Shown: one piece after another, positions 1 to 64,000 of the stretch
Numbering within the stretch: the first letter of the stretch is position 1
Layout of the letters: every line of letters begins with the position of its first letter
Source of the DNA: Rhodospirillaceae bacterium
GTDB lineage: Bacteria; Pseudomonadota; Alphaproteobacteria; UBA6615
DNA: 64,000 nucleotides
NCBI GenBank assembly: GCA_038117265.1
Contig: JAYOFO010000004.1
Coordinates: 18,816-82,815, forward strand
Direction: 5' to 3'
Notes under the pieces: model-generated
What the model was told of the DNA's origin: nothing
The model's database searches: none
The model's input: the letters and a program-made list of their open reading frames with translations, nothing else
Made by a program: the position numbers and the translations under genes

Positions 1-796
1 CAAGCACATCTCGACCGTGAAGGGCGGCCGGCTCGCCGCCGCGGCGGCGCCTGCGCCCGTCTTGTCGCTGATGATCTCGGACGTTCCGGGCGATGACCCG
101 TCGGTGATCGCGTCGGGTCCCACGGTGCCCGACCCCTCGACCCGTGCCGACGCGCAGGCGATCCTGGCCAAATACGGCATCGCGCCGCCCGCCAGTGTGG
201 GTGCATGGCTCGCGGGTGAAGCGGCGGAGACGCCCAAGCCCGGCGACCCGCTGTTCGACCGGGTCCGCAACGTCATCGTCGCGAAGCCCGACGAGATGCT
301 GGCTACGGCGGCGCGCGAGGCGCGTGCACGGGGCCTCGCGGTCGCGTGTCTCGGCGCCGATTTGGAGGGCGAGGCCCGCGATCTGGGCGCCGCCCATGCC
401 GCGATGGCCGTCGACATTCAGGATACGCGCAGTGCGGAGTTGCCGCTGGTGATCCTGTCGGGGGGCGAGACCACCGTCACCGTGACCGGCGACGGGCGGG
501 GCGGGCGGAATGCCGAATACGCGCTGGGCCTCGCCCGGGCGCTCGACGGCCGGCCGGGCATCCACGCCATCGCCTGCGACACCGACGGGATCGACGGCGT
601 GGAGGACAATGCCGGCGTCGTCGTTGCGCCGGACACGATCGCGCGCGCGCAGGCGAGGGGGCACACGGCGGACGATGCGCTCGCCCGGAACGATACCTAC
701 GGGTTCTTCTCGGCGATCGGGGACCTGGTGATGACGGGGCCGACATTGACCAACGTCAATGATTTTCGCGCGATCCTCGTTTATCCGCGCGGGTGA
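1..796 (+). CDS. Glycerate kinase (MOFRL family), 3' part only; the gene begins upstream of the window
   Basis: The reading frame is open from position 2 (KHISTVKGGRLAAAAAP...) through stop at 796. MOFRL-type glycerate 2-kinase C-terminal motifs are present (ILSGGETTV, IACDTDGIDG, LTNVNDFRA). Confidence 0.6.
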   Translation, partial: KHISTVKGGRLAAAAAPAPVLSLMISDVPGDDPSVIASGPTVPDPSTRADAQAILAKYGIAPPASVGAWLAGEAAETPKPGDPLFDRVRNVIVAKPDEMLATAAREARARGLAVACLGADLEGEARDLGAAHAAMAVDIQDTRSAELPLVILSGGETTVTVTGDGRGGRNAEYALGLARALDGRPGIHAIACDTDGIDGVEDNAGVVVAPDTIARAQARGHTADDALARNDTYGFFSAIGDLVMTGPTLTNVNDFRAILVYPRG

Positions 797-859
797 AGAA
801 ATGCGGTTCGTGACGGTGATGTAGGGGCATTGCCGGCGGGCCGTACGGAGGCCCAGCGC

Positions 860-2074
860 ATGTCCACCGCCGCCAGACCGGAATCCGCCGACGTCTCGCG
901 CGAAGAGGTCCTCGCGCGTGCCGAATCCCTGTTGCCAGTGATCGCCGAGCGGGCCGAGCGCGCGCGCGAGCAGCGCCGTTTGCCCGATGCCACGGTGCGC
1001 GACTTCCACGAACACGGGCTGTCCCGCTTCGTCCAGCCCAGGCGGGTCGGCGGTTACGAGCTCGACTACGGCATGCTGGTCGATGTCGCCGCCGTCTTCG
1101 CGCGCGAATGCGCCTCGAGCGGCTGGAACGTCTCGAACCTGGCGTGCCACCACTGGATGCTGGGGATGTGGCCGAAGCAGGCACAGGACGATGTCTGGGG
1201 CCCGAACGGCGAGACCTCCGACACGCTGATCTGCGCCTCGCTGATCTTTCCGGCGGGCAAGGCGACGCGCGTCGATGGCGGCTACCGGTTGAGCGGGCGC
1301 TGGCCATTCTGCTCGGGGATCGATCCCAGCGACTGGATCATGCTCGGCGCGCGGGTCGAGGCGGACGGCGATCATCCCGATTCCGAGCCGCGTATCTTCC
1401 TGGTGCGCAAGGCAGACTTCGAGGTGATCGACACCTGGCACACGCCGGGCCTGGAGGGCACCGGATCGAAGGACGCCGCGCGCGACGACCTGTTCGTGCC
1501 GGAACACATGACCGTGCCGGCCAACGGGGTGAAGGGCGGGCCGACGCCGGGCAGCGGGGTGAACCCCGGCGCGCTGTTCCAGGTGCCCGTTATCGCGCCG
1601 TTCCCCTTTGTGCTGTCGGGAACGCTGCTGGGTGTGGCGGAAGGCGTCTATGCGAAGTATGTCGGCGGCATGCGCGCGAAGTCGGGCAACTACACCGGCG
1701 CGCGCATCGCCGAGCTCCAGAACGTCCAGATCAAGGTGGCCGAGGCCGGCGCGGCGATCGACGCGGCGCGTCTGGTCATGCTGGCCGACTGCGACCTGTC
1801 GATGGAGATCGCGGCGCGGGGCGAGGCGCCGGACCTGCTGACCAAGGCGAAGTTCCGGCGCAACGGCGCCTATTCGGCGAACCTGTGCGTCGAGGCGGTC
1901 AACACGCTCTACCAGTCGAGCGGCGGGGGCGGCATCTACACCGGCAACCCGATCTCGCGGGCGTTCCGCGACATCCACGCCGCGCTTTCGCACATCGCCT
2001 TCAACATGTACGTCGCGGGCACCACGTTCGGGCGGATCGCGCTAGGCGTGGGCTTGGACATGCAGATGCTCTAG
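860..2074 (+). CDS. Flavin-dependent monooxygenase, oxygenase component (acyl-CoA dehydrogenase fold, HsaA/HpaB-like group D)
   Basis: 404 aa; N-terminus MSTAARPESADVSREEVLARAESLLPVIAERAERAREQRRLPDATVRDFHEHGL is typical of HsaA/C2-type hydroxylases. ATG at 860 is preceded by GGAGG; the track's TTG at 830 is less likely. Confidence 0.55.
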   Translation: MSTAARPESADVSREEVLARAESLLPVIAERAERAREQRRLPDATVRDFHEHGLSRFVQPRRVGGYELDYGMLVDVAAVFARECASSGWNVSNLACHHWMLGMWPKQAQDDVWGPNGETSDTLICASLIFPAGKATRVDGGYRLSGRWPFCSGIDPSDWIMLGARVEADGDHPDSEPRIFLVRKADFEVIDTWHTPGLEGTGSKDAARDDLFVPEHMTVPANGVKGGPTPGSGVNPGALFQVPVIAPFPFVLSGTLLGVAEGVYAKYVGGMRAKSGNYTGARIAELQNVQIKVAEAGAAIDAARLVMLADCDLSMEIAARGEAPDLLTKAKFRRNGAYSANLCVEAVNTLYQSSGGGGIYTGNPISRAFRDIHAALSHIAFNMYVAGTTFGRIALGVGLDMQML

Positions 2075-2095
2075 CCGGGGCGTGACGCGAACGAG

Positions 2096-2122
2096 AAAGG
2101 CCGGGCTTGCGCCCGGCCTTTT
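2096..2122. terminator. Bidirectional rho-independent terminator between convergent genes
   Basis: AAAGGCCGGGC-ttgc-GCCCGGCCTTTT hairpin with flanking A/T runs. Confidence 0.6.
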
Positions 2123-2147
2123 CGATGCACGGTTCTCGTGCGGAAGC

Positions 2148-2891
2148 CTATTCGGCCGCGGTTGCGGTGCCCTTGTTGGCCTTGCGCTTCGCCAACCAGG
2201 TCTTGATGTCGAGCTTGAAGTGCTCGTAGTAGACCTTGGGGAAGATGATCAGGATGTCGTAGAGCGCGACCCAGCCGCCCTTGAGCGTGACCGGGATGGT
2301 GATCCAGGGCGCGGCCCCGATGATCGCGATGTGCTCGTTGGTGTCGACCTTGTCGCGGTTCTGCAGCACCCGCTCGACATTGTGCGCGAACGACCAGTCG
2401 GCGCGGTAGATCACCTTGCCCTCGGGGTTGATCACATAGCAGGTGTTGGGCAGCAGGCCCCAATCGTGGTGCCACTTGCCGTCGACGGTATCGACCGCGA
2501 TCTTGCGCGCTTCCTTGTAGTCGTCGCGGTTGCGCTTGGCATACGCGATCTTCTCCTCGACGGTCGTCGCCTGCTTGGCCTTCTCGCCGGGGTGCGCCTC
2601 GCGCACATAGACGACCAGCCATTCGACGTCGGGATACTTTTCCTTGAGCTTCGCGAACGGCTTCACGTTCTTGACGTACATCGGGCAGGTCAGGCTGCCG
2701 GATTCGATCACCAGCCACTTGCCCTTGTAGTCGGCGAGCTTGACCTCGTTGCCGTCCAGATCGGTGAAGGTGTAGTCGTAATTGACCTCTTCGCCGGCCT
2801 TCGGGCCCGGGAAGTAGCCGAGCTCGTAGTTGCTCATCTTGAAGCGCGGATAGTTGTACGTTTCGCCTCGTGCCGGAGCACCCATTTCCAT
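2148..2891 (-). CDS. Thioredoxin-fold protein, iodothyronine-deiodinase-like family
   Basis: 247 aa; motif SGSLTCPMY resembles the deiodinase active-site SGSATU/CPPF. Composition is K/Y/W-rich, with a hydrophobic C-terminal segment (IAIIGAAPWITIPV...ILIIFPKVYY). RBS GAGGAGGA. Confidence 0.4.
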   Translation of the reverse strand: MEMGAPARGETYNYPRFKMSNYELGYFPGPKAGEEVNYDYTFTDLDGNEVKLADYKGKWLVIESGSLTCPMYVKNVKPFAKLKEKYPDVEWLVVYVREAHPGEKAKQATTVEEKIAYAKRNRDDYKEARKIAVDTVDGKWHHDWGLLPNTCYVINPEGKVIYRADWSFAHNVERVLQNRDKVDTNEHIAIIGAAPWITIPVTLKGGWVALYDILIIFPKVYYEHFKLDIKTWLAKRKANKGTATAAE

Positions 2892-3022
2892 TCCTCCTCG
2901 CAGACTTGTTCCCCAAAGTCCAAGATATGCGCGGATACTAACAATACTCGCGAAATTCGGGAACCGTGTTCAACGCACCGTGATCGTCTGGAATGCGCGG
3001 GCGGAGCCGACGGAATTCCGGG

Positions 3023-3802
3023 TCACACCACCGTCCAGCCGCCGTCGATGGTCAGGCTGGCGCCGGTGATCAGCTGCGAGGCCGGCGAGGCAAGGAACAC
3101 CACCGCACCGGTCACATCGGAAATCTTGCCCAGCCGGCCCATCAGGATCCGGTCCATCACGAACTGGCGGAAGTCCGGCTTCTCGAACATCGGCTTGGTC
3201 ATCGGCGTCTCGATGAAGGTCGGGCCGATGCAGTTCGAGCGGATGTTCTGCGGCGCCAGTTCGGCGGCGATCGCCTTGGACATGCCCTCGACCGCGTGCT
3301 TGGTCGTGCAGTAGTTGGTCCGGTTGGGCGAGCCCACATGGCCCATCTGCGACGACATGTGGATGATCGAGCCACCGCGCCCGCTCGCCAGCATGCGCCG
3401 GGCGGCGGCCTGGGCGACCAGGAACATCGACTTCACGTTCAGGTTCAGCAGGAAGTCGAGATGCTCCTCGCTGACGTCGACGAACGGCTCGGGGATGTTC
3501 GAGCCGGCATTGTTCATCAGGATGTCGATGCGCGCGAGGCCCTCGATCTTCTCGGTCACCTGCTTGGCGTCGGTGACGTCGCACACCAGGGTGCGGGCGG
3601 TCCCGCCGGCATCCGCGATCACGCCGGCCACCTCGTCGAGGTCGCTCTGGGTGCGGCTGACGAGCACCAGCTCGGCGCCCGCATCGGCGAGCGCGATAGC
3701 GATTCCCTGGCCCAGGCCGCGGCCGGCCCCGGTGACCACGGCGGTCAGCCCGTCGAGGCGCAGCGAGGCGATGGGCGATTCCGATGATACTGCCGAACTC
3801 AT
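3023..3802 (-). CDS. SDR family NAD(P)-dependent oxidoreductase
   Basis: TGAGRGLG Rossmann motif, NNAG, S...YxxxK (YCTTKHAVEGM). ATG at 3802 with GGGGGAGAG RBS. The 5' extension in the ORF track is rejected. Confidence 0.8.
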   Translation of the reverse strand: MSSAVSSESPIASLRLDGLTAVVTGAGRGLGQGIAIALADAGAELVLVSRTQSDLDEVAGVIADAGGTARTLVCDVTDAKQVTEKIEGLARIDILMNNAGSNIPEPFVDVSEEHLDFLLNLNVKSMFLVAQAAARRMLASGRGGSIIHMSSQMGHVGSPNRTNYCTTKHAVEGMSKAIAAELAPQNIRSNCIGPTFIETPMTKPMFEKPDFRQFVMDRILMGRLGKISDVTGAVVFLASPASQLITGASLTIDGGWTVV

Positions 3803-3956
3803 GTCGTTCGTCTCTCCCCCGGCAATGGTTGGTTCGGTGCGGCGGAATGTGTCCTTGCAATCCGAAATTGCTGCGACCATAACCGAGCCCGTTGCCGGTT
3901 GTAAGGCCGGCAGGGAGTTCACAATCCAGACCTAGAGGACAGGCGAGGTTAAACCG

Positions 3957-4973
3957 ATGGCGAAGAAAGCGACCGCCCGCAAGCCGGCGGCCAAGAAGGG
4001 CGCGAGCCGAGGCAAGAAGAAACTGCTGACCAAGGCCGATGTGCTGCGCAAGTGCAAGCAGCTCAGCAACTGGGGCAAGTGGGGCAAGAACGACGAGCTG
4101 GGCGTTCTCAACTACATCCAGCCCGAGGACATCGTCGAGGCCGCGAAGCTCATCCGCAAGGGCAAGGTGTTCCGCCTCGGCCTGAACCTCGACGAGAACG
4201 GCCCGCAGCGCGGCCTGTTCGGCGGACGCTGGAACCCGATGCACCAGATGCTCGCGACCGGCACCGATGCGGTGCAGGGCATCCAGGAGCCTCTGGCCGG
4301 CATGCGCTACGCCGACGACGCCATCAACCTGCCGACCCAGGCCGCGACCCAGTGGGACGCGCTGGCCCATGTCTTCACCGAAGACAAGATGTGGAACGGC
4401 TACGACGCGACCCTGGTCGACGTGCGCGGCGCCCACAAGAACGGCATTGAGAACTTCGCCGACAAGATGGTCGGACGCGGCGTGCTGCTCGACGTGGCGC
4501 GCTACAAGGGCAAGAAGCGCCTCGCCGACGGGTACGAGATCACCATCGAGGACCTGGAAGGCACCGCCAAGAAGCAGGGCGTCGAGGTTCGCCGCGGCGA
4601 CTTCGTGATCTTCAACACCGGCCAGATGGCCGACTGCCTCGACAAGGGCGAGTGGGGCGGATACGCCGGCGGCGATGCGCCGGGCCTGGGCTTCGACACG
4701 GTCGACTGGATCCACGCTAAGCAGATCGCCGGCATCTGTTCCGATACCTGGGGCATCGAGGTGCGTCCGAACAAGAGCGTGCCGGGCCTCAACCAGCCCT
4801 GGCACTGGGTGACCATTCCGCACATCGGCATCGTCCATGGCGAGATCTGGTATCTGCGCGAGCTGGTCGAGGACTGCAAGGAGGACGGCGTGTACGAGTT
4901 CTTCCTCTGCGCGCCGCCGCTGGTCATCACCCGCGGCACCGGCTCGCCGATCAATCCGCAGGCGATCAAGTAG
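3957..4973 (+). CDS. Cyclase family protein (PF04199-like, kynurenine formamidase/isatin hydrolase fold), paralog 1 with a Lys/Ala-rich N-terminal tail
   Basis: 338 aa; shares WGKWG...GTLN, RGVLLD, PWHWV, GSPINP blocks with the two downstream paralogs. Unique N-terminus MAKKATARKPAAKKGASRGKKKLL. RBS AGGCGAGG. Confidence 0.7.
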   Translation: MAKKATARKPAAKKGASRGKKKLLTKADVLRKCKQLSNWGKWGKNDELGVLNYIQPEDIVEAAKLIRKGKVFRLGLNLDENGPQRGLFGGRWNPMHQMLATGTDAVQGIQEPLAGMRYADDAINLPTQAATQWDALAHVFTEDKMWNGYDATLVDVRGAHKNGIENFADKMVGRGVLLDVARYKGKKRLADGYEITIEDLEGTAKKQGVEVRRGDFVIFNTGQMADCLDKGEWGGYAGGDAPGLGFDTVDWIHAKQIAGICSDTWGIEVRPNKSVPGLNQPWHWVTIPHIGIVHGEIWYLRELVEDCKEDGVYEFFLCAPPLVITRGTGSPINPQAIK

Positions 4974-5075
4974 CGCGCCTTCCACATTCGGCGTTAATAT
5001 CGACGGCGTCGCCCCATCGGGCGGCGCCGTTCGCATTCAAGCGTGCCGCAAAGGCACCGTTACGGGGGGAATTCC

Positions 5076-6041
5076 ATGCCACGACGCTATGACGAGGTGT
5101 CGCTGACGATGGCCGATCTGGAGGTCATGGCCGAGAAATGCTCGAACTGGGGCCGCTGGGGGCCCGACGACGAGATCGGCACGCTCAACTTCATCGGACC
5201 CGAAGAGCTCAAGCACGCCGCCCGCATGGTGAAGCAGGGCAAGTCGATCTCGCTGGGCCTCGAGTTCAACCAGAACGGCCCGCAGACCGGGCGGTTCCGC
5301 CGGTTCAACCCGGTTCATTCGATGCTCGCGACCGGCACGGATGCCTGTGCGGGCAAGCACACCCATCCCAACATCCAGTACGCCGACGACATGGTGACGA
5401 TGCCGCTGCAATGTGGCACCCAGTGGGACGCGCTGAGCCACATCTTCAACGACGGCAAGATGTGGAACGGCTACGACGCCTCGCTGGTCGATGCCAACGG
5501 CGCCAAGAAGAACGGCATAGAAAAGGTGAAGGCCAAGACGGTGGGGCGCGGCATCCTGCTCGACATGCCGCGCTGGGTCGGCGCCGACTCCCTCGACGAC
5601 GGCACCGCGATCACCTGCGACGATCTCGACGCCTGTGCGGCGGCACAGGGGGTCGAGGTGCGGCGCGGCGACATCGTGGTCGTGCGCACGGGCCACATGG
5701 AGCGCTGCCTGGCGAAGGGCGACTGGACCGGCTATTCGGGCGGAGACTCGCCGGGCATGGCCTTCGAGACCGCCGAATGGGCGTTCGAGAAGGAGATCGC
5801 GGCGGTCTGCACCGACACCTGGGGCTGCGAAGTGCGCCCCAACGAGATCGCCGAGGCGTTCCAGCCCTGGCACTGGGTGGTGATCCCGAAGATGGGCCTG
5901 ACCCTGGGCGAGATCTTCTATCTGAAGGACCTGGGCGATGACTGCGCCGACGACGGCGTCTACGAGTTCCTGTTCTGCGCGCCGCCGCTGCCGATCACCG
6001 GTGCGGTCGGTTCGCCCATCAATCCCATCGCGCTGAAATAG
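5076..6041 (+). CDS. Cyclase family protein, paralog 2
   Basis: Same conserved blocks as paralogs 1 and 3. ATG at 5076 preceded by GGGGGGA. Confidence 0.7.
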   Translation: MPRRYDEVSLTMADLEVMAEKCSNWGRWGPDDEIGTLNFIGPEELKHAARMVKQGKSISLGLEFNQNGPQTGRFRRFNPVHSMLATGTDACAGKHTHPNIQYADDMVTMPLQCGTQWDALSHIFNDGKMWNGYDASLVDANGAKKNGIEKVKAKTVGRGILLDMPRWVGADSLDDGTAITCDDLDACAAAQGVEVRRGDIVVVRTGHMERCLAKGDWTGYSGGDSPGMAFETAEWAFEKEIAAVCTDTWGCEVRPNEIAEAFQPWHWVVIPKMGLTLGEIFYLKDLGDDCADDGVYEFLFCAPPLPITGAVGSPINPIALK

Positions 6042-6105
6042 CGCGTTCGGCACAAACCGAGCCGGCATCCAAGGCCGGCCGCACATCAGAGAGGAAGAGC
6101 CGGTC

Positions 6106-7089
6106 ATGCATCGTCACGACGACCCGAAGCATCGCTTCGACATGGATTTGATCAAAGAGAAGTCCGAACGGAATAAGAACTGGGGCAAGTGGGGCCCCGA
6201 CGACGAGTGGGGCACCATCAACTATGTGGGCGAGGCCGAGCGCAAGGTCGCGGCCGCGCTGGTCAAGAAGGGCCAGGTCTTCTCGCTGGGCCTGAACTTC
6301 GACAAGGACGGCCCGCAGCGCGGCCTGTTCGGCGGCCGCTGGAACCCGATCCACACGATGCTGGCGACCGGCACGGATTCCGTCCAGGACATGTACAAGA
6401 TTCCGGGCAAGAAGTACGCGAACCAGTATGCCGACGACGCGATCTCGCTGCCGCTGCAGTGCGGCACCCAGTGGGACGCGCTGGGCCATGTGTTCAACCA
6501 CGGCAAGATGTGGAACGGCTACGACGCGACCCTCGTGGGTGCGCAGGGCGCCCAGAAGAACGCGATCCACAAGATGCGCGACAAGATGGTCGGCCGGGGC
6601 GTGCTGCTCGACATCGCGCGCTGGGCCGGGGTGGATTCGCTCGACGACGGCACGGCCATCGACGCCGACGATCTCGACCAGTGCGCCAAGGACCAGGGCG
6701 TCGAGATCCGGCGCGGCGACTTCGTGATCTATCGCACGGGCCAAATGGAGCGCTGCCTCTCGCAGGGCGATTGGGGCGGATATGCCGGCGGCGATGCGCC
6801 GGGCGTGTCGTTCCACACCTGCGACTGGATGCGCGACATGGAGATCGCGGCGATCTGTGCCGACACCTGGGGCTGCGAGGTCATCCCGAACGAGACCGAC
6901 GACGTGTTCCAGCCCTGGCACTGGATCGTCATCCCGCAGATCGGCATCACCATGGGCGAGATCTTCTACCTGAAGGACCTCGCCAACGATTGCGCCGAGG
7001 ACAAGGTCTACGAGTTCATGTTCGTCGCGCCGCCGCTGCCGATCACCGGCGGCGTCGGTTCGCCCATCAACCCGCAGGCCATCAAGTAA
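6106..7089 (+). CDS. Cyclase family protein, paralog 3
   Basis: 327 aa; same family blocks. RBS GAGAGGAAGAG. Confidence 0.7.
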
Positions 7090-7202
7090 ACCGGGCGAAA
7101 TTCCCGGCTGGCGGGCGGCGCGGCACCTTGCCGTTGCCGCCCGCGCTGTTTAGAAACGGGCAAATTTCACGCACACAATCCACGCATACGAGGACGAGTG
7201 AC

Positions 7203-8516
7203 ATGGCCATCGAATTCCTGAAGACGGGAATGGATTCCGATGCCTCCGACGAGGCGGATGCGAAGGTTCGCGACATCGTCGAGGACATTCTTGCCGATGT
7301 GAAGGGGCGCGGCGATGCCGCGGTGCGCGAGCTGTCAGAGAAGTTCGACAAGTGGACGCCCGAGAGCTTCCGCCTGTCGGACGCGCAGATCGCCGAACTG
7401 ATGGATTCGCTGCCCGCGCAGACGATCGAGGACATCAAGTTCGCTCAGGCCCAGGTGCGCAACTTCGCGCAGATCCAGCGGGACGCGCTGCGCGACGTCG
7501 AGGTCGAGACGCTGCCCGGCGTGACGCTGGGCCACAAGAACATCCCCGTGAACAGCGTCGGCTGCTACGTGCCGGGCGGACGCTACCCGATGGTTGCCTC
7601 GGCCCACATGTCGGTCGTGACCGCCAAGGTGGCGGGCGTGCCGCGCGTGATCGCCTGCACGCCGCCCAACGAGGGCGGCCCGCACGCCGCGACCATCGCG
7701 GCGATGCACCTGGCCGGGGCCGACGAGATCTACTGTCTGGGCGGCGTCCAGGCCGTCGCGGCGATGGGGCTGGGCACCGAGACGATCGCGGGCTGCGACA
7801 TGCTGGTCGGGCCGGGCAACGCCTATGTTGCCGAGGCCAAGCGCCAGCTCTATGGCCGGGTCGGCATCGACCTGTTCGCCGGTCCGACCGAGGTGCTGGT
7901 GATCGCCGACGACACTGCGGATGTCGAGATGGTGGTGGTCGACCTGCTCGGCCAGGCCGAGCACGGCCCGAACTCGCCGGCCGCGGTGATCACCACCTCG
8001 CGCGCGCTCGCCGAGGCGATCCCGGCCGAGATCGAGCGCCAGCTCAAGGTGTTGCCGACGGCCGATGTGGCCTCGGTCGCGTGGCGCGATTACGGCCAGA
8101 TCATCCTGTGCGACACCCGCGAGGAGATGCGCGCCGAGGCCGACCGGCTCGCCTACGAGCATGTCGAGATCCTGACCGCGGAGCCGCGCTGGTTCCTCGA
8201 CAACATGACCAATTTCGGCGCGCTGTTCATCGGGCCCGAGACCAACGTGTCGTACGGCGACAAGGTGATCGGCACCAACCACACGCTGCCGACCAAGAGC
8301 GCGTCGCGCTACACCGGCGGGCTTTGGGTCGGCAAGTTCATGAAGACCTGCACCTACCAGCAGATCACCGAAGAGGCGAGCGCGCTGGTCGGCGACTATT
8401 GCTCGCGCCTGTGCGAGGTCGAGCGCTTCTGGGGCCACAAGGAACAGGCCGACCTGCGGCTGCGCCGCTACGCCGGCCGCAACATCGGCATCGGCGCGAA
8501 CAACGCCGCGGAATAG
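7203..8516 (+). CDS. Histidinol dehydrogenase family protein (HisD-like four-electron NAD dehydrogenase; not in a his operon context)
   Basis: 437 aa; HisD-like blocks ([57 protein letters not shown]). Start MAIEFLKTG with GAGGA RBS. The track ORF 6189..8516 begins out of frame inside cyclase 3. Confidence 0.75.
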
Positions 8517-8542
8517 CACGGCGCGCATTGCGCACGGACGGG

Positions 8543-8569
8543 AAGGGCGGCCCTCGGGCCGCCCTTTTG
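8543..8569. terminator. Bidirectional rho-independent terminator (hisD-like / acoC convergent)
   Basis: AAGGGCGGCCC-tcg-GGCCGCCCTTTT. Confidence 0.6.
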
Positions 8570-8576
8570 TCATCGG

Positions 8577-9698
8577 TCAGTCGTTGGCCGCGAGGAACGC
8601 CGAGAGCAAGGCGTTTACCTGGCCGGCGCGTTCCATGTGGGCAAGGTGTCCGGTGTCGGGCAGCCGGTGGACGGCGATGCAGTCGGGCAACGCATCGGCC
8701 TGTGCGGCCGGGATCATCCGGTCGTCTTCGCCCCAGATGCACTGAACGGGAAAGCCGGCATCGGCAAGCCGGCCGGTGAAGACGGCGCGCTGCTGTCCAT
8801 CCGCGAAACCGGCCGCCACGATCCCCGCGAGTGCGGCCGGGACCCCATCGGTGCGCTTGTGGCGCAGGAAGGCCTCGATCATGTCGCGGCCGACCAGCTC
8901 GGGGTCGTGGACCAGCTGTTCGAGCGCCTGGCGCGCGCCGCGCCGGCGGTCGGCGGCGACCAGCGCGTCGAGCAGCGCGCCGTTGATCTCGGGCGCAATG
9001 CCCGCCGGCGCGATCAGCGAGAGCGAGGCGACCCGGTCGGGGTGCGCCAGCGCGAACGTGGCGCTGACCGCCGCGCCGAAGGAGTGTCCGGCGAGATGCA
9101 CGCGTGCGATCTCCACGGTGTCGAGGAAGCCGGCCAGAACGCCGGCGAACCATTCCGGACTGCCGTCCCCGACATCTTTGGTGCTGGCGCCGTGCCCGGG
9201 CAGGTCGAGCGCGAGCATGCGCCGGCCCGCGGCGATAGCTGGCTGGTTGAACATCCAGCTCTCGAGGTCGGCCGTGATGCCGTGGAGGAGGAGCAGGGGG
9301 GTGGCCGCGCCGTCGCCCTTGGCCAGGAAGTTGATGGCGCGTCCGGCAATCTCGACGGTCTGCGGGGCCGGGGCGGCGTCGGTCTCGGCCTCGGGAACGA
9401 AGCTGGCCTCGAACGCGGCGACGAATTCGTCGATCTCGGCGTCCGGCACGTCGGCGGGCGCGACGATTGCGATCAGGCCGCCCACCGGCACGGTCTGGTC
9501 CGCAGGCGCGACGTGACGGCGCAGCAGGCCGGAGATGGGGGCTTCGAAGGCGTTGTTCACCTTCTCGGTCTCGATCTCGGCGATCTCTTCGCCGGCCGCG
9601 ATCTCGTCGCCCTCCGCGGCCAGCCATTCCACGATGGTGCCCTCCTGCATGGACAGGCCCCATTTGGGCATGGTCAGCCGTTGGATGCGTGCGTCCAT
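8577..9698 (-). CDS. acoC: Acetoin dehydrogenase E2-like component (lipoyl domain fused to an alpha/beta hydrolase fold; AcoC type)
   Basis: 373 aa; N-terminal lipoyl domain MDARIQRLTMPKWGLSMQEGTIVEWL...EIETEKV, then an alpha/beta hydrolase with GHSFG nucleophile elbow. Start is 3 nt after the acoB stop. Confidence 0.65.
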   Translation of the reverse strand: MDARIQRLTMPKWGLSMQEGTIVEWLAAEGDEIAAGEEIAEIETEKVNNAFEAPISGLLRRHVAPADQTVPVGGLIAIVAPADVPDAEIDEFVAAFEASFVPEAETDAAPAPQTVEIAGRAINFLAKGDGAATPLLLLHGITADLESWMFNQPAIAAGRRMLALDLPGHGASTKDVGDGSPEWFAGVLAGFLDTVEIARVHLAGHSFGAAVSATFALAHPDRVASLSLIAPAGIAPEINGALLDALVAADRRRGARQALEQLVHDPELVGRDMIEAFLRHKRTDGVPAALAGIVAAGFADGQQRAVFTGRLADAGFPVQCIWGEDDRMIPAAQADALPDCIAVHRLPDTGHLAHMERAGQVNALLSAFLAAND

Positions 9699-9700
9699 CG

Positions 9701-10705
9701 TCAGCCCGCGATCTCGCGCGCCGCCTGCGCGACCCGGCCTGCGTCGGGCAGGTAGAGGCGCTCGAGCTCGGGCGAGAAGGGCACCGGCGTGTGCGGCGCG
9801 GTGACCTGGCGAATGGGCGCCTCGAGGCGCTCGAAGGCCTGGCCGGCGACTAGGGCGGCCACATCGGCGGCGATCGAACAGCGCGGATTGGCCTCGTCGA
9901 CGATGACGAGCCGGCCCGTCTCCTCGACGCTTTCGATGATGGTCTCTTCGTCGAGCGGCGAGGTGGTGCGCAGGTCGATCACCTCGGCCTCGATGCCGTC
10001 CGCCGCGAGTTGCTCGGCGGCCTTGGCCGCGACTCGCACCATCCGGCCCAGCGCGACGATGGTGACGTCGCCGCCCTCGCGCACGATGTTCGCCTCGCCG
10101 AAGGGGATCGTATAGGCCTCGTCGGGCACCTCGTCGGCCACGTCGTACATCGCCTTGTGCTCGAAGAAGATGACCGGGTCGTCGTCGCGAATGGCCTGGA
10201 TCAGCAGCCCCTTGGCATCGTAGGCGTTGCACGGGACCACGACCTTGATGCCCGGCACGGCGGTGAACATCCCGTACAGGCATTGCGAATGCTGGGCCGC
10301 GGCGCCCAGCCCGCCGCCATACATGTTGCGCACCACCAGCGGGGTCCGGGCCTTGCCGCCGAACATGTAGCGGAACTTGGCCGCCTGGTTGAGGATCTGG
10401 TCGAAGCACACGCCCATGAAGTCGCAGAACATGAGCTCGGCCACGGGGCGCAGCCCTGTCGCCGCGGCGCCGGCGGCCATGCCCATGATTGCCGTCTCGC
10501 TGATGGGCGTGTCGATCACGCGCGGTGCACCGAACGCACCATACAACCCCTTGGTGACGCCCATGACGCCGCCGAAGGCGTCCTCCTCGCCGTCGAGCCC
10601 GGCGCCGCCGGCCACGTCTTCGCCGATCACGACCACGGCGGGGTCGCGCGCCATCTCGAGGCGCAGCGCCTCGTTGATCGCCTCACGGATGGTTTTCTTC
10701 GCCAT
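9701..10705 (-). CDS. acoB: TPP-dependent acetoin/2-oxoacid dehydrogenase E1 beta subunit
   Basis: 334 aa; transketolase-like pyrimidine-binding and C-terminal domains typical of E1 beta. RBS GGAGCG. Confidence 0.7.
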   Translation of the reverse strand: MAKKTIREAINEALRLEMARDPAVVVIGEDVAGGAGLDGEEDAFGGVMGVTKGLYGAFGAPRVIDTPISETAIMGMAAGAAATGLRPVAELMFCDFMGVCFDQILNQAAKFRYMFGGKARTPLVVRNMYGGGLGAAAQHSQCLYGMFTAVPGIKVVVPCNAYDAKGLLIQAIRDDDPVIFFEHKAMYDVADEVPDEAYTIPFGEANIVREGGDVTIVALGRMVRVAAKAAEQLAADGIEAEVIDLRTTSPLDEETIIESVEETGRLVIVDEANPRCSIAADVAALVAGQAFERLEAPIRQVTAPHTPVPFSPELERLYLPDAGRVAQAAREIAG

Positions 10706-10718
10706 CGGTTCGCTCCGC

Positions 10719-11687
10719 TCAGTAGCTGACGTAGACGTCGGTGGTGAGGTCCGCTGCGGAAGGCGGGGGTGCGGCGCGTGCGGTCCTGACCGCATCGTCG
10801 ACCAGCTGGCGTGCCGCGGCCTGCACCTCGTCGAGCGCGGCCGCCTCGATCAGCCCGGCCTCGACCACGCGGGCCCGGAAGATGGCCAGGCAATCGTGTT
10901 CGGCGCGCAGCGCCTCGACCTCGCCCTTGGCGCGATAGGCCTGGGGGTCGCCCTGGAAGTGGCCGTAATAGCGCGGCGACAGCGCCTCGATGCCGGACGG
11001 GCCTTCGCCGTCGCGCGCCCGCGCGATGCAGGTGCGCATGGCGTCGTGCACCGCGAAGAAGTCGCGGCCGTCGACCTTCTCGACGGGCATGCCGAACCCG
11101 GCCGCGCGTGCGGCGATGTCACGAGAGCCGACCGCATAGTCCACGCCGGTGCCCTTGCCGATGTAGTTGTTCTCGAACACGAACACGACCGGCAGCTTCA
11201 GGACGACGGCCATGTTCATGGATTCGAAGACCGCGCCCTGGTTGGTCGCCCCGTCGCCGAAGAAACCGACGGCGACGCCGCCGGTCCCCAGGGTCTTCGC
11301 CGTCAGGGCGGCGCCGACGATGAGCGGTGCGCCGGCGCCCACGATCCCGTTCGCGCCGAGCATGCCCTTGTCGAGGTCGGCGATGTGCATCGACCCGCCC
11401 TTGCCGCCGCACAGGCCGCCCTTGCGGCCGAACAACTCGAGCATCATGCCCTCGACGTCGCAGCCCTTGGCGATGTAGTGCCCGTGTCCGCGATGGGTGC
11501 TGCCGATCACGTCGGTGTCGGAAAGATCGAGGCAGGCGCCCACCGCGATCGCCTCTTCGCCGGCATAGAGATGGACGAAGCCCGGCATATCTCCGGTCGC
11601 GAACTCGCTCGCGACGCGTTCCTCAAATTCGCGGATCGTCACCATGGAACGCCAGGCGGCGATCAAATCGTCGCGACCGATCTGCAT
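10719..11687 (-). CDS. acoA: TPP-dependent acetoin/2-oxoacid dehydrogenase E1 alpha subunit
   Basis: 322 aa; TPP-binding GDGATNQG ... NN motif. RBS AGGAGGAGAGC. Confidence 0.7.
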   Translation of the reverse strand: MQIGRDDLIAAWRSMVTIREFEERVASEFATGDMPGFVHLYAGEEAIAVGACLDLSDTDVIGSTHRGHGHYIAKGCDVEGMMLELFGRKGGLCGGKGGSMHIADLDKGMLGANGIVGAGAPLIVGAALTAKTLGTGGVAVGFFGDGATNQGAVFESMNMAVVLKLPVVFVFENNYIGKGTGVDYAVGSRDIAARAAGFGMPVEKVDGRDFFAVHDAMRTCIARARDGEGPSGIEALSPRYYGHFQGDPQAYRAKGEVEALRAEHDCLAIFRARVVEAGLIEAAALDEVQAAARQLVDDAVRTARAAPPPSAADLTTDVYVSY

Positions 11688-11770
11688 GCTCTCCTCCTGC
11701 GATGTTCAGGCCCGTTAAACACCCGCAGGACGCGTGCGCAGAAACGGATTTCACGCAGGGGAGACGCGCG

Positions 11771-11800
11771 CAACGAAAAAGGGCGGCCCGGGGGCCGCCC
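11771..11800 (-). terminator. Rho-independent terminator/attenuator between dctP and acoA, read on the minus strand
   Basis: Minus-strand GGGCGGCCC-cc-GGGCCGCCC followed by TTTTT, about 30 nt after the dctP stop and about 80 nt before acoA. Confidence 0.5.
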
Positions 11801-11826
11801 TCATCCGTATCCCGTTGCCGGGAACT

Positions 11827-12918
11827 TTAGTTGATCGTGTACTTGTGGACCGGCTTCGCGCCATTGGCGATGGAGAGCTCCATCAGGCGCTTGAAGGTTG
11901 CCTTGCCCGGAACGCCCTGGGCCTCATACTCGGCAGCCTTCTCGTTGACCCACGGCTCGATCGCACGGGCCATCTTGCCACGCTCCTCGTCGCCCAGGTC
12001 GCGGACGGTCACGCCCTGCTTCTTGAGGTTCTCGAGAGCGGAGGTGAACTTCGCCACGCCCTCGTCCTCGACAGCGACGTTGTAGACCTGGGTCTCTTCC
12101 ATGATGATCTTCTTCACGGAGTCAGGCAGCTTCGCCCAGGTGTCGTTGTTGACGGTCACCGGGTAGGCGACGACCGAGCCCCAGCCCATGGTCGTGTAGT
12201 ACTTCGCGACCTCGCCGAACTTGAAGCCGAAATACGGCGCCGGGAAGATCACGACGCCCGAGAACACGCCGGACTGCAGCGCGTTGTAGACCTCGTTCAG
12301 GTTGGTCTGGACCTTCGCGGCACCGGCATAGTCGAGCCAGGGGAGGTTCGGACCGGCCGCACCGATCTTCACGCCCTTGAGCTCTTCCATCTTGGTCCAC
12401 GGGAACTTGGTGCCCAGGCCGTAATCGTCGAACGCGCCGTTCGCGATGTAGGTCTGGTTATAGTTGTCCGAGAAGACCTTGTAGAAGTAGTCGAACTCCT
12501 TGTGGATCTGACGCGTGGTCGGACCCATGATCTTCGGATCGCCCGAGATGAACGGATTGAAGTAGTTCAGATTGTGCACGAAGAGCTTCGTCGGCTCGAA
12601 GCACGAGCACATCGCGCCGATGTCGACGAGGCCCTTCTGGGTCGATTCCAGGACCTCGAAGAGGTTGGCGATCGTGCCGCCGTAGCCCTCGATGAAGCGG
12701 ACCGTATGGTCCGTCTCGGCCGCCACGCGCTTGGTGACGTTCGGCACAAAGGTCTTGTTGAGCTGGTTCACGGAGGCGAGCGGCGCGGCCGGATGGCCTG
12801 CGGCGATGCGCAGCGTGAAGCTGTCGGCGGATGCCGTCGCGGAGAGCAACATTGTCGCTCCGACGGCGATGGTGGCCGCGGCAATGACGCCGCGTGCCTT
12901 GTTGAAACGAAACTTCAT
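11827..12918 (-). CDS. dctP: TRAP transporter substrate-binding protein (DctP family), paralog 1
   Basis: 363 aa; signal peptide MKFRFNKARGVIAAATIAVGATMLLSATASA; DctP-family blocks shared with the two other SBPs in the window. RBS GGAGG. Confidence 0.75.
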   Translation of the reverse strand: MKFRFNKARGVIAAATIAVGATMLLSATASADSFTLRIAAGHPAAPLASVNQLNKTFVPNVTKRVAAETDHTVRFIEGYGGTIANLFEVLESTQKGLVDIGAMCSCFEPTKLFVHNLNYFNPFISGDPKIMGPTTRQIHKEFDYFYKVFSDNYNQTYIANGAFDDYGLGTKFPWTKMEELKGVKIGAAGPNLPWLDYAGAAKVQTNLNEVYNALQSGVFSGVVIFPAPYFGFKFGEVAKYYTTMGWGSVVAYPVTVNNDTWAKLPDSVKKIIMEETQVYNVAVEDEGVAKFTSALENLKKQGVTVRDLGDEERGKMARAIEPWVNEKAAEYEAQGVPGKATFKRLMELSIANGAKPVHKYTIN

Positions 12919-13347
12919 TTGGGAGCCTCCCGTAGTCAATTGATTCGCTTTGCAAAACGACGTTGAGCCCAGCCGACGTTGATTTCGCCGATCACGTGCC
13001 CCTGTCGGGAGGAGAACAAAGCAGTTCTGGCCGACAAAAGCTAGCCGTTATCACGGAATTGTAGGGCTCAGCGGTCATGCGGTTCGGTCCGTCTCCCTGT
13101 TCCGAGTGCCCTCCAGATCGGGGACAGTTCGGCAGCTTCGAGAGTGGACGCGAATTGTGGCGATACCTTCACGCGGGTTTGATGTGTTGCGGGCGATTTC
13201 GTGCCGAAAAAATGACGAATCGCGCCCATCCCTCAGTTTACACACGTTTCCAGTCTGGTAACTTCGCATCGGCCCGAATGGGAACGGCAAACGATTCGCT
13301 AAGAACGAGGCCGGTGCGCCACACCGGACCGGGCAGGGAGAAACTGG

Positions 13348-13887
13348 ATGGTCGACAACCTTGTTAACACCGTCACGCGCGTATGCAGCACGATTGCTGC
13401 GTTCTGGGCGATGGCGCTGGCGTTCCTCATTCTCTGGGACATCTCGGGCCGGACGTTCTTCAACGCGCCGTTCGACGGGACGATCGAGATCGTTGCCAAT
13501 TCGATGGTCTCTATCCTGTTCCTGCAGCTGCCCTACACGATCTACCGCGGCGCGCATCTGCGCACGACGGTTATCTATCAGAACCTTGGCGACCTTCCGC
13601 GGCGCCTGATCGACATCTTCGTCGCACTGCTCGGAATCTGGTTCTTCTGGTCGGTCGCGGTAGGCGGCTGGGAAGACATGGTCATCGGCTGGGGCGTCGA
13701 CGAGCGCGAGGGCGAGGGCTCAATCCGCGTGCCGATCTATCCGGTCCGCACCCTGATCATCGTGTTCGCGCTGGTCTCGCTGATCGTCTATGTGGTTCTG
13801 CTCTGGCACCACATCTTCGGCACCTCGCCGATCACCGACGAGGAAGAGGGCAAGACCGAAGAGGCGATTTCCGGCGCGCAGATGTAG
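13348..13887 (+). CDS. dctQ: TRAP transporter small permease (DctQ)
   Basis: 179 aa, 4 predicted TM helices, directly upstream of dctM. RBS GGGAGAAAC. Confidence 0.7.
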   Translation: MVDNLVNTVTRVCSTIAAFWAMALAFLILWDISGRTFFNAPFDGTIEIVANSMVSILFLQLPYTIYRGAHLRTTVIYQNLGDLPRRLIDIFVALLGIWFFWSVAVGGWEDMVIGWGVDEREGEGSIRVPIYPVRTLIIVFALVSLIVYVVLLWHHIFGTSPITDEEEGKTEEAISGAQM

Positions 13888-13968
13888 CGCGCCTCCAGGG
13901 ACAAACAACAATCTTCAGTACCGGCCGCATCCGGCCAGGGAACCGAATGGGACGGGGGACGTAATCAA

Positions 13969-15312
13969 ATGGAACCGACTTCAGCCGTAATCCTGATGCT
14001 GATCGTGCTGATCATCGCTGTGGTGGTCGGCATTCACATCGGTCTTTCGCTGGGAATCACGGCGCTTGTCGGCACCTGGCTCATGTTCGGCTCGTACGAA
14101 CTCGCGGCGGGCCAGGTCGGCAGCACTTCCTTCTTTGCGCTGCGGAACTTCGTGTTCGCGGTGATCCCGCTCTTTGTGCTGATGGGCGAATTCGTCAGCA
14201 GATCGGGATCGGCTGGCGACCTCTACCGGGTCATGAACTTCGGCCTGAATCGCATTCCGGGGCGCCTCGCGGTGGCGACCGTGGCCGGTAACGCGGTATT
14301 CGCGGCCGTCACGGGCACCAGCCTCGCATCCGCCGCGGCGTTCTCGCGTCTGGCCTATCCGGAGATGATCAACGCCGGCTACAGCCGCAAGTACGCGCTC
14401 GGCTCGGTGGCCGGCAGCGCCTGCCTCGGGATGCTGATCCCGCCGTCGGTGCTGCTGATCATCTGGGGCATCGTCACCGAAATCTCGATCGGCTTCCTGT
14501 TCCTCGCCGGCATCTTACCCGGTATCCTGCTGGCCTTCTTCATGGCGTTCTACTGTTCGGGCGTTGCGGTCGTCAGCCCGAAGACGGCGCCGACGGTCGA
14601 TCTTTCGACGGAGAAACTCACAAGCCAGGAGGTCATCAGCGGCTGTGGCGTCATCTTCCTGATCCTCGCCGTACTCGGATCGATCTGGGCCGGGCTGGCC
14701 ACGCCGTCCGAGGCGGCGGCGCTCGGCGCCCTGTTCGGCCTGATCCTGGCGCTCATCAAGGGCGTGCGCTGGGATGGCATCCGCGAGGCGATCATCGATT
14801 CCGGCAAGGTCATCGCGCCGATCCTGTTCCTGCTGCTCACCGCGCAGATGTATGCGCGGCTGCTGACGACAGGCGGCATCGTCAATCTGATCACCGACAC
14901 GGTCGGCGGTGCGGGCATCGACCCGAACGTCGCCGTGCTGATCATGATCGTGATCTGGCTGGTGCTGGGCACGCTGCTGGATTCCGGCTCGATCATCCTG
15001 CTGACGGTGCCGATCTTCTGGCCGATCGCGCAGAACTTTGGCTACAACGAGTACGCCTTCGCGATCATGGGTATCCTGGCGATCGAGGCCGGGCTGCTGA
15101 CGCCGCCGGTCGGGTTGCTCGTCTATGCGGTCAAGGGCTCGGTGGCCGACAGCACGGTGCAGCTGGGAGAAATCTTCGCCGGCTCGGTGCCGTACTGGCT
15201 GCTGATCCTGGTCGTCATGCTGATCGTGTGGATTCTTCCCGACATCGCGACCATCCCGATCACCTGGAGCTCGGGGATCGAGTTCACTCACCAGATCGGG
15301 ATCAAGTTCTGA
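13969..15312 (+). CDS. dctM: TRAP transporter large permease (DctM)
   Basis: 447 aa polytopic membrane protein with DctM family blocks. Confidence 0.8.
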   Translation: MEPTSAVILMLIVLIIAVVVGIHIGLSLGITALVGTWLMFGSYELAAGQVGSTSFFALRNFVFAVIPLFVLMGEFVSRSGSAGDLYRVMNFGLNRIPGRLAVATVAGNAVFAAVTGTSLASAAAFSRLAYPEMINAGYSRKYALGSVAGSACLGMLIPPSVLLIIWGIVTEISIGFLFLAGILPGILLAFFMAFYCSGVAVVSPKTAPTVDLSTEKLTSQEVISGCGVIFLILAVLGSIWAGLATPSEAAALGALFGLILALIKGVRWDGIREAIIDSGKVIAPILFLLLTAQMYARLLTTGGIVNLITDTVGGAGIDPNVAVLIMIVIWLVLGTLLDSGSIILLTVPIFWPIAQNFGYNEYAFAIMGILAIEAGLLTPPVGLLVYAVKGSVADSTVQLGEIFAGSVPYWLLILVVMLIVWILPDIATIPITWSSGIEFTHQIGIKF

Positions 15313-15339
15313 CCGGTCTGGCGGCAAACAGCCGACAGT

Positions 15340-15374
15340 AAAACGGCGGCGTCCGGTGCGGACGCCGCCGTTTT
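15340..15374. terminator. Bidirectional rho-independent terminator
   Basis: AAAACGGCGGCGTCC-ggtgc-GGACGCCGCCGTTTT. Confidence 0.65.
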
Positions 15375-15401
15375 GCGTTTGGGCCCTGCAATGCGGGTGG
15401 C

Positions 15402-15878
15402 TTAGCCGTTGCGCTCCGTGGCCACGCGCTCGATCGCGTCGACGATGGCCTGGTATCCGGTGCAGCGGCAGTAGTTGCCAGAGATGAATTCGCGGATTTC
15501 ATCGCGCGACGGTTTGGGGTTCTTCGCCAGGAGTTCCTCGGCCGTCAACAGCATGCCCGGCGTGCAGAAGCCGCACTGGACGGCGTTGCGCTCGTGGAAG
15601 GCCTGCTGCAGGTCGGCGATCTCGCCGCTGTCGGAACGGCCCTCGATCGTCTCCACCACGGCGCCGTCGGCCTGCGCGGCCAGGGTCAGGCAGCCGCGCA
15701 CGATCTGGCCGTCAACGCGGATCGTGCACGCCCCGCACACGCCGTGCTCGCAGCCGACATGGCTGCCGGTCAGCTCGAGTTCGTAGCGCACGAAGTCCAC
15801 CAGGCTGGTCCGGGCGGGAATCCGCCGGCTGACCTGCTGGCCGTTGACGGTGAGGGTGATGTCGACATTCTGGTCCAT
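15402..15878 (-). CDS. (2Fe-2S)-binding small subunit of a xanthine dehydrogenase/CODH family enzyme (CoxS-like), orphan
   Basis: 158 aa; CEHGVCGACT and CGFCTPG ... CRCTGY cluster motifs. Confidence 0.8.
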   Translation of the reverse strand: MDQNVDITLTVNGQQVSRRIPARTSLVDFVRYELELTGSHVGCEHGVCGACTIRVDGQIVRGCLTLAAQADGAVVETIEGRSDSGEIADLQQAFHERNAVQCGFCTPGMLLTAEELLAKNPKPSRDEIREFISGNYCRCTGYQAIVDAIERVATERNG

Positions 15879-15895
15879 CGTTCGTCTCCGTCGGC

Positions 15896-16750
15896 TCAGG
15901 CCGCGAACTGGGCGAGCGCGCGCTTCGTCAGCACGCGTGCCAGGTGCATCTTCATCTCGGCCGGACCATTGAGGTCGGCCATCGGGTCGAGGTCGTCGTC
16001 GAGCGCGTCCTGCGCGGCCTTGAGCGTCGCCTCCTTGTTGGCCCGGCCGTTGAGGGCCGCCGCGGCATTCTCGGCGAGCATCGGACGGTCGCCCGCGCCG
16101 AAGAAGGACAGGCGCATGTCGGCGAAGCTGTCGCCGTCCAGCCGGCCCTGCACCGCCAGGCCGACGATGGCATAGTCACCGTGCCGTCGCGCCAGCTCCA
16201 TGAACGCCGTCCGCTCGCCGTCTGCGATGGCGGGGATCTCGGCGCCGACGAGGACCTCGCCGGGTTCCAGCGCCGTCTCGAACAGCCCCAGGAAGAAGTC
16301 GTTGGCGTGCACCGTGCGGGTGCCGGTGTGGCTCTGCAGGACCAGGCTGGCGTTCAGGGCCCGGGCCACGGCGGGCAACTCGGCCGCCGGGTCCGCGAAT
16401 GCGATCGAGCCGCCGAAGGTTCCCCGGTTGCGGATCGCGTGGTGCGCAACATGCGGCATCGCGGCGCTGATCAGCGGAGCGAGTTCGCGCACCTCGGCCG
16501 ATTCCATGACCTGGTTGTGGCGCGCCAGCGCGCCGATGCGCAGCGTCGTGCCGTCGGTGGAGATGTGCGCGAGGTCCGAAAGGCCGGTGATGTCGATCAG
16601 CACGGTCGGCGCGGACAGGCGCATGTTGAGTGTCGCCATCAGGCTCTGTCCGCCGGCGAGAATGCGGGCGTCGTCGCCGTGCTGGTCGAGCAGCGCGAAG
16701 ACCTGTTCGAGGGTCTCGGCACGCACATAGGCGAATGGTGCGGGTTTCAA
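15896..16750 (-). CDS. FAD-binding subunit of a xanthine dehydrogenase/CODH family enzyme (CoxM-like), orphan
   Basis: About 284 aa from TTG (LKPAPFAYVRAETLEQ), preceded by AGGGAG. ILAGGQSL and GTFGGSIA FAD motifs. No Moco large subunit adjacent. Confidence 0.7.
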   Translation of the reverse strand: MKPAPFAYVRAETLEQVFALLDQHGDDARILAGGQSLMATLNMRLSAPTVLIDITGLSDLAHISTDGTTLRIGALARHNQVMESAEVRELAPLISAAMPHVAHHAIRNRGTFGGSIAFADPAAELPAVARALNASLVLQSHTGTRTVHANDFFLGLFETALEPGEVLVGAEIPAIADGERTAFMELARRHGDYAIVGLAVQGRLDGDSFADMRLSFFGAGDRPMLAENAAAALNGRANKEATLKAAQDALDDDLDPMADLNGPAEMKMHLARVLTKRALAQFAA

Positions 16751-16914
16751 CCGTTTTCTCCCTGGGTACGACCTGTATCCTTCGACGTCCGGACTTCGTA
16801 GTCGGCCCGGCACAGATGTTTTCTAGCCAACTCCCGCCGGTGCGTCTATCCGCCCCGGGAGCGAGCGCATATATCTTAGCGCCCCCGTTACCCGAATACA
16901 CTCAGGAGTTCCCC

Positions 16915-17385
16915 ATGGCCGTTGCGAACGCGAACGTGAAAGTGAATAAGGCCGTCTACAACCTCGTCGGCAAGACGGTGTCCCATGCGCGCACCGACGT
17001 TTCAGTGCGCGACGTGACGGTGGTGACGGACGAACCGCTCGAGCGCGGCGGCACCAACGTCGCGGCGTCGCCGACCGAAACGATGATCGCGGCGCTGGTC
17101 GGGTGCACGAACAACGTCGCGACCCGCATCGCACACCACAAGGGACTCGAATTCGAGATCGAGACCATCGAGGCGGAGGTCGAGTTCGACCGTCGCGGCG
17201 TCATCCTGGAAGAGGACATTGCCGTTCCGTTTCCCAGCATCAAGCTCACCATCAACGTCCGCGCGACCGCGACACCGGAGCAGCTTGCCGAGGTGGAGGG
17301 CCTGCTGCCGATCTATTGCCCGGTCTCGAAGGTGTTCCAGGCCGCCGGCACCGATGTTACAGAAACCTGGAATGTGATCGACTGA
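16915..17385 (+). CDS. OsmC/Ohr family peroxiredoxin-like protein
   Basis: 156 aa; OsmC fold (MIAALVGCTNNV, LPIYCPVS). AGGAG RBS. Confidence 0.65.
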   Translation: MAVANANVKVNKAVYNLVGKTVSHARTDVSVRDVTVVTDEPLERGGTNVAASPTETMIAALVGCTNNVATRIAHHKGLEFEIETIEAEVEFDRRGVILEEDIAVPFPSIKLTINVRATATPEQLAEVEGLLPIYCPVSKVFQAAGTDVTETWNVID

Positions 17386-17402
17386 TTGCCGGAGGGCCGC
17401 CG

Positions 17403-18020
17403 ATGTCGCTGATCGTCTGGGGACGCCACACCTCATCCAACGTGCAGAAGGTCCTGTGGGGCTGTGTCGAAATGGGTGTCGACTTCGTCCGGCACGACAT
17501 GGCCGGCAAGTTCGGCTTCACTGACGACTATTTGACGATGAATCCGAACCGCTTCGTCCCCACGATCGACGATGACGGCTTCATCCTGTGGGAATCGAAC
17601 GCGTGCCTGCGCTATCTCGTGCGCAAGCACGGGCAGGGGACGCTGTGGCCGGAGGATCCGCAGGTGTGCGCCGATGCCGACCGCTGGATGGACTGGCAGA
17701 CGGCGACCTTCTGGCCGCATCTGCGGCCCGTGTTCCACGGGCTCATTCGCACGCCGCCCGAGAAGCGGAACATGGATGCGATCGACCAGGGAGTGAAGGC
17801 CGCCGGCGAGGCCAGCGCCGTCCTGGACGCCGCGCTCGCGGGCCGCAGATTCGTCGCCGGCGACGAATTCACCATGGGCGATATCCCGATCGGCGGCGTG
17901 ATCTATCGTTGGTATGCGATGGACATCGCGCGGCCGGACCGGCCGAACATTCGCGCCTGGTACGAGCGCCTGACCGAACGGCCGGGCTTCGCCGAACACA
18001 TCATGATCCCGCTGGAGTAG
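17403..18020 (+). CDS. Glutathione S-transferase
   Basis: 205 aa; GST N- and C-domains (SSNVQKVLW, FVPTIDDDGFILWESNA). Confidence 0.7.
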   Translation: MSLIVWGRHTSSNVQKVLWGCVEMGVDFVRHDMAGKFGFTDDYLTMNPNRFVPTIDDDGFILWESNACLRYLVRKHGQGTLWPEDPQVCADADRWMDWQTATFWPHLRPVFHGLIRTPPEKRNMDAIDQGVKAAGEASAVLDAALAGRRFVAGDEFTMGDIPIGGVIYRWYAMDIARPDRPNIRAWYERLTERPGFAEHIMIPLE

Positions 18021-18498
18021 CGGCGCGCGCGTTCAACTGCGCCTGGCGTTCGCGGATCGGCTCGGGCCAGCGAGACTTGATGTAGGCGAGCACGGCCCAG
18101 ATGTCGGCGTCGGGCAACACCCCGTCATAGACGGGCATGTCGGTGGGAACCGGCTGCCCGACGAGGGCTGCGACACCGTACTTGGTGATGTCGAACAGCG
18201 TCCGGTCGTCATGGTGCCAGGTGTGGCCCGACGCATCGTGGGGCGGTGCGGGCAGTTTCCCGTCGGGCTGGCGCTGACGCCAGTCCGGCTGGCCCTCGAG
18301 GTTCGCCCCGTGGCAACTGGCGCACTGGCCGGCATAGACGGTCGCGCCGCGGGCCACCAGGGCGGCATCGCCCGCATCCGCACCGGCCACGCCCCCCGGG
18401 TCTTTGCCCGATGCTGCCAGGTACACCACGGCCGCGATGGTTGCAGCCGCGATGGTGGCGGGTACGAGAAGTTGGCGCGGTTCGAATCGTGCGAGCAT
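18001..18498 (-). CDS. Membrane-anchored mono-heme c-type cytochrome
   Basis: 165 aa; N-terminal TM helix; CASCHG heme-binding motif. Confidence 0.7.
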   Translation of the reverse strand: MLARFEPRQLLVPATIAAATIAAVVYLAASGKDPGGVAGADAGDAALVARGATVYAGQCASCHGANLEGQPDWRQRQPDGKLPAPPHDASGHTWHHDDRTLFDITKYGVAALVGQPVPTDMPVYDGVLPDADIWAVLAYIKSRWPEPIRERQAQLNARAATPAGS

Positions 18499-18551
18499 GA
18501 AACGCTAGACATACTGGTTCCAGCCGCTGGAAGGTCAAGCGGTCAGGCTGC

Positions 18552-19697
18552 CTAGCTCCAAAGCTGCCGCGACGCCATCTCGGCACCCTCGGTTATCGAG
18601 CGGAACTTCATCCAGACGATGTTCCGGTCGACCTGGACGCGCCCGGCGAAGGTGCCGAATCCGCAATCGCCGCCGACCATCACGTTCTCGCGGCCGACGA
18701 CGCTGGCGTAGTTCAGGATACGGTCGCAGACCAGCTCGGGATGCTCGACGAAGTTCGACGTGGTGTCGATGACGCCCGGAATGATGAACTTGTCGTCGCG
18801 CAGCTTCACGTCGCGCCAGACCTTCCACTCGTGCTCGTGGCGGGGATTCGCGCCGGGGAAGGAGACGGCCTGCGGCTTCGCGTCGAGGATGATGTCGACG
18901 ATGTCGGCCAGCGGCACGTCCTCGTGGTGCGGCCCCATGGTGCTCGCCCAGCAGACATGCATGCGCATCCGGTCCGCCGGGATGTCGCGGACGGCGTGGT
19001 TGAGTGCGTCGACATGCATCGCGATCTCCTTGCGGAAATCCTCGAGGCTCAAGTGCCGGAAGATCGTGTGCCGGCTGAGCGCGAGGTCGGGACAGTCGAG
19101 CTGCAGGACGAGACCGGCGTTCACGATGGCCTCGTATTCGCGCTTCATCACGTCGGCCAGCGCGAAGATGTAGGCCTCTTCGCTGTCGTAATAGAGGTTC
19201 GGCAGGAACCGCGCGATCTGCCCGGGCGACGGCGAGGTCATGAAGACTTCTTCGACCCCGGGACGGCCGATCACGCTGGCGGCCCGGTCGATGTCCGCCT
19301 GTGCGGACTCGAAATCCTTCCAGTCCACCGGGCCCGAGCAGGCGGGGCGGTGGGTCAGGGGGGTGACGAAGGGCGCCAGGATCCGGGCCAGTTCCGGGAA
19401 TTCCTCTTCTTCGGTACCGACGGGCTTCGGCTGGTTCGGGCCGTCGTAGCCGGTCAGCCGGTCCTTGACGTGGATCGTGTAGTCGGCGCGCCCCTGCTCG
19501 CCATCGTTCACGATATCGAGCCCGACATCGATCTGTTTGGCCACGACCTCGTCGACCGCACGGGTGACCGCGGCATTCAGCTCTGACTTGCGCGCACCGG
19601 GGTTCTTCTCGTCGTCCAGCAGCAGATCGACGACGTCGTGCGGGCGCGGAAGGCTGCCCGTGTGTGTGGTCAGGATGCAGTCTGTGCTTCGTTTCAT
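18552..19697 (-). CDS. Cobalamin-independent methionine synthase (MetE C-terminal domain)-like family protein
   Basis: 381 aa from MKRSTDCILTTHTGSLPRP with GGGGGGAA RBS; UroD/MetE-like barrel motifs (GVIDTTSNFVEHPELV, GGDCGFG). Confidence 0.6.
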   Translation of the reverse strand: MKRSTDCILTTHTGSLPRPHDVVDLLLDDEKNPGARKSELNAAVTRAVDEVVAKQIDVGLDIVNDGEQGRADYTIHVKDRLTGYDGPNQPKPVGTEEEEFPELARILAPFVTPLTHRPACSGPVDWKDFESAQADIDRAASVIGRPGVEEVFMTSPSPGQIARFLPNLYYDSEEAYIFALADVMKREYEAIVNAGLVLQLDCPDLALSRHTIFRHLSLEDFRKEIAMHVDALNHAVRDIPADRMRMHVCWASTMGPHHEDVPLADIVDIILDAKPQAVSFPGANPRHEHEWKVWRDVKLRDDKFIIPGVIDTTSNFVEHPELVCDRILNYASVVGRENVMVGGDCGFGTFAGRVQVDRNIVWMKFRSITEGAEMASRQLWS

Positions 19698-19769
19698 CGT
19701 TCCCCCCAAATGGCGTGCACGCTTGCCGGGCCGGAACGGTAGCATAGTGGCGTGAGAAAAAAGGGCCTT

Positions 19770-20483
19770 CTAGAGCGCGATCTTTCCGTTCGGCCGCATG
19801 AACTCCGACCGCGCGATGATGTCATGTGTCAGACGCAGATGTTCGCGGTAGAGCGCGAGCGCGACATCGACATCGCGTGCGATCGCGGCATTCATCAACG
19901 CCTCGTGTTCGTCCCGCTCGTTGCGGGTCGGATAGCTGATCGCCGCGGCTAGCTGCCGATACCTGTTGGACTGGTCGGCCAGCAATTCGCAGTAAGCGAG
20001 CATGCGTTGCGAGCCGCAATTCTCGATCAGCGCCATATGGAAGGCGCGGTGATGTCTTTCCCATTCCGGGTTGAATTCGTATGTCTCGCTGGATGCCGAG
20101 CGCGGCACGCGCGAGAGGTGGTGGAATGCAACCACCAGTGCGTCCTCCCATGCGCCGTCCGCATTGCGGATCGACTCGCGCAGCGCGATCTCCTCGATCC
20201 AGCAGCGGGTCTGTATCAGGTCGGCGAGATCGTCGGACCCGACGCCGGCAACATGGAAGCCTTTCTGATCCTCGAAGCAGACGAGGCTTTCCGCAACCAG
20301 GCGGTTGAGGGCTTCACGGACAGGGCTGATTCCTGCCTGGTAGCGCTCGCGCAGGTGGGCCGAGGGAAGCTTGACCCCTGGGGCAAGTTCGCCGCTAATG
20401 ATGTCCAGGCGCAAACGGTCATAGACCGACGTCGCGATCGTCTGACCGCGGGTGCGGGGTATCGTAACTTGTTTCGGCGACAT
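19770..20483 (-). CDS. GntR family transcriptional regulator (FadR/FCD type)
   Basis: 237 aa; N-terminal wHTH (SVYDRLRLDIISGELAPGVKLPSAHLRERYQAGISPVREAL) and C-terminal FCD domain. RBS GGGGAG. Confidence 0.75.
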   Translation of the reverse strand: MSPKQVTIPRTRGQTIATSVYDRLRLDIISGELAPGVKLPSAHLRERYQAGISPVREALNRLVAESLVCFEDQKGFHVAGVGSDDLADLIQTRCWIEEIALRESIRNADGAWEDALVVAFHHLSRVPRSASSETYEFNPEWERHHRAFHMALIENCGSQRMLAYCELLADQSNRYRQLAAAISYPTRNERDEHEALMNAAIARDVDVALALYREHLRLTHDIIARSEFMRPNGKIAL

Positions 20484-20675
20484 CGCCTGCTCCCCTTCGG
20501 GCCGGGCCGTTGGTTTCGTCCGGCCTCCAATTTCCAAATTCTGCACCAGTTTCTACTTTTTTGGAAATTTGTTGACTCGACCCTGCACGAGCCGGTTCTA
20601 TCCTTGTCGTGAACTGCGCCGTCCAAGAAGCGCGGCGCGCCGACATTCGGGTTCAACCAGGGAGAAGACAGGATC

Positions 20676-21767
20676 ATGAAGAAGCGCATGATGACCAGGC
20701 TCGCCGGCGTCGCTGCCGGTGCGCTGATCGCAGGTGCCAGTTTCGCGGGAAGCGCCTCGGCGGCCGAGACGATCAAGATGGCCGCGATCGACGGCTATTC
20801 GCCCAAGTCGCTGTGGGTGAAGGAGTTCATCGACTACTACATCCCCGAGATCGACAAGCGCCTCGCCGCCAAGGGCAATTACGAGATCGAATGGAATCAG
20901 GCCTGGGGCCAGATCGTGAAGGTGCGCGGCGTCCTCGGCGGCCTCCAGAAAGGTCTCGGCGACATCGGCGTCGTGACAACCGTGTTCCATGCCGACAAGG
21001 TGCCGCTGCAGCTCGTCGCCTATGCGACGCCGTTCGTCACCAACGATCCGAAGCTCGTCGCACAGACCGTCGACGCACTCGCTGACAAGCACGCGCAGTT
21101 CCCGGCGGCATTCACCAAGTTCAACCAAGTGTACCTGACGAACCTGGCGGTGCTCGACACCTACCAGATCTTCTCGAAGCAGCCGGTCCAGAAGCTTTCC
21201 GACATGAACGGCCTGAAGATCGGCAGCGCCGGCCTGAACCTGCGCTGGCTCGAGGGCTTCGGCGCCGCGGGCGTCGCGGGCAGCCTGGTGCACTACTACA
21301 ACAAGCTCAGCACGGGCGTCCTCGACGCGATCATGCTGTGGCCGGAGGCGGTCGTCGGCCGCAAGATGTACGAGGTCGCGCCCTACATGCTGAAGGCCGA
21401 TCTCGGCACCGCCAACTCCAAGGCGATCACGGTCAACGGCGACAAGTGGAAGAGCCTGCCCGAAGAGGTTCGGGTGGTGCTGCAGGAGGCCGCGATCGAC
21501 TACCGCGACCACATGGCGGATGAGGCGATCAAACTCGCCAACGCCAGCCTGAAGGCATTCGTCGACGGTGGCGGCAAGGTTCACAATCTGAGCCAGGCCG
21601 AGCGCCAACAGTGGGCGGACAAGATGCCGAACGTGGCTGCCGACTGGGTCGCAGCACGCGAGAAGGAAGGTGCGCCGGGCGGCGAGGTCATGAAGTCCTA
21701 CATGGACACCATGCGCGCTGCGAACCAGCCTATCCTGCGCCACTGGGACCGCGAAATCGGCTCGTAA
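20676..21767 (+). CDS. dctP: TRAP transporter substrate-binding protein (DctP family), paralog 2
   Basis: 363 aa; signal peptide; RBS AGGGAGAAG. Confidence 0.75.
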   Translation: MKKRMMTRLAGVAAGALIAGASFAGSASAAETIKMAAIDGYSPKSLWVKEFIDYYIPEIDKRLAAKGNYEIEWNQAWGQIVKVRGVLGGLQKGLGDIGVVTTVFHADKVPLQLVAYATPFVTNDPKLVAQTVDALADKHAQFPAAFTKFNQVYLTNLAVLDTYQIFSKQPVQKLSDMNGLKIGSAGLNLRWLEGFGAAGVAGSLVHYYNKLSTGVLDAIMLWPEAVVGRKMYEVAPYMLKADLGTANSKAITVNGDKWKSLPEEVRVVLQEAAIDYRDHMADEAIKLANASLKAFVDGGGKVHNLSQAERQQWADKMPNVAADWVAAREKEGAPGGEVMKSYMDTMRAANQPILRHWDREIGS

Positions 21768-21793
21768 CGCCCGGTCCGGGAAAGGCCCCGTAA

Positions 21794-22330
21794 ATGTCGG
21801 ACATGACCGAAGGGGCGCCGCCTGTTGGCGACGCCCCGCAGGACATTCTCGATCGCGTCCTGACCGTGATGAACACGATCGGGTCGTTGTGGATCTTCGC
21901 CCTGATGGTGATTATCGACACCGACGCGTTCAGCCGAACCCTGTTCACCCACCCGATCCACGGCGTGAACGAGATGGTCGAGATGTCCATTGTCGGCATC
22001 GTGTTCATGCAGCTCGGTGATGCGGTTCGTCGCGGGCGCCTGACGCGTTCGGACGGCTTCTACGGGATGGTTCTCCACCGCAGGCCGCGCATCGGTCATT
22101 CGATGGGCGCGGTCTTCGACCTGCTCGGCGTGGTGTTCCTCGTGATCGTGCTCTACGGCGCGATTCCCGAACTCTACGACGCGTGGCGGTTCGACTATTT
22201 CGTCGGTGAAGAGGGGCTCTTCACCGTCGCCGAATGGCCGATCAAGGCAATCATCGTGCTCGGCTGCACGGTGACCATGCTCCAGTTCCTGAAATTCGCG
22301 ATCCGGCATGTCCGGCCGCTCGTCCGGTGA
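21794..22330 (+). CDS. dctQ: TRAP transporter small permease (DctQ), second system
   Basis: 178 aa, 4 predicted TM helices. Confidence 0.7.
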   Translation: MSDMTEGAPPVGDAPQDILDRVLTVMNTIGSLWIFALMVIIDTDAFSRTLFTHPIHGVNEMVEMSIVGIVFMQLGDAVRRGRLTRSDGFYGMVLHRRPRIGHSMGAVFDLLGVVFLVIVLYGAIPELYDAWRFDYFVGEEGLFTVAEWPIKAIIVLGCTVTMLQFLKFAIRHVRPLVR

Positions 22331-22371
22331 CGGGCGGGCACGCGCACGAGGCAGAAGGGTAGTTCGCCGCC

Positions 22372-23706
22372 ATGGGGGGTATCGAGGTCGGAATCGCGTC
22401 GGTCGTCCTGATCGTCACTCTGATCTATCTCGGGCTCTACATTCCCGTGGCGCTCGGCCTGGTCTCGTTTCTCGGCGTCTGGGTCATCCGCGACAATGCG
22501 GTCATCGCCGTCGCGCTGCTGTCGGAATCCATCGCCGACACGGTCTCGGAACTGGTGTTCGCGTCGGTCCCGCTGTTCGCGCTCATGGGGCTCATCGTCA
22601 GCAAGGCAGGGCTGGGGCGCGACGTCTACGAGTTCGCGAACTTCATCTTCTTCCGCATTCGCGGCGGCCTCGGCATCGCGACCGTGGCCGCGAACGCGAT
22701 CTTCGCGTCGATCACCGGTTCGTCCATCGCTTCGGCGTCTGTGTTCACGCGCGTCGCGGTTCCGGAGATGCGCCGCTTCGGCTATCGGCCGCGCTTCACC
22801 GTCGGCGTGGTCGCAGGCTCCTCGGTCCTCGGCATGCTGATCCCGCCGAGTGCCATGCTGATCATCTATGCCATCGTCACCGAGCAATCGGTGGGTCGGA
22901 TGTTCATCGCGGGGATCATCCCGGGCATCCTGCTGTCGATCGCCTACGGCGTCCTGATCCTGTTCCTGGCCTATGCCTTCCCGCGCTTCGTGGGCGGCGA
23001 ACAGTCCGCCGACATCGCGGCCGAGGACTGGGCGCACCAGACCTGGTGGGATCTGATCAAGAAGATCATCCCCGTTGTGGTCCTCGTCCTCGTCGTGCTG
23101 GGCGGTATCTATGGCGGCGTGTTCACGCCGACGGAGGCGGGCGCCGCGGGCTCGCTGGCCGCGCTCGTCATCGCCGTGCTGCGCCGCAACTTCGGCCTGC
23201 GCGACCTGTGGGAGGTGCTGGTCGAGACCGGCTACATCACCGCGACGATCCTGTTCCTGATCATCTCCGCGTCGATGTACAGCCGTATGCTCGGCGTGGC
23301 GGCGTTGCCCACGGTGTTCGGCGAATGGCTGTCTGGCCTGGGGCTGACCCTGAACGAGCTGATGCTCGTCTACGTGGTGCTGATGGTGCTGCTGGGCACG
23401 ATCATCGAGACGGCCTCGATCATCCTGATCGTGGTGCCGCTGTTTCTGGTCGTCCTCGACAGTTTCGGGGTCGATCTCGTCTGGTTCGGGATCATCACCG
23501 TCGTCGGCGCTGAAATCGGCCTGCTGACGCCGCCGCTGGGAATTTCCTGCTTTGTCATCAAGAGCGCGATCAACGATCCGTCGATCCGGCTCGCCGATAT
23601 CTTCGCCGGTGCATTTCCCTTTGCGGTGATGATGTTCATCGTGCTGCTGATCCTGATCGCGTTCCCGCAACTCAGCCTCTACCTGCTCGAGGTCGGCTAC
23701 ATCTGA
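22372..23706 (+). CDS. dctM: TRAP transporter large permease (DctM), second system
   Basis: 444 aa DctM-family permease. Confidence 0.8.
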   Translation: MGGIEVGIASVVLIVTLIYLGLYIPVALGLVSFLGVWVIRDNAVIAVALLSESIADTVSELVFASVPLFALMGLIVSKAGLGRDVYEFANFIFFRIRGGLGIATVAANAIFASITGSSIASASVFTRVAVPEMRRFGYRPRFTVGVVAGSSVLGMLIPPSAMLIIYAIVTEQSVGRMFIAGIIPGILLSIAYGVLILFLAYAFPRFVGGEQSADIAAEDWAHQTWWDLIKKIIPVVVLVLVVLGGIYGGVFTPTEAGAAGSLAALVIAVLRRNFGLRDLWEVLVETGYITATILFLIISASMYSRMLGVAALPTVFGEWLSGLGLTLNELMLVYVVLMVLLGTIIETASIILIVVPLFLVVLDSFGVDLVWFGIITVVGAEIGLLTPPLGISCFVIKSAINDPSIRLADIFAGAFPFAVMMFIVLLILIAFPQLSLYLLEVGYI

Positions 23707-23731
23707 TCAGGTGCGGTCACCGCAAACGGAA

Positions 23732-23754
23732 GGGGCCGCCCGAAGGCGGCCCCG
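23732..23754. terminator. GC-rich hairpin between convergent dctM2 and dctP3; no clear U-run
   Basis: GGGGCCGCC-cgaa-GGCGGCCCC. Confidence 0.35.
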
Positions 23755-23781
23755 AAAGCATTGCTTTGCGATGTGGGGGTG

Positions 23782-24861
23782 CTACTCACGGTCCCAGTCG
23801 CGCAGCAGCGGCTGCTTGTTTTCGCGCATCGTGTCCATGTAGATCTTCAGGATCTCGGTGCCGGGCGCGCCCTGGCCGTTGATCCGCTCGGCCCATTCCT
23901 TGGCGAGCGGCGGCAACGCGGCCGCCCACTTCTTCCGGTCGGCATCGCTCAGGGTCGTTTCTTTGGTTCCGAACTCCTTGCGGCAGCGTTCCAGCATCGC
24001 CTTGGCGGCGCCCACGACCCGCTTTTCGTTTTCCACATGCCAGAGCTCGGCATTGTCGATGATCGCCTTGCGGACCTCGTCCGGCATGGCCTCGAGCGAG
24101 TCCAAGTTGACGTTCAGGATGTTCGACTGAATGGCACCCAGATCCGCATGCAGGATGTTGGGGGCCGGTTCGCACAGCTTGAACGCGCCGGCGGCCTGGG
24201 CCCACACAACCATGTTGTCGTAGATGCCGGTGTTCAGGCTGTTGTAGGCGTCGGCGAGGTTGGTCTGGACCCCGGCCGCGCCGACGGCCGTGACCCAGGG
24301 CAGGTTCGGGCCCGCCGCGCCGACCTTGCGACCGTTCAGGTCGGCCAGGCCGTTGATCGGCGTCTTCGAGACGATCAGGTAGTTGTCGACGGCGCCCGTC
24401 GGGTAAAGGCTCGTCTGGTTGAATTCCTTCCAGCGCGCCTGGTACTGCGGGAACTGTCCCTCGAGCTTCTTCGTCGTGCGCGAGACCAGGTCCATGTTCT
24501 TGGTCGTGAACGGCGTCTTGTAGGAGATCTCGTAGAGCGGGACCTTGTCGGCGTGGAACGCCGTCACGACCACGCCGATGTCGCCGAGCCCGGTCTCGAC
24601 GCCCTCGAGTTCGCCGCGCGGTTTCACCACCTGGCCCGAATGGGCCATGTTCCAGTTGATCTTGTAGTTGCCGGTTTTCGCGAGCTGCGCGTCGACGGCG
24701 GGCGCATATCCCTGGACGAAGGCGCCGATGGTGGTCGCCTGGATCGGGAACCCGCCGATGAAGGTCAGGTTGATCTGTTCCTGGGCCTTTGCACCGCCCA
24801 TGCTCAACATCGCGGCCGTGGCCAATGCGCTGGTTGCAAGAAGTGCCTTGCGTAAGGTCAT
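23782..24861 (-). CDS. dctP: TRAP transporter substrate-binding protein (DctP family), paralog 3, orphan
   Basis: 359 aa; signal peptide MTLRKALLATSALATAAMLSMGGAKA; roughly 45% identity by eye to paralog 2. RBS GGGGAGAAG. Confidence 0.75.
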   Translation of the reverse strand: MTLRKALLATSALATAAMLSMGGAKAQEQINLTFIGGFPIQATTIGAFVQGYAPAVDAQLAKTGNYKINWNMAHSGQVVKPRGELEGVETGLGDIGVVVTAFHADKVPLYEISYKTPFTTKNMDLVSRTTKKLEGQFPQYQARWKEFNQTSLYPTGAVDNYLIVSKTPINGLADLNGRKVGAAGPNLPWVTAVGAAGVQTNLADAYNSLNTGIYDNMVVWAQAAGAFKLCEPAPNILHADLGAIQSNILNVNLDSLEAMPDEVRKAIIDNAELWHVENEKRVVGAAKAMLERCRKEFGTKETTLSDADRKKWAAALPPLAKEWAERINGQGAPGTEILKIYMDTMRENKQPLLRDWDRE

Positions 24862-25068
24862 CCGAACTTCTCCCCTTTATTGGTTTCGGTGACGGACTGT
24901 ACGCACTCGTTTCTGTCGCCCGTGTGAAAGAGCGTAGCAGTCGGGCGGCACGCGACGGCAAGTAAATTTCGGGAGAGCGCGGAACAAGGCCTTGTCCGCT
25001 GTGGCCCCACTGGCCTTGGCGGGCCGGTTTGCACATAATCCGCCCAACGCGAATCCCCGGGGGAAGAG

Positions 25069-25950
25069 ATGCAGATTTTCAAGGACCGTATCCCGTATTC
25101 GGCCATCGTCGACCGGCCGCCGTTCAAGCTGCCGGACGGCAAGCGGATGGCCGTGTGGATCATCGCCAACGTCGAGGAGTGGGACATCTCCCGGCCGATG
25201 CCGCGCACGGTCTTGCCGCCGCCCATGGGGGTGCCCCTGTTGCCCGACTTGCCGAACTGGTCGTGGCACGAATACGGCATGCGTGTCGGCTTCTGGCGCA
25301 TCCGCGATGCGCTGCGCGACCGCGGCATCCGGGCGACCATGGCGGTCAACGGCCGGGTCTGCGAGAACTATCCGCGTATCTGCGAGGCGGCACTGGAACT
25401 CGATTGGGAGTTCATGGGCCACGGCCACTTACAGGGCCCGATGCACAGGCACGACGACCAGCAGGAGCAGATCGACAATGCCTGCCGGGCGATCGAAAAA
25501 TTCTCGGGCAAGAAGGTGCGCGGCTGGGAGAGCCCGGGCCTGACCGAGACCTTCCAGACCATCGACTTTCTGCGGCGTGCGGGGATCGAGTACGTCGCCG
25601 ACTGGGTGCTCGATGACCAGCCGGTCGCGATCGAGACGACCGAGGGACCGATGTACTCGGTTCCCTACACGGTCGAGACCAACGACATCACCATGATGGC
25701 GCTGCAGCAGCACTCTTCGGACGAGATGTTCAGGCGTTCGAAGGACCAGTTCGACCGGCTCTATCAGGAGAGCGCGGATTCGGCGCGCATCATGTCGATC
25801 AGCCTGCACATGTACCTGACCGGCGCGCCGCACCGGATCAAGTATTTCGAGGACATTCTCGACTATATCCAGAGCCACACAGACGTGGCGATCGTGCCGG
25901 GAGAGGACATCCTCGACTGGTGGCTCGCCAGCGAGCAGGCACCGAAGTAG
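25069..25950 (+). CDS. Polysaccharide deacetylase family protein (PuuE/allantoinase-like)
   Basis: 293 aa; NodB-like fold hallmarks (DxxxxEEW, HGH, LHMYLTG). Confidence 0.6.
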   Translation: MQIFKDRIPYSAIVDRPPFKLPDGKRMAVWIIANVEEWDISRPMPRTVLPPPMGVPLLPDLPNWSWHEYGMRVGFWRIRDALRDRGIRATMAVNGRVCENYPRICEAALELDWEFMGHGHLQGPMHRHDDQQEQIDNACRAIEKFSGKKVRGWESPGLTETFQTIDFLRRAGIEYVADWVLDDQPVAIETTEGPMYSVPYTVETNDITMMALQQHSSDEMFRRSKDQFDRLYQESADSARIMSISLHMYLTGAPHRIKYFEDILDYIQSHTDVAIVPGEDILDWWLASEQAPK

Positions 25951-25963
25951 GCGAGGTACTTCC

Positions 25964-26893
25964 TTGGCTTTGTTGATCACGCCGCCGGTCACCGGCTCGG
26001 TCGGGCACTGGCGCGATTGCGTCGCGGCCGAGATCGACGATATCGAAATCCGGACATGGCCCGATGTGGGCGATCCGGCCGACATCGAATATCTGATGAC
26101 AGGGTTCCTCGACCTGGCCGAACTGCCCGAGATGCCGAACCTGCGGTTGTTGTTCCCGATGTTCGCGGGGCTCGACCATCTGCTCGCGCACCCGAAACTG
26201 CCCGACGTGCCCATCGTGCGGGTCGGGCCACCCAACGGCGATCCGGCGATGACCGAGTACGCGGTCCTGCACGTGCTGCGACACCACCGCCAGATGCCCG
26301 ACTATCTGGCGCAGCAGTGCGAGAAGGTCTGGAAGGTGCGGCCACAGAAGCAGCCATCCGAGCAGCGGGTCGGTTTCATGGGGTTCGGCGTGCTGGCGCA
26401 GCCGCCGGCGCACACGCTCGCCGGGCTCGGCTTCGACGTCGCGGCCTGGACGCGCACGCCGCGCGCTGATGCCGACATCGCGATCTTCGCAGGCGCCGAG
26501 GCGCTCGGGGATTTCCTTGCGCGCACTGACATCCTGGTCTGCCTGCTGCCGCTGACGCCCGAGACGGACGGGATCCTGTGCGCCGAAAATTTCGCGCGGA
26601 TGCCGGAGGGGGCGGCGATCGTCAATCTCGGGCGCGGTGCGCATGTCGTCGATGCCGACCTGATCGCCGCGCTCGACACTGGCCGGCTCTCGGCCGCGAC
26701 CCTCGATGCGACCAAGCCCGAACCGTTACCCGAGACGAGCCCCTTGTGGGACCATCCGCGCGTCACGATCATGCCGCATACGGCGCGCAGGGTGCGTGCC
26801 GAGGGCGTGGCGCCACAGGTCGCAGAAGCAATACGCCGCGACCGGGCCGGCGAGCCGCAGGACCAGGTGGTGGACAAGGCAGCGGGATACTGA
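25964..26893 (+). CDS. D-isomer-specific 2-hydroxyacid dehydrogenase (glyoxylate/hydroxypyruvate reductase A-like)
   Basis: 309 aa; GFMGFGVLA NAD-binding, NLGRGAHVVDADL, TIMPHTA catalytic His. TTG start is assumed. Confidence 0.6.
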   Translation: MALLITPPVTGSVGHWRDCVAAEIDDIEIRTWPDVGDPADIEYLMTGFLDLAELPEMPNLRLLFPMFAGLDHLLAHPKLPDVPIVRVGPPNGDPAMTEYAVLHVLRHHRQMPDYLAQQCEKVWKVRPQKQPSEQRVGFMGFGVLAQPPAHTLAGLGFDVAAWTRTPRADADIAIFAGAEALGDFLARTDILVCLLPLTPETDGILCAENFARMPEGAAIVNLGRGAHVVDADLIAALDTGRLSAATLDATKPEPLPETSPLWDHPRVTIMPHTARRVRAEGVAPQVAEAIRRDRAGEPQDQVVDKAAGY

Positions 26894-26909
26894 CGAAGGG
26901 AGAACTCTC

Positions 26910-27704
26910 ATGGCCTTGAACGACAGCCAGGTGGCGCAGGCCGCCGACGCGCTATTCGAAGCGTTTCGTGGACGGACGACCATTCCGGCCATCCCCGAGG
27001 GGGCCGGCCCGGCCGACGCGGCCGAGGCGGTGCAGGTGCAGGCTGCGCTGCTCGATCGAATCGGGCTGGCGGCGGCGGGCTACAAGGCCGGCTTCACCAA
27101 TCCGCCGGCACTGGAGAAGGCGGGGGCCAATGGCCCCATGTCGGGCGTCATGTTCCGCGACTTCACCGTGGCCAGCGGCGGCACCCTGCAGCGCGCCGAT
27201 ATTGGCACCGGGGCGCTGATCGAGGCCGAGGTCGCCTTCCGGATGGGCCGGGATCTCGCCCCGAGGGACGGCGGTTACACCGACGCCGAAGTCCTCGACG
27301 CCGCCGACAGCGCGATCATCGCTATTGAGGTGGCGGTGCCGCGCCTCGACAACCCGTTGGGCCAGCCGATGGTACATCTGGCCGCCGACAACGGCGCGGC
27401 GATGGGCTTCGTCCATGGCCCCGACATTCCCGACTGGCGGAACCGCGACCTGAAGGCGCTGGCGATCCGGCTGGTGTTCGACGGCGAGACGGTGGCCGAG
27501 GGGTTGCCTCTCGAGGCGCGCTGTGACGAGGTCTGGTCGCTCGCCTGGACGGTCAACCACTTCACCGGCCGCGGCTACACGATCTGGGCGGGCGACTATA
27601 TCACCACGGGCGCGGCCGCCGCGCCGTCGGCGCTGGGCGAGACGCGCGAGGTGGCCGCCCGCTACGACGGGGTCGGCGAGGTCGGCTTCTCGATCGCGGG
27701 GTGA
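26910..27704 (+). CDS. 2-keto-4-pentenoate hydratase / 2-oxohept-3-enedioate hydratase family protein
   Basis: 264 aa; MhpD/HpcG-like. RBS GAAGGGAGAA. Confidence 0.55.
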   Translation: MALNDSQVAQAADALFEAFRGRTTIPAIPEGAGPADAAEAVQVQAALLDRIGLAAAGYKAGFTNPPALEKAGANGPMSGVMFRDFTVASGGTLQRADIGTGALIEAEVAFRMGRDLAPRDGGYTDAEVLDAADSAIIAIEVAVPRLDNPLGQPMVHLAADNGAAMGFVHGPDIPDWRNRDLKALAIRLVFDGETVAEGLPLEARCDEVWSLAWTVNHFTGRGYTIWAGDYITTGAAAAPSALGETREVAARYDGVGEVGFSIAG

Positions 27705-28468
27705 GCGCGCTTCGCATCCTGCTCGTCGCGTTCGCGGTCCTCGTCGGCGTCGGCGGGGTCGCACCCGCACAGGACGGCGATCTCGATGCGCTTAAGAAGC
27801 GCCTGTTGCCGGGCATCAAGGGGGAGGACAACCGGCGGATCATCGATTCCAGCGACTATCCGTGGAGCGCGATCGGCCGGGTGGACACGCGCATCGGCGG
27901 GTTCTGCACCGGCACCGTGATCGGGCCGCGTGCGGTGCTGACGGCGGCGCACTGCCTGTGGAACAAGCGGACCCGCAACTGGCTGGTGCCCGACGCGGTC
28001 AATTTCCTGGCGGGCTACCGGCGCGGCGAGTTCATCGCGCGTGGCCGGGTGGTCGACTACACGCTGGGCGATCCGCTGGTGACCCCCGACGACGGCGCGC
28101 GGTTTCGGCCCAACGACTGGGCGATCCTGCGCCTGGCCGAGCCTATCGACGGGGTGACGGGCCGCCTGTCCCTCGGCCTGTCGGGGACGCCCGTCCGCGA
28201 GTACCTGCAGGCGGGCTACAGCAAGGACAAGCCGCACATCCTGACCGTCGACGAGGGGTGCCGGGTCGACGACGGCCCGGCGCGGCGGGAGTTCCTGTAT
28301 CACGCCTGCGATGCGGTCAGCGGCGATTCCGGCTCGCCGATCCTGGGCATCACGGACGATGCTCTGGTGATCCTGGGGGTCCACGTCGCCACGGGCCGGC
28401 GCAAGGTCGGCGAAAGCGTCGGCATCGCCATCCCGGTCGATTCCGTCGCCGACGCGGCGGGTCGCTGA
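27701..28468 (+). CDS. Secreted trypsin-like serine protease (S1 family)
   Basis: 255 aa; signal peptide; catalytic triad context TAAHC, D, GDSGSP. GTG start overlaps the hydratase stop (GTGA). Confidence 0.65.
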   Translation: MSALRILLVAFAVLVGVGGVAPAQDGDLDALKKRLLPGIKGEDNRRIIDSSDYPWSAIGRVDTRIGGFCTGTVIGPRAVLTAAHCLWNKRTRNWLVPDAVNFLAGYRRGEFIARGRVVDYTLGDPLVTPDDGARFRPNDWAILRLAEPIDGVTGRLSLGLSGTPVREYLQAGYSKDKPHILTVDEGCRVDDGPARREFLYHACDAVSGDSGSPILGITDDALVILGVHVATGRRKVGESVGIAIPVDSVADAAGR

Positions 28469-28534
28469 CGTGAGACTTGCCAGAACGGTCCGGACATCCT
28501 ATTTGAGAATCGTTATCAACGCCCGAGAGGCACA

Positions 28535-29134
28535 ATGCCCGTAGCCGACCACACACCTGCGGAACTTCTGCTCGACCGGCTGATCAACCGGAACTCGATG
28601 CCGCCACGCCTGATGGGTGAGCAGGGCCCGTCGCGTGCGGAGATATCGCGCATGCTTGCGGCGGCGGTCAGCGCGCCGGATCACGGCAAGGTGCGGCCCT
28701 GGCGGTTCCATATCGTCGAGGGTGCGGCGCGGGTCGCGCTGGGCGAACTGTTCGCGAAGGCGCTTCTCGAACGCGAACCCTTCGCACCGACCGAGGCGAT
28801 CGAGAAGGAGAAGGGGCGCCCGCTGCGCGCACCGCTGATCATCGCCGTCTGTGCCAAGGTGGATCCGTCGCGTGGCGCCAAGGTGCCCGTGGTCGAGCAG
28901 GTCGTGGCGACCGCGGCGGCGATGGAGCATCTGGTGCTCGCGGCCAATGCGCTCGGCTACGGCGCCATCGTGCTCACCGGGCGCAACGCCCACGATCCGA
29001 TGGTGCGCAGGGCCTTCGACCTCGACGGCGAAGACGAGCTGGTCGGCTTCGTCTATATCGGCGCGGGTGACGAGCCGGCACCGGCCAAGCCGCGCCCCGA
29101 CCCGGACGAATTCACGTCCGACTGGACGGGGTAG
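28535..29134 (+). CDS. Nitroreductase family protein
   Basis: 199 aa nitroreductase fold. Confidence 0.6.
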   Translation: MPVADHTPAELLLDRLINRNSMPPRLMGEQGPSRAEISRMLAAAVSAPDHGKVRPWRFHIVEGAARVALGELFAKALLEREPFAPTEAIEKEKGRPLRAPLIIAVCAKVDPSRGAKVPVVEQVVATAAAMEHLVLAANALGYGAIVLTGRNAHDPMVRRAFDLDGEDELVGFVYIGAGDEPAPAKPRPDPDEFTSDWTG

Positions 29135-29143
29135 GGACAAACG

Positions 29144-29176
29144 AAAAAAAAGGCCGGGTCGTGGACCCGGCCTTTT
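29144..29176. terminator. Bidirectional rho-independent terminator
   Basis: AAAAAAAAGGCCGGGTC-gtgg-ACCCGGCCTTTT. Confidence 0.7.
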
Positions 29177-29199
29177 CGGTTTCGTGAGCTCGCGGTGCG

Positions 29200-30228
29200 C
29201 TAGAACGTCTCGTTCCAGTGGACCATCGGCAGGCCCGCCACCGGCGAGGTGAAGTAGGGCAGGTTGGTCGCACGCAGCGAGCCGACATAGACCGTCTTCA
29301 GATCCGGCCCGCCGAAGGTGATCGAGGCGCACCAGGTGGCGATCTCGCCACCCATCTCCATCAGCAGGTCCGCGGTGACCGTCTCGCTCTGGAAGGCGTC
29401 GTTCAGCCGCTTCACCTCTTCGGGACTGGAATCGTCGAAGATGATGTGCAGGTCGCCGTCGGGCTTGATGGCGAAGATGCCGTCGTTCATCACGTGCGTG
29501 CCCCACAGGTTGCCGTACGCATCGAAGGCGATGCCGTCGATCAGGCGTCCGTGGTCGCTCGGCCCGTAGATTTCCTTGGGCCCGAGGCTGCCGTCGTCCG
29601 CGATCTTGTAGCGCGCGATGTTGCGTCCGCAGGTCTGGACGACGTAGAGCCACTCCTCGTTGGCGTCGAGCTTGCACTCGTTGGAGAAGTGCACGTCGTC
29701 GGTCACGATCCGCACGCCCTTGCCCTCCTCGTAGAGCAGGATGCGGCCGTCGACGATGTTCGGGCTGATCGCCTTCGGCCAGTCGTGGAGCATGGTCGAG
29801 ACCGTGATCCAGATGCGGTTCTTGGAATCGCGGCACACGAAGTTGACCTTGCCGATCGGCTCGCCGTCGACCGTGTCGAACATGACCGTGGTCTCGCCGG
29901 TTCGGGTCATCCGCTCGAGGCAGTCGGTTCCGAAGTTCGAGATCAGGATGTCGCCATTGTCGGCGAAGGCCAGCCCGTTCGGCAGCGTGCCGTCGACGAA
30001 CTTGTTGCCGTCGTCGCCGCCCGCCTCGAACGCCGCCGCGTCGTGCGACTGGGTGATGATCTCCTGGCTGCCGTCGGGGCGAATGCGGACGACACCGCCG
30101 CGCGCGTCGGCTGCCCACAGGTCGCCGTTCTTCTCGGCCAGGATGCATTCGGGGCGCTGCAATCCTTCGCCGAGGAACTTGAAATCGCTCTTAGTAAGCG
30201 TGAATCCGTCGATCGGATTTCCGGCCAT
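29200..30228 (-). CDS. SMP-30/gluconolactonase/LRE family protein (six-bladed beta-propeller lactonase)
   Basis: 342 aa. RBS GGGAGGAAACG. Confidence 0.6.
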   Translation of the reverse strand: MAGNPIDGFTLTKSDFKFLGEGLQRPECILAEKNGDLWAADARGGVVRIRPDGSQEIITQSHDAAAFEAGGDDGNKFVDGTLPNGLAFADNGDILISNFGTDCLERMTRTGETTVMFDTVDGEPIGKVNFVCRDSKNRIWITVSTMLHDWPKAISPNIVDGRILLYEEGKGVRIVTDDVHFSNECKLDANEEWLYVVQTCGRNIARYKIADDGSLGPKEIYGPSDHGRLIDGIAFDAYGNLWGTHVMNDGIFAIKPDGDLHIIFDDSSPEEVKRLNDAFQSETVTADLLMEMGGEIATWCASITFGGPDLKTVYVGSLRATNLPYFTSPVAGLPMVHWNETF

Positions 30229-30262
30229 TGTCGTTTCCTCCCGGTAATTGTCCGTCTGAACG

Positions 30263-30296
30263 AAAAGCGCCGCGCGATGGAGATCACGCGGCGCTG
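30263..30296 (-). terminator. Rho-independent terminator after the BKACE gene, read on the minus strand
   Basis: Minus-strand AGCGCCGCG-tgatctccatcgc-GCGGCGCT followed by TTTTCG. Confidence 0.5.
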
Positions 30297-30330
30297 TTCG
30301 TCTGCTTCGCTGGTGCGTTCCGGCTGGCGG

Positions 30331-31266
30331 CTAGAACTTCACCATGTCGCCACCCTTCAGATCGAGGATCTGGCGGGCTTCGTCGGGCGTCGCGATCTCG
30401 AGCGAAAGGTCCTCGCAGATCCGGCGGATCTTGGCGACCTGCTGGGCGTTCGATTCCGCGAGCTTGCCCTTGCCGATGTAGAGCGAGTCCTCGAGGCCGA
30501 CACGCACCGAGCCGCCCATCATCGCGGCCTGGGTGGTGAAGTTCAGCTGGTGGCGACCGGCGGCCAGCACCGAGAAGACATAGTCGTCGCCGAACAGGCG
30601 ATCGGCGGTCGCCTTCATGTGGATCAGGTGATCCAGCTCGGCACCGATGCCGCCCATGATGCCGAAGATGAACTGCAGGAAGATTGGCGGCTTCAGGCGG
30701 CCCGTCGAGTAGAAGTAGTGCGTGTTGTAGAGGTGCCCGATGTCGTAGCACTCGTGCTCGAACTTCACGCCGCGCTTATCGGCCAGCTCGGTGATGATGT
30801 AGTCGATCTGCTTGAAGGTGTTGGTGAAGATGAAGTCGTCCGTCATCTCCAGGTAGGGCTTCTCCCAGTCGTACTTCCAGTTGTCGAAGCGGCTGGCCGC
30901 CCCGAAGATCCCGAAGTTCATCGAGCCCATGTTGAGCGAGGTCACCTCCGGCTCGGCCCGCACGGCCGCGGCGATGCGCTCGTCGACAGTCATGCCCAGG
31001 CCGCCACCGGTGGTGATGTTCACCACGGCGTCGGTGTTCTGCTTGATGCGCGGCAGGAACTGCATGAACACGTCGGGGTCCGGCGTCGGCTTGCCGTCTT
31101 CCGGGTCGCGAGCGTGCAGGTGGATGATCGACGCGCCGGCCTCGGCCGCCTCGATCGAGGACTGGGCGATCTCGTCCGGCGTGATCGGAAGGTGTTCCGA
31201 CATCGTCGGCGTGTGAATCGCGCCCGTCACCGCGCACGAGATGATGACTTTGGTCTGCTTCGCCAT
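30331..31266 (-). CDS. 3-keto-5-aminohexanoate cleavage enzyme family protein (BKACE/DUF849)
   Basis: 311 aa from MAKQTKVIISCAVTG (GGGGGAGA RBS); BKACE TIM-barrel blocks (HLHARD, VNITTGGG). Confidence 0.7.
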   Translation of the reverse strand: MAKQTKVIISCAVTGAIHTPTMSEHLPITPDEIAQSSIEAAEAGASIIHLHARDPEDGKPTPDPDVFMQFLPRIKQNTDAVVNITTGGGLGMTVDERIAAAVRAEPEVTSLNMGSMNFGIFGAASRFDNWKYDWEKPYLEMTDDFIFTNTFKQIDYIITELADKRGVKFEHECYDIGHLYNTHYFYSTGRLKPPIFLQFIFGIMGGIGAELDHLIHMKATADRLFGDDYVFSVLAAGRHQLNFTTQAAMMGGSVRVGLEDSLYIGKGKLAESNAQQVAKIRRICEDLSLEIATPDEARQILDLKGGDMVKF

Positions 31267-31466
31267 GGTGTCTCCCCCTGAATTCGAAGACCGTTTTGGT
31301 GTTTGGTTGACCCGATATTGGGTCGTACGGGCACCGGCTGTCCAGTCGCAAGGCAGACTATTCACATGCGTGAAGTGCCGCCCGCGACGGGCCCCGGCAC
31401 CCCGTCGTATCGGAGCGTCACGAACCTACGCGCGCGCCGTCGGCAAGTCCACAAACGGACCCCGAT

Positions 31467-32318
31467 TCAGCCCAGTTCCAGCGACGTGATTCCGTACATC
31501 CCCACGAAGCGCATGCGCGGCGTATTGCCGTGATACATCCGGATGGTCTCCATCGCCGGCGCGAGCCCCTTGCGTGCGAAAAGCTTCTGGGCCGCATCGT
31601 TGGCGGCCGGCGGGTCGACGAAGACCGGCCCGCCCTCGGCACGGGCGGCAAAGGCATCGAACAGGCGTTCCGCCGTCGCCGCATCGTCGGCGAACAGCGG
31701 CCCGATGCCGTGTCCCTCGTGCAACGGCCGGATGACCCCGTAGCCGGTGATGGTGCCGTCCGCCGTCGCGGCGAGGGCGGTGTGCCCTGGTGCCGTGAGC
31801 CAGGTCGACAGGAACCGGGTGCGCGCCACGGGATAATATTCGCCGTCATAGGCGTCGATGGCATCGACATGGTCGGGGCCGACGGTCTCGATGCCGCCGG
31901 TGTCTCCCGCACCCGGCGTCGGGATGCCGCCGAAGCGGATATTCCTGTGGGCCCTGAAAAAGCCCGACTTGCGATACGCCAGCTCGTGCTCCGAGGCGCC
32001 GTTGGTGCCGATGTCCATGACCCGGCCGCTCTGCTTCAGCGCATGCTGCCACAGGATCTGGCCGATACCCTGGCCGCGCAGGTCGGGATGGACGACATGC
32101 GCGCCGAGGAATCCGAAATGGCGCCCATAGCGCACCAGCGAGATGCCGCCGACGAGTTCCCCGCCGCGATGTGCGGCCCAGAACCCTTCCGGATCGGTTT
32201 CCCAGAAGCAGGCGGCGTCGCCCGGTCCTGGGTTGCGCCCGGCCGCGGCCAGCCACTCCATCAGCGTGTCCAATTCGTCGCGGCTGGCGCGAACAATCTC
32301 GATATCGTCCATGGTCAT
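31467..32318 (-). CDS. GNAT family N-acetyltransferase
   Basis: About 283 aa; acetyl-CoA binding motif RGQGIGQILWQHAL. Start MTMDD or MDD is uncertain. Confidence 0.55.
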   Translation of the reverse strand: MTMDDIEIVRASRDELDTLMEWLAAAGRNPGPGDAACFWETDPEGFWAAHRGGELVGGISLVRYGRHFGFLGAHVVHPDLRGQGIGQILWQHALKQSGRVMDIGTNGASEHELAYRKSGFFRAHRNIRFGGIPTPGAGDTGGIETVGPDHVDAIDAYDGEYYPVARTRFLSTWLTAPGHTALAATADGTITGYGVIRPLHEGHGIGPLFADDAATAERLFDAFAARAEGGPVFVDPPAANDAAQKLFARKGLAPAMETIRMYHGNTPRMRFVGMYGITSLELG

Positions 32319-32465
32319 CCCGTAGAGCCGTTCGGCGCGGACGCGCCCGGCGGAAAAAGTGTGTCTGTATAGCCGAGAACGCGCGGTCACTCCATGCGGG
32401 TGCGGTTGACAGTTTCTCGGGCGCGGACGTTCAATGATAGGCCGACAAAGAGGGGAGGCCGGGTC

Positions 32466-33731
32466 ATGGGCGCCACGCTGTTCACCAACGTCTCGATTAT
32501 CGACGGGACGGGGGATGCGCCGTTCGACGGCGCCGTCCTGGTCACGGGAAACCGGATCGCCGGGGTCTTTCGCGACGGTGCGCCGGAGGGGGCCGCGGAT
32601 GCCGATGTGGTCGACAGCGGCGGTGCGACCCTGATGCCGGGGCTGATCGACGCCCATGCGCATCTCAGCTTCCTCAACGCCGGCACGCTTGAGGAGCTGA
32701 CGGCGCTGACGCCCGAGCGCCATGTCCTGGAGACCGCGAAGAACGCCCGGCTTCTGCTCGATCACGGCTTCACCAGCATGTTCAGCGGCAGTTCCGCGCG
32801 CGACAACATCGACGTGGCGATCCGCGACGCGATCGCGGCGGGCGACATCCCCGGACCGCGCCTGAAGGCCGCGACGCGGCAGATGACGGTGACCGGCGGG
32901 TTCGGGGATACGGGCCTGGCGGACGGCTACGCGATCGTGCTCGACGGGCCGGATGCGTTCCGCGACGCCTGCCGGCGCTCGGCACGGGCGGGTGTCGACA
33001 TCTTCAAGATTGTGCCGTCGGCGCCGGGAACCGGCACCGACCCGCTGGCCGAGGATACAGCGATGACCGACGCCGAAGTAGCCGCGGTGTGCGAGGTCGC
33101 GCGCCAGCGGAACAAGATGGTGTCGGCCCATGCGCGATCGGCCGAAGCGGTGAAGACGTGCCTGCGCAACGGGGTCCAGGTGATCTATCACGCGACCCTG
33201 GCCGATGCGGAGGCCCTCGACATGCTGGAGGCCGCGCGCGACACGATCTTCGTCGCGCCGGCGATGGGGCTGCCCTATGCGCGCCTGCGCGATGCCGGAA
33301 ATTGCGGTATTTCCACCAGCGACTATGTGCGCGCGCGGGCCGAGAAGGAGCTCGAGGTGGTGAGCGCGACGATGGCCGAACTGCACCGGCGCGGCGTGCG
33401 GGTGCTGCCGGGCGGCGACTACGGGTTCAAGTGGAACCCGCACGGCAAGAACGCACGCGACCTGGAGATTTTCGTCGACCTGTACGGCTACACGCCGCTC
33501 GAGGCGATCCGTGCGGCAACGAAGCATGGCGGCGAATTGATGGGCGCGCCGGGCCGGATCGGCGTCGTCGCCGAGGGGGCGTTCGCCGACCTGCTGCTGG
33601 TCGATGGTGACCCGTCGCAGGACGTTCGCATCCTGCAGGACCACGACCGGTTCCTCGCTATCATGAAGGACGGAGCGTTCCACAAGGCGCCGGGCGAAAC
33701 GGCGCGACACCACAGCGTGGCCGCGGAATAG
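32466..33731 (+). CDS. Amidohydrolase family protein (metal-dependent hydrolase)
   Basis: 421 aa; HAH metal-binding motif (GLIDAHAHL), later His/Asp ligands. RBS GAGGGGAGG. Confidence 0.7.
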   Translation: MGATLFTNVSIIDGTGDAPFDGAVLVTGNRIAGVFRDGAPEGAADADVVDSGGATLMPGLIDAHAHLSFLNAGTLEELTALTPERHVLETAKNARLLLDHGFTSMFSGSSARDNIDVAIRDAIAAGDIPGPRLKAATRQMTVTGGFGDTGLADGYAIVLDGPDAFRDACRRSARAGVDIFKIVPSAPGTGTDPLAEDTAMTDAEVAAVCEVARQRNKMVSAHARSAEAVKTCLRNGVQVIYHATLADAEALDMLEAARDTIFVAPAMGLPYARLRDAGNCGISTSDYVRARAEKELEVVSATMAELHRRGVRVLPGGDYGFKWNPHGKNARDLEIFVDLYGYTPLEAIRAATKHGGELMGAPGRIGVVAEGAFADLLLVDGDPSQDVRILQDHDRFLAIMKDGAFHKAPGETARHHSVAAE

Positions 33732-33757
33732 GCGCCACGACAGGGGGAGAAGACACG

Positions 33758-34714
33758 ATGAAACTGGTGACGTTCACAGGCGGCGGCGGGCCGCGCGTCG
33801 GCGCGCTGACCGATGGCGACAGCCGGGTGGTCGACCTCGCGGCGGGCGACGATCAGCCGTATTTCGCGACCATGCTGGCGCTGATCGAGGCGGGCGACCC
33901 GGCCGTGGCGCGTGCGAAGGAAATCGTCGCGGCTGGCGGGGCGTCGACGCCGCTTGCCGATGTGACCCTGCTGACGCCCGTGCCGCAGCCGCCGCAGATC
34001 CGCGACTTCCTCTGCTTCGAGCGGCACCTGATCAACTCGTTCGACATGCTGCGCCGCAAGAAGGCGCAGGCCGAGCCGGACCCCGAAGCGGCGCTTAAGC
34101 GCTTCGAGGAGGAGGGCGCCTTCGCGATCCCGCAGATCTGGTACGACCAGCCATTGTATTACAAGCCGAGCCGGCTCGGCGTGATCGGCACCGATGTCGA
34201 CGTGATCTGGCCGCACTTCTCCAACCTGCTCGACTACGAGATGGAGTTTGGCTGCTGGCTCGGCAAGGCGGGCAAGGACGTCACGCCCGAGCAGGCGAAG
34301 GGCATGATCTTCGGCTACTCGATCTTCAACGACATCTCCGCCCGCGATACCCAGGCCTATGAGATGCCCGCCGGCTTCGGCCCGGGCAAGGGCAAGGACT
34401 TCGACACCGGCAACATCATCGGCCCGTGCATCGTTACCGCCGATGCGTTCGACCCGTCCGACGCCGAGATGATCGTGCGGATCAACGGCGAGGAGCGCTC
34501 GCGCGGCAATTCGGGCGAGATGTTCCACAAGTTCGAGGATTGCATCGCCCACACCTCGCGCGCCGAGACCGTGTTCCCCGGCGAGTTCTTCGCCTCGGGC
34601 ACCGTCGGCTGGGGCTGCGGGCTGGAGCACGACCGCTTCCTCGAGGATGGCGATGTCATCGAGCTCGAGGTCACCGGGATCGGCATCCTGCGCAACCGGG
34701 TGGTCAAGCCTTAG
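33758..34714 (+). CDS. Fumarylacetoacetate hydrolase (FAH) family protein
   Basis: 318 aa; FAH-fold blocks (GTDVDVIWP, EMEFGCW). RBS GGGGGAGAAG. Confidence 0.65.
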   Translation: MKLVTFTGGGGPRVGALTDGDSRVVDLAAGDDQPYFATMLALIEAGDPAVARAKEIVAAGGASTPLADVTLLTPVPQPPQIRDFLCFERHLINSFDMLRRKKAQAEPDPEAALKRFEEEGAFAIPQIWYDQPLYYKPSRLGVIGTDVDVIWPHFSNLLDYEMEFGCWLGKAGKDVTPEQAKGMIFGYSIFNDISARDTQAYEMPAGFGPGKGKDFDTGNIIGPCIVTADAFDPSDAEMIVRINGEERSRGNSGEMFHKFEDCIAHTSRAETVFPGEFFASGTVGWGCGLEHDRFLEDGDVIELEVTGIGILRNRVVKP

Positions 34715-34841
34715 ATCGAAGCGGCCTGCCGGTGCCGCGTTGATCCAGATCATGGATTTCCCGTGCGCCGCCCGCAAATCTGCGCCGAAGTGGGGCGCGT
34801 GCGCGTTCCGCGAGGCAACAACCAAACCATAGGGGGACGCG

Positions 34842-36029
34842 ATGGATGAAATCTTCATCCGCAACGACGATCAGCGGGCAATCCTGAATTCCGTCAGGCG
34901 GTTCGTAGAGGCCGAGGTCACGCCGCGCGCGGCCGAACTCGACGCGCAGAAGGACCCGGAAGACAGTTTCTCGTGGGAGATCGTCGAAGCGGCCGACCGG
35001 ATGGGCCTGCGCACCATGTCGCTGTCGGAGGAGTATGGCGGCATGGACACCGACACGCTGACGACCGCCATGGTGGTCGAGGAGCTGGCGCGCGGCGATC
35101 TGGGCATCTCGGTGGTCTTCGCCCAGACGCTGAAGATCGGCAAGCATATGGAGCGGGTACTCAACGAGGAACAGCGGGCGCGCACCCTGATCCCGTTCCG
35201 CGACGATCCGCGCGCGATCCTGAGCATCTGCGGCACCGAGCCCGAGAACGGCTCGAACGGCATCGTCGGCTATCCCGCCCCCTACACGACCCGCGCGGTG
35301 AAGACCGACGGCGGCTGGATCGCCAACGGGATGAAGCATTTCATCTCCAACTCGAACCGCTCGCGTTACTTCCTGGTGCAGATGCAGACCGACCCGGCGA
35401 AGTCGATGCTCGACGGGGCGACCTGCTTCCTGCTCGAACGCGGGCATCCCGGTTTCACCGTCGGACGCGTCCACGACAAGATGGGCGAGCGGCTGGCCAA
35501 CAATTCCGAGCTGCTCTTCACCGACTGCTTCATCCCCGACGAGAACGTCGTCGGCGAGGTCAACCAGGGGCACATCATCCGGCGCACCTTCGGCCCGTCG
35601 AGCAACATCTTCGCGGCCTGCAGCATCCTGGGCGTGGCGGTGGCGTGTTACGAGAAATCGCTGGCCTGGGCACAGACGCGCGTGCAGGGCGGCAAGCTGC
35701 TGATCGAGCATGACGGCATCCGGGCCCAGATCGCAGAAATGAAGATGCTGATCGACGCCTCGCGGTCCTACATCCACCGGGCGGCCTGGCTCGCCGACCA
35801 TCGCGACGAGGGATGGGACTGGACGCTGGGCTCGCTGCCCAAGGTGATGGCCTCGCAGGCGGCGTGGCAGATCGCCACCTGGACCCTCGAGATCCACGGC
35901 GGCCACGGCTACATGAAGGAGGCGGGCGTGGAGAAGCTGGTGCGCGACGCGGCGGCCTTCCTGCACTCCGACGGGGTCAACCGGGCGCTGCTGCTGCGCG
36001 GCGCGAACCAGATACTCGCCGCGAGCTAG
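34842..36029 (+). CDS. Acyl-CoA dehydrogenase family protein
   Basis: 395 aa; ACAD N-, middle- and C-domains. Confidence 0.75.
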   Translation: MDEIFIRNDDQRAILNSVRRFVEAEVTPRAAELDAQKDPEDSFSWEIVEAADRMGLRTMSLSEEYGGMDTDTLTTAMVVEELARGDLGISVVFAQTLKIGKHMERVLNEEQRARTLIPFRDDPRAILSICGTEPENGSNGIVGYPAPYTTRAVKTDGGWIANGMKHFISNSNRSRYFLVQMQTDPAKSMLDGATCFLLERGHPGFTVGRVHDKMGERLANNSELLFTDCFIPDENVVGEVNQGHIIRRTFGPSSNIFAACSILGVAVACYEKSLAWAQTRVQGGKLLIEHDGIRAQIAEMKMLIDASRSYIHRAAWLADHRDEGWDWTLGSLPKVMASQAAWQIATWTLEIHGGHGYMKEAGVEKLVRDAAAFLHSDGVNRALLLRGANQILAAS

Positions 36030-36049
36030 CCGCTCGATATACCGGACGC

Positions 36050-36577
36050 TCACGACACCCAGAGCGCCTCCCGGCGCCACGGCGCCGGAACGCAAAGCGT
36101 GCCGTGGGGATGGTGCCCGTCGTCCTGCAGGTCGCGTGACTTCCAGGCGCCGTCCCACGCGTTCGGCAGCGGATAGGGTGGTGCGACACCTCTCTCGGGC
36201 GCAAATCCGAAGCGCCCGTAATAGGCAGGATCGCCGAGGACGCAGGCCAGCGACGCGTCTGTCTGCGCGACCCGCGCGAGGCCGGCCCGAATAAGGGCGC
36301 TGCCCACGCCGCGGCCCTTTCGGTCGGGTGCAACCGCCAGCGGGCCAAGGAGCGCGATGCGGGCGGTGGCGCCGGCGATTCCGCACGCTGTGAAGACGAT
36401 GTGCCCCGCCAAGTCGTTTTCGGCCGTCGCGACGAGGGAAACGACACCGGTTCCCCGTCCGAGGAGTTCCGAGACGAGGGGCAGCAAGTCCTCGCCGGGG
36501 AATGCCGCCGCGTACAGTTCGCGTATCGCGGGAACATCGCCCGGGCGGCCCGCGCGAACTGAAATCTCGTCGGTCAT
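36050..36577 (-). CDS. GNAT family N-acetyltransferase
   Basis: About 175 aa from MTDEISVRAGRPGDVPAIRELY; RGVGSALIRAGL CoA-binding motif. Start uncertain; the track gives 36613. Confidence 0.55.
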   Translation of the reverse strand: MTDEISVRAGRPGDVPAIRELYAAAFPGEDLLPLVSELLGRGTGVVSLVATAENDLAGHIVFTACGIAGATARIALLGPLAVAPDRKGRGVGSALIRAGLARVAQTDASLACVLGDPAYYGRFGFAPERGVAPPYPLPNAWDGAWKSRDLQDDGHHPHGTLCVPAPWRREALWVS

Positions 36578-36715
36578 TGCTGGGGGGATAGCGCTTGCGA
36601 CGGGGCTTGTCATCCGGGGTTGGCGCCGTGTTCGACGCGTTCTGGTTCCTTTGACCCGTTGGGGTCCTGCGCTACCTTAGCGGTCAACGAACAATGCGCC
36701 GGGGAGAGATCGACG

Positions 36716-37705
36716 ATGGCGAAGTGGGAATACACCAAGGGCCTGCACGAGGTCGGAAACGGGCTCTGGGCCTATCTCCTGCCCGATGGCGGCTGGTGCT
36801 GGTCGAACACGGGCCTGATCGTCGATGGCGACCAGACCTTGCTGGTCGACACGCTGTTCGACCTGCCGATGACGGCGGAGATGCTCGACACGATGCGTGG
36901 CTCCGTGCCGGCGGCCAGGACCATCGAGAAGCTGGTCAACACCCACGCCAACGCCGACCACACCTGGGGCAACCAGCTGGTCCGGGACGCCGAGATCATC
37001 GCCTCGACCGGCTGTGCGGAGGAGTTCGACCATTTCCTGCCCGAGACGCTACTCGAGCTGATGGGCAAGTCGCGCGAGCTGGGTACGCTGGGCGAGTTCC
37101 TCGAACATTGCTTCTCGCCCTTCGACATTCGCGGGATCGAGCTGACGCCGCCGACCACGACCTTCAGCGACCAGAAGACGGTTGCGGTGGGCGACCGGCG
37201 GGTCGAGCTCTACAGCGTCGGCCCGGCGCACACGCGTGGCGACGTGCTCGTCTTCCTGCCCGACGAGAAGCTGATGTTCGCGGGCGACATCCTGTTCGTG
37301 GGCGGACATCCCGTCATCTGGGACGGGCCGATCGAGAACTGGCGCAAGGCCTGCGACAAGATCCTCGAACTCGACCCCGATGTGATCGTGCCCGGCCATG
37401 GCCCGGTGTCGGGCAAGGATGAGGTGCGCCGGTTCCGCGCCTATCTGGACGAGATGGAGCACGACGCGCGCAAGCGCTTCGATGCCGGTCTCGACGAGCT
37501 GGAGGCGGCAAAGGACATTGCGCTCGACAATTTCGCGGACTGGAACGATGCTGAGCGGGTCTATGCCAATGTCGCGGCGCTTTACCGTGAATTCCGCGGG
37601 CAGGGGCCCGACGAGGGCATGACACCGATGGAGGTGTTCGCGGGCATGGCCGAGCTGTTCAAGCATCAGCAGGCACACGGTCACACGCATCGGCACAGTC
37701 ACTAG
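36716..37705 (+). CDS. MBL-fold metallo-hydrolase
   Basis: 329 aa; HANADH metal-binding motif; His-rich C-terminus. RBS GGGGAGAG. Confidence 0.7.
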   Translation: MAKWEYTKGLHEVGNGLWAYLLPDGGWCWSNTGLIVDGDQTLLVDTLFDLPMTAEMLDTMRGSVPAARTIEKLVNTHANADHTWGNQLVRDAEIIASTGCAEEFDHFLPETLLELMGKSRELGTLGEFLEHCFSPFDIRGIELTPPTTTFSDQKTVAVGDRRVELYSVGPAHTRGDVLVFLPDEKLMFAGDILFVGGHPVIWDGPIENWRKACDKILELDPDVIVPGHGPVSGKDEVRRFRAYLDEMEHDARKRFDAGLDELEAAKDIALDNFADWNDAERVYANVAALYREFRGQGPDEGMTPMEVFAGMAELFKHQQAHGHTHRHSH

Positions 37706-37720
37706 GGAAATGCGTCCGCG

Positions 37721-39259
37721 ATGAATCTCAACCAGCTGCTCGTGCGCGCGGCGCAGAGCTTTCCCGACCGCACGGCGATCGGCCACGGCACGCGGGCCTA
37801 CTGCGATTATGCGACCCTGGGGCGCCGCGCCGCGGGGATCGCGGGTGCCCTGCAGGCGATGGGCCTGGCGCGCGACGACCGGGTCGCGATCTTCATGACC
37901 AACTGCCCCGAGTTCCTCGAAGTGTTCCACGGCGCGCTGCACGCCGGCATGTGCGCGCTGCCGATCAACTCCAAGCTCCATGAGAAGGAGCTGGCGTTCA
38001 TCCTCGACAATGCGCGCGCGCGGGTGCTGTTCGTCACGCCCGATCACGCCGAGCAGGGCGCCCGGGCGATCGCGGCGGCGGGCAGCGATGCGCGGCTGGT
38101 GGTGGTCGGCCAGGGCGACGCGTACGAAAGGCTGCGCGCCGGCGATCCCGTCGCCATGGCCGAGCGCGCCGGCGACGACCTGGCATGGCTGTTCTACACC
38201 TCGGGCACCACGGGCCAACCCAAGGGGGCGATGCTGACCCACCGGAACCTGTGGGAGATGACCCTCAACTACTTCGTCGACATCGACCGCTTCCCGCCCG
38301 ACGGCGTGGCGCTGCATCCCGCGCCGATGTCGCACGGCTCGGGCTGCTACGGCATTCCGCACCTGGCCCGCTTCGCCGCCCAGGTGGTGCCCGAATCCGG
38401 CGGCTTCGAGCCGGCCGAGATCTTCGAACTGTGCCGCCACTACGCGGATGTCTCGTTCTTCGCCGCGCCGACCATGGTCAAGCGGCTGGTGGAACATCCG
38501 GGCGGCGACGAGGCGCCGGGCCTGCGGACCATCACCTATGGCGGCGGGCCGATGTATGTCGCCGACCTGAAGCGCGCGCTCGACCGGTTCGGTTCGAAGT
38601 TCGTCCAGCTCTACGGCCAGGGCGAGGCGCCGATGACGATCACGGTGCTGCCGCGCGAGGACCATGTGGCGACCGACCATCCGCGCTACGAGGAACGGCT
38701 AGGTTCGGTCGGGTTCGCCCAGTCAGTGGTCGAGGTGCGCGTCGTCGACCCCGACGACAACCCGGTGCCCACGGGCGACGTGGGCGAGGTCATCGTGCGC
38801 GGCGACGTTATCATGAAGGGCTACTGGGAGCGCCCCGACGCCAATGCCGACACCCTGCGCGGCGGCTGGCTGCACACCGGCGACATGGCGGCCTTCGACG
38901 AGGATGGCTACCTGACCCTGAAGGACCGCTCGAAGGATCTGATCATCTCCGGCGGCTCGAACATCTACCCGCGCGAGATCGAGGAGGTGTTGCTGCGCCA
39001 TCCCGCCGTGCTGGAATGCGCCGTCGTCGGCCAGCCGCACCCGGAATGGGGCGAGGCGGTCGTCGCCTTCGTTGCGCCGGTGGAGGGGCGGGAGATCGAC
39101 ACGAGCGAACTCGACCGGCTCTGTCTCGACAACATCGCGCGCTTCAAGCGGCCCAAGCAGTATCGCATCGCCGCCACGCTGCCGAAGAACAACTACGGCA
39201 AGATCGTGAAGCGCGAGCTGCGCAACCAGCTCGACGCGGAAGCGCGCGACGAGAAGTAA
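37721..39259 (+). CDS. AMP-dependent acyl-CoA synthetase/ligase (class I adenylate-forming)
   Basis: 512 aa; YTSGTTGQPKG AMP motif, GWLHTGD, NYGKI. Confidence 0.8.
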   Translation: MNLNQLLVRAAQSFPDRTAIGHGTRAYCDYATLGRRAAGIAGALQAMGLARDDRVAIFMTNCPEFLEVFHGALHAGMCALPINSKLHEKELAFILDNARARVLFVTPDHAEQGARAIAAAGSDARLVVVGQGDAYERLRAGDPVAMAERAGDDLAWLFYTSGTTGQPKGAMLTHRNLWEMTLNYFVDIDRFPPDGVALHPAPMSHGSGCYGIPHLARFAAQVVPESGGFEPAEIFELCRHYADVSFFAAPTMVKRLVEHPGGDEAPGLRTITYGGGPMYVADLKRALDRFGSKFVQLYGQGEAPMTITVLPREDHVATDHPRYEERLGSVGFAQSVVEVRVVDPDDNPVPTGDVGEVIVRGDVIMKGYWERPDANADTLRGGWLHTGDMAAFDEDGYLTLKDRSKDLIISGGSNIYPREIEEVLLRHPAVLECAVVGQPHPEWGEAVVAFVAPVEGREIDTSELDRLCLDNIARFKRPKQYRIAATLPKNNYGKIVKRELRNQLDAEARDEK

Positions 39260-39276
39260 ATTCCGGGGAAATTGCC

Positions 39277-40230
39277 ATGCCGTCACCCGTATGCCCCGGC
39301 CTGCAGGCCGTCTTCGACGAGATCAAGGAATCGGGAGCTGCCCTGCCGGACCCGGCCGATGTCGGCGTCGAGGCGGCGCGCGCGGCACGCGGGCGCTACT
39401 ACGCGTTCCTGAACCAGCCGGATGCTCTCCTCGACGTCGACGAGGTGCGTGACGTCACGATCGATGGGCCGCACGGGCCGTTCCTGCTGCGCCTCTACTT
39501 CCCGACCGCGGAGCGCCCGGCCCCCGTCACGGTCTTCATCCATGGCGGCGGCTGGTGGACCGGCGATGTCGCCGTCTACGACCAGATCTGCCGCCGGCTC
39601 GCGTTCGAGAGCGGGTGCGCCGTCGCCAGCGTCGACTACCGGCTGTGGCCCGAGCACCGCTTTCCTGTGCCGGTGGACGAGACCATGGCGGCCGCGGACT
39701 GGGTGCGGAGCGAGGGGGCAGCGAACGGCCTCGATCCCGACCGGATTGCGTTCTGCGGCGATTCAGCCGGCGCGACCCTGGCGCTCTATGCGGGGGCCGA
39801 ACTCAAGCACACCGGTGCGGTGCGGGCCCTCGCGCTGGTCTATGGGGTCTATCAGATCGACGTGGACACGCCGTCCTGGCGCGAGATCGGCGACGGCACC
39901 TACGGGCTGACCGTCGCGCAGATGCGGTGGATATGGGACGGCTACCTGAAGGGCCAGGACGTGGAGCGCACGGATCCCCGGGCGGCCCCCCTGTATGCCG
40001 ACCTGTCGGGCCTGCCCTACACCTGGGTCATGGTGGGCGATCTCGATCCGCTGGTCGACGACAGCCGTGCTCTTGCCGAACGGCTCGCGGCCGCAGGCGT
40101 TCCCCACCAGCTCAAGGTGGAGGAGGGAATGACCCACTTCATCTGGATGTGGCAGCGCCTCTACCAGCGTTCGCGCGCCTCGATTGCCGAGGCCGGCGCG
40201 GTCCTGAAGCGGGAGTTGCGGCGCGGCTGA
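39277..40230 (+). CDS. Alpha/beta hydrolase, esterase/lipase (HSL family)
   Basis: 317 aa; HGGGW oxyanion hole, GDSAG nucleophile elbow. Confidence 0.75.
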   Translation: MPSPVCPGLQAVFDEIKESGAALPDPADVGVEAARAARGRYYAFLNQPDALLDVDEVRDVTIDGPHGPFLLRLYFPTAERPAPVTVFIHGGGWWTGDVAVYDQICRRLAFESGCAVASVDYRLWPEHRFPVPVDETMAAADWVRSEGAANGLDPDRIAFCGDSAGATLALYAGAELKHTGAVRALALVYGVYQIDVDTPSWREIGDGTYGLTVAQMRWIWDGYLKGQDVERTDPRAAPLYADLSGLPYTWVMVGDLDPLVDDSRALAERLAAAGVPHQLKVEEGMTHFIWMWQRLYQRSRASIAEAGAVLKRELRRG

Positions 40231-40240
40231 CGGGCCGCGG

Positions 40241-41146
40241 CTACTCCTTGGCCATCACCGCGGTCAAATTCTCCAGCGCATCGGTGTAGCCGCGCGGGTC
40301 GCGCATCTCGACGATCTGCGGCCAGAGTTCCGCGATCCGCTCGGGCGTCATGGGCGTGCGCGGATCGACGTGGACGCCGGCGCTCTCCATCACCTGGATG
40401 CGCGAGTAGTAGCCGGCGGTCGCGGCGATCAGGTTGCCGGAATCGGTGCAATCCTCGCTGACCAGATAGGCGACCATGGCGGCGACGGCATCGGGTGTTA
40501 CCAGGTCGGCATCGTAGGTGTCGAAGATGCCCGATGGCTCTGCGATTCGGGTGGCGGCGAGCGGTGCGAGTGCGTTCGCGGTGATGTTGTAGCGAGCGCC
40601 CTCGAGCTTCAGCGTGTTCACCAGCCCGACGACCGCCATCTTCGCCGCGGAATAGTTGGTCTGGCCGAAATTGCCATAGAGACCGGCATTGGACGAGACC
40701 ATCAGGATGCGGCCGTAATTCGCCTCGCGCATGTGGGGAAACGCCGCATGGGTGACATAGACAGAGCCCAGCAGGTGCACCTTCACGACGAATTCGTAGT
40801 CGTCGAGGTCCATCTTGTGGAAGGACTTGTCGCGCACGATGCCGGCGTTGTTGATGACGATGTCGATGCCGCCGAAGGCATCGAGCGCGGTCTGGACGAT
40901 GTTGGCGGCGCTGTCGCGCTCGGCCACGCTGTCGTAGTTGGCGACGGCCTCGCCGCCGGCCGCGCGAATTTCCTCGACCACGGCATCGGCGGGGGACGCC
41001 GATCCACCGCTGCCGTCGATCGCGCCGCCCAGATCGTTGACCACGACCTTTGCGCCGCGCGCACCCAGCGCCAGGGCATAGCTCCGTCCCAGCCCGTTGC
41101 CCGCGCCGGTCACGATGGCGACCCGGCCGTCAAATCCGATTGTCAT
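40241..41146 (-). CDS. SDR family oxidoreductase (MFE-2-like 3-hydroxyacyl-CoA dehydrogenase type)
   Basis: 301 aa; TGAGNGLG, NNAG, YSAAK motifs. Confidence 0.75.
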   Translation of the reverse strand: MTIGFDGRVAIVTGAGNGLGRSYALALGARGAKVVVNDLGGAIDGSGGSASPADAVVEEIRAAGGEAVANYDSVAERDSAANIVQTALDAFGGIDIVINNAGIVRDKSFHKMDLDDYEFVVKVHLLGSVYVTHAAFPHMREANYGRILMVSSNAGLYGNFGQTNYSAAKMAVVGLVNTLKLEGARYNITANALAPLAATRIAEPSGIFDTYDADLVTPDAVAAMVAYLVSEDCTDSGNLIAATAGYYSRIQVMESAGVHVDPRTPMTPERIAELWPQIVEMRDPRGYTDALENLTAVMAKE

Positions 41147-41287
41147 CTTCTAGCCCCCGATTGAATTCTGCGTTCGACCGCAAAACGGCACGTTTCCGGG
41201 GCAATCCTTTCCATTGCCGGATCAAAGTCAAGCATGCGCACGACGAAAACGGCCCCGCCTGGGGCGGGGCCGTTTTGCGTGGTTTGT

Positions 41288-41470
41288 GTTCGGGGGCGAG
41301 GCGGTCAGGCGGCCTTGACCCGGTCGAGGAAGGAGGCGCCGGCGGCCTGGAACTCGCCGGACTGCGCGCCGAGGACCTCGGCGGCGCTGAGTGCCGGTTG
41401 GGTCGCAGCTCCCTGTTCCTCCACTGCCGAGGCGATTGCCGGGGCGGTATCGAAGAAGTCGCCGATGCCC
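41288..41470 (-). pseudogene. Possible gene remnant: coding-like C-terminal fragment with no start codon
   Basis: The minus-strand frame reads AAAIGEGIGDFFDTAPAIASAVEEQGAATQPALSAAEVLGAQSGEFQAAGASFLDRVKAA-stop with strong GC3 bias. It is bounded upstream by an in-frame stop. A terminator-like hairpin (about 41246..41277) lies just downstream. Confidence 0.3.
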
Positions 41471-41583
41471 TCGCCGATGGCAGCCGCTCACCGAATTGCG
41501 CGTGGATTTTCGTAGGTCAGCGGGCTAGCTTGCGCCGCCCCGCGAAGAAGGTTGATACGACTACTGCGGGCAGGGGGTGCTTG

Positions 41584-42507
41584 ATGGAATTCGCCGATCT
41601 CGACTGGACGATCTACTGGTTCATGTTCCCGGTCTCTATCTGTGTCGCGACGACCGCGATGCTCAGCGGGATCGGTGGCGCGGCCCTGTTCGCACCCATC
41701 TTCCTGATCGTCTTCCCGATCTTCGGGCCGGAGTATCTGCTCGCCGGCACCGCCGCTGCCATCGGCACCGCCTTGATGACCGAGGTGTTCGGTTTTTCTT
41801 CAGGTTTTGTAGGGTATTACCGGAAAAAGTTAATTCATTTTCGGAGCGCTGTGCCGTTCCTGATGGTCGCGGTGCCGGTGGCGATCTTGGGCGCCATCAT
41901 GCTGGCTTCGCTGAAGGAACAGGAGGCGCTGCTGAAGGGCGCCTATGCGCTGCTTATGCTGGTCCTCGCGCCGATCATCTTCCGGCACCATCCGCCCCAG
42001 GAAATGGCGACCGAGGGACCCGACGAGTTCTCCGGAACCGGGCGCGAACAGGTAAGCCTGACCGCGGCTGACGGCCAGACCTACGATTTCAAGAAGCCCA
42101 AGCAGGGTGCGGACGGCGCCGCAACCACCGGCATCGGCGCGTTTCTGACGGGGCTGCTCGGCGTCGGTATCGGCGAAGTCATCATGCCGCAGCTGGTCAA
42201 GCGCAACCATGTGCCCGTGCCGGTCGCCGCGGCGACATCGGTGTTCATCGTCATCGTCACGATTGCGGCCGCATCCTTCACCCAGGTCTCGGCGCTGATC
42301 GCGGCCGGCGGTGTGAATGCGATTCCCTGGAACCTTGTGTGTTACACGATTCCCGGCGTAATTATCGGCGGTCAGATCGGCCCCCGCTTGCAGGGCAAGA
42401 TTTCGCAACGCACGATGGAGAAGACGATCGCGTCGCTGTTCGCGATCATCGGTCTGGCTATGGGGTTCATCGCGCTGCGCGAACTTGGGGTGTTCGGCGC
42501 CGCATAA
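41584..42507 (+). CDS. Sulfite exporter TauE/SafE family (DUF81) membrane protein
   Basis: 307 aa, two 4-TM halves separated by a hydrophilic loop. Confidence 0.7.
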   Translation: MEFADLDWTIYWFMFPVSICVATTAMLSGIGGAALFAPIFLIVFPIFGPEYLLAGTAAAIGTALMTEVFGFSSGFVGYYRKKLIHFRSAVPFLMVAVPVAILGAIMLASLKEQEALLKGAYALLMLVLAPIIFRHHPPQEMATEGPDEFSGTGREQVSLTAADGQTYDFKKPKQGADGAATTGIGAFLTGLLGVGIGEVIMPQLVKRNHVPVPVAAATSVFIVIVTIAAASFTQVSALIAAGGVNAIPWNLVCYTIPGVIIGGQIGPRLQGKISQRTMEKTIASLFAIIGLAMGFIALRELGVFGAA

Positions 42508-42519
42508 CCGGGTGCTTGG

Positions 42520-43257
42520 GTGATGTCTCTGGGATTGTCGGAAAGCCGTAACCGCCGGAAACGGCGTCGTCAGGTCGTCGTCGGCCTAGTGCAATCCGGC
42601 CTGGTGATCGCGGTCGCCCTGGGGGTCGGGTTGTGGGCGCGAGACATCGGGACCGAGATCGCGCGCCGCGACGTGGCGACGCTGGAGACCCGGCTTTCCG
42701 ATGTCACGTCGGAAGCGGCGACGCTGCGATCCGAGATCGTCGGCCTCAAGGCCGCGCTGCGGGCCGAGAAGGACCGCGTGGCGGAGTGGCGCGAACGCTA
42801 CGAGAAGGACGTGCCATCGACCGCCGAGGCCGAGATTCTCGCCGCGGCACGGGCGCGCATCGCCGGCGGCGTCCCGGTGGCGCGCCTGGCATCCGTAGTC
42901 GCCATGGCGCGCGACGATGTCGAATGCACACCGCTGGGCGAGCCCAAGCGCTTCATCGTCAACAACGAGATCCGGAGCGGTGCGAAAGATTCGGTGTCCT
43001 TCGCCTCGGGCGCGGTCACTGTCATGGCTAGCGGCGTGGCCGCGCGCAACGCGGCGGGCCAGCCGGAAGCCTGGTTCGACACCGCAAAACCGGTCACGGT
43101 GACGTTCAGCCATGTGGGCGGCGAGTCCTCGCAGGTCGAGGGTCTGTTGCCCATCCACCATGCCATCGCCGTTGGACAGATCGAATACCGGTTCAGCATG
43201 GTCGCTGGGGCGCGATCGTTCGTCGAGGTGACGGGCGCGACATGTTCCTTTCCCTAG
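42520..43257 (+). CDS. Hypothetical membrane-anchored coiled-coil protein (no recognisable family)
   Basis: 245 aa; basic N-terminus (RNRRKRRRQ), one TM helix, about 60-aa heptad-like region, then a C-terminal roughly 110-aa domain. Starts 12 nt after the TauE stop. Confidence 0.5.
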   Translation: MMSLGLSESRNRRKRRRQVVVGLVQSGLVIAVALGVGLWARDIGTEIARRDVATLETRLSDVTSEAATLRSEIVGLKAALRAEKDRVAEWRERYEKDVPSTAEAEILAAARARIAGGVPVARLASVVAMARDDVECTPLGEPKRFIVNNEIRSGAKDSVSFASGAVTVMASGVAARNAAGQPEAWFDTAKPVTVTFSHVGGESSQVEGLLPIHHAIAVGQIEYRFSMVAGARSFVEVTGATCSFP

Positions 43258-43572
43258 ATTCGCCTTCAAAATCATGTGTTTTGACCGCGCGGCGGCCCGC
43301 GAATTCGCTTAAGTTGCGCGCGATCGGACCGAAGTTCGGCATCGGCCGGCGCGCACGACGCGTGCGGGCGGGTTGAAACGCCGGTTTCAAACGCCTAAAT
43401 CGGTGCGCGATCGGCCAGCGGGGCTCGGGAGCATCCGCTGCGAGGAAGAGATACGCCGGCTATCTGGACGGCAACGGCGAGCCATCGGCGGGGACGGACT
43501 CACGAATCCGGACCATTAGCTGTCGACCGTATCAGCCGTCGCGGTGAACCGAGACGGGAGGAGGGGACGGAC

Positions 43573-44565
43573 GTGACAACATTGCTCGATATCCGGGAGC
43601 TGACCAAGCGGTACGGCCCGATTACCGCGGTCGACAACATCTCCTTTTCGGTCGACCAGGGAGAGGTCCTCGGTTTCATCGGTCCCAACGGGTCCGGCAA
43701 GTCGACGACGATGAAGATCGCCACGGGATTCCTGGCGCCGACGGCGGGCACGGTCGCGGTCGCCGGGCACGACGTCACCCGCGAACCGCTCGAGATCAAG
43801 CGGCGGATCGGCTATCTGCCGGAAGGTGCGCCGCTTTACGGCGACATGACGCCGATGTCGCTGCTCAATTTCGTGTGCGATGTGCGCGAACTCTCCGCCG
43901 CCGACAAGAAGCGGGGGATCGAGTACGCGGTCGAGAAGCTGCACATCGGCAACGTGCTCTATCAGCCGATCGAGACCCTTTCGAAGGGCTACAAGCGACG
44001 CGTCGGGCTCGCCCAGGCGATCGTCCATGATCCCGAGCTGCTGATCCTCGACGAGCCTACCGACGGCCTCGACCCGAACCAGAAGCACGAGGTCCGCCAG
44101 TTGCTGACCGAGATGTCGGGTAAGAAGGTGGTGATCATCTCCACCCATATCCTGGAAGAGGTCGAGGCGGTGTGCTCGCGCGCGATCGTGATCGCCAAGG
44201 GAAAGCTGGTCGCCGACCAGGACCCGCTGTCGTTGCAGGCGCGCTCCAGACTGCACAATGCCGTGGGCATCCGCTTGCCGGCCGACCAGGCCGGGGCCTG
44301 TTCGGACCTGCTGCGCGGGCTTTCGGGCATCGGCAGCGTCGAGGTCACTACCCAGGTGGGGGCGATGGTCGAGATGCTGGCCTTGGCCAACGCGGGCGGC
44401 GAGATCCTGACCACCGTGCGTGCGGCGATCGACGGCAAGGGCATCCGGGTCGACGAGATCTTCGTCGAGCGGGGGCGTCTGGAGGATGTCTTCCGCGACC
44501 TGACCTGCGCCGCAGAGGGATTGAAGGGGCCGACCACGACGGCCAGGGAGAGCGTCGATGCGTAA
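43573..44565 (+). CDS. ABC transporter ATP-binding protein (ABC-2/GldA-like)
   Basis: 330 aa; Walker A GPNGSGKST, signature LSKGYKRRV, Walker B LLILDEPT. GTG start after GGGAGGAGG. Confidence 0.8.
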   Translation: MTTLLDIRELTKRYGPITAVDNISFSVDQGEVLGFIGPNGSGKSTTMKIATGFLAPTAGTVAVAGHDVTREPLEIKRRIGYLPEGAPLYGDMTPMSLLNFVCDVRELSAADKKRGIEYAVEKLHIGNVLYQPIETLSKGYKRRVGLAQAIVHDPELLILDEPTDGLDPNQKHEVRQLLTEMSGKKVVIISTHILEEVEAVCSRAIVIAKGKLVADQDPLSLQARSRLHNAVGIRLPADQAGACSDLLRGLSGIGSVEVTTQVGAMVEMLALANAGGEILTTVRAAIDGKGIRVDEIFVERGRLEDVFRDLTCAAEGLKGPTTTARESVDA

Positions 44566-45292
44566 TGTCTGGATCGTCGGCCGGCGCGAGCTTGCGGCGT
44601 ATTTCACGTCGCCGCTGGCCTATGTGTTCATCGTCATCTTTCTCGCGCTGGCGGGCGGGCTGACCTTCTTCTTCGGCGCCTGGCTCGAACGGGGACAGGC
44701 GGACCTGCAGGTCTTCTTTGTCTATCACCCCTACCTGTACCTGTTCCTGATCCCGGCGGTCGGGATGCGGCTGTGGGCCGAGGAGCGCAAGACCGGCACC
44801 ATCGAGTTCCTGCTCACCCTCCCGGTCACCACCAGCCAGATCGTCATCGGCAAGTTCCTCGCCGCCTGGCTGTTCGCCGGGATCGCGCTGACGCTGACGT
44901 TCCCGATGTGGCTGACGGTCAACTTCCTGGGCAATCCCGACAACGGCATCATCGCCGCGTCCTACATCGGCAGCTGGCTGATGGCGGGCGGTTTCCTGGC
45001 GCTCAGCGCCTGCGTGTCGGCGCTGACCAAGAACCAGGTGATCGCCTTCGTGCTGGCCTCCGCACTGTGCTTCGTCTTCATGATGAGCGGGGTCGAGATC
45101 ATCCAGTCGTTCTTCCGGGCCTGGACGCCGCAGACCTTCGTCGAGGCGGTGGCCCAGTTGAGCTTCCTGACGAACTTCACCGAGATCGCACAGGGCGTGA
45201 TCGACCTGCGCGACCTGGTTTTCTTCCTGTCGGTCATCGGCATCGCGCTGTTCGTGAACGTGGCGATCGTCGAAGCCAAAAAGGGGGTCTGA
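44558..45292 (+). CDS. ABC-2 type transporter permease (GldF-like)
   Basis: 244 aa, 6 predicted TM helices; start overlaps the ATPase stop. Confidence 0.7.
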   Translation: MRNVWIVGRRELAAYFTSPLAYVFIVIFLALAGGLTFFFGAWLERGQADLQVFFVYHPYLYLFLIPAVGMRLWAEERKTGTIEFLLTLPVTTSQIVIGKFLAAWLFAGIALTLTFPMWLTVNFLGNPDNGIIAASYIGSWLMAGGFLALSACVSALTKNQVIAFVLASALCFVFMMSGVEIIQSFFRAWTPQTFVEAVAQLSFLTNFTEIAQGVIDLRDLVFFLSVIGIALFVNVAIVEAKKGV

Positions 45293-45295
45293 GCC

Positions 45296-47221
45296 ATGTG
45301 GGATCGCATCCGCAACGCCGACCGCCGGACCCTCGCATGGGGCACCATCGTCCTGTCGATCGTGTTCTTCGTGTCGTTCAACGCGTTGGTGAACACGGTT
45401 TTCACCAGCACGCGCCTCGATCTGACCGAAGACGGGCTGTTCACCCTGTCGGACGGCACCAAGGAGGTTCTGGCCTCGCTCGAGGAGCCGATCGACCTTC
45501 GCCTCTATTACTCCGAGAAGTTCGACGAGATCGGGCCCGACATCGCGCGCCACGCCGACCGCGTGCGCGAGTTGCTGGACGCCTATGCGCGCCTGTCGGA
45601 CGGCAAGATCCGGCTCCAGTATTTCGATCCGCAGCCCTTCTCGCCCGAGGAGGATCTGGCGGTCAGCGACGGGCTGCAGGGCCTGCCGTTCGACCAGTCG
45701 GGCGCGCGCGTCTATTTCGGCATTTCGGGGACGAACTCGACCGACGATGTGGATGCGATCGGGTATCTCGCGCCCGAGCGGAGCGCGTTCCTCGAATACG
45801 ACCTGACGCGCATGGTGGCGAACCTCGCGGATCCGGAGAAGCCGGTTGTCGCGCTGGTCACCGACCTGCCGATCCAGGGCACCCAGTTCGACAATTACCG
45901 GCCCTGGCTGGTTTTCCAGGGCCTGCAGCAGTTCTTCAAGGTCGAGGTGCTCGATCGCGATGCGACCGAACTGCCCGAGAACACCGAGATTCTGGTGGTC
46001 GCGGGCGCGCACCTGATCAAGGACGAGCTGCTCTATGCCATGGACCAGTTCGTGATGAATGGCGGGCGCGTGCTGGCGTTCGCCGATCCCTATGCCGAGA
46101 CGATGGGTCTGGCCGGCCCGACGGCGGGCCAGCTTCCGCCGCCGGGTGTCGGCCAGGCCGCGCTCGAGCCGCTGCTGAACGCCTGGGGCGTGACGGTGGA
46201 GCGCGGGCAGTTCGTTGCCAACATCGACGACGCGATCCGCGTCGGGTTCCCGAACCCGGAAACGGGTCAGCAGGTGGCGGTCGATTATGTGGCGTGGCTG
46301 ACCCTGCAGGGCGACCGGTTCGCGCGCGACGACGCCGTCTCGACGCAGCTGCAGCGGATCGTGCTGAGCTCGACCGGCGCCTTCATGAAGGCCGAAGGGG
46401 CGAAGAGCAGCTTCGAGCCGCTGATCTTCACGACGCCCAACTCGTCGCTGATGAGCGCGTTCGAAATCGCCCAGCAGCCCAACCCCATCGCGCTGCTCGA
46501 CAAGTTCGAACCGAAGGACACGGTCTTCAACATCGCCGCGCGCGTGACCGGCAATGTGAAGTCGGCCTTTCCGGACGGCCCGTCCGAGAAGGTTCTCGAA
46601 TCGGCCGACGATGCCGAGGCGCTGAAGGCGGCCCACAAGTCGGTGCCCGATAGGCCCGCGAACATCATCCTGGTCGGCGACGTCGACATGCTGGCGAACC
46701 AGAACTGGGCGCAGGTCAGCGACGTGGCCGGCGAGCAGGTGGCGATCCCGACGGCGAACAATGCCGATTTCTTCATCAATGCGATCGACAATCTGCGAGG
46801 CAACCAGGGGCTCGTCGGCCTGCGCGGCCGCGGCCTGACCGTTCGCCCGTTCGAGGTTATCGAGGAGATGCGCAAGGAGGCGGATAGCCGGTTCCGCAAC
46901 CAGGAGCAGCAGCTTCTCGCGCGTATCTCGGAGATGGAGCAGACGATCGAGCGGCTGCAGCGCGAGGAACAGAACACCGGCGTGCTGCTGACCTCGCAAC
47001 AGCAGGCCGAGATCGACCGGTTCCGGGTCGAAATGCTCGACATGCGTCGCAAGCTGCGCGATGTCCAGCGTTCGCTGCGTGAAGACGTCGACCGCCTGCA
47101 GCGCGAGGTGCGCATCGTCAACATCTGGGCGGTACCGGTGCTCGTCGCCATCCTGGCCGTGATCCTGGCGATCGTTCGCCGGATGCGCAGGGCGCGCTAT
47201 CACCGCACCGTGCTGCACTAG
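45296..47221 (+). CDS. GldG-like ABC-transporter auxiliary component (Gldg family)
   Basis: 641 aa; N-terminal TM, large periplasmic domain, C-terminal coiled-coil and TM anchor. Confidence 0.65.
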   Translation: MWDRIRNADRRTLAWGTIVLSIVFFVSFNALVNTVFTSTRLDLTEDGLFTLSDGTKEVLASLEEPIDLRLYYSEKFDEIGPDIARHADRVRELLDAYARLSDGKIRLQYFDPQPFSPEEDLAVSDGLQGLPFDQSGARVYFGISGTNSTDDVDAIGYLAPERSAFLEYDLTRMVANLADPEKPVVALVTDLPIQGTQFDNYRPWLVFQGLQQFFKVEVLDRDATELPENTEILVVAGAHLIKDELLYAMDQFVMNGGRVLAFADPYAETMGLAGPTAGQLPPPGVGQAALEPLLNAWGVTVERGQFVANIDDAIRVGFPNPETGQQVAVDYVAWLTLQGDRFARDDAVSTQLQRIVLSSTGAFMKAEGAKSSFEPLIFTTPNSSLMSAFEIAQQPNPIALLDKFEPKDTVFNIAARVTGNVKSAFPDGPSEKVLESADDAEALKAAHKSVPDRPANIILVGDVDMLANQNWAQVSDVAGEQVAIPTANNADFFINAIDNLRGNQGLVGLRGRGLTVRPFEVIEEMRKEADSRFRNQEQQLLARISEMEQTIERLQREEQNTGVLLTSQQQAEIDRFRVEMLDMRRKLRDVQRSLREDVDRLQREVRIVNIWAVPVLVAILAVILAIVRRMRRARYHRTVLH

Positions 47222-47234
47222 AGGGGGGTGGAAG

Positions 47235-48293
47235 ATGAGCCCACGTGTCTTCATCGGATGGTTTGTCGTCACCTTTGCGACGGCTGCATTTGCGCTGGGG
47301 CTGGGCCTGAGCCGCGAAACCTCGACCTTCGACCCGCTCGAACGGGTGCCGGTGTTCGAGGCGCTGCGCGGCGACCCGGATTCGGTCGCGAAGGTGGATG
47401 TGCGCAGCCGGTTCGGTGAGTTCTCCATCGTGCGCGGCGGGTCGGGCTGGGTGTCTCCCGATCGCAGCGACTATCCCGTCGACGAGGCGAGCGTGCGCCG
47501 GCTGATCGCCGGGCTCGCCGACATGCGCTACATCGAACGCAAGACCTCCAACCCCGAGCGTTTCGTGCGCCTCGAGGTCCAGGACATCGATGCGGAGCTT
47601 TCGGACTCGGCCCATGTGAAGGTGTCGAACGCCCAGGACGAGGTACTCGCCGACATCATCGTCGGCCGGCCGAGCGCACGTTTCTTCGACGGCCGGGTCA
47701 GTGGCACCTACATCCGCGAGCCGGGCACCAACAATGTCTGGCTGGTCAGCGGCGTGACCAACGTCCAGACACGGCTGGTCCCCTGGCTCGATCGGAAGAT
47801 CGTCGAAATCCCGGCAAACAGTGTCGCGCGCGTGTCCGTCGGCAGCGGCGAGGGGGCCTACACGCTGTCTCGCGCCTCCGCCGACGAGGAGGAGTTCGCG
47901 ATCGAGGGGGCGCCCGAAGGGCGCGCGCTCGATCCCTCGAAGGCGACGTCGGTCAGCCGGGCGCTGGCCAATGTCGAGCTCGAGGACGTGAAGCCGCGGT
48001 CCGAGCAGTCCCTTCCGGCCGATGCGCAGGTTGCCGAGGCCACGACGTTCGACGGGCTGACGGTGCGGATGCGGCTGGCGGAGGTCGACCGCAAGAAATG
48101 GGCGACCTTTGAGGCGGCCTACACCGGCGATGCCGGCGACGAGTCCGACGAGGCCAAGTTGGCCCGCGCCATAGCGGATGCGATCAACGCGCGGGTCGGG
48201 AACTGGGTCTACTGGCTACCCAGCAGCACCTACACGAACCTGACGCGCCCGCTCGACGACGTGCTCGCCCCCAACGGGGACGGCAGCTCGTAG
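47235..48293 (+). CDS. DUF4340 domain protein
   Basis: 352 aa; N-terminal TM; DUF4340 typically follows GldG-like genes. RBS GAGGGGGG. Confidence 0.55.
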   Translation: MSPRVFIGWFVVTFATAAFALGLGLSRETSTFDPLERVPVFEALRGDPDSVAKVDVRSRFGEFSIVRGGSGWVSPDRSDYPVDEASVRRLIAGLADMRYIERKTSNPERFVRLEVQDIDAELSDSAHVKVSNAQDEVLADIIVGRPSARFFDGRVSGTYIREPGTNNVWLVSGVTNVQTRLVPWLDRKIVEIPANSVARVSVGSGEGAYTLSRASADEEEFAIEGAPEGRALDPSKATSVSRALANVELEDVKPRSEQSLPADAQVAEATTFDGLTVRMRLAEVDRKKWATFEAAYTGDAGDESDEAKLARAIADAINARVGNWVYWLPSSTYTNLTRPLDDVLAPNGDGSS

Positions 48294-48323
48294 ACGCCGC
48301 ACGACGAACGGTTATCATGCGTT

Positions 48324-48358
48324 CGGCCCGCGGGGACTCCGCGGGCCGTTCGTTTCTG
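48324..48358 (+). terminator. Rho-independent terminator after the ABC operon
   Basis: CGGCCCGCGGGG-act-CCGCGGGCCG followed by TTCGTTTCT. Confidence 0.55.
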
Positions 48359-48375
48359 CGAGACGGGAGGCCGGG

Positions 48376-49167
48376 ATGGATCTGGGGCTGGACGGAAAGC
48401 GCGCGCTGGTGACGGGCGCGAGCAAGGGGATCGGGCGCGCGATCGCGACGGCGCTTGCGGCGGAGGGCGCGCGCGTGGTTATCGCGAGCCGCGACGGCGA
48501 TGCCTGCGCGCGCACGGCGGCTGAGATCGCCGGCGCCCATGGGGCCGACGTCTCCGCCACGGCATGCGACATGGGTGATCTGGCGGCCGTCGACCGGCTG
48601 GCCGACTTCGCACACAGCACGCTCGGCGGCGTCGATATTCTCGTGAACAACACCGGCGGGCCGCCCTTCGGGCCGGTCAGCCAGGTCGACACCGAGACGT
48701 GGCGGCAGCATTTCGAGGCGATGTTCCTTAGCGTCGCGCGGCTGACCGGGCGTGTCCTGCCGGCGATGCGCGCGCAGGGATGGGGGCGGGTGCTGCTGGT
48801 GACCTCGACCGGGGTGGTCGAGCCGATCCCGCAGCTCGGCATCTCCAACGCGCTGCGGATCGGCCTGACGAACTGGGCCAAGACCCTGTCACTCGAGGTC
48901 GCGCGCGATGGCGTGACGGTGAACGCGCTGATGCCCGGGCGGATCGACACCGACCGGATGCGCCAGCTCTATGAAGTCACCGCCGAGGCCCGCGGAGTCG
49001 ATGCCGAGACGGTCCGCGCCGAGGTTGCGGACGCGATCCCCATGGGGCGGGTCGGAAATCCGGCGGAGTTCGGGGCCGTGGCGGCGTTTCTGGCCGGCGC
49101 GCCGGCTTCCTACGTCACCGGGACGACCATTGCGATCGACGGCGGGCTGACCCGGCGCAGCGTCTAA
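48376..49167 (+). CDS. SDR family oxidoreductase
   Basis: 263 aa; TGASKGIGRA, NNTG motifs. Confidence 0.75.
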   Translation: MDLGLDGKRALVTGASKGIGRAIATALAAEGARVVIASRDGDACARTAAEIAGAHGADVSATACDMGDLAAVDRLADFAHSTLGGVDILVNNTGGPPFGPVSQVDTETWRQHFEAMFLSVARLTGRVLPAMRAQGWGRVLLVTSTGVVEPIPQLGISNALRIGLTNWAKTLSLEVARDGVTVNALMPGRIDTDRMRQLYEVTAEARGVDAETVRAEVADAIPMGRVGNPAEFGAVAAFLAGAPASYVTGTTIAIDGGLTRRSV

Positions 49168-49228
49168 GGCGTCTATGAAACAGTTTCTTGAGGATTGTGC
49201 CGTTATTGCATCGGCTTCGCGGCAACCG

Positions 49229-49402
49229 TTAACGTGTGCCGCAACTGTAGGCCTTGCCGAACTCCTTCTGGCGATAGAAGGAGGCACCCTCGTTCACCGT
49301 GCATTGCGGCTGGGTCTGTGCGCCTGTGGGCGCGATGGGGCCGGCCAGAACCCCGGCGGCGGCGAGCAGGAAGGCGCTTGCGTGGCGGGAAATCGGGTTC
49401 AT
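49229..49402 (-). CDS. Possible small secreted Cys-containing peptide (57 aa), translationally coupled to the gene upstream
   Basis: MNPISRHASAFLLAAAGVLAGPIAPTGAQTQPQCTVNEGASFYRQKEFGKAYSCGTR. Its ATG overlaps the upstream stop as ATGA. It is below the ORF-track size cutoff. Confidence 0.3.
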   Translation of the reverse strand: MNPISRHASAFLLAAAGVLAGPIAPTGAQTQPQCTVNEGASFYRQKEFGKAYSCGTR

Positions 49403-51045
49403 CGCTCTATCTTTGCCCCGCTTCGCGCGAGTTCCTCCAGCGCGGCCGGCGAGTCCACGTCGAGCAGCACGCTGTCATCGTCCATGGGCACCTCGTGGAC
49501 GACATCGGCATTGTCGCCGATCAGATGCTTCGCGCCGACATCGCCGCTCAGGTGCGACATCTCGTCGAAGAACTGGCTGTCCCAGAGGACCGGGTTGCCG
49601 CGCTTGCCGTTCCAGGTGGGCACGCAGATCGCGCGCCCGGCATCGGGGTCGAACGCGGCCATCAGCTTGTGCAAATGTGCCGGGCCGACGCGCGGCATGT
49701 CGCCCAGCGCGATGAGCGCGCCCTCGCAGGTCTCGGGCAGGGCGGCGAGGCCCACGCGCAGCGACGTGCTCAGCCCGTCCTCATAGTCGGGATTGTGGAC
49801 CACGACCGCATCGCCGCCGACCGCGTCTGCGACACGCTCGGCCTCGTGGCCCGTGACCACGACGACCGGGGATGCGCCCGACTGTGCGACGGCATCGATG
49901 GCGCGCCGGATCATCGGCTTGCCGTCGACACGGATCAGCAGCTTGTTTTCGGCTCCCATGCGCCGGGATTGGCCCGCCGCGAGAATCACGGCCGCGAAAC
50001 GCGGCGCGCGCGGCGCGTCGACCCGGTCGCGCGGTGCGGCCTTCATGCGTGGCAGGGGGCGCGAGGGTATTTCCTTCAACAGGCCGCCGACGCCCATCCC
50101 CATGATGTGGGCGCTTTCGACCTCGATGCCGGCGAGCATGCGCTCGAGCAAGATGTCGTTGCCGCCGACACGCGGGGAACGCGCCGAGCCGGGCAGGGCG
50201 AGGACCGGAATGCCCCCGAGGTCGGCCAGCGCGGTGAGGTTGCCCGGGTCGACCGGCATGCCGAAGTGCCGGACGGTGCCCTTCGCTGCCTCGATGCCCG
50301 CGGGCACCACGTCGCGCCGGTCGGTGGTCGCCGAGGCGCCGACGACGAGGATGATTTCGGCGCCGGCGTCGCGCGCCGCGCCGAGCGCATGCGCGATGGC
50401 CTCCGGCGTGTGCGCAACGGTGTCGGAGCGTCCCAGGGTGCTGCCCAGGGCCTCGACGCGGGCCCGGATCACGCCCTCGGTCTTGGCGATCAGCCGCGGG
50501 GCGAGACCCGGCAACGTCGTCTGCACCAGCGCGAACCGGCGGTGCCGGTAGGGCAGGACCGAGACAAGTCCGCTGCCCACAACGCGCGCGGCGGCCTCGG
50601 CCTGTGCGAGTCGTGCCTCGCCGACCGCGAAGGGGATGATCTTCACCGTTGCGACGACCTGTCCGGCCTCCACCCGGTCGAGCGGGTGCAGGGTCGACAT
50701 GGTGATCCCTTCGTCGACGGCGTTCACGCGATCGATCGCGGCGGGATCGATGCGCACGATACCGTCATGGGCCGCGAACAGGTTGACCCGGCCGGTGCCG
50801 GCGATGCCGGTTCCCACGCCGTCGCCCGTCGCGGCCTCGGCCAGGCGGCGTGCGGCATCGTTCTCGCCGACATCGTCGGCCTCGATGATGGCCACGGTGA
50901 CCGTCTCGACCCCGTCGGCGATAAGCTGGCCGACGTCATCGTCGGAAAGGATCCGCCCCTTCCGGTACTTGCGGCCCCCCAGCGTCTGGCCGTGCACCAG
51001 AAGTGCGCCAGCGGCCTCGCTCACCGGTACGGGTCCGAACCTCAT
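49399..51045 (-). CDS. Molybdopterin-binding domain / MocA-like molybdenum cofactor cytidylyltransferase fusion protein
   Basis: 548 aa from MRFGPVPVSE; N-terminal MoCF-biosynthesis domain, C-terminal NTP-transferase (AAVILAAGQSRRMGAENKLL). The track ORF 49399..52023 is a read-through frame. Confidence 0.65.
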   Translation of the reverse strand: MRFGPVPVSEAAGALLVHGQTLGGRKYRKGRILSDDDVGQLIADGVETVTVAIIEADDVGENDAARRLAEAATGDGVGTGIAGTGRVNLFAAHDGIVRIDPAAIDRVNAVDEGITMSTLHPLDRVEAGQVVATVKIIPFAVGEARLAQAEAAARVVGSGLVSVLPYRHRRFALVQTTLPGLAPRLIAKTEGVIRARVEALGSTLGRSDTVAHTPEAIAHALGAARDAGAEIILVVGASATTDRRDVVPAGIEAAKGTVRHFGMPVDPGNLTALADLGGIPVLALPGSARSPRVGGNDILLERMLAGIEVESAHIMGMGVGGLLKEIPSRPLPRMKAAPRDRVDAPRAPRFAAVILAAGQSRRMGAENKLLIRVDGKPMIRRAIDAVAQSGASPVVVVTGHEAERVADAVGGDAVVVHNPDYEDGLSTSLRVGLAALPETCEGALIALGDMPRVGPAHLHKLMAAFDPDAGRAICVPTWNGKRGNPVLWDSQFFDEMSHLSGDVGAKHLIGDNADVVHEVPMDDDSVLLDVDSPAALEELARSGAKIER

Positions 51046-51734
51046 TCGCCGTGCAGGACCTGCGTGATCTGCGCCATGATCGAGATGGCAATTTCTGCAG
51101 GGCTCTTTGCGTTGATGGCGAGGCCGACAGGCGAGTGGATGCGCGCGATCTCTTCGTCCGTGTAGCAGGCCTCCATGAGGCGCTCGACACGGCCGGCATG
51201 GGTGCGCCGGCTGCCCAGCGATCCGATGTAGAAGGCATCGGACCGCAGTGCGACGTGGAGCGCGGGGTCGTCCAGCTTGGGGTCGTGGGTCAGGGTGACG
51301 ACCGCGGTTCGCGCATCGATGCCCAGCGTGCTCAGCGCATCGTCGGGCCAGTCCTCGCTCAGGGTGACATCGGGAAACCGGTCGCGGGTGGCGAAGGCGC
51401 CGCGGGGGTCGACGATCACGACCTCGTATCCCGACGTCTGTGCTAGCAGGACGAGCGGCTGGGCGATGTGGACGGCGCCGACGACGATCAGTCGTTTCGG
51501 CGGGTTGAACACCTGCACGAACAGCGAGGCGTCGGTGTCGTGTACGCGCCCCGACTTGTCGTCGCGGATCGCGGCACGGGCCGCATCCAGCGTGGCGTCG
51601 TCGAGCGCCAGCGCGCCTTCGGCCCGGTCGGTGTAGACGAGGGCCTGTTCGCCGGATTCCAGGTTCGAGACCAGCGCCACCGGCTGCTTGGCTTCGCGTG
51701 CGGCGAGCAGGGCTTGGAGGGTTTCGGGGCGCAT
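51042..51734 (-). CDS. XdhC/CoxI family protein, Rossmann-like C-terminal domain
   Basis: 230 aa; LIVVGAVHIAQ Rossmann motif. Stop overlaps the downstream start (ATGA). Confidence 0.65.
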   Translation of the reverse strand: MRPETLQALLAAREAKQPVALVSNLESGEQALVYTDRAEGALALDDATLDAARAAIRDDKSGRVHDTDASLFVQVFNPPKRLIVVGAVHIAQPLVLLAQTSGYEVVIVDPRGAFATRDRFPDVTLSEDWPDDALSTLGIDARTAVVTLTHDPKLDDPALHVALRSDAFYIGSLGSRRTHAGRVERLMEACYTDEEIARIHSPVGLAINAKSPAEIAISIMAQITQVLHGE

Positions 51735-51740
51735 GTCGGG

Positions 51741-52088
51741 TCAGTCGATCCGCTCGACCCAGACCTCGACCTTGCCACCGCAGGCGAGGCCGACTTCCCA
51801 GGCCATTTCGTCGGACACGCCGAAGTCGAGCAGGCGCGGCTTGCCGTCCTTCATCACCTCGCGGGCCTCGTGGACGACGGCACCCTCGATGCAGCCGCCC
51901 GAGACCGAGCCGATCATGTTGCCGTCCTCGTCGATGGCGAGCTGGCTGCCGACGGGACGGGGCGAGGAGCCCCAGGTGCTGACGACCGTCGCCAGGGCGA
52001 CGTTGCGACCGCCTTGCCGCCATGCGGCGGCCTGTTCGACGATGTCGTCATGGTCGAGGGTCTGCAGGTTGATCGATGCTTCGCTCAT
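51741..52088 (-). CDS. XdhC/CoxI family N-terminal domain protein
   Basis: 115 aa from MSEASINLQ (GGAGG RBS); SVSGGCIEGAV motif. Confidence 0.6.
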   Translation of the reverse strand: MSEASINLQTLDHDDIVEQAAAWRQGGRNVALATVVSTWGSSPRPVGSQLAIDEDGNMIGSVSGGCIEGAVVHEAREVMKDGKPRLLDFGVSDEMAWEVGLACGGKVEVWVERID

Positions 52089-53392
52089 TCGGCTGCCTCC
52101 TGCCACTTGCGCGCCACCTTGGCCCGTTCCGGGGCCGGTTTCGACAGCGACGCGGCCAACTGTTCCAGGCTTTCCAGGTTGTGGATCGAACGGAACTCGT
52201 CGACGTGCGGCAGGATCGACCGAGCGCCGAGCGACTTCGGTTCGTAACGATCATAACGTAGGAGCGGGTTCAGCCAGATCAAGCGGCGGCATGACATGTG
52301 CAAGCGCTCGATCTCGCCCTCCAGCCCGTCCGCGGCGTCGCGGTCGAGGCCGTCGGTGATCATCAGGACCACCGCACCCTGGCCGAGCACGCGACGCGAC
52401 CATTGCGTGTTGAAGTCGTGCAGCGAATGGCCGATCCGGGTGCCGCCCGACCAGTCGTCGACCGCTTCGACCACCTTGTCCAGCGCCTCGTCGACATCCT
52501 TGTAGCGCAGCTGGCGGGTGACGTTGGTCAGCTGCGTGCCGAACAGGAAGGTGTGGACCCGGTCGCGGTCGTTCGTGACGGCGTGCATGAAGTGCAGCAT
52601 CATGCGCGAATAGCGGCTCATCGAGCCCGAGATGTCGCACAGCACGACCAGGGGCGGGGGGCGCCGCTTGCGCTTGCGGTACTGCAGCGGGATCGAGGCG
52701 CCGCCGCCGCGCATCGCCGCGCGCAGGGTGGCCCGCATGTCGATCCGCCGGCCGCGCTTGTCGCGGCGGAACCGGCGGGTCGGCATCTCGTCGATAGGCA
52801 GGCGCATGCGCGCGATAGCTCGCTTAGCCGCCTCGACCTCCTCGCGCGACATCTTCTCGAAGTCGGTCTTCTGCAAAACCTCGTTGGCCGACCAGGTCAT
52901 CACCGCATCGACGGTGATCTCGGGGTCTTCCTCGTCCTCGCCGTCGCCCTGGCCCGGCATCTCCGAGCGGTCCTGCTGCAGCGCCTCGGCCAGCCGGCGG
53001 TTCATTTCCTCGGCCTGCTGCTGGGCGTCGGGGTCGACGAAGGAGGGCAGGACCAGAGAGGCCATTCGCTCGAGCAGCTTGGGATTCCGCCAGAAGACGT
53101 GGAACGCCTGGTCGAAGATTTCACGCTGGTCGCGCCGGTTCACGAACACGGCGTGGAGCGTCCAGTAGAAATCGTCGCGGTTGCCGATGCCCACCGTCTC
53201 GACGGCGTTGATGGCCTCGATCACCCGTCCTGGCCCCACCGGCAGGCCCGCAGCGCGCAGCACGCGCGCGAAATGCATGATGTTCGTGGCGATCCGGCCC
53301 TCGTCGCCCGCGCGGGCCTCGGGAATCTCGTCGAGCGCCGTCCTGGCCCGGATCGCCGGGCGGGCCTCGTCGGGGATCGCCTTCTCGGACAC
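52085..53392 (-). CDS. coxE: VWA domain protein (CoxE-like)
   Basis: 435 aa; C-terminal VWA with a MIDAS motif (VVLCDISGSMS context). GTG start 9 nt after the moxR stop. Confidence 0.6.
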   Translation of the reverse strand: MSEKAIPDEARPAIRARTALDEIPEARAGDEGRIATNIMHFARVLRAAGLPVGPGRVIEAINAVETVGIGNRDDFYWTLHAVFVNRRDQREIFDQAFHVFWRNPKLLERMASLVLPSFVDPDAQQQAEEMNRRLAEALQQDRSEMPGQGDGEDEEDPEITVDAVMTWSANEVLQKTDFEKMSREEVEAAKRAIARMRLPIDEMPTRRFRRDKRGRRIDMRATLRAAMRGGGASIPLQYRKRKRRPPPLVVLCDISGSMSRYSRMMLHFMHAVTNDRDRVHTFLFGTQLTNVTRQLRYKDVDEALDKVVEAVDDWSGGTRIGHSLHDFNTQWSRRVLGQGAVVLMITDGLDRDAADGLEGEIERLHMSCRRLIWLNPLLRYDRYEPKSLGARSILPHVDEFRSIHNLESLEQLAASLSKPAPERAKVARKWQEAAE

Positions 53393-53401
53393 CGCGGCGT
53401 C

Positions 53402-54328
53402 CTAGCTCGTCGCCGTCTGCGCCAACGCGACCTCGCTCTTGACCTGATCGAGGATGCGTGCGGCCTCGCTGCCGCGGATCTTGGCGATGTCGTCCTGGTA
53501 CTTGAGCAGCACGCCCAGCGTGTCGTCGATCGCCTCGGGCGTGAGTTCGATTATGTCGAGCTGGTGCAGCGCCGAGGCCCAGTCGATCGTCTCGGCGATG
53601 CCCGGCAGCTTGAACAGGTCCATCTCGCGCAGCTTCTGGACGAATTCGACGACCTGGCACGACAGCCTCGCGCCGGCCTGGGGCGCCTTGATCGCCAGGA
53701 TTTCCAGCTCGCGCACGGCATCGGGATAGTCGACCCAGTAATAGAAGCAGCGGCGCTTCAGCGCGTCGTGAATCTCGCGCGTGCGGTTCGAGGTGATGAC
53801 GACGATCGGCGGCTTGTCGGCGCGGATCGTGCCGATCTCGGGGATCGTGATCTGGAAGTCCGACAGCACCTCCAGCAGGTAGGCCTCGAACGCCTCGTCG
53901 GTGCGGTCGAGCTCGTCGATCAGCAGCACGGGCGGGCCGTCGGCGGACGGGTCGAGCGCCTGCAGCAGGGGGCGGTGGATCAGGAACCGGTTGGAGAAGA
54001 TGTCGTCGCCCAGGCGCTCGCGGTCGGCGACGCCCTCGGCCTCGGCCATGCGGATCTCGATCATCTGGGCCGAATAGTTCCACTCGTACACGGCGGACGC
54101 CACATCGAGGCCCTCGTAACACTGCAGGCGCACCAGCCGGCGGCCCAGCGTGTCGGCCAGCACCTTGGCGATCTCGGTCTTCCCGACACCGGCCTCGCCC
54201 TCGAGGAAGAGGGGGCGTCCGAGCTGCAGCGACAGGTAGACCGCCGTCGCCAGGCTGCGGTCGGAGACGTAGTTGCCGTCGGCAAGCAGCTCCAGGGTGC
54301 TTTCGACGTTCTCAGGAAGACTGGTCAA
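53402..54328 (-). CDS. coxD: MoxR-like AAA+ ATPase (CoxD-like)
   Basis: 308 aa; Walker A GEAGVGKT, Walker B LLIDELDR. TTG start. Confidence 0.7.
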   Translation of the reverse strand: MTSLPENVESTLELLADGNYVSDRSLATAVYLSLQLGRPLFLEGEAGVGKTEIAKVLADTLGRRLVRLQCYEGLDVASAVYEWNYSAQMIEIRMAEAEGVADRERLGDDIFSNRFLIHRPLLQALDPSADGPPVLLIDELDRTDEAFEAYLLEVLSDFQITIPEIGTIRADKPPIVVITSNRTREIHDALKRRCFYYWVDYPDAVRELEILAIKAPQAGARLSCQVVEFVQKLREMDLFKLPGIAETIDWASALHQLDIIELTPEAIDDTLGVLLKYQDDIAKIRGSEAARILDQVKSEVALAQTATS

Positions 54329-54504
54329 GGGAATTTCTCACCCGCGTTGCGGCGCGAACGAACGGTTCGCCCATGAATTGAAGGTATTCCGATGTTCGGG
54401 GTCTGACGTTGATATAGCTCAGGGACCGCATTCGTCCAACCCGACCAAGCAAGACGGCCGGGGCGGGGCCCCGGCCGTCGCGCCAGTATATACGGCGATT
54501 GGGA

Positions 54505-55302
54505 TCAGCCGGCAGCGGCAACCGCGCGGCTCGCCATCACCGAGATGAGGTGCGCGCGATAGTCTGCGGAGGCATGGATGTCGGCGTTGAGACCGTCGGC
54601 CGACATCTTCACGCCCTTGGCGGCATCGGCGCTCCAGTTGCCCGACAGCGCGCTCTCGATCTCGGCGGCGCGGAACACGCCGTCCTGGCCGGCGCCGGTC
54701 ACCGCGACGCGGATCTCGCCACCGGTCTGCGCGACCATCACGCCCACCAGCGCATAGCGCGAGGCGGGGTTCGGGAACTTGGTGTAGGCCGCCTTGCCGG
54801 GGACGGGGAAGCGGACCGCGGTGATCAGCTCACCTTCCTCGAGCGTGGTGGTGAACATGCCGTCGAAATAATCGTCGGCGGCGATCTCGCGCTTGTTCGT
54901 GATCACCGTAGCGTTCAGGCCGAGCACTGCGGCCGGATAGTCGGCGGCCGGGTCGTTGTTGGCCAGCGAACCGCCGATGGTGCCGCGGTTGCGCACCTGG
55001 GGATCGCCGATATGGCTGGCGAGGCTGGCGAGCGCCGGGATCTTGCTCTGGACCACAGGCGAATTCGCCACGTCGACGTGGCGGGTCATCGCCTTGATGG
55101 TGACGCTGTCGCCGCCATCCTCGATGCCGACCAGGTCGCCGATGCCGGCGAGGTCGACGAGGTCCGAAGGCTGCGCGAGGCGCTGCTTCAGCGTCGGAAT
55201 CAGGGTCATGCCGCCGGCCAGGAACCGGCCGTCCTCGGACGAAGTCACGGCTTTGGCTGCAGCGTCGGCCGAACCCGCCTTCTGATAGTTGAACTGGTAC
55301 AT
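54505..55302 (-). CDS. coxM: CODH/xanthine dehydrogenase family FAD-binding medium subunit (CoxM-like)
   Basis: 265 aa; [18 protein letters not shown] motifs. RBS GGGAGG. Confidence 0.8.
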
Positions 55303-55324
55303 CGTCTACCTCCCTCGCCAGACG

Positions 55325-57703
55325 TTACTCCGCCGCCTGGCGGATCGTGGAACCGTTGATCGCCTGCCAAACCTTCTGCGGCGTGGCCGGCATTGAAATG
55401 TCTTCGACGCCGAGCGGCGCCAGTGCGTCGAGGATCGCGTTGATCACCGCTGGCGGCGAGCCGATGGCACCGACCTCGCCGACGCCCTTGACCTCGAGCG
55501 GGTTGGACGCGCCCATCACGCTCTTGGTCGAGGCCGCATAGCTCGGCACGTCGTCGGCCCGCGGCATGGTGTAGTCCATGTACGAGCCGGACAGGAGCTG
55601 TCCGTCGCTGTCGTAGACGCAGCCCTCGAGCAGCGCCTGGCCAATGCCCTGGGTCAGGCCGCCATGGACCTGTCCCTCGACGATCATCGGGTTGATGACG
55701 CGCCCGACATCGTCGACCGCCGTCATGCCCACGATCTCGACATCGCCCGTCTCGGGGTCGACCTCGACCTCGCAGATGTGACAGCCGCCGGGGAAGCTGA
55801 AGTTGAGCGGGTCGTAGAACGCGTTCTCGTCGAGCCCGGGCTCGATCTCCTCGATCGGGTAGTTGTGGGGCACATAGGCCGCCAGCGAGACCTCGCCGAA
55901 CGCCATCTCCTTGTCGGTGCCCGCGACGGTGAACTTGCCGTCTGCGAACTCGATGTCTGAGACGTCGGCCTCGAGGATGTGCGCCGCGATCTTCTTGGCC
56001 TTGTCGATGACCTTGTTACAGGCCTTGAGGATCGCCGGCCCCCCCACCGCGAGCGAACGCGAGCCGTAGGTGCCCATGCCGAACTGGACCTGGTCGGTGT
56101 CGCCGTGGCTGATCTCGACGTTCTCGATCGGGATGCCGAACGTGTCGGAGACGAGCTGGGCGAAAGTGGTCTCGTGGCCCTGGCCGTGGCTGTGGGTGCC
56201 CGTGTAGACGGTCACCGAGCCGGTCGGGTGCACGCGCACCTGCGCGGACTCATAGAGTCCTGCGCGGGCGCCCAGCGCCCCGGCGACGGCCGACGGCGCG
56301 ATGCCGCACGCCTCGATATAGGTAGAAATGCCGATGCCGCGCAGCTTGCCGACTTTCTCCGCCGCGGCACGTCGCTTCTCGAAGCCGGCATAGTCGGCGG
56401 CCTCGAGTGCGGCATCGAACGAGGCGGGATAGTCGCCGCAGTCGTACTGCAGCGCCACCGGCGTCTGGTAGGGGAACTGGTCCGGCTGGATCATGTTCCG
56501 CTTGCGCAGCTCGACGGGGTCGATGCCCGTCTCGCGCGCCGCCTTGGCGACGAGGCGTTCGAGCAGGTAGGTGCATTCGGGGCGCCCGGCGCCGCGATAG
56601 GCGTCGACAGGCACGGTGTTGGTGAACACCGTCTGCACCTCGGCATAGATCGCGGGCGTCTGGTACACGCCGGCGAGCAGGGTCGCGTAGAGGTAAGTCG
56701 GCACGCTCGACCCGAACGTCGAGAGATAGGCGCCGATGTTAGCCTTGGTCGCGACACGCAGGCCGATGAACTTGCCGTCGGCGTCGAGCGCGAGCTCGGC
56801 GTGGCTCTCATGGTCGCGGCCGTGGGCGTCGGTCATGAAGGATTCCGAACGCTCCGCCGTCCACTTGATCGGGCGGTTCACCTTGGCCGCGGCCCAGGTG
56901 AGGATCGCCTCCTCGGCGTAGTGGAAGATCTTCGAGCCGAAGCCGCCGCCGACATCGGGCGCGACGACGCGCAGCTTGTGCTCGGGAATCTGCAGCACGA
57001 ACGCGCCCATCAGCAGCCGGATGACGTGCGGGTTCTGGCTGGTGGTGTAGAGCGTGTGGCGGCCCGACGTGCGGTCGTAGTCCGAGATCGCCGCGCGCGG
57101 CTCCATCGCGTTGGGGATCAGGCGGTTGTTGACCAGGTCGATCGAGACGATTGTCGCGGCGTTCGCGAAGGCGGCGTCGGTGGCCTCCTTGTCGCCGATC
57201 TCCCAGTCGAAGCAGCGATTGTTGGGGACGTCGTCATGGACGAGGGTCCCGCCTGCCAGCGCCGCGTCCATGTCGATGACGGCGGGCAGCACATCGTAGT
57301 CGACGGCGATCAGTTCGGCGGCGTCGCGCGCCTGGCCGCGGGTCTCGGCGATGACGATGGCGACCTGGTCGCCGACGTGACGCACCTTGTCGACGGCCAG
57401 CGGCGGGTGGCCCGGCTCGAGCATCGGCGAGCCGTCCTTGTTGTGGATCTGCCAGCCGCAGGGCAGGCCGCCAACCCCGTCAGCGGCCATGTCGGCGCCG
57501 GTCAGCACGGCCAGCACGCCGTCGGCGGCGCGCGCCTTCGAGGTGTCGACCTTCGCCAGCTTCGCGTGCGCGTGCGGCGACCGCAGAATCCAGGCGTGGG
57601 CCTGGCCCGGCCGGTTGATGTCGTCGGTGTAGTTGCCGTTCCCCGTCAGGAACCGCCGGTCCTCAACGCGCCTGACGGGAGCTCCGATACCGGTGGCCGT
57701 CAT
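55325..57703 (-). CDS. coxL: Molybdopterin-binding large subunit, form II CODH-like (AYRGAGR active-site loop)
   Basis: 792 aa; [11 protein letters not shown] (form II, not the form I AYxCSFR). RBS GAAGGGATAA. Confidence 0.8.
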
Positions 57704-57707
57704 GACG

Positions 57708-58175
57708 TTATCCCTTCAGGGCTTGTGCGCCGGCCAGGATGGACTTGACGATATTGTGGTAGCCGGTGCAGCGGCAGAGGTTGCCCTCGAGCCACTCGCG
57801 AACATCTTTCTCGCTCGGATCGGAGTTCTTCTTCACCAGATCGAGCGCGCTCATTACCATGCCCGGAGTGCAGAAGCCGCACTGCAGGCCGTGGTTCTCG
57901 CGGAAGGCCTCCTGCATCGGGTGCAGGGTGTCGCCGTCGGCCAGGCCCTCGATCGAGGTGACGTCGGCTCCTTCGTTCTGCATCGCCAACGTCGTGCACG
58001 ACTTCACGGACTCGCCGTTCACATGCACCACGCACGCGCCGCACTGGCTGGTGTCGCAGCCGACATGGGTACCGGTCAGCCCCAGATGTTCGCGAAGATA
58101 CTGAACGAGCAAGGTCCTCGGCTCGACATCAGCCGAGACGGACTTTCCGTTCACCGTCATGGACACGGTGGGCAT
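57708..58175 (-). CDS. coxS: (2Fe-2S)-binding small subunit (CoxS-like)
   Basis: 155 aa; CDTSQCGAC and CGFCTPG...CRCTGY. RBS GGGAGGAG. Confidence 0.85.
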
Positions 58176-58332
58176 TACGCTCCTCCCTGCTTCGGGTTGC
58201 CCCGTTAAATGCGGCCCGGTGCGCCGGAATTCGGGCGCACCGAACCTGTTGATTACAGAACCCGAGTTTCATCCGCCCCGCGCCTTGCGTCAAGGCGCTG
58301 CGCGGCGAAAACCTCCGTTTGCGACGAAATTC

Positions 58333-58938
58333 CTAGGACACGAGCGCCGCGATGACGACGATGGCGACGATCGCGCCGACGATCCAGGTGCCGACGCCGA
58401 CCTGGGCCAGGGCGCGGGTGTCGCCGGCCGTCGGAGCGGGTGCGGCGGCCGGCGCGGCGGGTGCCGGTTCGCCGGTCGGGGCCTCGGCCGCGCCGCCATC
58501 CTGTTCGACGGCCGCGGCGAAGTTCTCGAAGAACTGCGAGGCCATCTTCTTGGCTGTGCCGTCGATCAGGCGTGCGCCGAGCTGGGCGAGCTTGCCGCCG
58601 ACCTGGGCATCGACCTCGTACTTCAGGATGGTCGCGCCGCCATCGTCTTCGAGGCGGACATTGGCGCCGCCCTTGGCAAACCCAGCCGCGCCGCCCTTGC
58701 CCTCGCCGGAGATGCGGTAGCCGTTGGGTGCATCGATGTCGGTCAGTTGGACAGCGCCCGCGAACTTCGCCTTCACCGGGCCGACCTTGGCCGTGACCTT
58801 CGCCTCGAACGAGGTGTCGGAGGTCTGCTCGATCTCGTCGCATCCGGGGATCGACTGCTTGAGGACGTCGGGATCGTTGAGTGCGGCCCACACCTTCTCG
58901 CGCGGGGCTTCGATCCTGTATTCGCCGGTCATTTCCAT
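58333..58938 (-). CDS. coxG: CoxG-like SRPBCC family protein with a C-terminal membrane anchor
   Basis: 201 aa; SRPBCC fold N-terminal region, Ala/Pro linker, C-terminal TM helix. Confidence 0.6.
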   Translation of the reverse strand: MEMTGEYRIEAPREKVWAALNDPDVLKQSIPGCDEIEQTSDTSFEAKVTAKVGPVKAKFAGAVQLTDIDAPNGYRISGEGKGGAAGFAKGGANVRLEDDGGATILKYEVDAQVGGKLAQLGARLIDGTAKKMASQFFENFAAAVEQDGGAAEAPTGEPAPAAPAAAPAPTAGDTRALAQVGVGTWIVGAIVAIVVIAALVS

Positions 58939-59020
58939 GGCGATGGTCCTTCTGACGCTTGGGCTGGAGATGGCCGGAAAATAGACCCCGCCCGGCGGCG
59001 GGACAAGCCGTGTCTAGGGG

Positions 59021-60229
59021 TTATCGGCGCGATATTCGGCGCCCCGCGACCCGGTTCACGCAGACCGCGCCGGCGAACGAGCCGGCACCGATGGTCGCGA
59101 AGGCGAGGAACCAGGCGAGCCCCGACGCCTGGCCGCCGGAACTGTCCAGCACGAACCCGACGGCAAGCGGGCCGAGCAGGGCGGCGGAGAATCCGAACAG
59201 CGAGTGCACGGCAAGGGTCAGGCCGCGATAACCCGCCGCCGCCTGCTGGACCGCGCCCGCGGTCAGCGAGCCCGAATCTCCCATCACGAGGCCGCTGTAG
59301 ACGAAGAAGACCACGACGACGACCGCAAACGGCAGGCCGGGTGTGAGCCCCATGACGAGCGCGGCCGCGAACGAGGACAGCATGGCGAACGTCACGACGC
59401 GCCGGCGCCCGTATCGCTCGCACAATTCGTTGCCGACGAGGCTGGCGCCGACCGCAGCGAGGTTTGCCGCCGCCGCCACGAGCGCGGCGTCGGCCGTCGC
59501 GGTGCCGGCGCTGCGTTCCGAGGCGAAGACGAGGAAGGCGACGATCCATCCGCGCAGCGCGAACAGCTCCCAGGAATGCCCGGCATAGCCGAGCACATAG
59601 GCCATGGCCGGCCGGTTGCACAGGACGGGCCGGATGTCGAACATCGCCGTCGGCGGGCGTTCCTCGGGCAGGGGTGCGCGGGACCGGAGGAGGGCGCGTG
59701 CCAGCACGGCGGCAAGCAGGGGGCCGAATGCGGCGGCTCCGAACGCCGCGGGCCAGCCGAACGCCGTTCCGACCAGGCCGTTCAGGCCGAACGACACGCC
59801 GGCACCGACCGAGAAGCCCGCAGTATAGGTTGCAACGCCGCGCGAGGGCACGGGATGCGGCAGCCGGTCGGTCAGTACCTTGAGACCGGTCATGTAGGTG
59901 CCGCCCACGCCCGCACCCTGCACCGCGTTCCAGGCCATCGCCGACCAGAAGCCGTCGGCAAGCGCGGCGAAGCCGGCGAGGCCCGCGGCCGAGACGAACA
60001 GGCTGGCGATGTAGATGCGCCGCGAATCCACCCGATCGGTCCAGGGCACCAGGATCGCGACCGCTGCGACGTAGCCGGCAAAGTAGATGCCGCTGATCCA
60101 GCCGGCTTCCGTGTTCGTCAGCGCCCATTCCGCCTGCAGGGGAAGAAGCAGCGCGGGGAAGGCGGCGAACCCGGTCATGCTCGCGATATGGGCGACGAAC
60201 ATGGTGGCGATGGTGGCGGCCGGCGACAT
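59021..60229 (-). CDS. MFS transporter
   Basis: 402 aa from MSPAATIATMF; 12 predicted TM helices. Confidence 0.65.
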   Translation of the reverse strand: MSPAATIATMFVAHIASMTGFAAFPALLLPLQAEWALTNTEAGWISGIYFAGYVAAVAILVPWTDRVDSRRIYIASLFVSAAGLAGFAALADGFWSAMAWNAVQGAGVGGTYMTGLKVLTDRLPHPVPSRGVATYTAGFSVGAGVSFGLNGLVGTAFGWPAAFGAAAFGPLLAAVLARALLRSRAPLPEERPPTAMFDIRPVLCNRPAMAYVLGYAGHSWELFALRGWIVAFLVFASERSAGTATADAALVAAAANLAAVGASLVGNELCERYGRRRVVTFAMLSSFAAALVMGLTPGLPFAVVVVVFFVYSGLVMGDSGSLTAGAVQQAAAGYRGLTLAVHSLFGFSAALLGPLAVGFVLDSSGGQASGLAWFLAFATIGAGSFAGAVCVNRVAGRRISRR

Positions 60230-60276
60230 GCCGGCGGTTATATCGCCGTGGCCGCGCCGGCGGTTGCGAAATCGGC

Positions 60277-62415
60277 TCAGGCGGTGCCGGCGCGGCGGCG
60301 CGACCAGACGAACAGCGCGATGAACACGGCCAGTCCGCCCAGGTGGACGGCAAGGTCCGTCGGCCAGAGCAGGGCCGCACCGGCCGCCAAAGCGACGGCG
60401 CGCAAGGGCCAGTTGAGCGGTCCCTCGAGGTGGCCCTGCATCGCCGCAGAGAAGGCATAGAGGCCGAATACGCCGAACGCGAAGATCGTCAGCACCTGAT
60501 CGACCGGCCCGCCGAGGAACGGCGTGTAGGCGATCAGCAGGGGCACGATGTAGAGGCCCTTGGCGATCTTCCACGAGGTGAACCCGGTCGCCATCGGCGG
60601 CGTTCGCGCGATGGCCGCCGCCGCAAAGGCCGCGAGGCAGACGGGTGGGGTGACGTTGCTGTCCTGCGACAGCCAGAACACGATCATGTGCGCCGACAGC
60701 AGCGCCAGCACCAGGGTCTCGGGCGAAAGGATCTGTTCGCGCACGATGGGGGTGAGGTCGGCGGGAATCATCGCAGCCAGCGCGCGCGCCTGTTCCAGCG
60801 GCATTGCCGATCCGAGCGGGGCCACGCTGTCGGGCGCAACCAGCAGGAAGATCGCCTTGGCGCCCTCGGGCACGTTGCCGGCGGCGATCGCCTGGACGAG
60901 TTCCATGTTCGAGATCATGTCCGACAGCGCGGGCGCCGAGACCGACGCCAGCATGATGTAGGCGGCGGTCACGGGCAGCCCCATGCCCAGCACGAGCGAG
61001 GCGATGGCCACGAGCACGATCGCGATCAGCAGGTTGCTGCCCGCCCACTGGGAAATCATGATCGAGAAGGTGTTGCCGATGCCCGTGGTCGCCACGACGT
61101 TGACGACCAGGCCGATGGTGACCAGCAGGACGCCGATCGAGACCATGTTGCGCGCGCCCAGCGCCAGCGCCTCGACGATGGCGCGCGGCCCCATCCGGTT
61201 GGGGGTCAGCCACGAGGCGCCGACGACGGCGAGGATCGCATAGCCGGCCGCGAAGGTGGGGGTGAAGCCCTCGATCAGCAGCACGATCAGCAGCGCGATG
61301 GGCAGGATGAAGGCGATGCCGCCGCGCTTCAGCACGTCGGCGATGGCCGGCACCTCGAGCTCGCCGCCGAGGTTCTGGCGCTTCGCCTCGATCCGCACAT
61401 AGAAGCCGACCGACAGGAAATACAGCACCGCCGGCAGGAAGCTGACGGCAATGATCTGGGTGTAGGAGATGCCGGTGAAGTTGGCCATCACGAAGGCCCC
61501 GGCTCCCATGATCGGGGGCATGAGCTGCCCGCCGGTCGATGCCGAGGCCTCGACCCCGGCGGCGAAGCGGGCGGGGAAACCGGCGCCCTTCATCAACGGG
61601 ATGGTCACCGAACCGGTCGAGGCGGTATTGCCGACGGCCGACCCCGAGATGGTGCCTGTCAGGCCCGAGGCGAAGACGGCGACGAGGCCGGGGCCGCCGG
61701 CGAACCGGCCGACCGCGGCGCGCGCCATGTCGATGATGATCGCGCTCGCGCCCGAGCGCACCAGGAAGGCCGCGAACAGGATGAACATGAACACGACGGT
61801 CGAGGAGATGCGCGCGATGATGCCGAACATGCCCTCGTCGTTGAAGATCGAGCGGAACAGGACGGTCTCGGGCGCCAGGCCGGAGAAACGGAACGTGCCG
61901 CCGATCCACGCGCCCCACCAGATCACATAGGTCAGCGCGACGACGATCAGGATCGGGATGATCCAGCCGGTCGTCCGGCGGGTCAGTTCCAGGGCGCCGA
62001 CGATGCACACGATGCCCGCCGTGATCTCCAGCGGCGTCATCCGCACGCCGCGGTCGTAGATCGCGTTCTCCTGGGAGATCAGGAAGATCGCGGACGCGGC
62101 CACCGCCAGGCCGAGCAGGATGTCGAGGACCAGGACGATGCGTGCCGCGGCAGCATTGCGCGCCGCGAACATCGGATAGATGACCGCGCACAGGAATCCG
62201 AGGCCGGCCAGGTGCCAGGCCGTCTGCCACAGCGTGTCGAGGGTGCCGAGCGTATTGAAGTAGAGGTGCGCGATCGAAACCGCCACCGCGAGCGCACCGA
62301 TGGCGACGGCGGGTGCGCCCGTCAACGTCCTTGTGTGGGTCTGGACCTCGCCGACGTCGCCGCCCGTGGCCTCGGCGCGTGGCATTGCGTGATCAGGCTC
62401 TGACATGGTCCTCAT
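60277..62415 (-). CDS. TAXI-TRAP transporter fused permease (DctQ-DctM-like fusion)
   Basis: About 712 aa polytopic protein directly downstream of the TAXI binding protein. Start 62415, 62406 or 62385. Confidence 0.7.
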   Translation of the reverse strand: MRTMSEPDHAMPRAEATGGDVGEVQTHTRTLTGAPAVAIGALAVAVSIAHLYFNTLGTLDTLWQTAWHLAGLGFLCAVIYPMFAARNAAAARIVLVLDILLGLAVAASAIFLISQENAIYDRGVRMTPLEITAGIVCIVGALELTRRTTGWIIPILIVVALTYVIWWGAWIGGTFRFSGLAPETVLFRSIFNDEGMFGIIARISSTVVFMFILFAAFLVRSGASAIIIDMARAAVGRFAGGPGLVAVFASGLTGTISGSAVGNTASTGSVTIPLMKGAGFPARFAAGVEASASTGGQLMPPIMGAGAFVMANFTGISYTQIIAVSFLPAVLYFLSVGFYVRIEAKRQNLGGELEVPAIADVLKRGGIAFILPIALLIVLLIEGFTPTFAAGYAILAVVGASWLTPNRMGPRAIVEALALGARNMVSIGVLLVTIGLVVNVVATTGIGNTFSIMISQWAGSNLLIAIVLVAIASLVLGMGLPVTAAYIMLASVSAPALSDMISNMELVQAIAAGNVPEGAKAIFLLVAPDSVAPLGSAMPLEQARALAAMIPADLTPIVREQILSPETLVLALLSAHMIVFWLSQDSNVTPPVCLAAFAAAAIARTPPMATGFTSWKIAKGLYIVPLLIAYTPFLGGPVDQVLTIFAFGVFGLYAFSAAMQGHLEGPLNWPLRAVALAAGAALLWPTDLAVHLGGLAVFIALFVWSRRRAGTA

Positions 62416-62416
62416 G

Positions 62417-62455
62417 CCGGAACGGCGCGGGATGGATCCACCCCGCGCCGTCCGG
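62417..62455 (-). promoter_or_regulatory. Long near-perfect inverted repeat (14-bp stem) filling the gap between the TAXI binding-protein and permease genes; likely an attenuator or processing hairpin
   Basis: CCGGAACGGCGCGGG-atggatcca-CCCGCGCCGTCCGG; it ends 2 nt from the first candidate permease ATG. Confidence 0.5.
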
Positions 62456-62478
62456 TGTTTTACTGCGAAGGCGCGATG

Positions 62479-63498
62479 CTACTTCGCCATCAGGCTTTCG
62501 GAAACGTTGACCCCGACTTCCTTGTAGTACTTCAGCGCACCGGGGTGCAGCGGCATGGGCAGGCCCGCGATCGCGCGCTCGATGCTCATCGCCTTGGTGG
62601 CCGCATGGATGCCCTGCAGGAAGGGCAGGTTCTCGTACATGGTCTTGGTGATCATGTAGACCACGTCCTCGGGCGTGTCCGCACGGGTCGCCAGGAAGTT
62701 CGGCTGGGCGATCGTCGCCACTTCCTTGTCCTGGCCCGGATAGGTGCCGGCCGGGATCGTGAACGGCGTCCACAGGCCCAGCCCGCCGTCGGCCTTCTTC
62801 TGCTGATCGGGCGTGAACGACAGCAGGGTCGCCTCCTTGCCCATCGCCGCGAAGGCCTGGGTGACGCCGCCGACCGGCACGCCGGCCGGGGTCGACATGC
62901 CCTCGATGTTGCCGTTCTGCATCGCCTCGGCGCTCGGACCGTAGCCCATGAAGGCGAGATCGAACTCCTTGTCCATGTCGGAACCCAGGTTCTGCATGAT
63001 CACCCGGTTGGAGCCGATCGTGCCCGAGTTCTGCCGGCCCATCGAAACCTTCTTGCCCTTCAGGGACATGAAGTCATCGATCGTGCCGGTCTTGGCGTAT
63101 TTGGACTTCACGACGAAGTGCTCGACGTTCGACCACAGCATCGAGACCGAACGCATTTCGCGCTGCGGGCCGTCGTTGGCGATCGGGCCGGTGCCGTTCC
63201 AGGCATAGGAGCCGAACAGCCCCTGCAGGATGGCGAACTGGGCCTCGTTGTCGCGCAGCAGCTTCACGTTCTCGCCCGAGCCCGCTGAGCTGATGGCCGA
63301 TACGTTGATCTTCTGCTTTGGCTGCAGCTTGACCTTGACCAGGGTCGAGAGCGCGACCCCGACGGGATAGTAGGTGCCGCCGGTGCTGGCGGTGGCGAGC
63401 AGGTAGTCGCGCGCCTCCTGTGCGTGGGCGGGCGCCGTGGCACCGACGAGGGCTGCACCGGCCACTGCGAGGGCGGCGTATTTCAAGCGATTCGACAT
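62479..63498 (-). CDS. TAXI family TRAP transporter solute receptor
   Basis: 339 aa; signal peptide MSNRLKYAALAVAGAALVGATAPAHA; TAXI block TGGTYYPVG. RBS AGGGAGAAACGG. Confidence 0.75.
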   Translation of the reverse strand: MSNRLKYAALAVAGAALVGATAPAHAQEARDYLLATASTGGTYYPVGVALSTLVKVKLQPKQKINVSAISSAGSGENVKLLRDNEAQFAILQGLFGSYAWNGTGPIANDGPQREMRSVSMLWSNVEHFVVKSKYAKTGTIDDFMSLKGKKVSMGRQNSGTIGSNRVIMQNLGSDMDKEFDLAFMGYGPSAEAMQNGNIEGMSTPAGVPVGGVTQAFAAMGKEATLLSFTPDQQKKADGGLGLWTPFTIPAGTYPGQDKEVATIAQPNFLATRADTPEDVVYMITKTMYENLPFLQGIHAATKAMSIERAIAGLPMPLHPGALKYYKEVGVNVSESLMAK

Positions 63499-63675
63499 GT
63501 CCGTTTCTCCCTGACTGTCACAGACGATCCATTACCGTCACCAGACCATTCGGTTGACGAAGAGTTTAGTGCACGGACTCCGCGAGTCCAGCCGTCCATT
63601 GGTGTGATGGCATCGGCCTGGGTGTGCGCTGCTTGCTAACCTCTCCGCCGGTCGCCGCACGCATGCCCGCGCGGG

Positions 63676-64000
63676 TCAGCCGGGGTTCGGGATGTCGCGG
63701 GTCGCGGACCGGGGGCTGTTCTCTGGCGTGCCGGCCAGCCGCCGCCCGTCGGCGTCGTACTTGCCCTCGAGGTCGTCGATGTGCGTCTTCGACCAGAGTT
63801 CCGCCTGCGACAGGTAGGCGGCGCGGCCGAGCAGGTGCGCGGCGACCGGTGCCGTCAGCAGCAGGAAGATCAGCCCGGCGATCGCGCGGGTGACGACCCC
63901 GATATCCTGGGAGTCGACCGCGATGGCCACCAGGACGAGCCCCGCCCCGAGGGTTCCCGCCTTTGTCGCGGCGTGCATGCGCACGAAGATATCCGGCAGG
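63676..64000 (-). CDS. Small membrane protein, possibly DUF1850 family (TAXI-associated); may be 5'-truncated by the window end
   Basis: At least 102 aa with a hydrophobic N-terminal region; positioned upstream of the TAXI SBP, as DUF1850 genes commonly are. Confidence 0.3.
   Translation of the reverse strand, partial: LPDIFVRMHAATKAGTLGAGLVLVAIAVDSQDIGVVTRAIAGLIFLLLTAPVAAHLLGRAAYLSQAELWSKTHIDDLEGKYDADGRRLAGTPENSPRSATRDIPNPG

Follow-up and report, generated by a model that had tools for sequence, protein, structure and literature searches.

A medium and small subunit pair of Kdh/Qor-type relationship kept without a large subunit gene in a marine alphaproteobacterial clade

Introduction

Molybdenum hydroxylases are treated as fixed units formed by a large molybdopterin subunit (L), a medium FAD-binding subunit (M) and a small subunit with two [2Fe-2S] clusters (S), and annotation counts "cox" and "xdh" genes accordingly. 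The closest characterised relatives of the genes described here are hydroxylases of the Kdh/Qor type: the best solved relative of M is KdhM (7DQX, 4e-54), that of S is QorS (1T3Q, 2e-49) and that of the L encoded in sister operons is QorL (1T3Q, 3e-131).

The first of these systems is the 6-hydroxypseudooxynicotine dehydrogenase (ketone dehydrogenase, Kdh) of Paenarthrobacter nicotinovorans pAO1, formed by KdhL and KdhMS. The order of its genes in the nic cluster is kdhL - pnh - kdhMS according to a figure legend (PMC10494377), and the enzyme was reconstituted from separate clones of kdhL and kdhMS (PMC8305194). FAD motifs of the forms AGG(Q/H)S and T-x-GG have been described for KdhM, the C-terminal domain of S is embraced by L in the Kdh structure, and L and M bury the two clusters of S in the structures solved (PMC8305194). 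The second system is the quinoline 2-oxidoreductase (QorMSL) of Pseudomonas putida 86. The third is a group of uncharacterised operons of the form (puuE-like)-M-S-L with a cupin gene, identified in marine and soil Alpha- and Gammaproteobacteria (loci L020-L062, L091 and L093-L174). Beyond the Kdh case, the literature searched contained neither an orphan coxM/coxS pair nor a separately encoded large subunit.

The pair described here was identified in a 64-kb window (the whole stretch of DNA analysed) of a Rhodospirillaceae bacterium and comprises adjacent M and S genes. Its subunit sizes are equal to those of Kdh, the AGGQS and T-x-GG motifs are common to KdhM and M, and in both systems M and S form an adjacent pair, the L of Kdh being a separate gene. 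They differ in that kdhL lies one gene off in the same cluster, whereas no unpaired L is present within -15/+47 kb of the pair, and the similarity to Kdh is distant. The M-S-L order of Qor is the ancestral order of the pair, but Qor keeps L in the operon and nothing points to quinoline as a substrate of the pair. The uncharacterised operons contain the nearest L-linked relatives, with orthologous M (~56% identity) and S (~70%), and share the partners of the pair (PuuE-like, cupin, HisD-like, cyclase and SDR proteins); they differ in having L directly after S, while the clade of the window is without it.

Results

The features of the window are collected in Table 1. The same gene calls for M and S, with the same lengths, were obtained on independent metagenome contigs, and a JGI contig of 238,515 bp also has the same S. 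FAD_binding_5 (PF00941, 4.6e-46, 157 bits against a cut-off of 27) and CO_deh_flav_C (PF03450, 6e-23, 81 bits against 25.5) extend together across the whole of M, as in the medium subunits of the XDH/CODH family, and the glycine FAD motifs are present in its translation as LAGGQSL and RGTFGGS. In S, Fer2_2 (PF01799, 1.8e-30) and Fer2 (PF00111, 1.5e-07) were identified along with all eight cluster cysteines (GCEHGVCGAC...RGC and CGFCTPG / CRCTGY), with the ligand spacing of a [2Fe-2S] small subunit, C-x4-C-x2-C...C and C-x2-C...C-x-C. The stop of M is separated from the start of S by 17 nt and S has a GGAGA of its own. Apart from small numbers, the facts agree with the sequence-only reading, which had described a complete M and a two-cluster S as a two-gene unit without L.

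Table 1. Features of the 64-kb window around the M-S pair, in order of position
Feature	Positions	Strand	Remarks
ACAD_2-type flavoprotein	830-2074		
SDR	3023-3922	-	Pfam/NCBIfam
Cyclase-family paralogs (three)	3957-4973, 5043-6041, 6106-7089	+	Pfam/NCBIfam
HisD-like dehydrogenase	7203-8516	+	Pfam/NCBIfam
Acetoin-dehydrogenase-like E1/E2 genes	within 8577-11687		
Two TRAP systems	11827-15312 and 20676-24861		
TRAP transporter dctM	13969..15312	+	convergent; PF06808 3.3e-68
Bidirectional intrinsic terminator	15340..15374	both directions	common to S and convergent dctM; 11-bp GC stem
S, small subunit, two [2Fe-2S] clusters	15878..15402	-	158 aa, ATG start
M, FAD-binding medium subunit	16750..15896	-	284 aa, TTG start at 16750, stop at 15896
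RBS of M, AGGGAGA	16763-16757	-	(A)GGGAGA kept in 11 aligned orphan loci
Conserved leader/operator block	16787..16824	-	AGAAAACAnnTGTkCCGGnnCGAC.ACGAAGTCCGGAC; inverted repeat CCGGx/xCCGG
Putative promoter of M-S unit	16820..16848	-	-35 TAGACG 16848-16843, 17-nt spacer, -10 TAGAAA 16825-16820
OsmC-like gene	16915..17385	+	divergent; PF02566; 164-bp intergenic to M
GntR/FCD regulator	19770-20546		
PuuE-like hydrolase (polysaccharide-deacetylase family)	25069..25950	+	TIGR03212 1.1e-35 (below cut-off), PF01522
GhrA-like dehydrogenase	25964-26893		
MhpD/DmpH-like hydratase	26706-27704		
xdhC-like	51734..51042	-	end of cox cluster (51042..58938)
coxE	53392..52085	-	coxG-S-L-M-D-E cluster
coxD	54328..53402	-	coxG-S-L-M-D-E cluster
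cox M	55302..54505	-	coxG-S-L-M-D-E cluster
cox L, only L gene in window	57703..55325	-	PF01315, PF02738, PF20256
cox S	58175..57708	-	coxG-S-L-M-D-E cluster
coxG	58938..58333	-	coxG-S-L-M-D-E cluster

On the upstream side, the divergent position read for osmC was borne out; this gene is not conserved next to the pair, being missing from loci L007, L008, L018 and L019. On the downstream side, the terminator read after S is present, at a distance of 31 nt from the S stop and not of 25 as claimed, and it lies 31 nt from the dctM stop as well. The arms of its stem (15370-15360 and 15354-15344) enclose a 5-nt loop, with AAAA and TTTT on the flanks; one of the arms was picked up by a scan. The gap between S and dctM measures 89 bp and is thus too short to hold an L gene, as had also been stated. 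No L (PF01315, PF02738 and PF20256), as found in an (LMS)2 holoenzyme, is encoded with M and S.

The label "CoxM/CoxS-like" that the pair had been given is misleading, with identities of 35% (M) and 49% (S) to the cox-cluster subunits and relatives of the Kdh/Qor type. Neither protein reaches an NCBIfam equivalog cut-off, the best models being the beta (251 against 350 bits) and gamma (185 against 290 bits) subunits of glyceraldehyde dehydrogenase for M and S, respectively. The mark of form I aerobic CO dehydrogenase was taken to be a coxMSL operon with coxDEF whose L has VAYRCSFR as its active-site loop and scores above the TIGR02416 cut-off; the pair comes without L, and the L of the sister operons reaches 455-462 bits against the CO-dehydrogenase cut-off of 991. 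Given that the nearest relatives are M-S-L operons with a Qor-like L and that M is nearest to KdhM, the pair is taken as the remnant of an operon for an N-heterocycle-type hydroxylase and not as a copy of cox.

The protein search with M returned more than 120 clusters of 284-aa orthologs (69-100% identity), and those with names belong to marine Alphaproteobacteria or to Rhodospirillaceae MAGs. The orphan set, gathered from neighbourhoods on three long contigs and a scan of species-representative genomes, comprises 13 distinct loci, where M is 68-94% identical mutually (70-81% to the M of the window) and S 82-97%. L is absent from all 13, having been looked for up to 10 kb on either side of M. 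An assembly artefact is excluded by the agreement of independent assemblies, some of them of megabase scale. The 13 loci form a monophyletic group in the neighbour-joining tree of M+S, and all clades adjoining them are M-S-L, with the start of L ~500 bp after the end of M. The sister loci present a convergent cupin gene directly downstream of L, and an orthologous cupin (50-63% identical) was identified ~70 bp after S in six orphan loci (L007, L008, L010, L012, L013 and L014), which indicates that L was cleanly excised between S and the cupin gene. L was evidently lost at the base of a single marine alphaproteobacterial clade where M and S were kept. No remnant of L was detectable by tblastn. 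The cupin gene was later lost from the window and from several other members, leaving S convergent with dctM. In every long orphan locus an orthologous dctM comes after S or after the cupin, and in the window dctM now occupies the former place of L and, later, of the cupin.

The sequence-only reading had considered a decaying duplicate, to be recognised by frameshifts in the orthologs. All 13 orphan reading frames are intact and full length (M of 284 aa, S of 158-161 aa), and the median pairwise dN/dS in the clade amounts to 0.10 in M and to 0.065 in S, at dS values above 1; the dN/dS values span 0.03-0.10 and dS is saturated. The ratio of S to M divergence is 0.52 in the orphan clade against 0.84 in L-linked relatives, S being the more constrained relative to M where L is missing. 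Of the columns whose conservation across 54 L-linked relatives is at least 95%, the orphan clade keeps 55/56 in S and 56/62 in M, and the departures are mostly conservative, with rates similar to those of L-linked control clades. Cluster binding and contacts with a different partner could account for the conservation of S as well, a point that was counted against an L encoded in trans. The C-terminal, L-facing domain of S has a mean identity of 90.3% within the orphan clade, and its divergence relative to the N-terminal domain is 0.77, compared with 0.96-1.06 in two L-linked clades. The L-facing half of S is as conserved as in L-linked relatives and shows no sign of release. These indirect arguments suggest that S may still sit against a partner. 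Since the pair is under strong selection in spite of the deletion of L, either a partner encoded elsewhere or a new mode of work is to be expected.

Upstream of M, a scan with the sigma-70 consensus identified no promoter, and the hexamers were found only by comparative alignment. In the 200 bp aligned upstream of M they are near-invariant in 11/13 orphan loci (TAGAC(G/T) and TAGAAA) and are separated by a spacer constant in length and variable in sequence; the consensus scan missed them because the -10 hexamer does not have T at position 6. The leader or operator block, of ~38 nt, occurs once in the window where no occurrence is expected by chance, and once per orphan locus, invariably upstream of M. 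It contains a 6-pair hairpin with weak covariation. Rfam gave no match upstream of M (E<=10) and none in the whole window, so no riboswitch or known RNA was identified, and in the search for a regulon the -35-side motif was no commoner than chance elsewhere in the window. Taken together, the conserved elements point to a probable dedicated promoter with an operator or leader for the M-S unit, where transcription would start at about 16813. The start codon of orphan M is TTG or GTG in 13/13 loci, and ATG in the sister genes listed.

The pair lies within a catabolic island that comprises window positions ~800-28,500. A PuuE-like ortholog was identified directly upstream of M in the sister loci L020, L023, L025, L027, L028, L030, L047 and L060, and within 10 kb of L in at least seven metagenome loci. 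Cyclase and SDR homologs follow L in the distant M-S-L loci L065, L067 and L068, and HisD-like homologs follow it in L022 and L026. The partner genes of the M-S-L operons are retained in the island, and thus the context of the pathway was kept and the gene of the catalytic molybdenum subunit was not. The co-occurrence of PuuE-like and cyclase-family hydrolases is no more than suggestive of an N-heterocyclic substrate. The immediate neighbours of the pair vary among loci (OsmC, GST, MetE-like, cytochrome c, GFO/IDH and cupin proteins), and no candidate partner among them is constantly present.

Three L queries were run by tblastn, namely that of the cox cluster, one from a sister operon and the orphan L P0232. 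In the 64-kb window the cox L was the sole match, and in all the orphan loci no L was identified, either hidden or split; this disposes of the unrecognised L gene nearby that the sequence-only reading had envisaged. The complete coxGSLMDE cluster which it had placed about 40 kb away is real and begins ~38.6 kb from the pair. This form-II-like cluster shares protein families and cofactor set with the pair and differs in the order S-L-M and in the presence of coxG/D/E/xdhC accessory genes. Between its L and that of the pair's sister operons the identity is 34%, and the pair does not derive from this cluster. This sole L of the window is already provided with an M and an S of its own, which was also counted against supply of L in trans.

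Outside the window, protein searches with the sister L and with P0232 gave no match on a known orphan-clade contig among the best 120 of each (down to ~70-72% identity), and no L of OZ244931.1, an orphan-clade chromosome of 3,906,275 bp with locus L016, was among those matches listed. A calibration on L-linked loci predicts a cognate L only ~70-78% identical, at the edge of the lists, so that this negative result is weak to moderate evidence. The matches listed from a metagenome scan with the L alignment came mostly from soil, and none of them from samples holding the source organism, which include JGI 3300064000, 3300064344 and 3300064468. The exact protein of the first complete gene of the window is absent from the records, probably owing to a different call of the start codon. 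Of the candidates for an L in trans, P0213, P0215 and P0227 were found to belong to ordinary M-S-L loci; P0232 and P0230 were confirmed as L-only and rejected as members of an outgroup lineage, where the HisD-like protein is 73% identical as against 86-94% within the clade.

Subunits encoded apart were identified in other lineages as well. M-S-only loci arose independently at least four more times, as in L054, L080, L084 and L086; in the last three, the genes on either side of M-S are a CoA ligase and either an amidase or AllG, and L is absent up to 10 kb away. The L-only condition is found in a related lineage (L089 and L092), where cupin-L lies beside a homologous TRAP system and M-S is absent up to 10 kb away, and in at least two metagenome loci (L146 and L165) with no M-S across at least 4 kb upstream. 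Split encoding is tolerated in this enzyme family, and Kdh offers a characterised precedent.

Discussion

The novelty of the pair resides in its arrangement, an M-S unit without L that is clade-wide, under selection and the product of a clean deletion; the proteins themselves are ordinary members of their family. An abundant marine clade has kept the electron-transfer half alone over a long time, as the saturated dS indicates, and under strong selection. This half has a promoter-like region of its own and stands inside a catabolic island of the kind usual for the full enzyme.

The explanation we favour, at about an even chance, sees in the pair the FAD/[2Fe-2S] half of a molybdenum hydroxylase of the Kdh/Qor type, the molybdenum subunit of which is supplied in trans. 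An ancestral operon (puuE-like)-M-S-L with a convergent cupin gene would have encoded such a hydroxylase, and the clean excision of L at the base of the clade would have left M and S in place. In the assembled enzyme M and S would keep their canonical role, electrons travelling from the molybdopterin subunit through the two clusters of S to the FAD in M and from there to an external acceptor. A gene outside the 64-kb window would provide the molybdopterin subunit, and the enzyme would serve the surrounding island with its TRAP transporters, GntR/FCD regulator and PuuE-like, cyclase-family, SDR and HisD-like proteins. The anatomy of the pair, the clean loss of L, the conservation throughout the clade, the purifying selection and the retained partner genes are established; the promoter, the joining of the pair with an L from another place and the type of substrate are inferred.

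A different and rather doubtful explanation takes M-S as a soluble FAD/[2Fe-2S] oxidoreductase independent of L, acting alone or exchanging electrons with a catalytic partner from outside the XDH family, encoded in the island or elsewhere. It would account for the clean deletion of L, which was not moved together with its flanks, and for the searches in which no cognate L on orphan-clade contigs was among the best 120 matches. The pair has moreover gained a promoter-like region and a leader that are missing in the sister loci, its M starts with TTG or GTG and not with ATG, and S presents eight near-fixed differences from the sister clade; the lineages where M-S has a CoA ligase and either an amidase or AllG as neighbours and no L up to 10 kb away are also in its favour. 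However, the proximal cluster of S would be exposed without L, the L-facing domain of S is without relaxation, and OsmC, GST, cupin, MetE-like and cytochrome c neighbours come and go, so that no constant partner is offered. No such pair of the XDH family was found in the literature searched, and to our knowledge no M-S pair of this family working without L has been characterised. That M-S was kept as a flavo-iron-sulfur redox module without L, alone or docked on a partner from outside the XDH family, is in our estimation unlikely; such a module, if real, would be the first functional example of XDH-family M and S working without a molybdenum subunit.

The window contains two M, two S and one L, the cox L being the sole one within 64 kb, and the pair might be a second M/S set for it, forming an alternative isoenzyme with a different electron outlet. 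This is quite improbable, as the cox cluster has a complete M and S already, the pair is transcribed separately at a distance of 38.6 kb, and both the pair and the L of its ancestral operons have low identity to their cox counterparts. The missing L, and the loss in the window of the cupin that marked the old end of the operon, would suit a broken M-S-L operon that either persists as a relic without function or is an artefact of assembly. The same arrangement in thirteen independent assemblies, all with intact frames, makes this hardly credible; it is contradicted by the analysis of selection, and the RBS, the promoter-like hexamers and the terminator are conserved.

If subunits assemble from genes that are separately encoded and regulated, inference from neighbourhood under-counts and mis-pairs these enzymes; the alternative outcome would be an M-S with a function of its own. 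"CoxM/CoxS" annotations of this kind in marine metagenomes should not be taken as a sign of CO oxidation. In the cox cluster of the same window, L carries the motif AYRGAGR and reaches 667 bits against the curated CO-dehydrogenase cut-off of 991.

Loci in which M-S and L are separated

Two loci, L089 and L092, carry the gene for the molybdopterin large subunit (L) without those for the medium and small subunits (M and S), the mirror image of the orphan pair in the window, where M-S stands without an L of its own. Both contain a unit formed by a cupin gene followed by the L gene, separated by 3 bp or overlapping by 4 bp. The L protein comprises 793 aa and is 75% identical to that of the sister loci, which are related M-S-L operons. 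This unit adjoins TRAP dctQM genes homologous to the TRAP genes beside S in the window. No M or S was found in the 10 kb of upstream sequence covered in L089, nor in about 3 kb in L092.

M-S pairs lacking L also occur in Acidobacteriota and Thermoanaerobaculia MAGs (L080, L084 and L086), in a second type of arrangement that is independent of the one in the window. M shows 47-49% identity in these loci, and the pair is preceded by an AMP-dependent ligase and followed by an amidase or an AllG/FdrA-like protein; no L gene was identified within 10 kb.

Putative control region and terminator of the M-S pair

Upstream of M, a pair of promoter-like hexamers (TAGACK and TAGAAA, 17 nt apart) is conserved, as is a block of about 38 nt that contains an inverted repeat of CCGG. 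Among the orthologous loci without L, both are present at the equivalent position in L006, L009-L015, L017 and L018; L007 and L008 lack both. No copy of the block turned up in the sister loci, and Rfam gave no match in the region upstream of M. The start codon of M is TTG or GTG in all 13 genes of the orphan clade (window and L006-L018) and ATG in the sister genes listed (L020-L029, M-S-L operons). At the other end of the pair, the terminator hairpin is equidistant from the stop codons of S and dctM, at exactly 31 nt from each, and has runs of A and of T on its opposite sides.

Features of the window and of the compared loci
Feature	Position	Strand	Remark
Promoter-like hexamers and conserved block 5' of M	16787-16848	-	Conservation among orphan loci
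Symmetric terminator hairpin between convergent S and dctM	15340-15374
Three tandem cyclase-family (PF04199) paralogs	3957-7089	+
HisD-like dehydrogenase, next after the paralogs	7203-8516	+
MetE-like (PF01717) protein gene, then 165-aa cytochrome c gene	18001-19745	-
coxG-S-L-M-D-E cluster, then xdhC-like gene and long ORF	49399-58938	-
xdhC-like gene, after the cox cluster	51042-51734	-
Long ORF downstream of the cox cluster	49399-52023	-	C-terminal part with MobA-like and MoCF domains
712-aa DctM-type-domain ORF adjoining NMT1_3 (TAXI-type) binding protein	60277-63498	-
Cupin-L unit	L089:9420-12382
Cupin-L unit	L092:2574-5536
M-S pair and flanking genes	L080:7813-12638
M-S pair and flanking genes	L084:8430-12679
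M-S pair and flanking genes	L086:8359-15900

Other genes of the window

The L protein of the cox cluster presents the AYRGAGR loop (form II) and scores 667 bits against the CO dehydrogenase model, whose cut-off is 991 bits; on these sequence features, CO oxidation by this cluster should not be assumed.

The three cyclase-family paralogs share 55-60% identity, and homologs of these genes directly follow L in the distant M-S-L loci L065, L067 and L068. The MetE-like and cytochrome c gene pair is kept in most, not all, of the orphan loci. The DctM-type ORF and its adjoining binding protein form the third TRAP-type transporter of the window, the other two flanking the M-S pair.

Follow-up and report, generated by a model that had tools for sequence, protein, structure and literature searches.

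Conserved catabolic modules around a BKACE gene in a clade of uncultured marine Alphaproteobacteria

One of the closest known systems to the locus analysed here is the proven phloroglucinol pathway, which runs through PGR (an SDR), DPGC (a PF04199 cyclase), TfD (3-hydroxyacyl-CoA dehydrogenase family), TAL (a BKACE) and a thiolase and has been reported from Mesorhizobium as well as from marine Alpha- and Gammaproteobacteria (PMC10470551). In Clostridium scatologenes its genes form a PGR-DPGC-TfD-TAL cluster with a thiolase (PMC10470551), in which the terminal BKACE-family enzyme converts 3,5-dioxohexanoate and acetyl-CoA to acetoacetate and acetoacetyl-CoA before the thiolase acts. Our window, the whole 64,000-nucleotide stretch of DNA that was analysed, also holds PF04199 cyclases and an SDR, and relatives of its BKACE lie in operons with such cyclases and SDRs. 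However, tblastn found no TfD-type gene in the window. Its cyclases, of unproven function, lie 23 kb away, and the BKACE gene, paired with an SMP30-type lactonase gene, is transcribed divergently from operons for hydrolases, a CoA ligase and ACAD, which are foreign to the known pathway.

Among characterised BKACE enzymes, the window protein shows full-length similarity (366-443 bits) to a hydrophobic/neutral-substrate group (8RIO, 3E02, 3E49) that includes BKACE15 of P. denitrificans; they share an NCBIfam family and the HLH and GLED motifs, but differ in gene neighbourhood. The source named for this group is Bastard et al. 2014. The confirmed substrates of BKACE15 are 3-oxohexanoate, 3,5-dioxohexanoate, 5-hydroxy-3-oxohexanoate and 3-oxopentanoate, and its authors suspect a physiological role in aromatic-compound degradation (PMC11961710). 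The Kce enzymes of lysine fermentation and the dehydrocarnitine cleavage enzymes have their fold and acetyl-CoA-dependent Claisen-type chemistry in common with the window BKACE, but this protein falls under the Kce cut-off and no carnitine dehydrogenase or lysine-fermentation genes were found with it. Non-phosphorylative deoxy-sugar acid routes combine a lactonase, an FAH-family C-C hydrolase and SDRs, as the window does, and the 2,4-diketo-3-deoxy-acid hydrolase LRA6 is one of the characterised enzymes closest to the window FAH; the cluster, however, has no sugar dehydrogenase or dehydratase, and CoA-dependent enzymes and BKACE have no place in those routes.

Genes were called by codon-position GC and assigned to families with Pfam and NCBIfam (Table 1). 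All seven enzyme families named in the first-pass annotation (BKACE, FAH, amidohydrolase, ACAD, acyl-CoA synthetase, MBL and esterase) lie inside 25069-41146, as do the two GNAT genes, which flank AMH-FAH-ACAD as it had described; its list lacked SGL, the 2-hydroxyacid dehydrogenase, the trypsin-like protease, the nitroreductase, the SDR and the PuuE-like deacetylase. It was also right that this is a catabolic neighbourhood, where enzymes for hydrolysing esters, amides and lactones occur together with CoA activation, an ACAD-type flavoprotein and BKACE, and that regulators and transporters lie outside: the GntR/FCD gene, divergent from the TRAP operon and also called in L001-L005, and the TRAP genes upstream, and the TauE/SafE permease beyond the right edge. 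No enoyl-CoA hydratase is present, which counts against the route proposed below. The idea of a single catabolic island is not supported, with at least six transcription units within the 16 kb, a terminator-like hairpin that separates the convergent NTR and SGL genes and marks the boundary between left arm and core, and a left arm that a whole sub-clade lacks beside the cluster. Nor is it an island in the sense of horizontal transfer, of which there is no sign, since GC is even across it and tRNA and mobility genes are absent.

Table 1. Features of the catabolic region and its flanks, in window coordinates
Feature	Position	Strand	Evidence or remark
GntR/FCD regulator	19770-20546	-	PF00392 61 bits, PF07729 61 bits; outside island, left-arm context
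TRAP DctP-DctQ-DctM	20676-23706	+	PF03480, PF04290, PF06808
Second, orphan DctP solute-binding protein	23782-24861	-	PF03480 60.7 bits; 42% identical to DctP1
PuuE-like polysaccharide deacetylase	25069-25950	+	Pfam/NCBIfam
GhrA-like 2-hydroxyacid dehydrogenase	25964-26893	+	Pfam/NCBIfam
MhpD/DmpH-like hydratase/decarboxylase	26910-27704	+	weak second FAH-superfamily gene
Secreted trypsin-like protease	27701-28468	+	Pfam/NCBIfam
Nitroreductase (NTR)	28535-29134	+	Pfam/NCBIfam
Bidirectional terminator-like hairpin	29147-29177		14-pair stem, T runs on both strands
SMP30/gluconolactonase-family protein (SGL)	29200-30228	-	PF08450 77.6 bits
Conserved GC-rich stem-loop	30266-30295	-	BKACE-SGL intercistronic gap
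BKACE	30331-31266	-	PF05853 352.8 bits
GNAT + Acetyltransf_18 protein	31467-32312	-	PF18014 93 bits, PF00583 55 bits
Amidohydrolase (AMH)	32466-33731	+	PF01979 93.6 bits
FAH-family enzyme	33758-34714	+	PF01557 172 bits
ACAD-family flavoprotein	34842-36029	+	three ACAD domains
Small GNAT	36050-36613	-	PF13527 35 bits
MBL-fold metallohydrolase	36716-37705	+	PF00753 95.7 bits
Acyl-CoA synthetase (ACS)	37721-39259	+	PF00501 257.9 bits, PF13193 75.9 bits
HSL-family esterase (EST), Abhydrolase_3	39277-40230	+	PF07859 199.8 bits
SDR, 301 aa, PRK07791-like	40241-41146	-	PF00106 145 bits; right edge of island
TauE/SafE-family anion permease	41584-42507	+	PF01925 114.6 bits

We put at roughly one half the probability that three conserved catabolic modules have come together here in a clade-specific assembly, the region being neither a single operon nor a transferred island. 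Module A, the operon of the deacetylase, 2-hydroxyacid dehydrogenase and MhpD-like genes, spans 25069-29134 and has GntR and TRAP upstream. BKACE and SGL make up module B (31266-29200). Module C comprises AMH-FAH-ACAD followed by MBL-ACS-EST (32466-40230), together with the SDR. The genes cluster more than chance would have it, since the same genes occur together in 37 related marine contigs (MBL at least 60% identical; loci counted as informative where flanks suffice), whose orthologues are 60-100% identical to those of the window. MBL, FAH, BKACE and SGL are linked at every locus with testable flanks (FAH, adjoining MBL, 30/30; BKACE 22/22; SGL 20/20), and this core survives gene flux at three hot spots. 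Linkage is looser for SDR (12 of 14 informative loci), AMH (24 of 28), ACS (16 of 19), ACAD (20 of 29) and EST (11 of 16): ACAD, EST, AMH, the thiolase of a sister sub-clade and a 266-aa SDR are each absent from some lineages, and ACS and the left arm also vary. For example, AMH is missing from the otherwise complete lineage of L096/97, L120 and L124, and the lineage of L115, L118 and L125 has no ACS beside MBL, nor, in L115 and L125, where the flank is long enough, EST and SDR. The left-arm operon (intergenic gaps 13, 16, -4 and 66 nt) keeps its gene order in clade I (L001, L100, L106, L108, L118, L119, L123) and is missing beside the cluster in clade II (L089, L093, L096/97, L113, L120, L124), L125 being scored without NTR. 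The 31467-32312 GNAT lies at a variable hot spot; its identity in relatives is only 48-64%, and clade II lacks it. The small GNAT is a lineage-specific insertion, confined to L002-L004, whose contigs are identical to the window.

These patterns might also arise if independent small operons, as is typical of catabolic neighbourhoods in Alphaproteobacteria, had remained neighbours by descent alone, co-occurring through recent common ancestry with no shared pathway, which we regard as rather unlikely, though it is the strongest competitor. The clade is narrow (orthologues 60-92% identical) and its synteny continues unaltered into genes with no obvious link, so shared ancestry explains part of the linkage: TauE, which is syntenic with the cluster but not linked to it in function, occurs at 10 of the 12 clade loci that are informative, and each time the same unknown 245-aa gene and an ABC system come after it. 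Strand switches (one or more at each unit boundary), the strong terminator, the varying presence of AMH, ACAD, EST, thiolase and the 266-aa SDR, and a window rich in further catabolic genes, with four TRAP systems, point the same way, as do BKACE homologues of 83% and 79% identity, both in unrelated contexts, and MBL homologues of 57-58% identity that also occur in such contexts. Against descent alone, MBL-FAH-BKACE-SGL stays unbroken in 20-30 informative loci despite insertions and losses between these genes. In addition, although the assembly breaks up outside the clade, so that the proposed check of synteny comes out positive only within it, two kernels recur independently in distant taxa with the same regulator type and DctM subfamily. 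Cyclase-BKACE-SGL, in constant order, was found in 6 of 80 species genomes (Bosea, Xanthobacter and other Hyphomicrobiales), whereas partners other than SGL appear beside distant BKACE genes at 0-2 of 80 loci each. TetR-(TRAP)-MBL-FAH was found at 9 of 20 informative distant loci (MBL 50-56% identical; within 820 bp in seven), and in L136 an ACS homologue of 50% identity adjoins MBL. Both kernels adjoin a TetR with a TetR_C_30 domain, a regulator absent from the window lineage, and its identity across kernel types (38-39%) is in the range found within the MBL-FAH type. Both also adjoin the DctM subfamily of the TRAP system at 20676-23706, a candidate uptake system: its DctM is 52-53% identical to those of L012 (beside cyclase-BKACE-SGL) and L136 (beside MBL) and 37% to the window's other DctM, and the three share 52-61% identity with one another as against 37-39% with another window TRAP. 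The DctP subunits of the two kernels are only 31-38% identical, which does not support a common ligand.

The BKACE itself scores 532 bits on NF053538 (3,5-dioxohexanoate:acetyl-CoA acetone transferase; cut-off 430), 251 on the lysine Kce model (cut-off 382) and 188 on the fused lyase/Kce model (cut-off 725), and its residues H49, H51, E259 and D260 in the HLH and GLED motifs are invariant. Its PDB matches include 3e02 (442.6 bits) and BKACE15 8rio (366 bits), and Kce structures reach only 135 bits. The enzyme is thus assigned by sequence to the 3,5-dioxohexanoate (triacetate)/3-oxohexanoate group rather than the lysine type, NF053538 being blind to context, with BKACEs of every neighbourhood type scoring 500-543 bits. 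SGL, a putative cytoplasmic lactonase with no sequence relative in the PDB, is encoded directly downstream and is its sole deeply conserved partner; its counterparts in the 6 of 80 distant genomes share 57-61% identity with it and likewise lie directly downstream each time. The stem-loop in the gap between them is retained through compensatory changes in seven other lineages. In the sister sub-clade a thiolase gene lies between BKACE and SGL (PRK07108 625.6 bits, cut-off 615), which fits acetoacetyl-CoA as the product.

AMH (NF051886 227.8 bits, under the cut-off of 500; PDB matches 3mtw, 147.6 bits, and 4c5y, 76.6 bits) resembles N-acyl-amino-acid carboxypeptidases related to Cc2672 and ochratoxinase. 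At family level, FAH is probably a C-C hydrolase, decarboxylase or isomerase of beta-dicarbonyl acids (best PDB match 6iym, 109.7 bits; LRA6 8gsr 76 bits), and its 91.6 bits on NF053535 are far under the cut-off of 500. In ACAD, which occurs in 0-2 copies in relatives, Asp replaces the canonical catalytic Glu (YEG aligns to SDG against 1UKW), a change conserved in five orthologues. The HANADH motif of MBL is invariant in eight orthologues; its nearest relatives are B1 beta-lactamases and SoxH-like proteins, and its best PDB match reaches only 58 bits. EST carries HGGGW and GDSAG motifs, and the SDR (NF005861 238.8 bits, cut-off 373) is a candidate 3-hydroxyacyl dehydrogenase.

If modules B and C work together, as the modular reading would have it, a carboxylate-bearing compound of ester or lactone type would be taken up, probably through the TRAP system, and opened by MBL, esterase, SGL and, where present, the amidohydrolase. 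The FAH-family enzyme would cut a beta-dicarbonyl intermediate, the CoA ligase would activate the released acids, and the ACAD-like flavoprotein and SDR would oxidise them. SGL may deliver the remaining free C5-C6 beta-keto acid (3,5-dioxohexanoate, 5-hydroxy-3-oxohexanoate or 3-oxohexanoate) from its lactone, and BKACE would then convert this with acetyl-CoA to acetoacetate and acetoacetyl-, 3-hydroxybutyryl- or butyryl-CoA, the thiolase of the sister sub-clade completing the breakdown. We infer all of these steps, their order and the substrate; gene families, operon layout, linkage patterns and the family of the BKACE are observed directly. The best substrate lead is a route that forms triacetate, as for phloroglucinol or triketide lactones.

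A stricter version, in which BKACE acts last, as the triacetate lyase of a phloroglucinol-type pathway fed by breakdown products of brown-algal phlorotannins or flavonoid A-rings, appears unlikely. Here the SDR and three tandem PF04199 cyclases at 3023-7089 would supply the reductase and ring-hydrolase steps, and conjugates or side chains would fall to the hydrolases, ACS and ACAD. Besides the NF053538 score, the sister thiolase and the taxonomic range of the proven pathway, gene neighbourhoods favour it: PF04199 cyclases share operons with BKACEs of this group, one type at 9 of the 80 loci and the window type in L098 and L031 (8 kb off in Mesorhizobium L092). SDR genes adjoin BKACE at 25 of the 80 loci, and 14-17 of them have a gene of the 3HCDH family nearby. 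On the other hand, beyond the missing TfD and the distance of the cyclases, these have no established DPGC orthology, NCBIfam model or characterised PDB relative (5ibz is uncharacterised), the window SDR at 3023-3931 shares only about 33% identity with SDRs flanking BKACE elsewhere, and the known pathway leaves SGL, MBL, FAH and AMH without explained roles.

A route that degrades 3-oxo-acyl-homoserine lactones or other N-acyl amino acids seems more doubtful still. SGL or MBL would open the ring, AMH would free the amino acid and a 3-oxo acid for BKACE to cleave, and ACS and ACAD would take unsubstituted acyl chains. In its favour, the nearest solved relatives of AMH (Cc2672, prolidase-type, ochratoxinase) cleave free-carboxylate N-acyl amino acids, the related BKACE15 is confirmed to act on 3-oxohexanoate (PMC11961710), and the distant BKACE-SGL pair sits with a PF04199 protein, whose family includes amide hydrolases such as isatin hydrolase. 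Yet the lineage without AMH keeps the rest, no AHL lactonase is among the 60 PDB matches listed for MBL, and FAH would have no role. TRAP transporters, moreover, require an anionic substrate, and intact AHLs lack that charge. As for the carnitine (dehydrocarnitine) and lysine-derived 3-keto-5-aminohexanoate routes raised by the first-pass annotation, BKACE members are known for both reactions and sources label the protein '3-keto-5-aminohexanoate cleavage protein', but the model and structure scores above, a tblastn search of the window with the L028 gene that found no 3-hydroxyacyl-CoA/carnitine-dehydrogenase-family match, and the lack of a recognised lysine aminomutase or 3-aminobutyryl-CoA lyase among the annotated cluster genes make them hardly credible.

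The modular reading yields a solid but modest finding: one group of uncultured marine Alphaproteobacteria keeps these modules adjacent, probably for turning a lactone- or ester-type compound into acetoacetate and acyl-CoA.

We consider it about an even bet (probability roughly 0.5) that two modules of the cluster at 25069-41146 work together to break down an anionic compound of the ester or lactone type. One is the pair of BKACE and an SMP30/gluconolactonase-family protein (SGL); the other comprises the two operons with amidohydrolase (AMH), FAH-family enzyme (FAH) and ACAD and with MBL-fold metallohydrolase (MBL), acyl-CoA synthetase (ACS) and HSL-type esterase, together with the SDR at the right edge. 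Seventeen genes lie between these positions, arranged in six or more transcription units; they were called from codon-position GC and then compared with gene calls on identical metagenome contigs. GC content is 0.60-0.71 in 2-kb windows, evenly high and without a step change, so mechanical lists of open reading frames are rich in false frames. One candidate, 31530-32372 (+), was rejected as spurious, codon-position GC revealing a minus-strand GNAT gene there; the longest BKACE frame (344 aa) matched nothing when looked up as a protein, and translation in fact begins with the ATG at 31266. Gene calls and family assignments bear out the gene list of the first-pass annotation, bracketing GNATs included, and add to it SGL, a 2-hydroxyacid dehydrogenase, a protease, a nitroreductase and the SDR. 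Its "island" fits as a gene cluster and not as a horizontally acquired segment, since composition is even, GC staying at 0.63-0.70, the tRNA and Rfam scans of the window returned no matches, and the window's annotated genes include no integrase or transposase. A promoter consensus scan showed no enrichment (2 found, 2.0 expected). On the upstream side are GntR/FCD, DctPQM (its DctP at 20676-21767) and another DctP gene (23782-24861), and downstream comes a TauE-family permease.

Features of the window, followed by operon-bearing homologous loci (L numbers) in other genomes or metagenomes
Feature	Position	Strand	Remarks
HsaA-like flavin-dependent monooxygenase, oxygenase subunit	797-2074		300 bits, under cut-off 450; near SDR-cyclase block
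Deiodinase-related protein	2148-2969	-	adjoins SDR-cyclase block
SDR	3023-3931	-	starts SDR-cyclase block
Three tandem PF04199 'cyclase' paralogues	3936-4973, 4998-6041, 6037-7089		55-60% identical to each other
HisD-like dehydrogenase	about 7290-8516	+	beside acetoin-dehydrogenase-like set on minus strand; identity read from translation only
AcoC-like protein, lipoyl and alpha/beta-hydrolase domains	about 8577-9690	-	translation only
E1 beta, acetoin-dehydrogenase-like set	9701-10849	-	
E1 alpha, acetoin-dehydrogenase-like set	10719-11705	-	
At least three further TRAP components or systems	11827-15312, 20676-24861, 60277-62478		
Molybdenum hydroxylase set, flavoprotein	15896-16822		
Unit 1: PuuE-like polysaccharide deacetylase	25069-25950	+	family assignment
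Unit 1: GhrA-like 2-hydroxyacid dehydrogenase	25964-26893	+	family assignment
Unit 1: MhpD/DmpH-like FAH-superfamily protein	26910-27704	+	family assignment
Unit 1: secreted trypsin-like protease	27701-28468	+	family assignment
Unit 1: nitroreductase	28535-29134	+	family assignment
Bidirectional terminator-like hairpin	29147-29177		14-pair stem; boundary of units 1 and 2
Unit 2: SGL	29200-30228	-	second gene
Unit 2: BKACE	30331-31266	-	first gene
GNAT	31467-32312	-	single gene
Unit 3: AMH	32466-33731	+	
Unit 3: FAH	33758-34714	+	
Unit 3: ACAD	34842-36029	+	
Small GNAT	36050-36613	-	single gene
Unit 4: MBL	36716-37705	+	
Unit 4: ACS	37721-39259	+	
Unit 4: HSL-type esterase	39277-40230	+	
SDR	40241-41146	-	single gene at right edge, just after esterase
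TauE, unknown 245-aa gene, GldA-like ABC ATPase, ABC-2 permease, ABC_transp_aux, DUF4340	41584-48293		in this order
XdhC	51042-51740		with second molybdenum hydroxylase set
CoxE/CoxD-like genes	52085-54337		with second molybdenum hydroxylase set
Second molybdenum hydroxylase set	54505-57715		
Cyclase-BKACE-SGL operon loci L012, L054, L059, L063, L065, L075	about 9100-12000 in each		
FAH-TetR_C_30-(DctPQM)-MBL loci L130, L136, L142, L155, L159, L161, L163, L169, L171			

Close relatives were reached by exact-protein look-ups, since a GTDB scan gave nothing above 72% identity among the matches listed, and by scanning metagenomes with an alignment of MBL, which evolves fast. Together the two routes yielded 37 contigs from Alphaproteobacteria with an MBL at least 60% identical, all marine and some from Tara Oceans, on which the orthologues are 60-92% identical to those of the window. 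Among loci with flanks sufficiently long to decide, MBL is linked to FAH in 30 of 30, to BKACE in 22 of 22 and to SGL in 20 of 20, and further to AMH (24/28), ACAD (20/29, in zero to two copies), ACS (16/19), the esterase (11/16), a 301-aa SDR (12/14) and TauE (10/12). The first-pass annotation had allowed that the genes might prove unlinked in related genomes, a random collection; within this clade their linkage is conserved. In clade I, which includes the window, the left arm (2-hydroxyacid dehydrogenase, MhpD-like protein, protease and nitroreductase) adjoins SGL and there is no thiolase. In clade II (contigs L089, L093, L096/97, L113, L114, L120 and L124) an acetyl-CoA C-acyltransferase (625.6 bits, cut-off 615) lies between BKACE and SGL, a 266-aa SDR follows ACS, and unrelated genes occupy the left-arm position. 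The view that the left arm is unlinked to the cluster was dropped, since in one of the two sub-clades the metagenome scan showed this arm to be conserved. Gene flux centers on three hot spots (BKACE/AMH, FAH/MBL and MBL/ACS), and the window's two GNATs are insertions at such spots. Part of the linkage can be put down to common descent, since synteny runs on in both sub-clades through TauE and the 245-aa gene to the beginning of the ABC system, none of which has an apparent functional link to the cluster. That the genes are neighbors by descent with no shared function at all seems to us somewhat unlikely.

Evidence on shared function comes from two gene sets that survive at distance, cyclase-BKACE-SGL and TetR-(TRAP)-MBL-FAH. 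The GTDB scan, with one genome per species, gave 80 loci among the matches listed with a BKACE 63-72% identical, against which all window proteins were run by tblastn. Each cluster gene other than SGL accompanies BKACE in 0-2 of these 80, the SDR matches being generic (~30% identical). SGL is present in 6 of the 80 listed loci (57-61% identical), always directly downstream of BKACE, and in all six a PF04199 'cyclase' stands directly upstream of BKACE and a TetR with a TetR_C_30 domain adjoins. The carriers of this operon are Bosea, Xanthobacter and other Hyphomicrobiales, with Bosea vestrisii and Xanthobacter sp. NM-25 as cultured examples; DctPQM genes lie between TetR and operon in L012, and a Peripla_BP_6 binding protein follows the operon in L063 and L075. 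We found no description of a cyclase-BKACE-SGL operon with TetR_C_30 in the literature. BKACE homologues with 83% and 79% identity have gene surroundings unrelated to the window's. The second set emerged from 53 metagenome loci, mostly from soil, with an MBL 50-58% identical. Twenty have informative flanks, and nine of these carry a FAH homologue (42-56% identical), at most 820 bp away in seven, with a TetR_C_30-type TetR between or beside MBL and FAH. A DctM 52-56% identical to the window's occurs in four of the distant MBL loci; DctPQM is directly upstream of MBL in the two that were mapped, L136 and L161, and L136 also has an ACS homologue (50% identical).

The DctM proteins of L012, L136 and the window are mutually 52-61% identical, as against 37-39% to another TRAP of the window; their DctP subunits are only 31-38% identical. 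The TetRs share 38-39% identity between the two kernel types, the same range as inside the MBL-FAH type. The strongest argument for placing MBL-FAH(-ACS) and BKACE-SGL in one metabolic theme is this common context of regulator and transporter, which also makes the window's TRAP a candidate uptake system. Homologues of the left-arm deacetylase elsewhere (64-67% identical) likewise adjoin TRAP systems, and in locus L098 one lies less than 6 kb from a cyclase-cyclase-BKACE operon. A 733-aa DctM-family protein among the window's TRAPs looks like a DctQM fusion. A bolder proposal, which we hold only tentatively and think rather doubtful, is that the two kernels are halves of a widespread undescribed pathway of soil Hyphomicrobiales and abundant marine Alphaproteobacteria (Tara Oceans). 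Its substrate would be a common natural product from algae or plants, of lactone or beta-diketone type, for example triacetic-acid-lactone-like or reduced phloroglucinol-like; a propeller lactonase would pass a free beta-keto acid straight on to BKACE, and an atypical MBL would replace a cyclase-type ring hydrolase. A literature search on a lactonase gene for triacetic acid lactone returned nothing relevant.

The wider neighborhoods of this BKACE group raise the alternative of a phloroglucinol-type route that draws on the SDR-cyclase block at 3023-7089 with its three tandem cyclases. An SDR lies near BKACE in 25 of the 80 loci (median gap 54 bp) and a 3-hydroxyacyl-CoA-dehydrogenase-family (3HCDH) gene in 14-17 of them, both among the matches listed; with the PF04199 cyclase, these are families of the proven phloroglucinol pathway, in which PGR is an SDR, DPGC a PF04199 cyclase, TfD a 3HCDH-family member and TAL a BKACE, in a cluster that also holds a thiolase (PMC10470551). 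Cyclases of the window's type share an operon with BKACE in L098 (76% identical) and in L031; in the Mesorhizobium locus L092 the distance to BKACE is 8 kb. The window cyclases may supply ring-opening steps upstream of BKACE. Against this route, the four families are not all co-located in the window: a TAL-type BKACE is present, its cyclases and SDR stand 23 kb away, and tblastn found no TfD-type gene. None of the SDRs, cyclases and 3HCDH proteins tested gave a match to any NCBIfam model of phloroglucinol reductase, of dihydrophloroglucinol hydrolase or of TfD. Characterized DPGC has Trp20/Tyr22 as substrate residues; we found neither an NCBIfam model nor a solved structure for DPGC, and the best PDB match of the window cyclases, 5ibz, is uncharacterized. 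We regard this route as distinctly unlikely. The phloroglucinol cluster and the BKACE15 group are the closest known systems and have their terminal chemistry in common with the window, which differs from both in its partners: an SMP30 lactonase, an atypical MBL, FAH, an amidohydrolase, a CoA ligase and an Asp-type ACAD. We found no paper describing this combination of genes.

The nearest solved relatives of AMH are Cc2672 (147.6 bits), prolidase-type proteins and ochratoxinase, which are carboxypeptidase-type amidohydrolases splitting an amino acid off N-acyl amino acids, and AMH reached the cut-off of no NCBIfam model. Degradation of N-acyl amino acids, or of 3-oxo-acyl-homoserine lactones, is in our judgment improbable as the role of the cluster. 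FAH matches PF01557 (172 bits) and is nearest to HpcE-type decarboxylases/isomerases and the diketo-acid hydrolase LRA6, its best equivalog model, NF053535, scoring 91.6 bits (cut-off 500); FAH-family hydrolases cleave 2,4- and 3,5-diketo acids. ACAD has all three domains (PF02771, PF02770 and PF00441) and, aligned with 1UKW, an Asp (SDG) at the position of the catalytic Glu (YEG) of SCAD/MCAD-type enzymes, which is kept in the five orthologues examined (L001, L089, two copies in L093, and L096). MBL (PF00753, 95.7 bits) has the motif HANADH in place of HxHxDH, the second His being Asn, invariant in eight orthologues of 60-100% identity; its PDB relatives are all distant, and the JGI label is 'cyclase'. 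The esterase matches PF07859 (Abhydrolase_3, 199.8 bits), with HGGGW and GDSAG motifs in its translation.

BKACE aligns with PF05853/DUF849 over profile positions 1-274 of 274 (352.8 bits), and its closest PDB matches are 3e02 (443 bits), 3e49 (392) and BKACE15 of P. denitrificans (8rio, 366), as compared with 135 for true Kce. H49 and H51 (HLH) and E259 and D260 (GLED) are invariant across 11 orthologues and align with 3e02 and 3e49; we take them to correspond to the zinc ligands of Kce reported by Bellinzoni et al. (2011). Judged by these residues, BKACE has its predicted catalytic and zinc positions and is not of the inactive G7-type group. It scores 532 bits (cut-off 430) on NF053538, the equivalog model of 3,5-dioxohexanoate:acetyl-CoA acetone transferase; as BKACEs of the same orthologous group score 500-543 bits whatever their neighborhood, this model assigns the family and not the in vivo substrate. 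BKACE15, an enzyme of unknown physiological role, accepts 3-oxohexanoate, 3,5-dioxohexanoate, 5-hydroxy-3-oxohexanoate and 3-oxopentanoate (PMC11961710). The carnitine or lysine route suggested by the first-pass annotation is very improbable: BKACE falls under the cut-offs of two lysine Kce models (251 bits against 382 for NF052387, and 188 against 725), the annotated genes include no recognized lysine-fermentation neighbors, and tblastn of the window with a 3-hydroxyacyl-CoA/carnitine dehydrogenase-family gene found no match anywhere in it.

SGL matches PF08450 (77.6 bits, E = 1.5e-21), has no PDB relative by sequence at E < 1e-5 and shows no visible signal peptide; its single-sequence AlphaFold2 model is unusable (mean pLDDT 38). 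The BKACE protein is 100% identical in L001, a second co-occurring lineage, and over 29200-31359 the BKACE-SGL DNA of the two is 88-96% identical, with flanks of only ~80%; this could reflect strong purifying selection or recent exchange. The 102-nt gap between the two genes holds a GC-rich stem-loop (30266-30295, - strand), where clade II has its thiolase gene. Compensatory base changes preserve the stem in seven other lineages, a T tail following in some only, and it is probably an intercistronic stabilizer or attenuator.

For the proposed breakdown of an anionic ester or lactone, the gene families, their layout and their linkage are observed, whereas each catalytic step and the substrate are our inference. 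The hydrolases would open the compound and FAH would cleave a beta-dicarbonyl intermediate, and the released acid, as its CoA ester, could be processed by ACS, the ACAD-like protein and the SDR. From the corresponding lactone, SGL would provide a free C5-C6 beta-keto acid for BKACE to convert with acetyl-CoA to acetoacetate and a short acyl-CoA, with the thiolase acting next in clade II. The window as a whole is a dense catabolic neighborhood.

BKACE enzymes are a textbook example of hidden functional diversity, and to our knowledge no physiological role has yet been established in aerobic bacteria for the 3,5-dioxohexanoate/3-oxohexanoate group. The locus and its relatives give this group a conserved partner, an SMP30-type lactonase, and a second conserved pair, the atypical MBL and FAH, and the shared regulator and transporter type could serve as bait in a search for the substrate. 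Uncultured marine Alphaproteobacteria that turn up in many ocean metagenomes carry the cluster, so the substrate may matter in marine dissolved organic matter, where breakdown products of algal polyketides or phlorotannins, for example, may be candidates. The gain would be one further catabolic pathway and no new principle: the cluster is real and conserved, unsurprising in principle, and a useful starting place for learning what this group of BKACE enzymes does physiologically.

Follow-up and report, generated by a model that had tools for sequence, protein, structure and literature searches.

The cox-like genes in the 64-kb window (the whole stretch of DNA analysed, 64,000 nucleotides) make up a form II molybdenum-hydroxylase cluster of a standard kind that is widely conserved among alphaproteobacteria. 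As a whole, the locus is very probably explained as a typical alphaproteobacterial form II CoxSLM cluster whose substrate is organic rather than CO, followed by a 57-aa ORF left over from a Sel1-repeat gene.

Gene content and the accessory module

Nine genes, all on the minus strand, run in the order coxG-coxS-coxL-coxM-coxD-coxE-xdhC(N)-xdhC(C)-MoCF/MocA fusion. ORF positions and Pfam domains bear out this order and the single strand, both of which had been given in the preliminary description, and all ten minus-strand ORFs (these nine and the 57-aa ORF) were confirmed in place.

58333..58938, minus strand: coxG, SRPBCC/CoxG protein, 201 aa (PF06240 COXG, E 8.7e-39)
57708..58175, minus strand: coxS, [2Fe-2S] small subunit, 155 aa (PF01799 Fer2_2, E 2e-33, and PF00111 Fer2)
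55325..57703, minus strand: coxL, molybdopterin-binding large subunit, 792 aa, form II type (PF01315 Ald_Xan_dh_C, PF02738 MoCoBD_1 and PF20256 MoCoBD_2)
54505..55302, minus strand: coxM, FAD-binding medium subunit, 265 aa (PF00941 FAD_binding_5, E 1.3e-45, and PF03450 CO_deh_flav_C)
53402..54328, minus strand: coxD, MoxR-type AAA+ ATPase (AAA_5), 308 aa, TTG start (PF07728/PF00004)
52085..53392, minus strand: coxE, VWA-domain protein, 435 aa, GTG start (PF05762 VWA_CoxE, E 8e-72)
51741..52088, minus strand: xdhC N-terminal half, a separate gene, 115 aa (PF02625 XdhC_CoxI alone, E 5.5e-29), its ATG overlapping the coxE stop (ATGA)
51042..51734, minus strand: xdhC C-terminal Rossmann half, a separate gene, 230 aa (PF13478 XdhC_C alone, E 3.5e-43)
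49399..51045, minus strand: MoCF/MocA fusion, 548 aa, its ATG overlapping the xdhC(C) stop

The coxD length matches the JGI call on a near-identical contig of the same organism (L085), and the product of coxG, a gene also found in relatives, has an Ala/Pro-rich linker followed by a C-terminal hydrophobic helix. The same gene order, with split XdhC and fusion, was found in dozens of alphaproteobacterial genomes and is identical in many, for example in Oceanibaculum, Azospirillum, Parvibaculum and Arenibaculum. CoxL homologues of 62-75% identity occur in the same order with an adjoining accessory module in Azospirillum, Parvibaculum, Variibacter and Microvirga, and Sinorhizobium meliloti carries a depositor-annotated coxD-coxE-xdhC-xdhC-mocA module detached from coxSLM. 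The preliminary description had singled out three features as remarkable, namely the two-gene XdhC, the fusion of MoCF with MocA and the ATGA couplings, but all of them are the conserved default of the module in many alphaproteobacterial genomes, so they need not be flagged again elsewhere.

Both XdhC domains score above their Pfam cut-offs, though on two adjacent polypeptides, and 73 of 75 related loci likewise encode XdhC in two parts; the top NCBIfam model for the halves, XdhC_rel_AOR, stayed below its cut-off. The two genes meet at TGA-CCCGAC-ATG, with 6 nt between stop and start and no change of frame. That this TGA is read through or recoded into one full-length XdhC is extremely improbable: the halves do share one frame, with the TGA plus two codons between them, both here and in the window's closest relatives, and one truly fused XdhC is known (in L017), but the C half starts with its own ATG, and the halves lie in different frames, mostly with an ATGA overlap, in 64 of the 73 split loci, so a fused XdhC cannot be a conserved requirement.

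The fusion comprises a beta-rich N-terminal region, a MogA/MoaB/CinA-like MoCF domain, a disordered linker (320-345) and a MocA-like cytidylyltransferase. The comparisons returned both a MogA/MoaB/CinA-type fold and a MobA-like NTP-transferase fold. In Pfam, NTP_transf_3 is clear and MoCF_biosynth (PF00994) scored 24.7 bits, just short of the 26.6 cut-off; a precomputed MoCF_biosynth match is present in many of the homologues, of which more than 7,900 are full-length. Against the MocA equivalog TIGR03310 the fusion scored 154.6 bits (cut-off 186.45). The two XdhC domains and the MobA-like cytidylyltransferase domain are shared with the XdhC/PaoD/CoxF/CoxI chaperones and with E. coli MocA and PucB, and xdhC-mocA linkage occurs in other operons (PMC2997495). 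In the window, by contrast, XdhC is two polypeptides and MocA follows a region of about 320 aa with a MogA/MoaB/CinA-like domain.

CoxSLM is a xanthine-oxidase-family hydroxylase/dehydrogenase with molybdenum-pterin CoxL, FAD CoxM and CoxS carrying two [2Fe-2S] clusters. By analogy with characterised families, the MocA domain of the fusion would convert the molybdenum cofactor to its cytosine-dinucleotide form, and the two-piece XdhC chaperone (N half and Rossmann half, from translationally coupled genes) would hold it and insert it into CoxL (PMC2997495). CoxD, the MoxR AAA+ ATPase, and its VWA partner CoxE may finish active-site maturation, that is, sulfuration; these roles were worked out on the form I enzyme, which contains Cu, and might not be the same in this cluster. 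CoxG would use its C-terminal helix as a tail anchor and connect the enzyme with the membrane quinone pool (PMC4240915 for CoxD/E/G; PMC12202499 for quinone extraction by CoxG).

CoxL and its likely substrate

The CoxL active site was aligned against form I enzymes and quinoline oxidoreductase.

56582..56602, minus strand: codons in coxL of the active-site loop AYRGAGR, residues 368-374

This loop and the coxS-coxL-coxM order uphold the form II assignment proposed earlier, within a classification into form I and form II that reportedly goes back to King and Weber in 2007; WP_011083168.1, WP_010909926.1 and WP_010970339.1 are reference examples of form II CoxL. In the loop alignment to 8UEM, 1FFU and 1N5W, a check that the preliminary description had proposed, GAG stands where form I has CSF, with two 1-residue gaps. 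The form I loops read AYACSFR or AYRCSFR, and that of quinoline oxidoreductase reads AYRGVGF. The copper-ligand Cys loop of form I CO dehydrogenases (CODHs) and the form I one-residue insertions are absent from CoxL, and the catalytic-Glu region KGVGE is kept. CoxL scored 667 bits against the aerobic CODH equivalog TIGR02416 (cut-off 991) and 609 against NF040766 (cut-off 950), and CoxS, CoxL, CoxM and both XdhC halves all lie under every substrate-defined NCBIfam cut-off. The top models for the structural subunits were those of archaeal glyceraldehyde dehydrogenase alpha/beta/gamma (NF041018/19/20), again below threshold (score/cut-off 673/790, 218/350 and 232/290 bits for the three subunits).

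The Cys-less loop, which the form I loop exceeds by two residues, and the CODH score support the earlier suspicion that CO is not the substrate, and CO appears unlikely as the physiological one. It is improbable that the enzyme is a genuine, perhaps low-affinity aerobic CO dehydrogenase, as first proposed for form II cox genes: the nearest PDB entries are form I CODHs (8UEM 628, 1FFU 548 and 1N5W 532 bits, then quinoline 2-oxidoreductase), coxD, coxE and coxG are present as in CO-oxidiser clusters, and older work summarised in PMC7645674 credits form II carriers with CO oxidation, but both the loop and the two equivalog scores speak against it. Since CoxL has no copper-binding cysteine loop, hydroxylation of an organic substrate is most likely, the aldehyde or N-heteroaromatic type being a guess drawn solely from the sub-threshold family scores and the loop likeness to quinoline oxidoreductase.

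Among known systems, the form II coxSLM clusters of Bradyrhizobium, Mesorhizobium, Sinorhizobium, Aminobacter and Ruegeria share the S-L-M order, AYRGAGR, coxD/coxE/coxG and the open substrate question; we see no substantive difference from them, the window representing a marine uncultured lineage whose best genome relatives have 88% CoxL identity. Form I Mo-Cu CODHs (Oligotropha carboxidovorans CoxMSL, Mycobacterium smegmatis 8UEM) have the same three-subunit architecture, CoxD/E/G-type accessory genes and, among solved structures, the top sequence similarity. The window enzyme, however, lacks the AY(R/A)CSFR loop with its Cu-ligand Cys and stays below the equivalog cut-offs; its genes are ordered S-L-M, not M-S-L, and its XdhC-type factor comes in two pieces. 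Quinoline 2-oxidoreductase (1T3Q) and 6-hydroxypseudooxynicotine dehydrogenase (7DQX) are likewise MCD-type XO-family heterotrimers with equal loop length (AYRGVGF in Qor), but CoxL is less similar to them (487 and 441 bits, against 628 for 8UEM), and we found no catabolic genes for N-heterocycles near the cluster.

The function of form II enzymes is still described as unresolved (PMC13240472, PMC13203968, PMC6794299). CoxSLM and the five-gene coxD-coxE-xdhC(N)-xdhC(C)-MoCF/MocA module might serve an ecologically widespread, yet-to-be-found substrate by means of the two-polypeptide XdhC and a cofactor-channelling MoCF-MocA fusion, a reading that we regard as rather doubtful; if true, the window would be one more example of an open problem and not a new system. 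The window makes the general question of what form II 'CO dehydrogenases' oxidise no more testable.

Junctions and transcription units

ATGA stop/start overlaps lie at 52085-52088, 51042-51045 and 49399-49402. The preliminary description had called the three consecutive; all exist, but the 6-nt XdhC spacer separates the first two. At these junctions NTGA overlaps are the majority in related loci (32 of 61, 43 of 74 and 55 of 76, respectively), and on L085 there are 7 adjacent same-strand junctions with a 4-nt overlap, three of them inside an Mrp operon. The 4-nt overlaps of the cluster do not exceed the local norm. The cluster is also not one tight unit, given gaps of 157 nt (coxG-coxS) and 176 nt (coxM-coxD), which contain the following:

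58280..58298, minus strand: promoter-like motif GCGCCTTGACGCAAGGCGC in the coxG-coxS gap, containing TTGACG, palindromic and unique in the window
54454..54478, minus strand: GC-rich, terminator- or attenuator-like hairpin just past the coxM stop, its 11-bp stem kept in 8 relatives
54409..54421, minus strand: TG.GCTATATCAA motif, promoter -10-like, ahead of coxD, conserved and unique in the window

In alignment, the core GCCTTGACG of the coxG-coxS gap motif is unchanged in 5 relatives, one stem pair of the coxM-coxD hairpin varies G-C/G-U/A-U among relatives, and GCTATATC ahead of coxD is invariant in 8. A consensus scan for a sigma-70 promoter found none. With boundaries drawn from conservation alone, the cluster is probably transcribed as two or three units, namely coxG, coxSLM up to the conserved hairpin, and coxDE-xdhC-xdhC-mocA from the conserved promoter-like motif.

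The 57-aa ORF downstream of mocA

49229..49402, minus strand: 57-aa ORF whose ATG overlaps the fusion-gene stop, very probably what is left of the 5' part of a truncated gene for a secreted Sel1-repeat protein

The ORF, read from 49402 to 49229, translates as MNPISRHASAFLLAAAGVLAGPIAPTGAQTQPQCTVNEGASFYRQKEFGKAYSCGTR. The preliminary description had taken it for a possible secreted two-Cys peptide coupled to mocA; the ORF, the ATGA overlap, the signal-like N-terminus and the two Cys all stand, but not the stand-alone peptide gene. Judged by homology, it comes from a 131-133-aa Sel1-repeat gene that is intact in relatives, of which it retains the signal peptide and one half of repeat 1. Four of these (L087-L090) carry a 131-132-aa Sel1 gene starting 4 nt before the mocA stop. 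BLASTP against the L090 protein gave 46% identity (E 3e-13), and hhalign against an 18-member family profile gave 97.9% probability (E 5e-13). When the whole window was searched by tblastn with the full Sel1 protein, the sole match covered residues 6-53 (49372-49241, E 3e-9); the rest of the gene, beyond residue 53, was not found in the 64 kb. Compared with the intact Sel1-like (PF08238) secreted proteins that follow mocA in related marine alphaproteobacterial MAGs, residues 11-54 of the ORF match 6-53, and the mocA overlap and both Cys, which are family-conserved positions, are kept, but residues 55-132, with all complete repeats, are gone. Within the aligned stretch the family has 15 invariant positions, and the ORF departs from four of them (R36, V39, N46 and F51). 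DNA homology ends directly after the Cys54 codon, with a stop three codons on; a rearrangement very probably deleted everything past codon 54 and brought in a convergent SDR gene at a distance of 61 nt. Pfam returned no hit for the ORF, which lacks a complete Sel1 repeat and so is a fragment of the family, not a member.

A functional small secreted disulfide-bonded peptide, translationally coupled to the mocA fusion, is quite improbable. The ATG is intact within the ATGA overlap, the N-terminus is signal-peptide-like with two Cys behind it, GC content is highest at third positions of the ORF's own frame (GC3 0.79, against 0.60/0.57 at positions 1/2), and the JGI pipeline called the ORF as a gene on L085; but a search of 1.84 billion representatives returned only the ORF itself besides low-complexity hits, the match stops midway through the first Sel1 repeat, invariant residues are replaced, and the ORF is absent from the closest sequence-distinct relative (93% CoxL), with L002 holding a 66-aa remnant that decayed in a different way and L001 having none. 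There is next to no likelihood that GC-rich intergenic DNA produced this frame by chance: the window does hold 57 ATG-ORFs of 50-70 aa, 35% of them with equal or higher GC3, but the position-matched Sel1 homology already refutes this reading, and the 4-nt mocA overlap is identical to that of the intact genes. As a Sel1-gene remnant, the ORF may still retain leftover translation or even function.

The 57-aa ORF is thus a clean case of a remnant that keeps start, signal peptide and overlap coupling. A remnant of this kind can readily pass for a micropeptide gene, and even searching exhaustively with the single sequence does not reveal what it is. Little is gained from this one locus by itself; what it shows is that the oddities flagged in it are usual for form II cox clusters.

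Gene content of the cluster and identity of CoxL

Ten ORFs occupy the minus strand at 49229-58938, with the coordinates of the preliminary description unchanged. Pfam and NCBIfam searches upheld every cox, xdhC and mocA assignment, confirming the domains of a nine-gene cluster on one strand.

Domain content of the cluster products, in gene order, and the small ORF
CoxG, minus strand: PF06240
CoxS, minus strand: Fer2/Fer2_2
CoxL, minus strand: Ald_Xan_dh_C, MoCoBD_1 and MoCoBD_2
CoxM, minus strand: FAD_binding_5 and CO_deh_flav_C
CoxD, minus strand: MoxR-type AAA+
CoxE, minus strand: VWA_CoxE
xdhC(N) product, 115 aa, minus strand: XdhC_CoxI domain only
xdhC(C) product, 230 aa, minus strand: XdhC_C Rossmann domain only
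MoCF/MocA fusion protein (gene mocA), 548 aa, minus strand: clear MobA-like NTP-transferase domain at residues 352-512
Small ORF of 57 aa, 49402-49229, minus strand: no Pfam or NCBIfam match

The fusion protein also has a sub-threshold MoCF_biosynth match at residues 192-299, and the C-terminal part of CoxG consists of an Ala/Pro-rich linker followed by a hydrophobic helix, consistent with membrane tethering. The accessory roles of XdhC and MocA (PMC2997495) and of CoxD, CoxE and CoxG (PMC4240915 and PMC12202499) are presumed here from family membership. An MFS transporter gene (59021 to about 60230) lies directly upstream of coxG, and the same gene precedes coxG in a relative with 93% CoxL identity; a near-identical contig of the same organism carries a TRAP transporter and an Mrp antiporter operon farther upstream.

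The motif AYRGAGR occupies CoxL residues 368-374 (56602-56582). Among solved structures, CoxL is nearest by sequence to the form I CO dehydrogenase (CODH) 8UEM (628 bits), followed by the form I enzymes 1FFU (548 bits) and 1N5W (532 bits), quinoline 2-oxidoreductase 1T3Q (487 bits) and 6-hydroxypseudooxynicotine dehydrogenase 7DQX (441 bits). In a residue-level alignment, the form I loops AYACSFR/AYRCSFR are two residues longer than the loop of this CoxL and include the Cu-ligand Cys. An 11-residue stretch of this CoxL lines up gap-free with AYRGVGF of quinoline oxidoreductase; the KGVGE catalytic-Glu region is conserved. Against NCBIfam, CoxL scored 667 bits with the aerobic CODH equivalog (cut-off 991) and 673 with the archaeal glyceraldehyde dehydrogenase alpha model (cut-off 790), and CoxM, CoxS and both XdhC halves reached no substrate-defined cut-off. 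The literature through 2026 continues to treat the function of form II enzymes as unresolved (PMC13240472, PMC13203968, PMC6794299) and holds that their physiological substrate is probably not CO. Based on the loop alignment, the sub-cut-off scores and this literature, we read CoxSLM as a typical form II molybdenum hydroxylase that probably acts on an organic substrate. The Cys-less loop and the scores bear out the earlier assignment to form II, with a substrate that is probably not CO.

Intergenic elements

The 176-nt gap between coxM and coxD contains an 11-bp GC hairpin (54478-54454, minus strand) directly 3' of coxM, which is kept in eight relatives. About 35 nt past this hairpin and ahead of coxD lies the invariant motif GCTATATC (54409-54421, minus strand), suggesting a terminator or attenuator combined with an internal promoter that divides the structural from the maturation genes. 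The 157-nt coxG-coxS gap holds the palindromic GCGCCTTGACGCAAGGCGC (58280-58298, minus strand), whose core, GCCTTGACG, does not vary among relatives; it may act as a -35 element or as a site for a regulator. The upstream MFS gene ends in a terminator-like hairpin (58985-59004, minus strand), the only relevant terminator-like match of a sigma-70 consensus scan in which no promoter-like site turned up; an Rfam scan of 48000-60500 gave no match. The cluster is probably not one single operon.

The ORF overlapping the end of mocA

The preliminary description had proposed a gene for a secreted two-Cys peptide at 49402-49229. The ORF is present, and on the near-identical contig it carries a gene call from the JGI pipeline. 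Searching the 80 related loci by tblastn at E 1e-5 found nothing, and an exhaustive phmmer search of 1.84 billion representatives returned only the ORF itself and long low-complexity proteins, a misleading negative, since so short a stretch of homology cannot stand out in so large a database. With relaxed settings, tblastn picked up a match of 17 residues just past mocA in one relative (L006), which led to a Sel1-repeat gene. Four contigs whose fusion-protein homologues are 64-66% identical to that of the window (L087-L090) each carry a Sel1-matching gene for 131-132 aa that starts 4 nt before the mocA stop. About 32 clusters make up this family, under the names 'TPR repeat protein' or 'tetratricopeptide repeat protein', and its complete members are all 129-133 aa long.

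The 57-aa ORF shares 46% identity with residues 6-53 of the L090 protein (BLASTP, E 3e-13) and matches an 18-member Sel1 profile with 97.9% probability (hhalign, E 5e-13); the match takes in the VHA/Q-type signal-peptidase site as well as the two Cys, positions that do not vary within this family. Searched against the whole 64-kb window, the full Sel1 protein had a sole match at 49372-49241 (E 3e-9), and residues 54-132 had no counterpart anywhere in the window. Homology at the DNA level ends directly after the Cys54 codon and is followed by three codons, TAA and, 61 nt on, the end of a convergent SDR gene. Within the aligned part, 4 of 15 family-invariant positions are changed (R36N, V39A, N46E and F51Y). 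The GC3 of the ORF is highest in its own frame, at 0.79 (0.84-0.94 in the cluster genes), which fits a sequence that once was coding. From these homologies the ORF appears to be a truncated 5' remnant of a Sel1-repeat gene, and the peptide gene was a misidentification; the homology searches gave no evidence for a conserved micropeptide, although the remnant may still be translated.

Among other loci, L002 retains a 66-aa Sel1 remnant that decayed differently, L001 has none, and in the 93%-CoxL relative the ORF is absent after mocA, which ends in GACTGA with a convergent gene 31 nt on. The Sel1 gene is frameshifted in L091 (5647-6047), and frameshifts break both the mocA and Sel1 frames in L006 (10053-12041); the cause is either faulty assembly or additional, independent decay of the Sel1 gene. 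A second Sel1-repeat paralogue (L087, 6517-7089; 180-190 aa in relatives, 36% identity) sits roughly 0.5 kb beyond the mocA-coupled copy, with TPR, guanylate-cyclase and SapC genes after it; all four are absent at the corresponding window position. A deletion in the window lineage probably took away Sel1 codons 55-132 together with the genes behind them, among which is also a flagellar-rod-like gene.

Different genes follow mocA in other alphaproteobacterial lineages. A protein of about 140 aa with the motif ...NP.CGD...GC.LC.A... is encoded directly after it, often with an ATGA/GTGA overlap, in L009, L019, L022, L029, L039, L043, L045, L064, L066, L072 and L079; by eye it looks like a putative NifU/SufU-type Fe-S scaffold. 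Stellaceae loci (L003, L005, L010, L025, L027, L028, L030 and L035) carry a conserved short hydrophobic ORF 30-90 nt past mocA, with a core of about 45 aa (MSTLIGGVTLASTLFGVLVGQIAAGAEFAGVVLASLV...).

Split XdhC, the fusion gene and overlapping junctions across relatives

Homologues of the fusion protein number at least 7,995, and all 120 among the matches listed are essentially full length; their source names are 'molybdopterin-binding/glycosyltransferase family 2 protein', 'NTP transferase domain-containing protein' or 'molybdenum cofactor cytidylyltransferase'. Scanning one genome per species confirmed 589 loci, and a set of 80 was retained. By tblastn of the window proteins against these 80, the order coxG-S-L-M-D-E-xdhC(N)-xdhC(C)-mocA recurs in many of them, including cultured Oceanibaculum pacificum and Parvibaculum sedimenti and an Arenibaculum MAG; Azospirillum soli, A. 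agricola and A. tabaci have the same order, but coxG was not found. XdhC is split in 73 of 75 related loci. One of the two non-split loci, L017, is a true fusion, and the apparent fusion in L062 was rejected as a frame artefact.

In Sinorhizobium meliloti (L093, CP090106.1, a 3.7-Mb record labelled pSymB), a coxD-coxE-xdhC(N)-xdhC(C)-mocA module spans 6208-11117, annotated as MoxR family ATPase, VWA domain-containing protein, two XdhC family proteins and NTP transferase domain-containing protein. A flavin reductase gene precedes it and a TfoX/Sxy gene follows; coxSLM is not adjacent, which suggests a stand-alone cofactor-maturation unit. A lone copy of the fusion gene on Azospirillum lipoferum 4B plasmid AZO_p3 (L092, 9501-11117) adjoins choline/betaine transport genes, with no xdhC or cox neighbours.

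Three consecutive ATGA junctions had also been reported. The overlaps exist but are not consecutive, as the junction of the XdhC halves, which lies between the first two, has no overlap and reads TGA-CCCGAC-ATG in one frame. Here (51735-51743, minus strand), as in the closest relatives, just the TGA and two codons part the in-frame halves; in most other genomes the halves overlap out of frame. Read-through of the TGA was rejected because in the majority of relatives the two halves do not share a frame. Most loci have an NTGA overlap at coxE/xdhC(N) (32 of 61 loci), at xdhC(N)/xdhC(C) (43 of 74) and at xdhC(C)/mocA (55 of 76). The same-organism contig has 4-nt overlaps at seven adjacent same-strand gene junctions; the unrelated Mrp operon accounts for three of these. 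The split xdhC and the MoCF/MocA fusion, which the preliminary description had singled out as notable, are present, but judging from the homologue and locus counts and the overlap majorities, split XdhC, fusion and ATGA overlaps all appear to be the conserved default of this cluster type in related loci.
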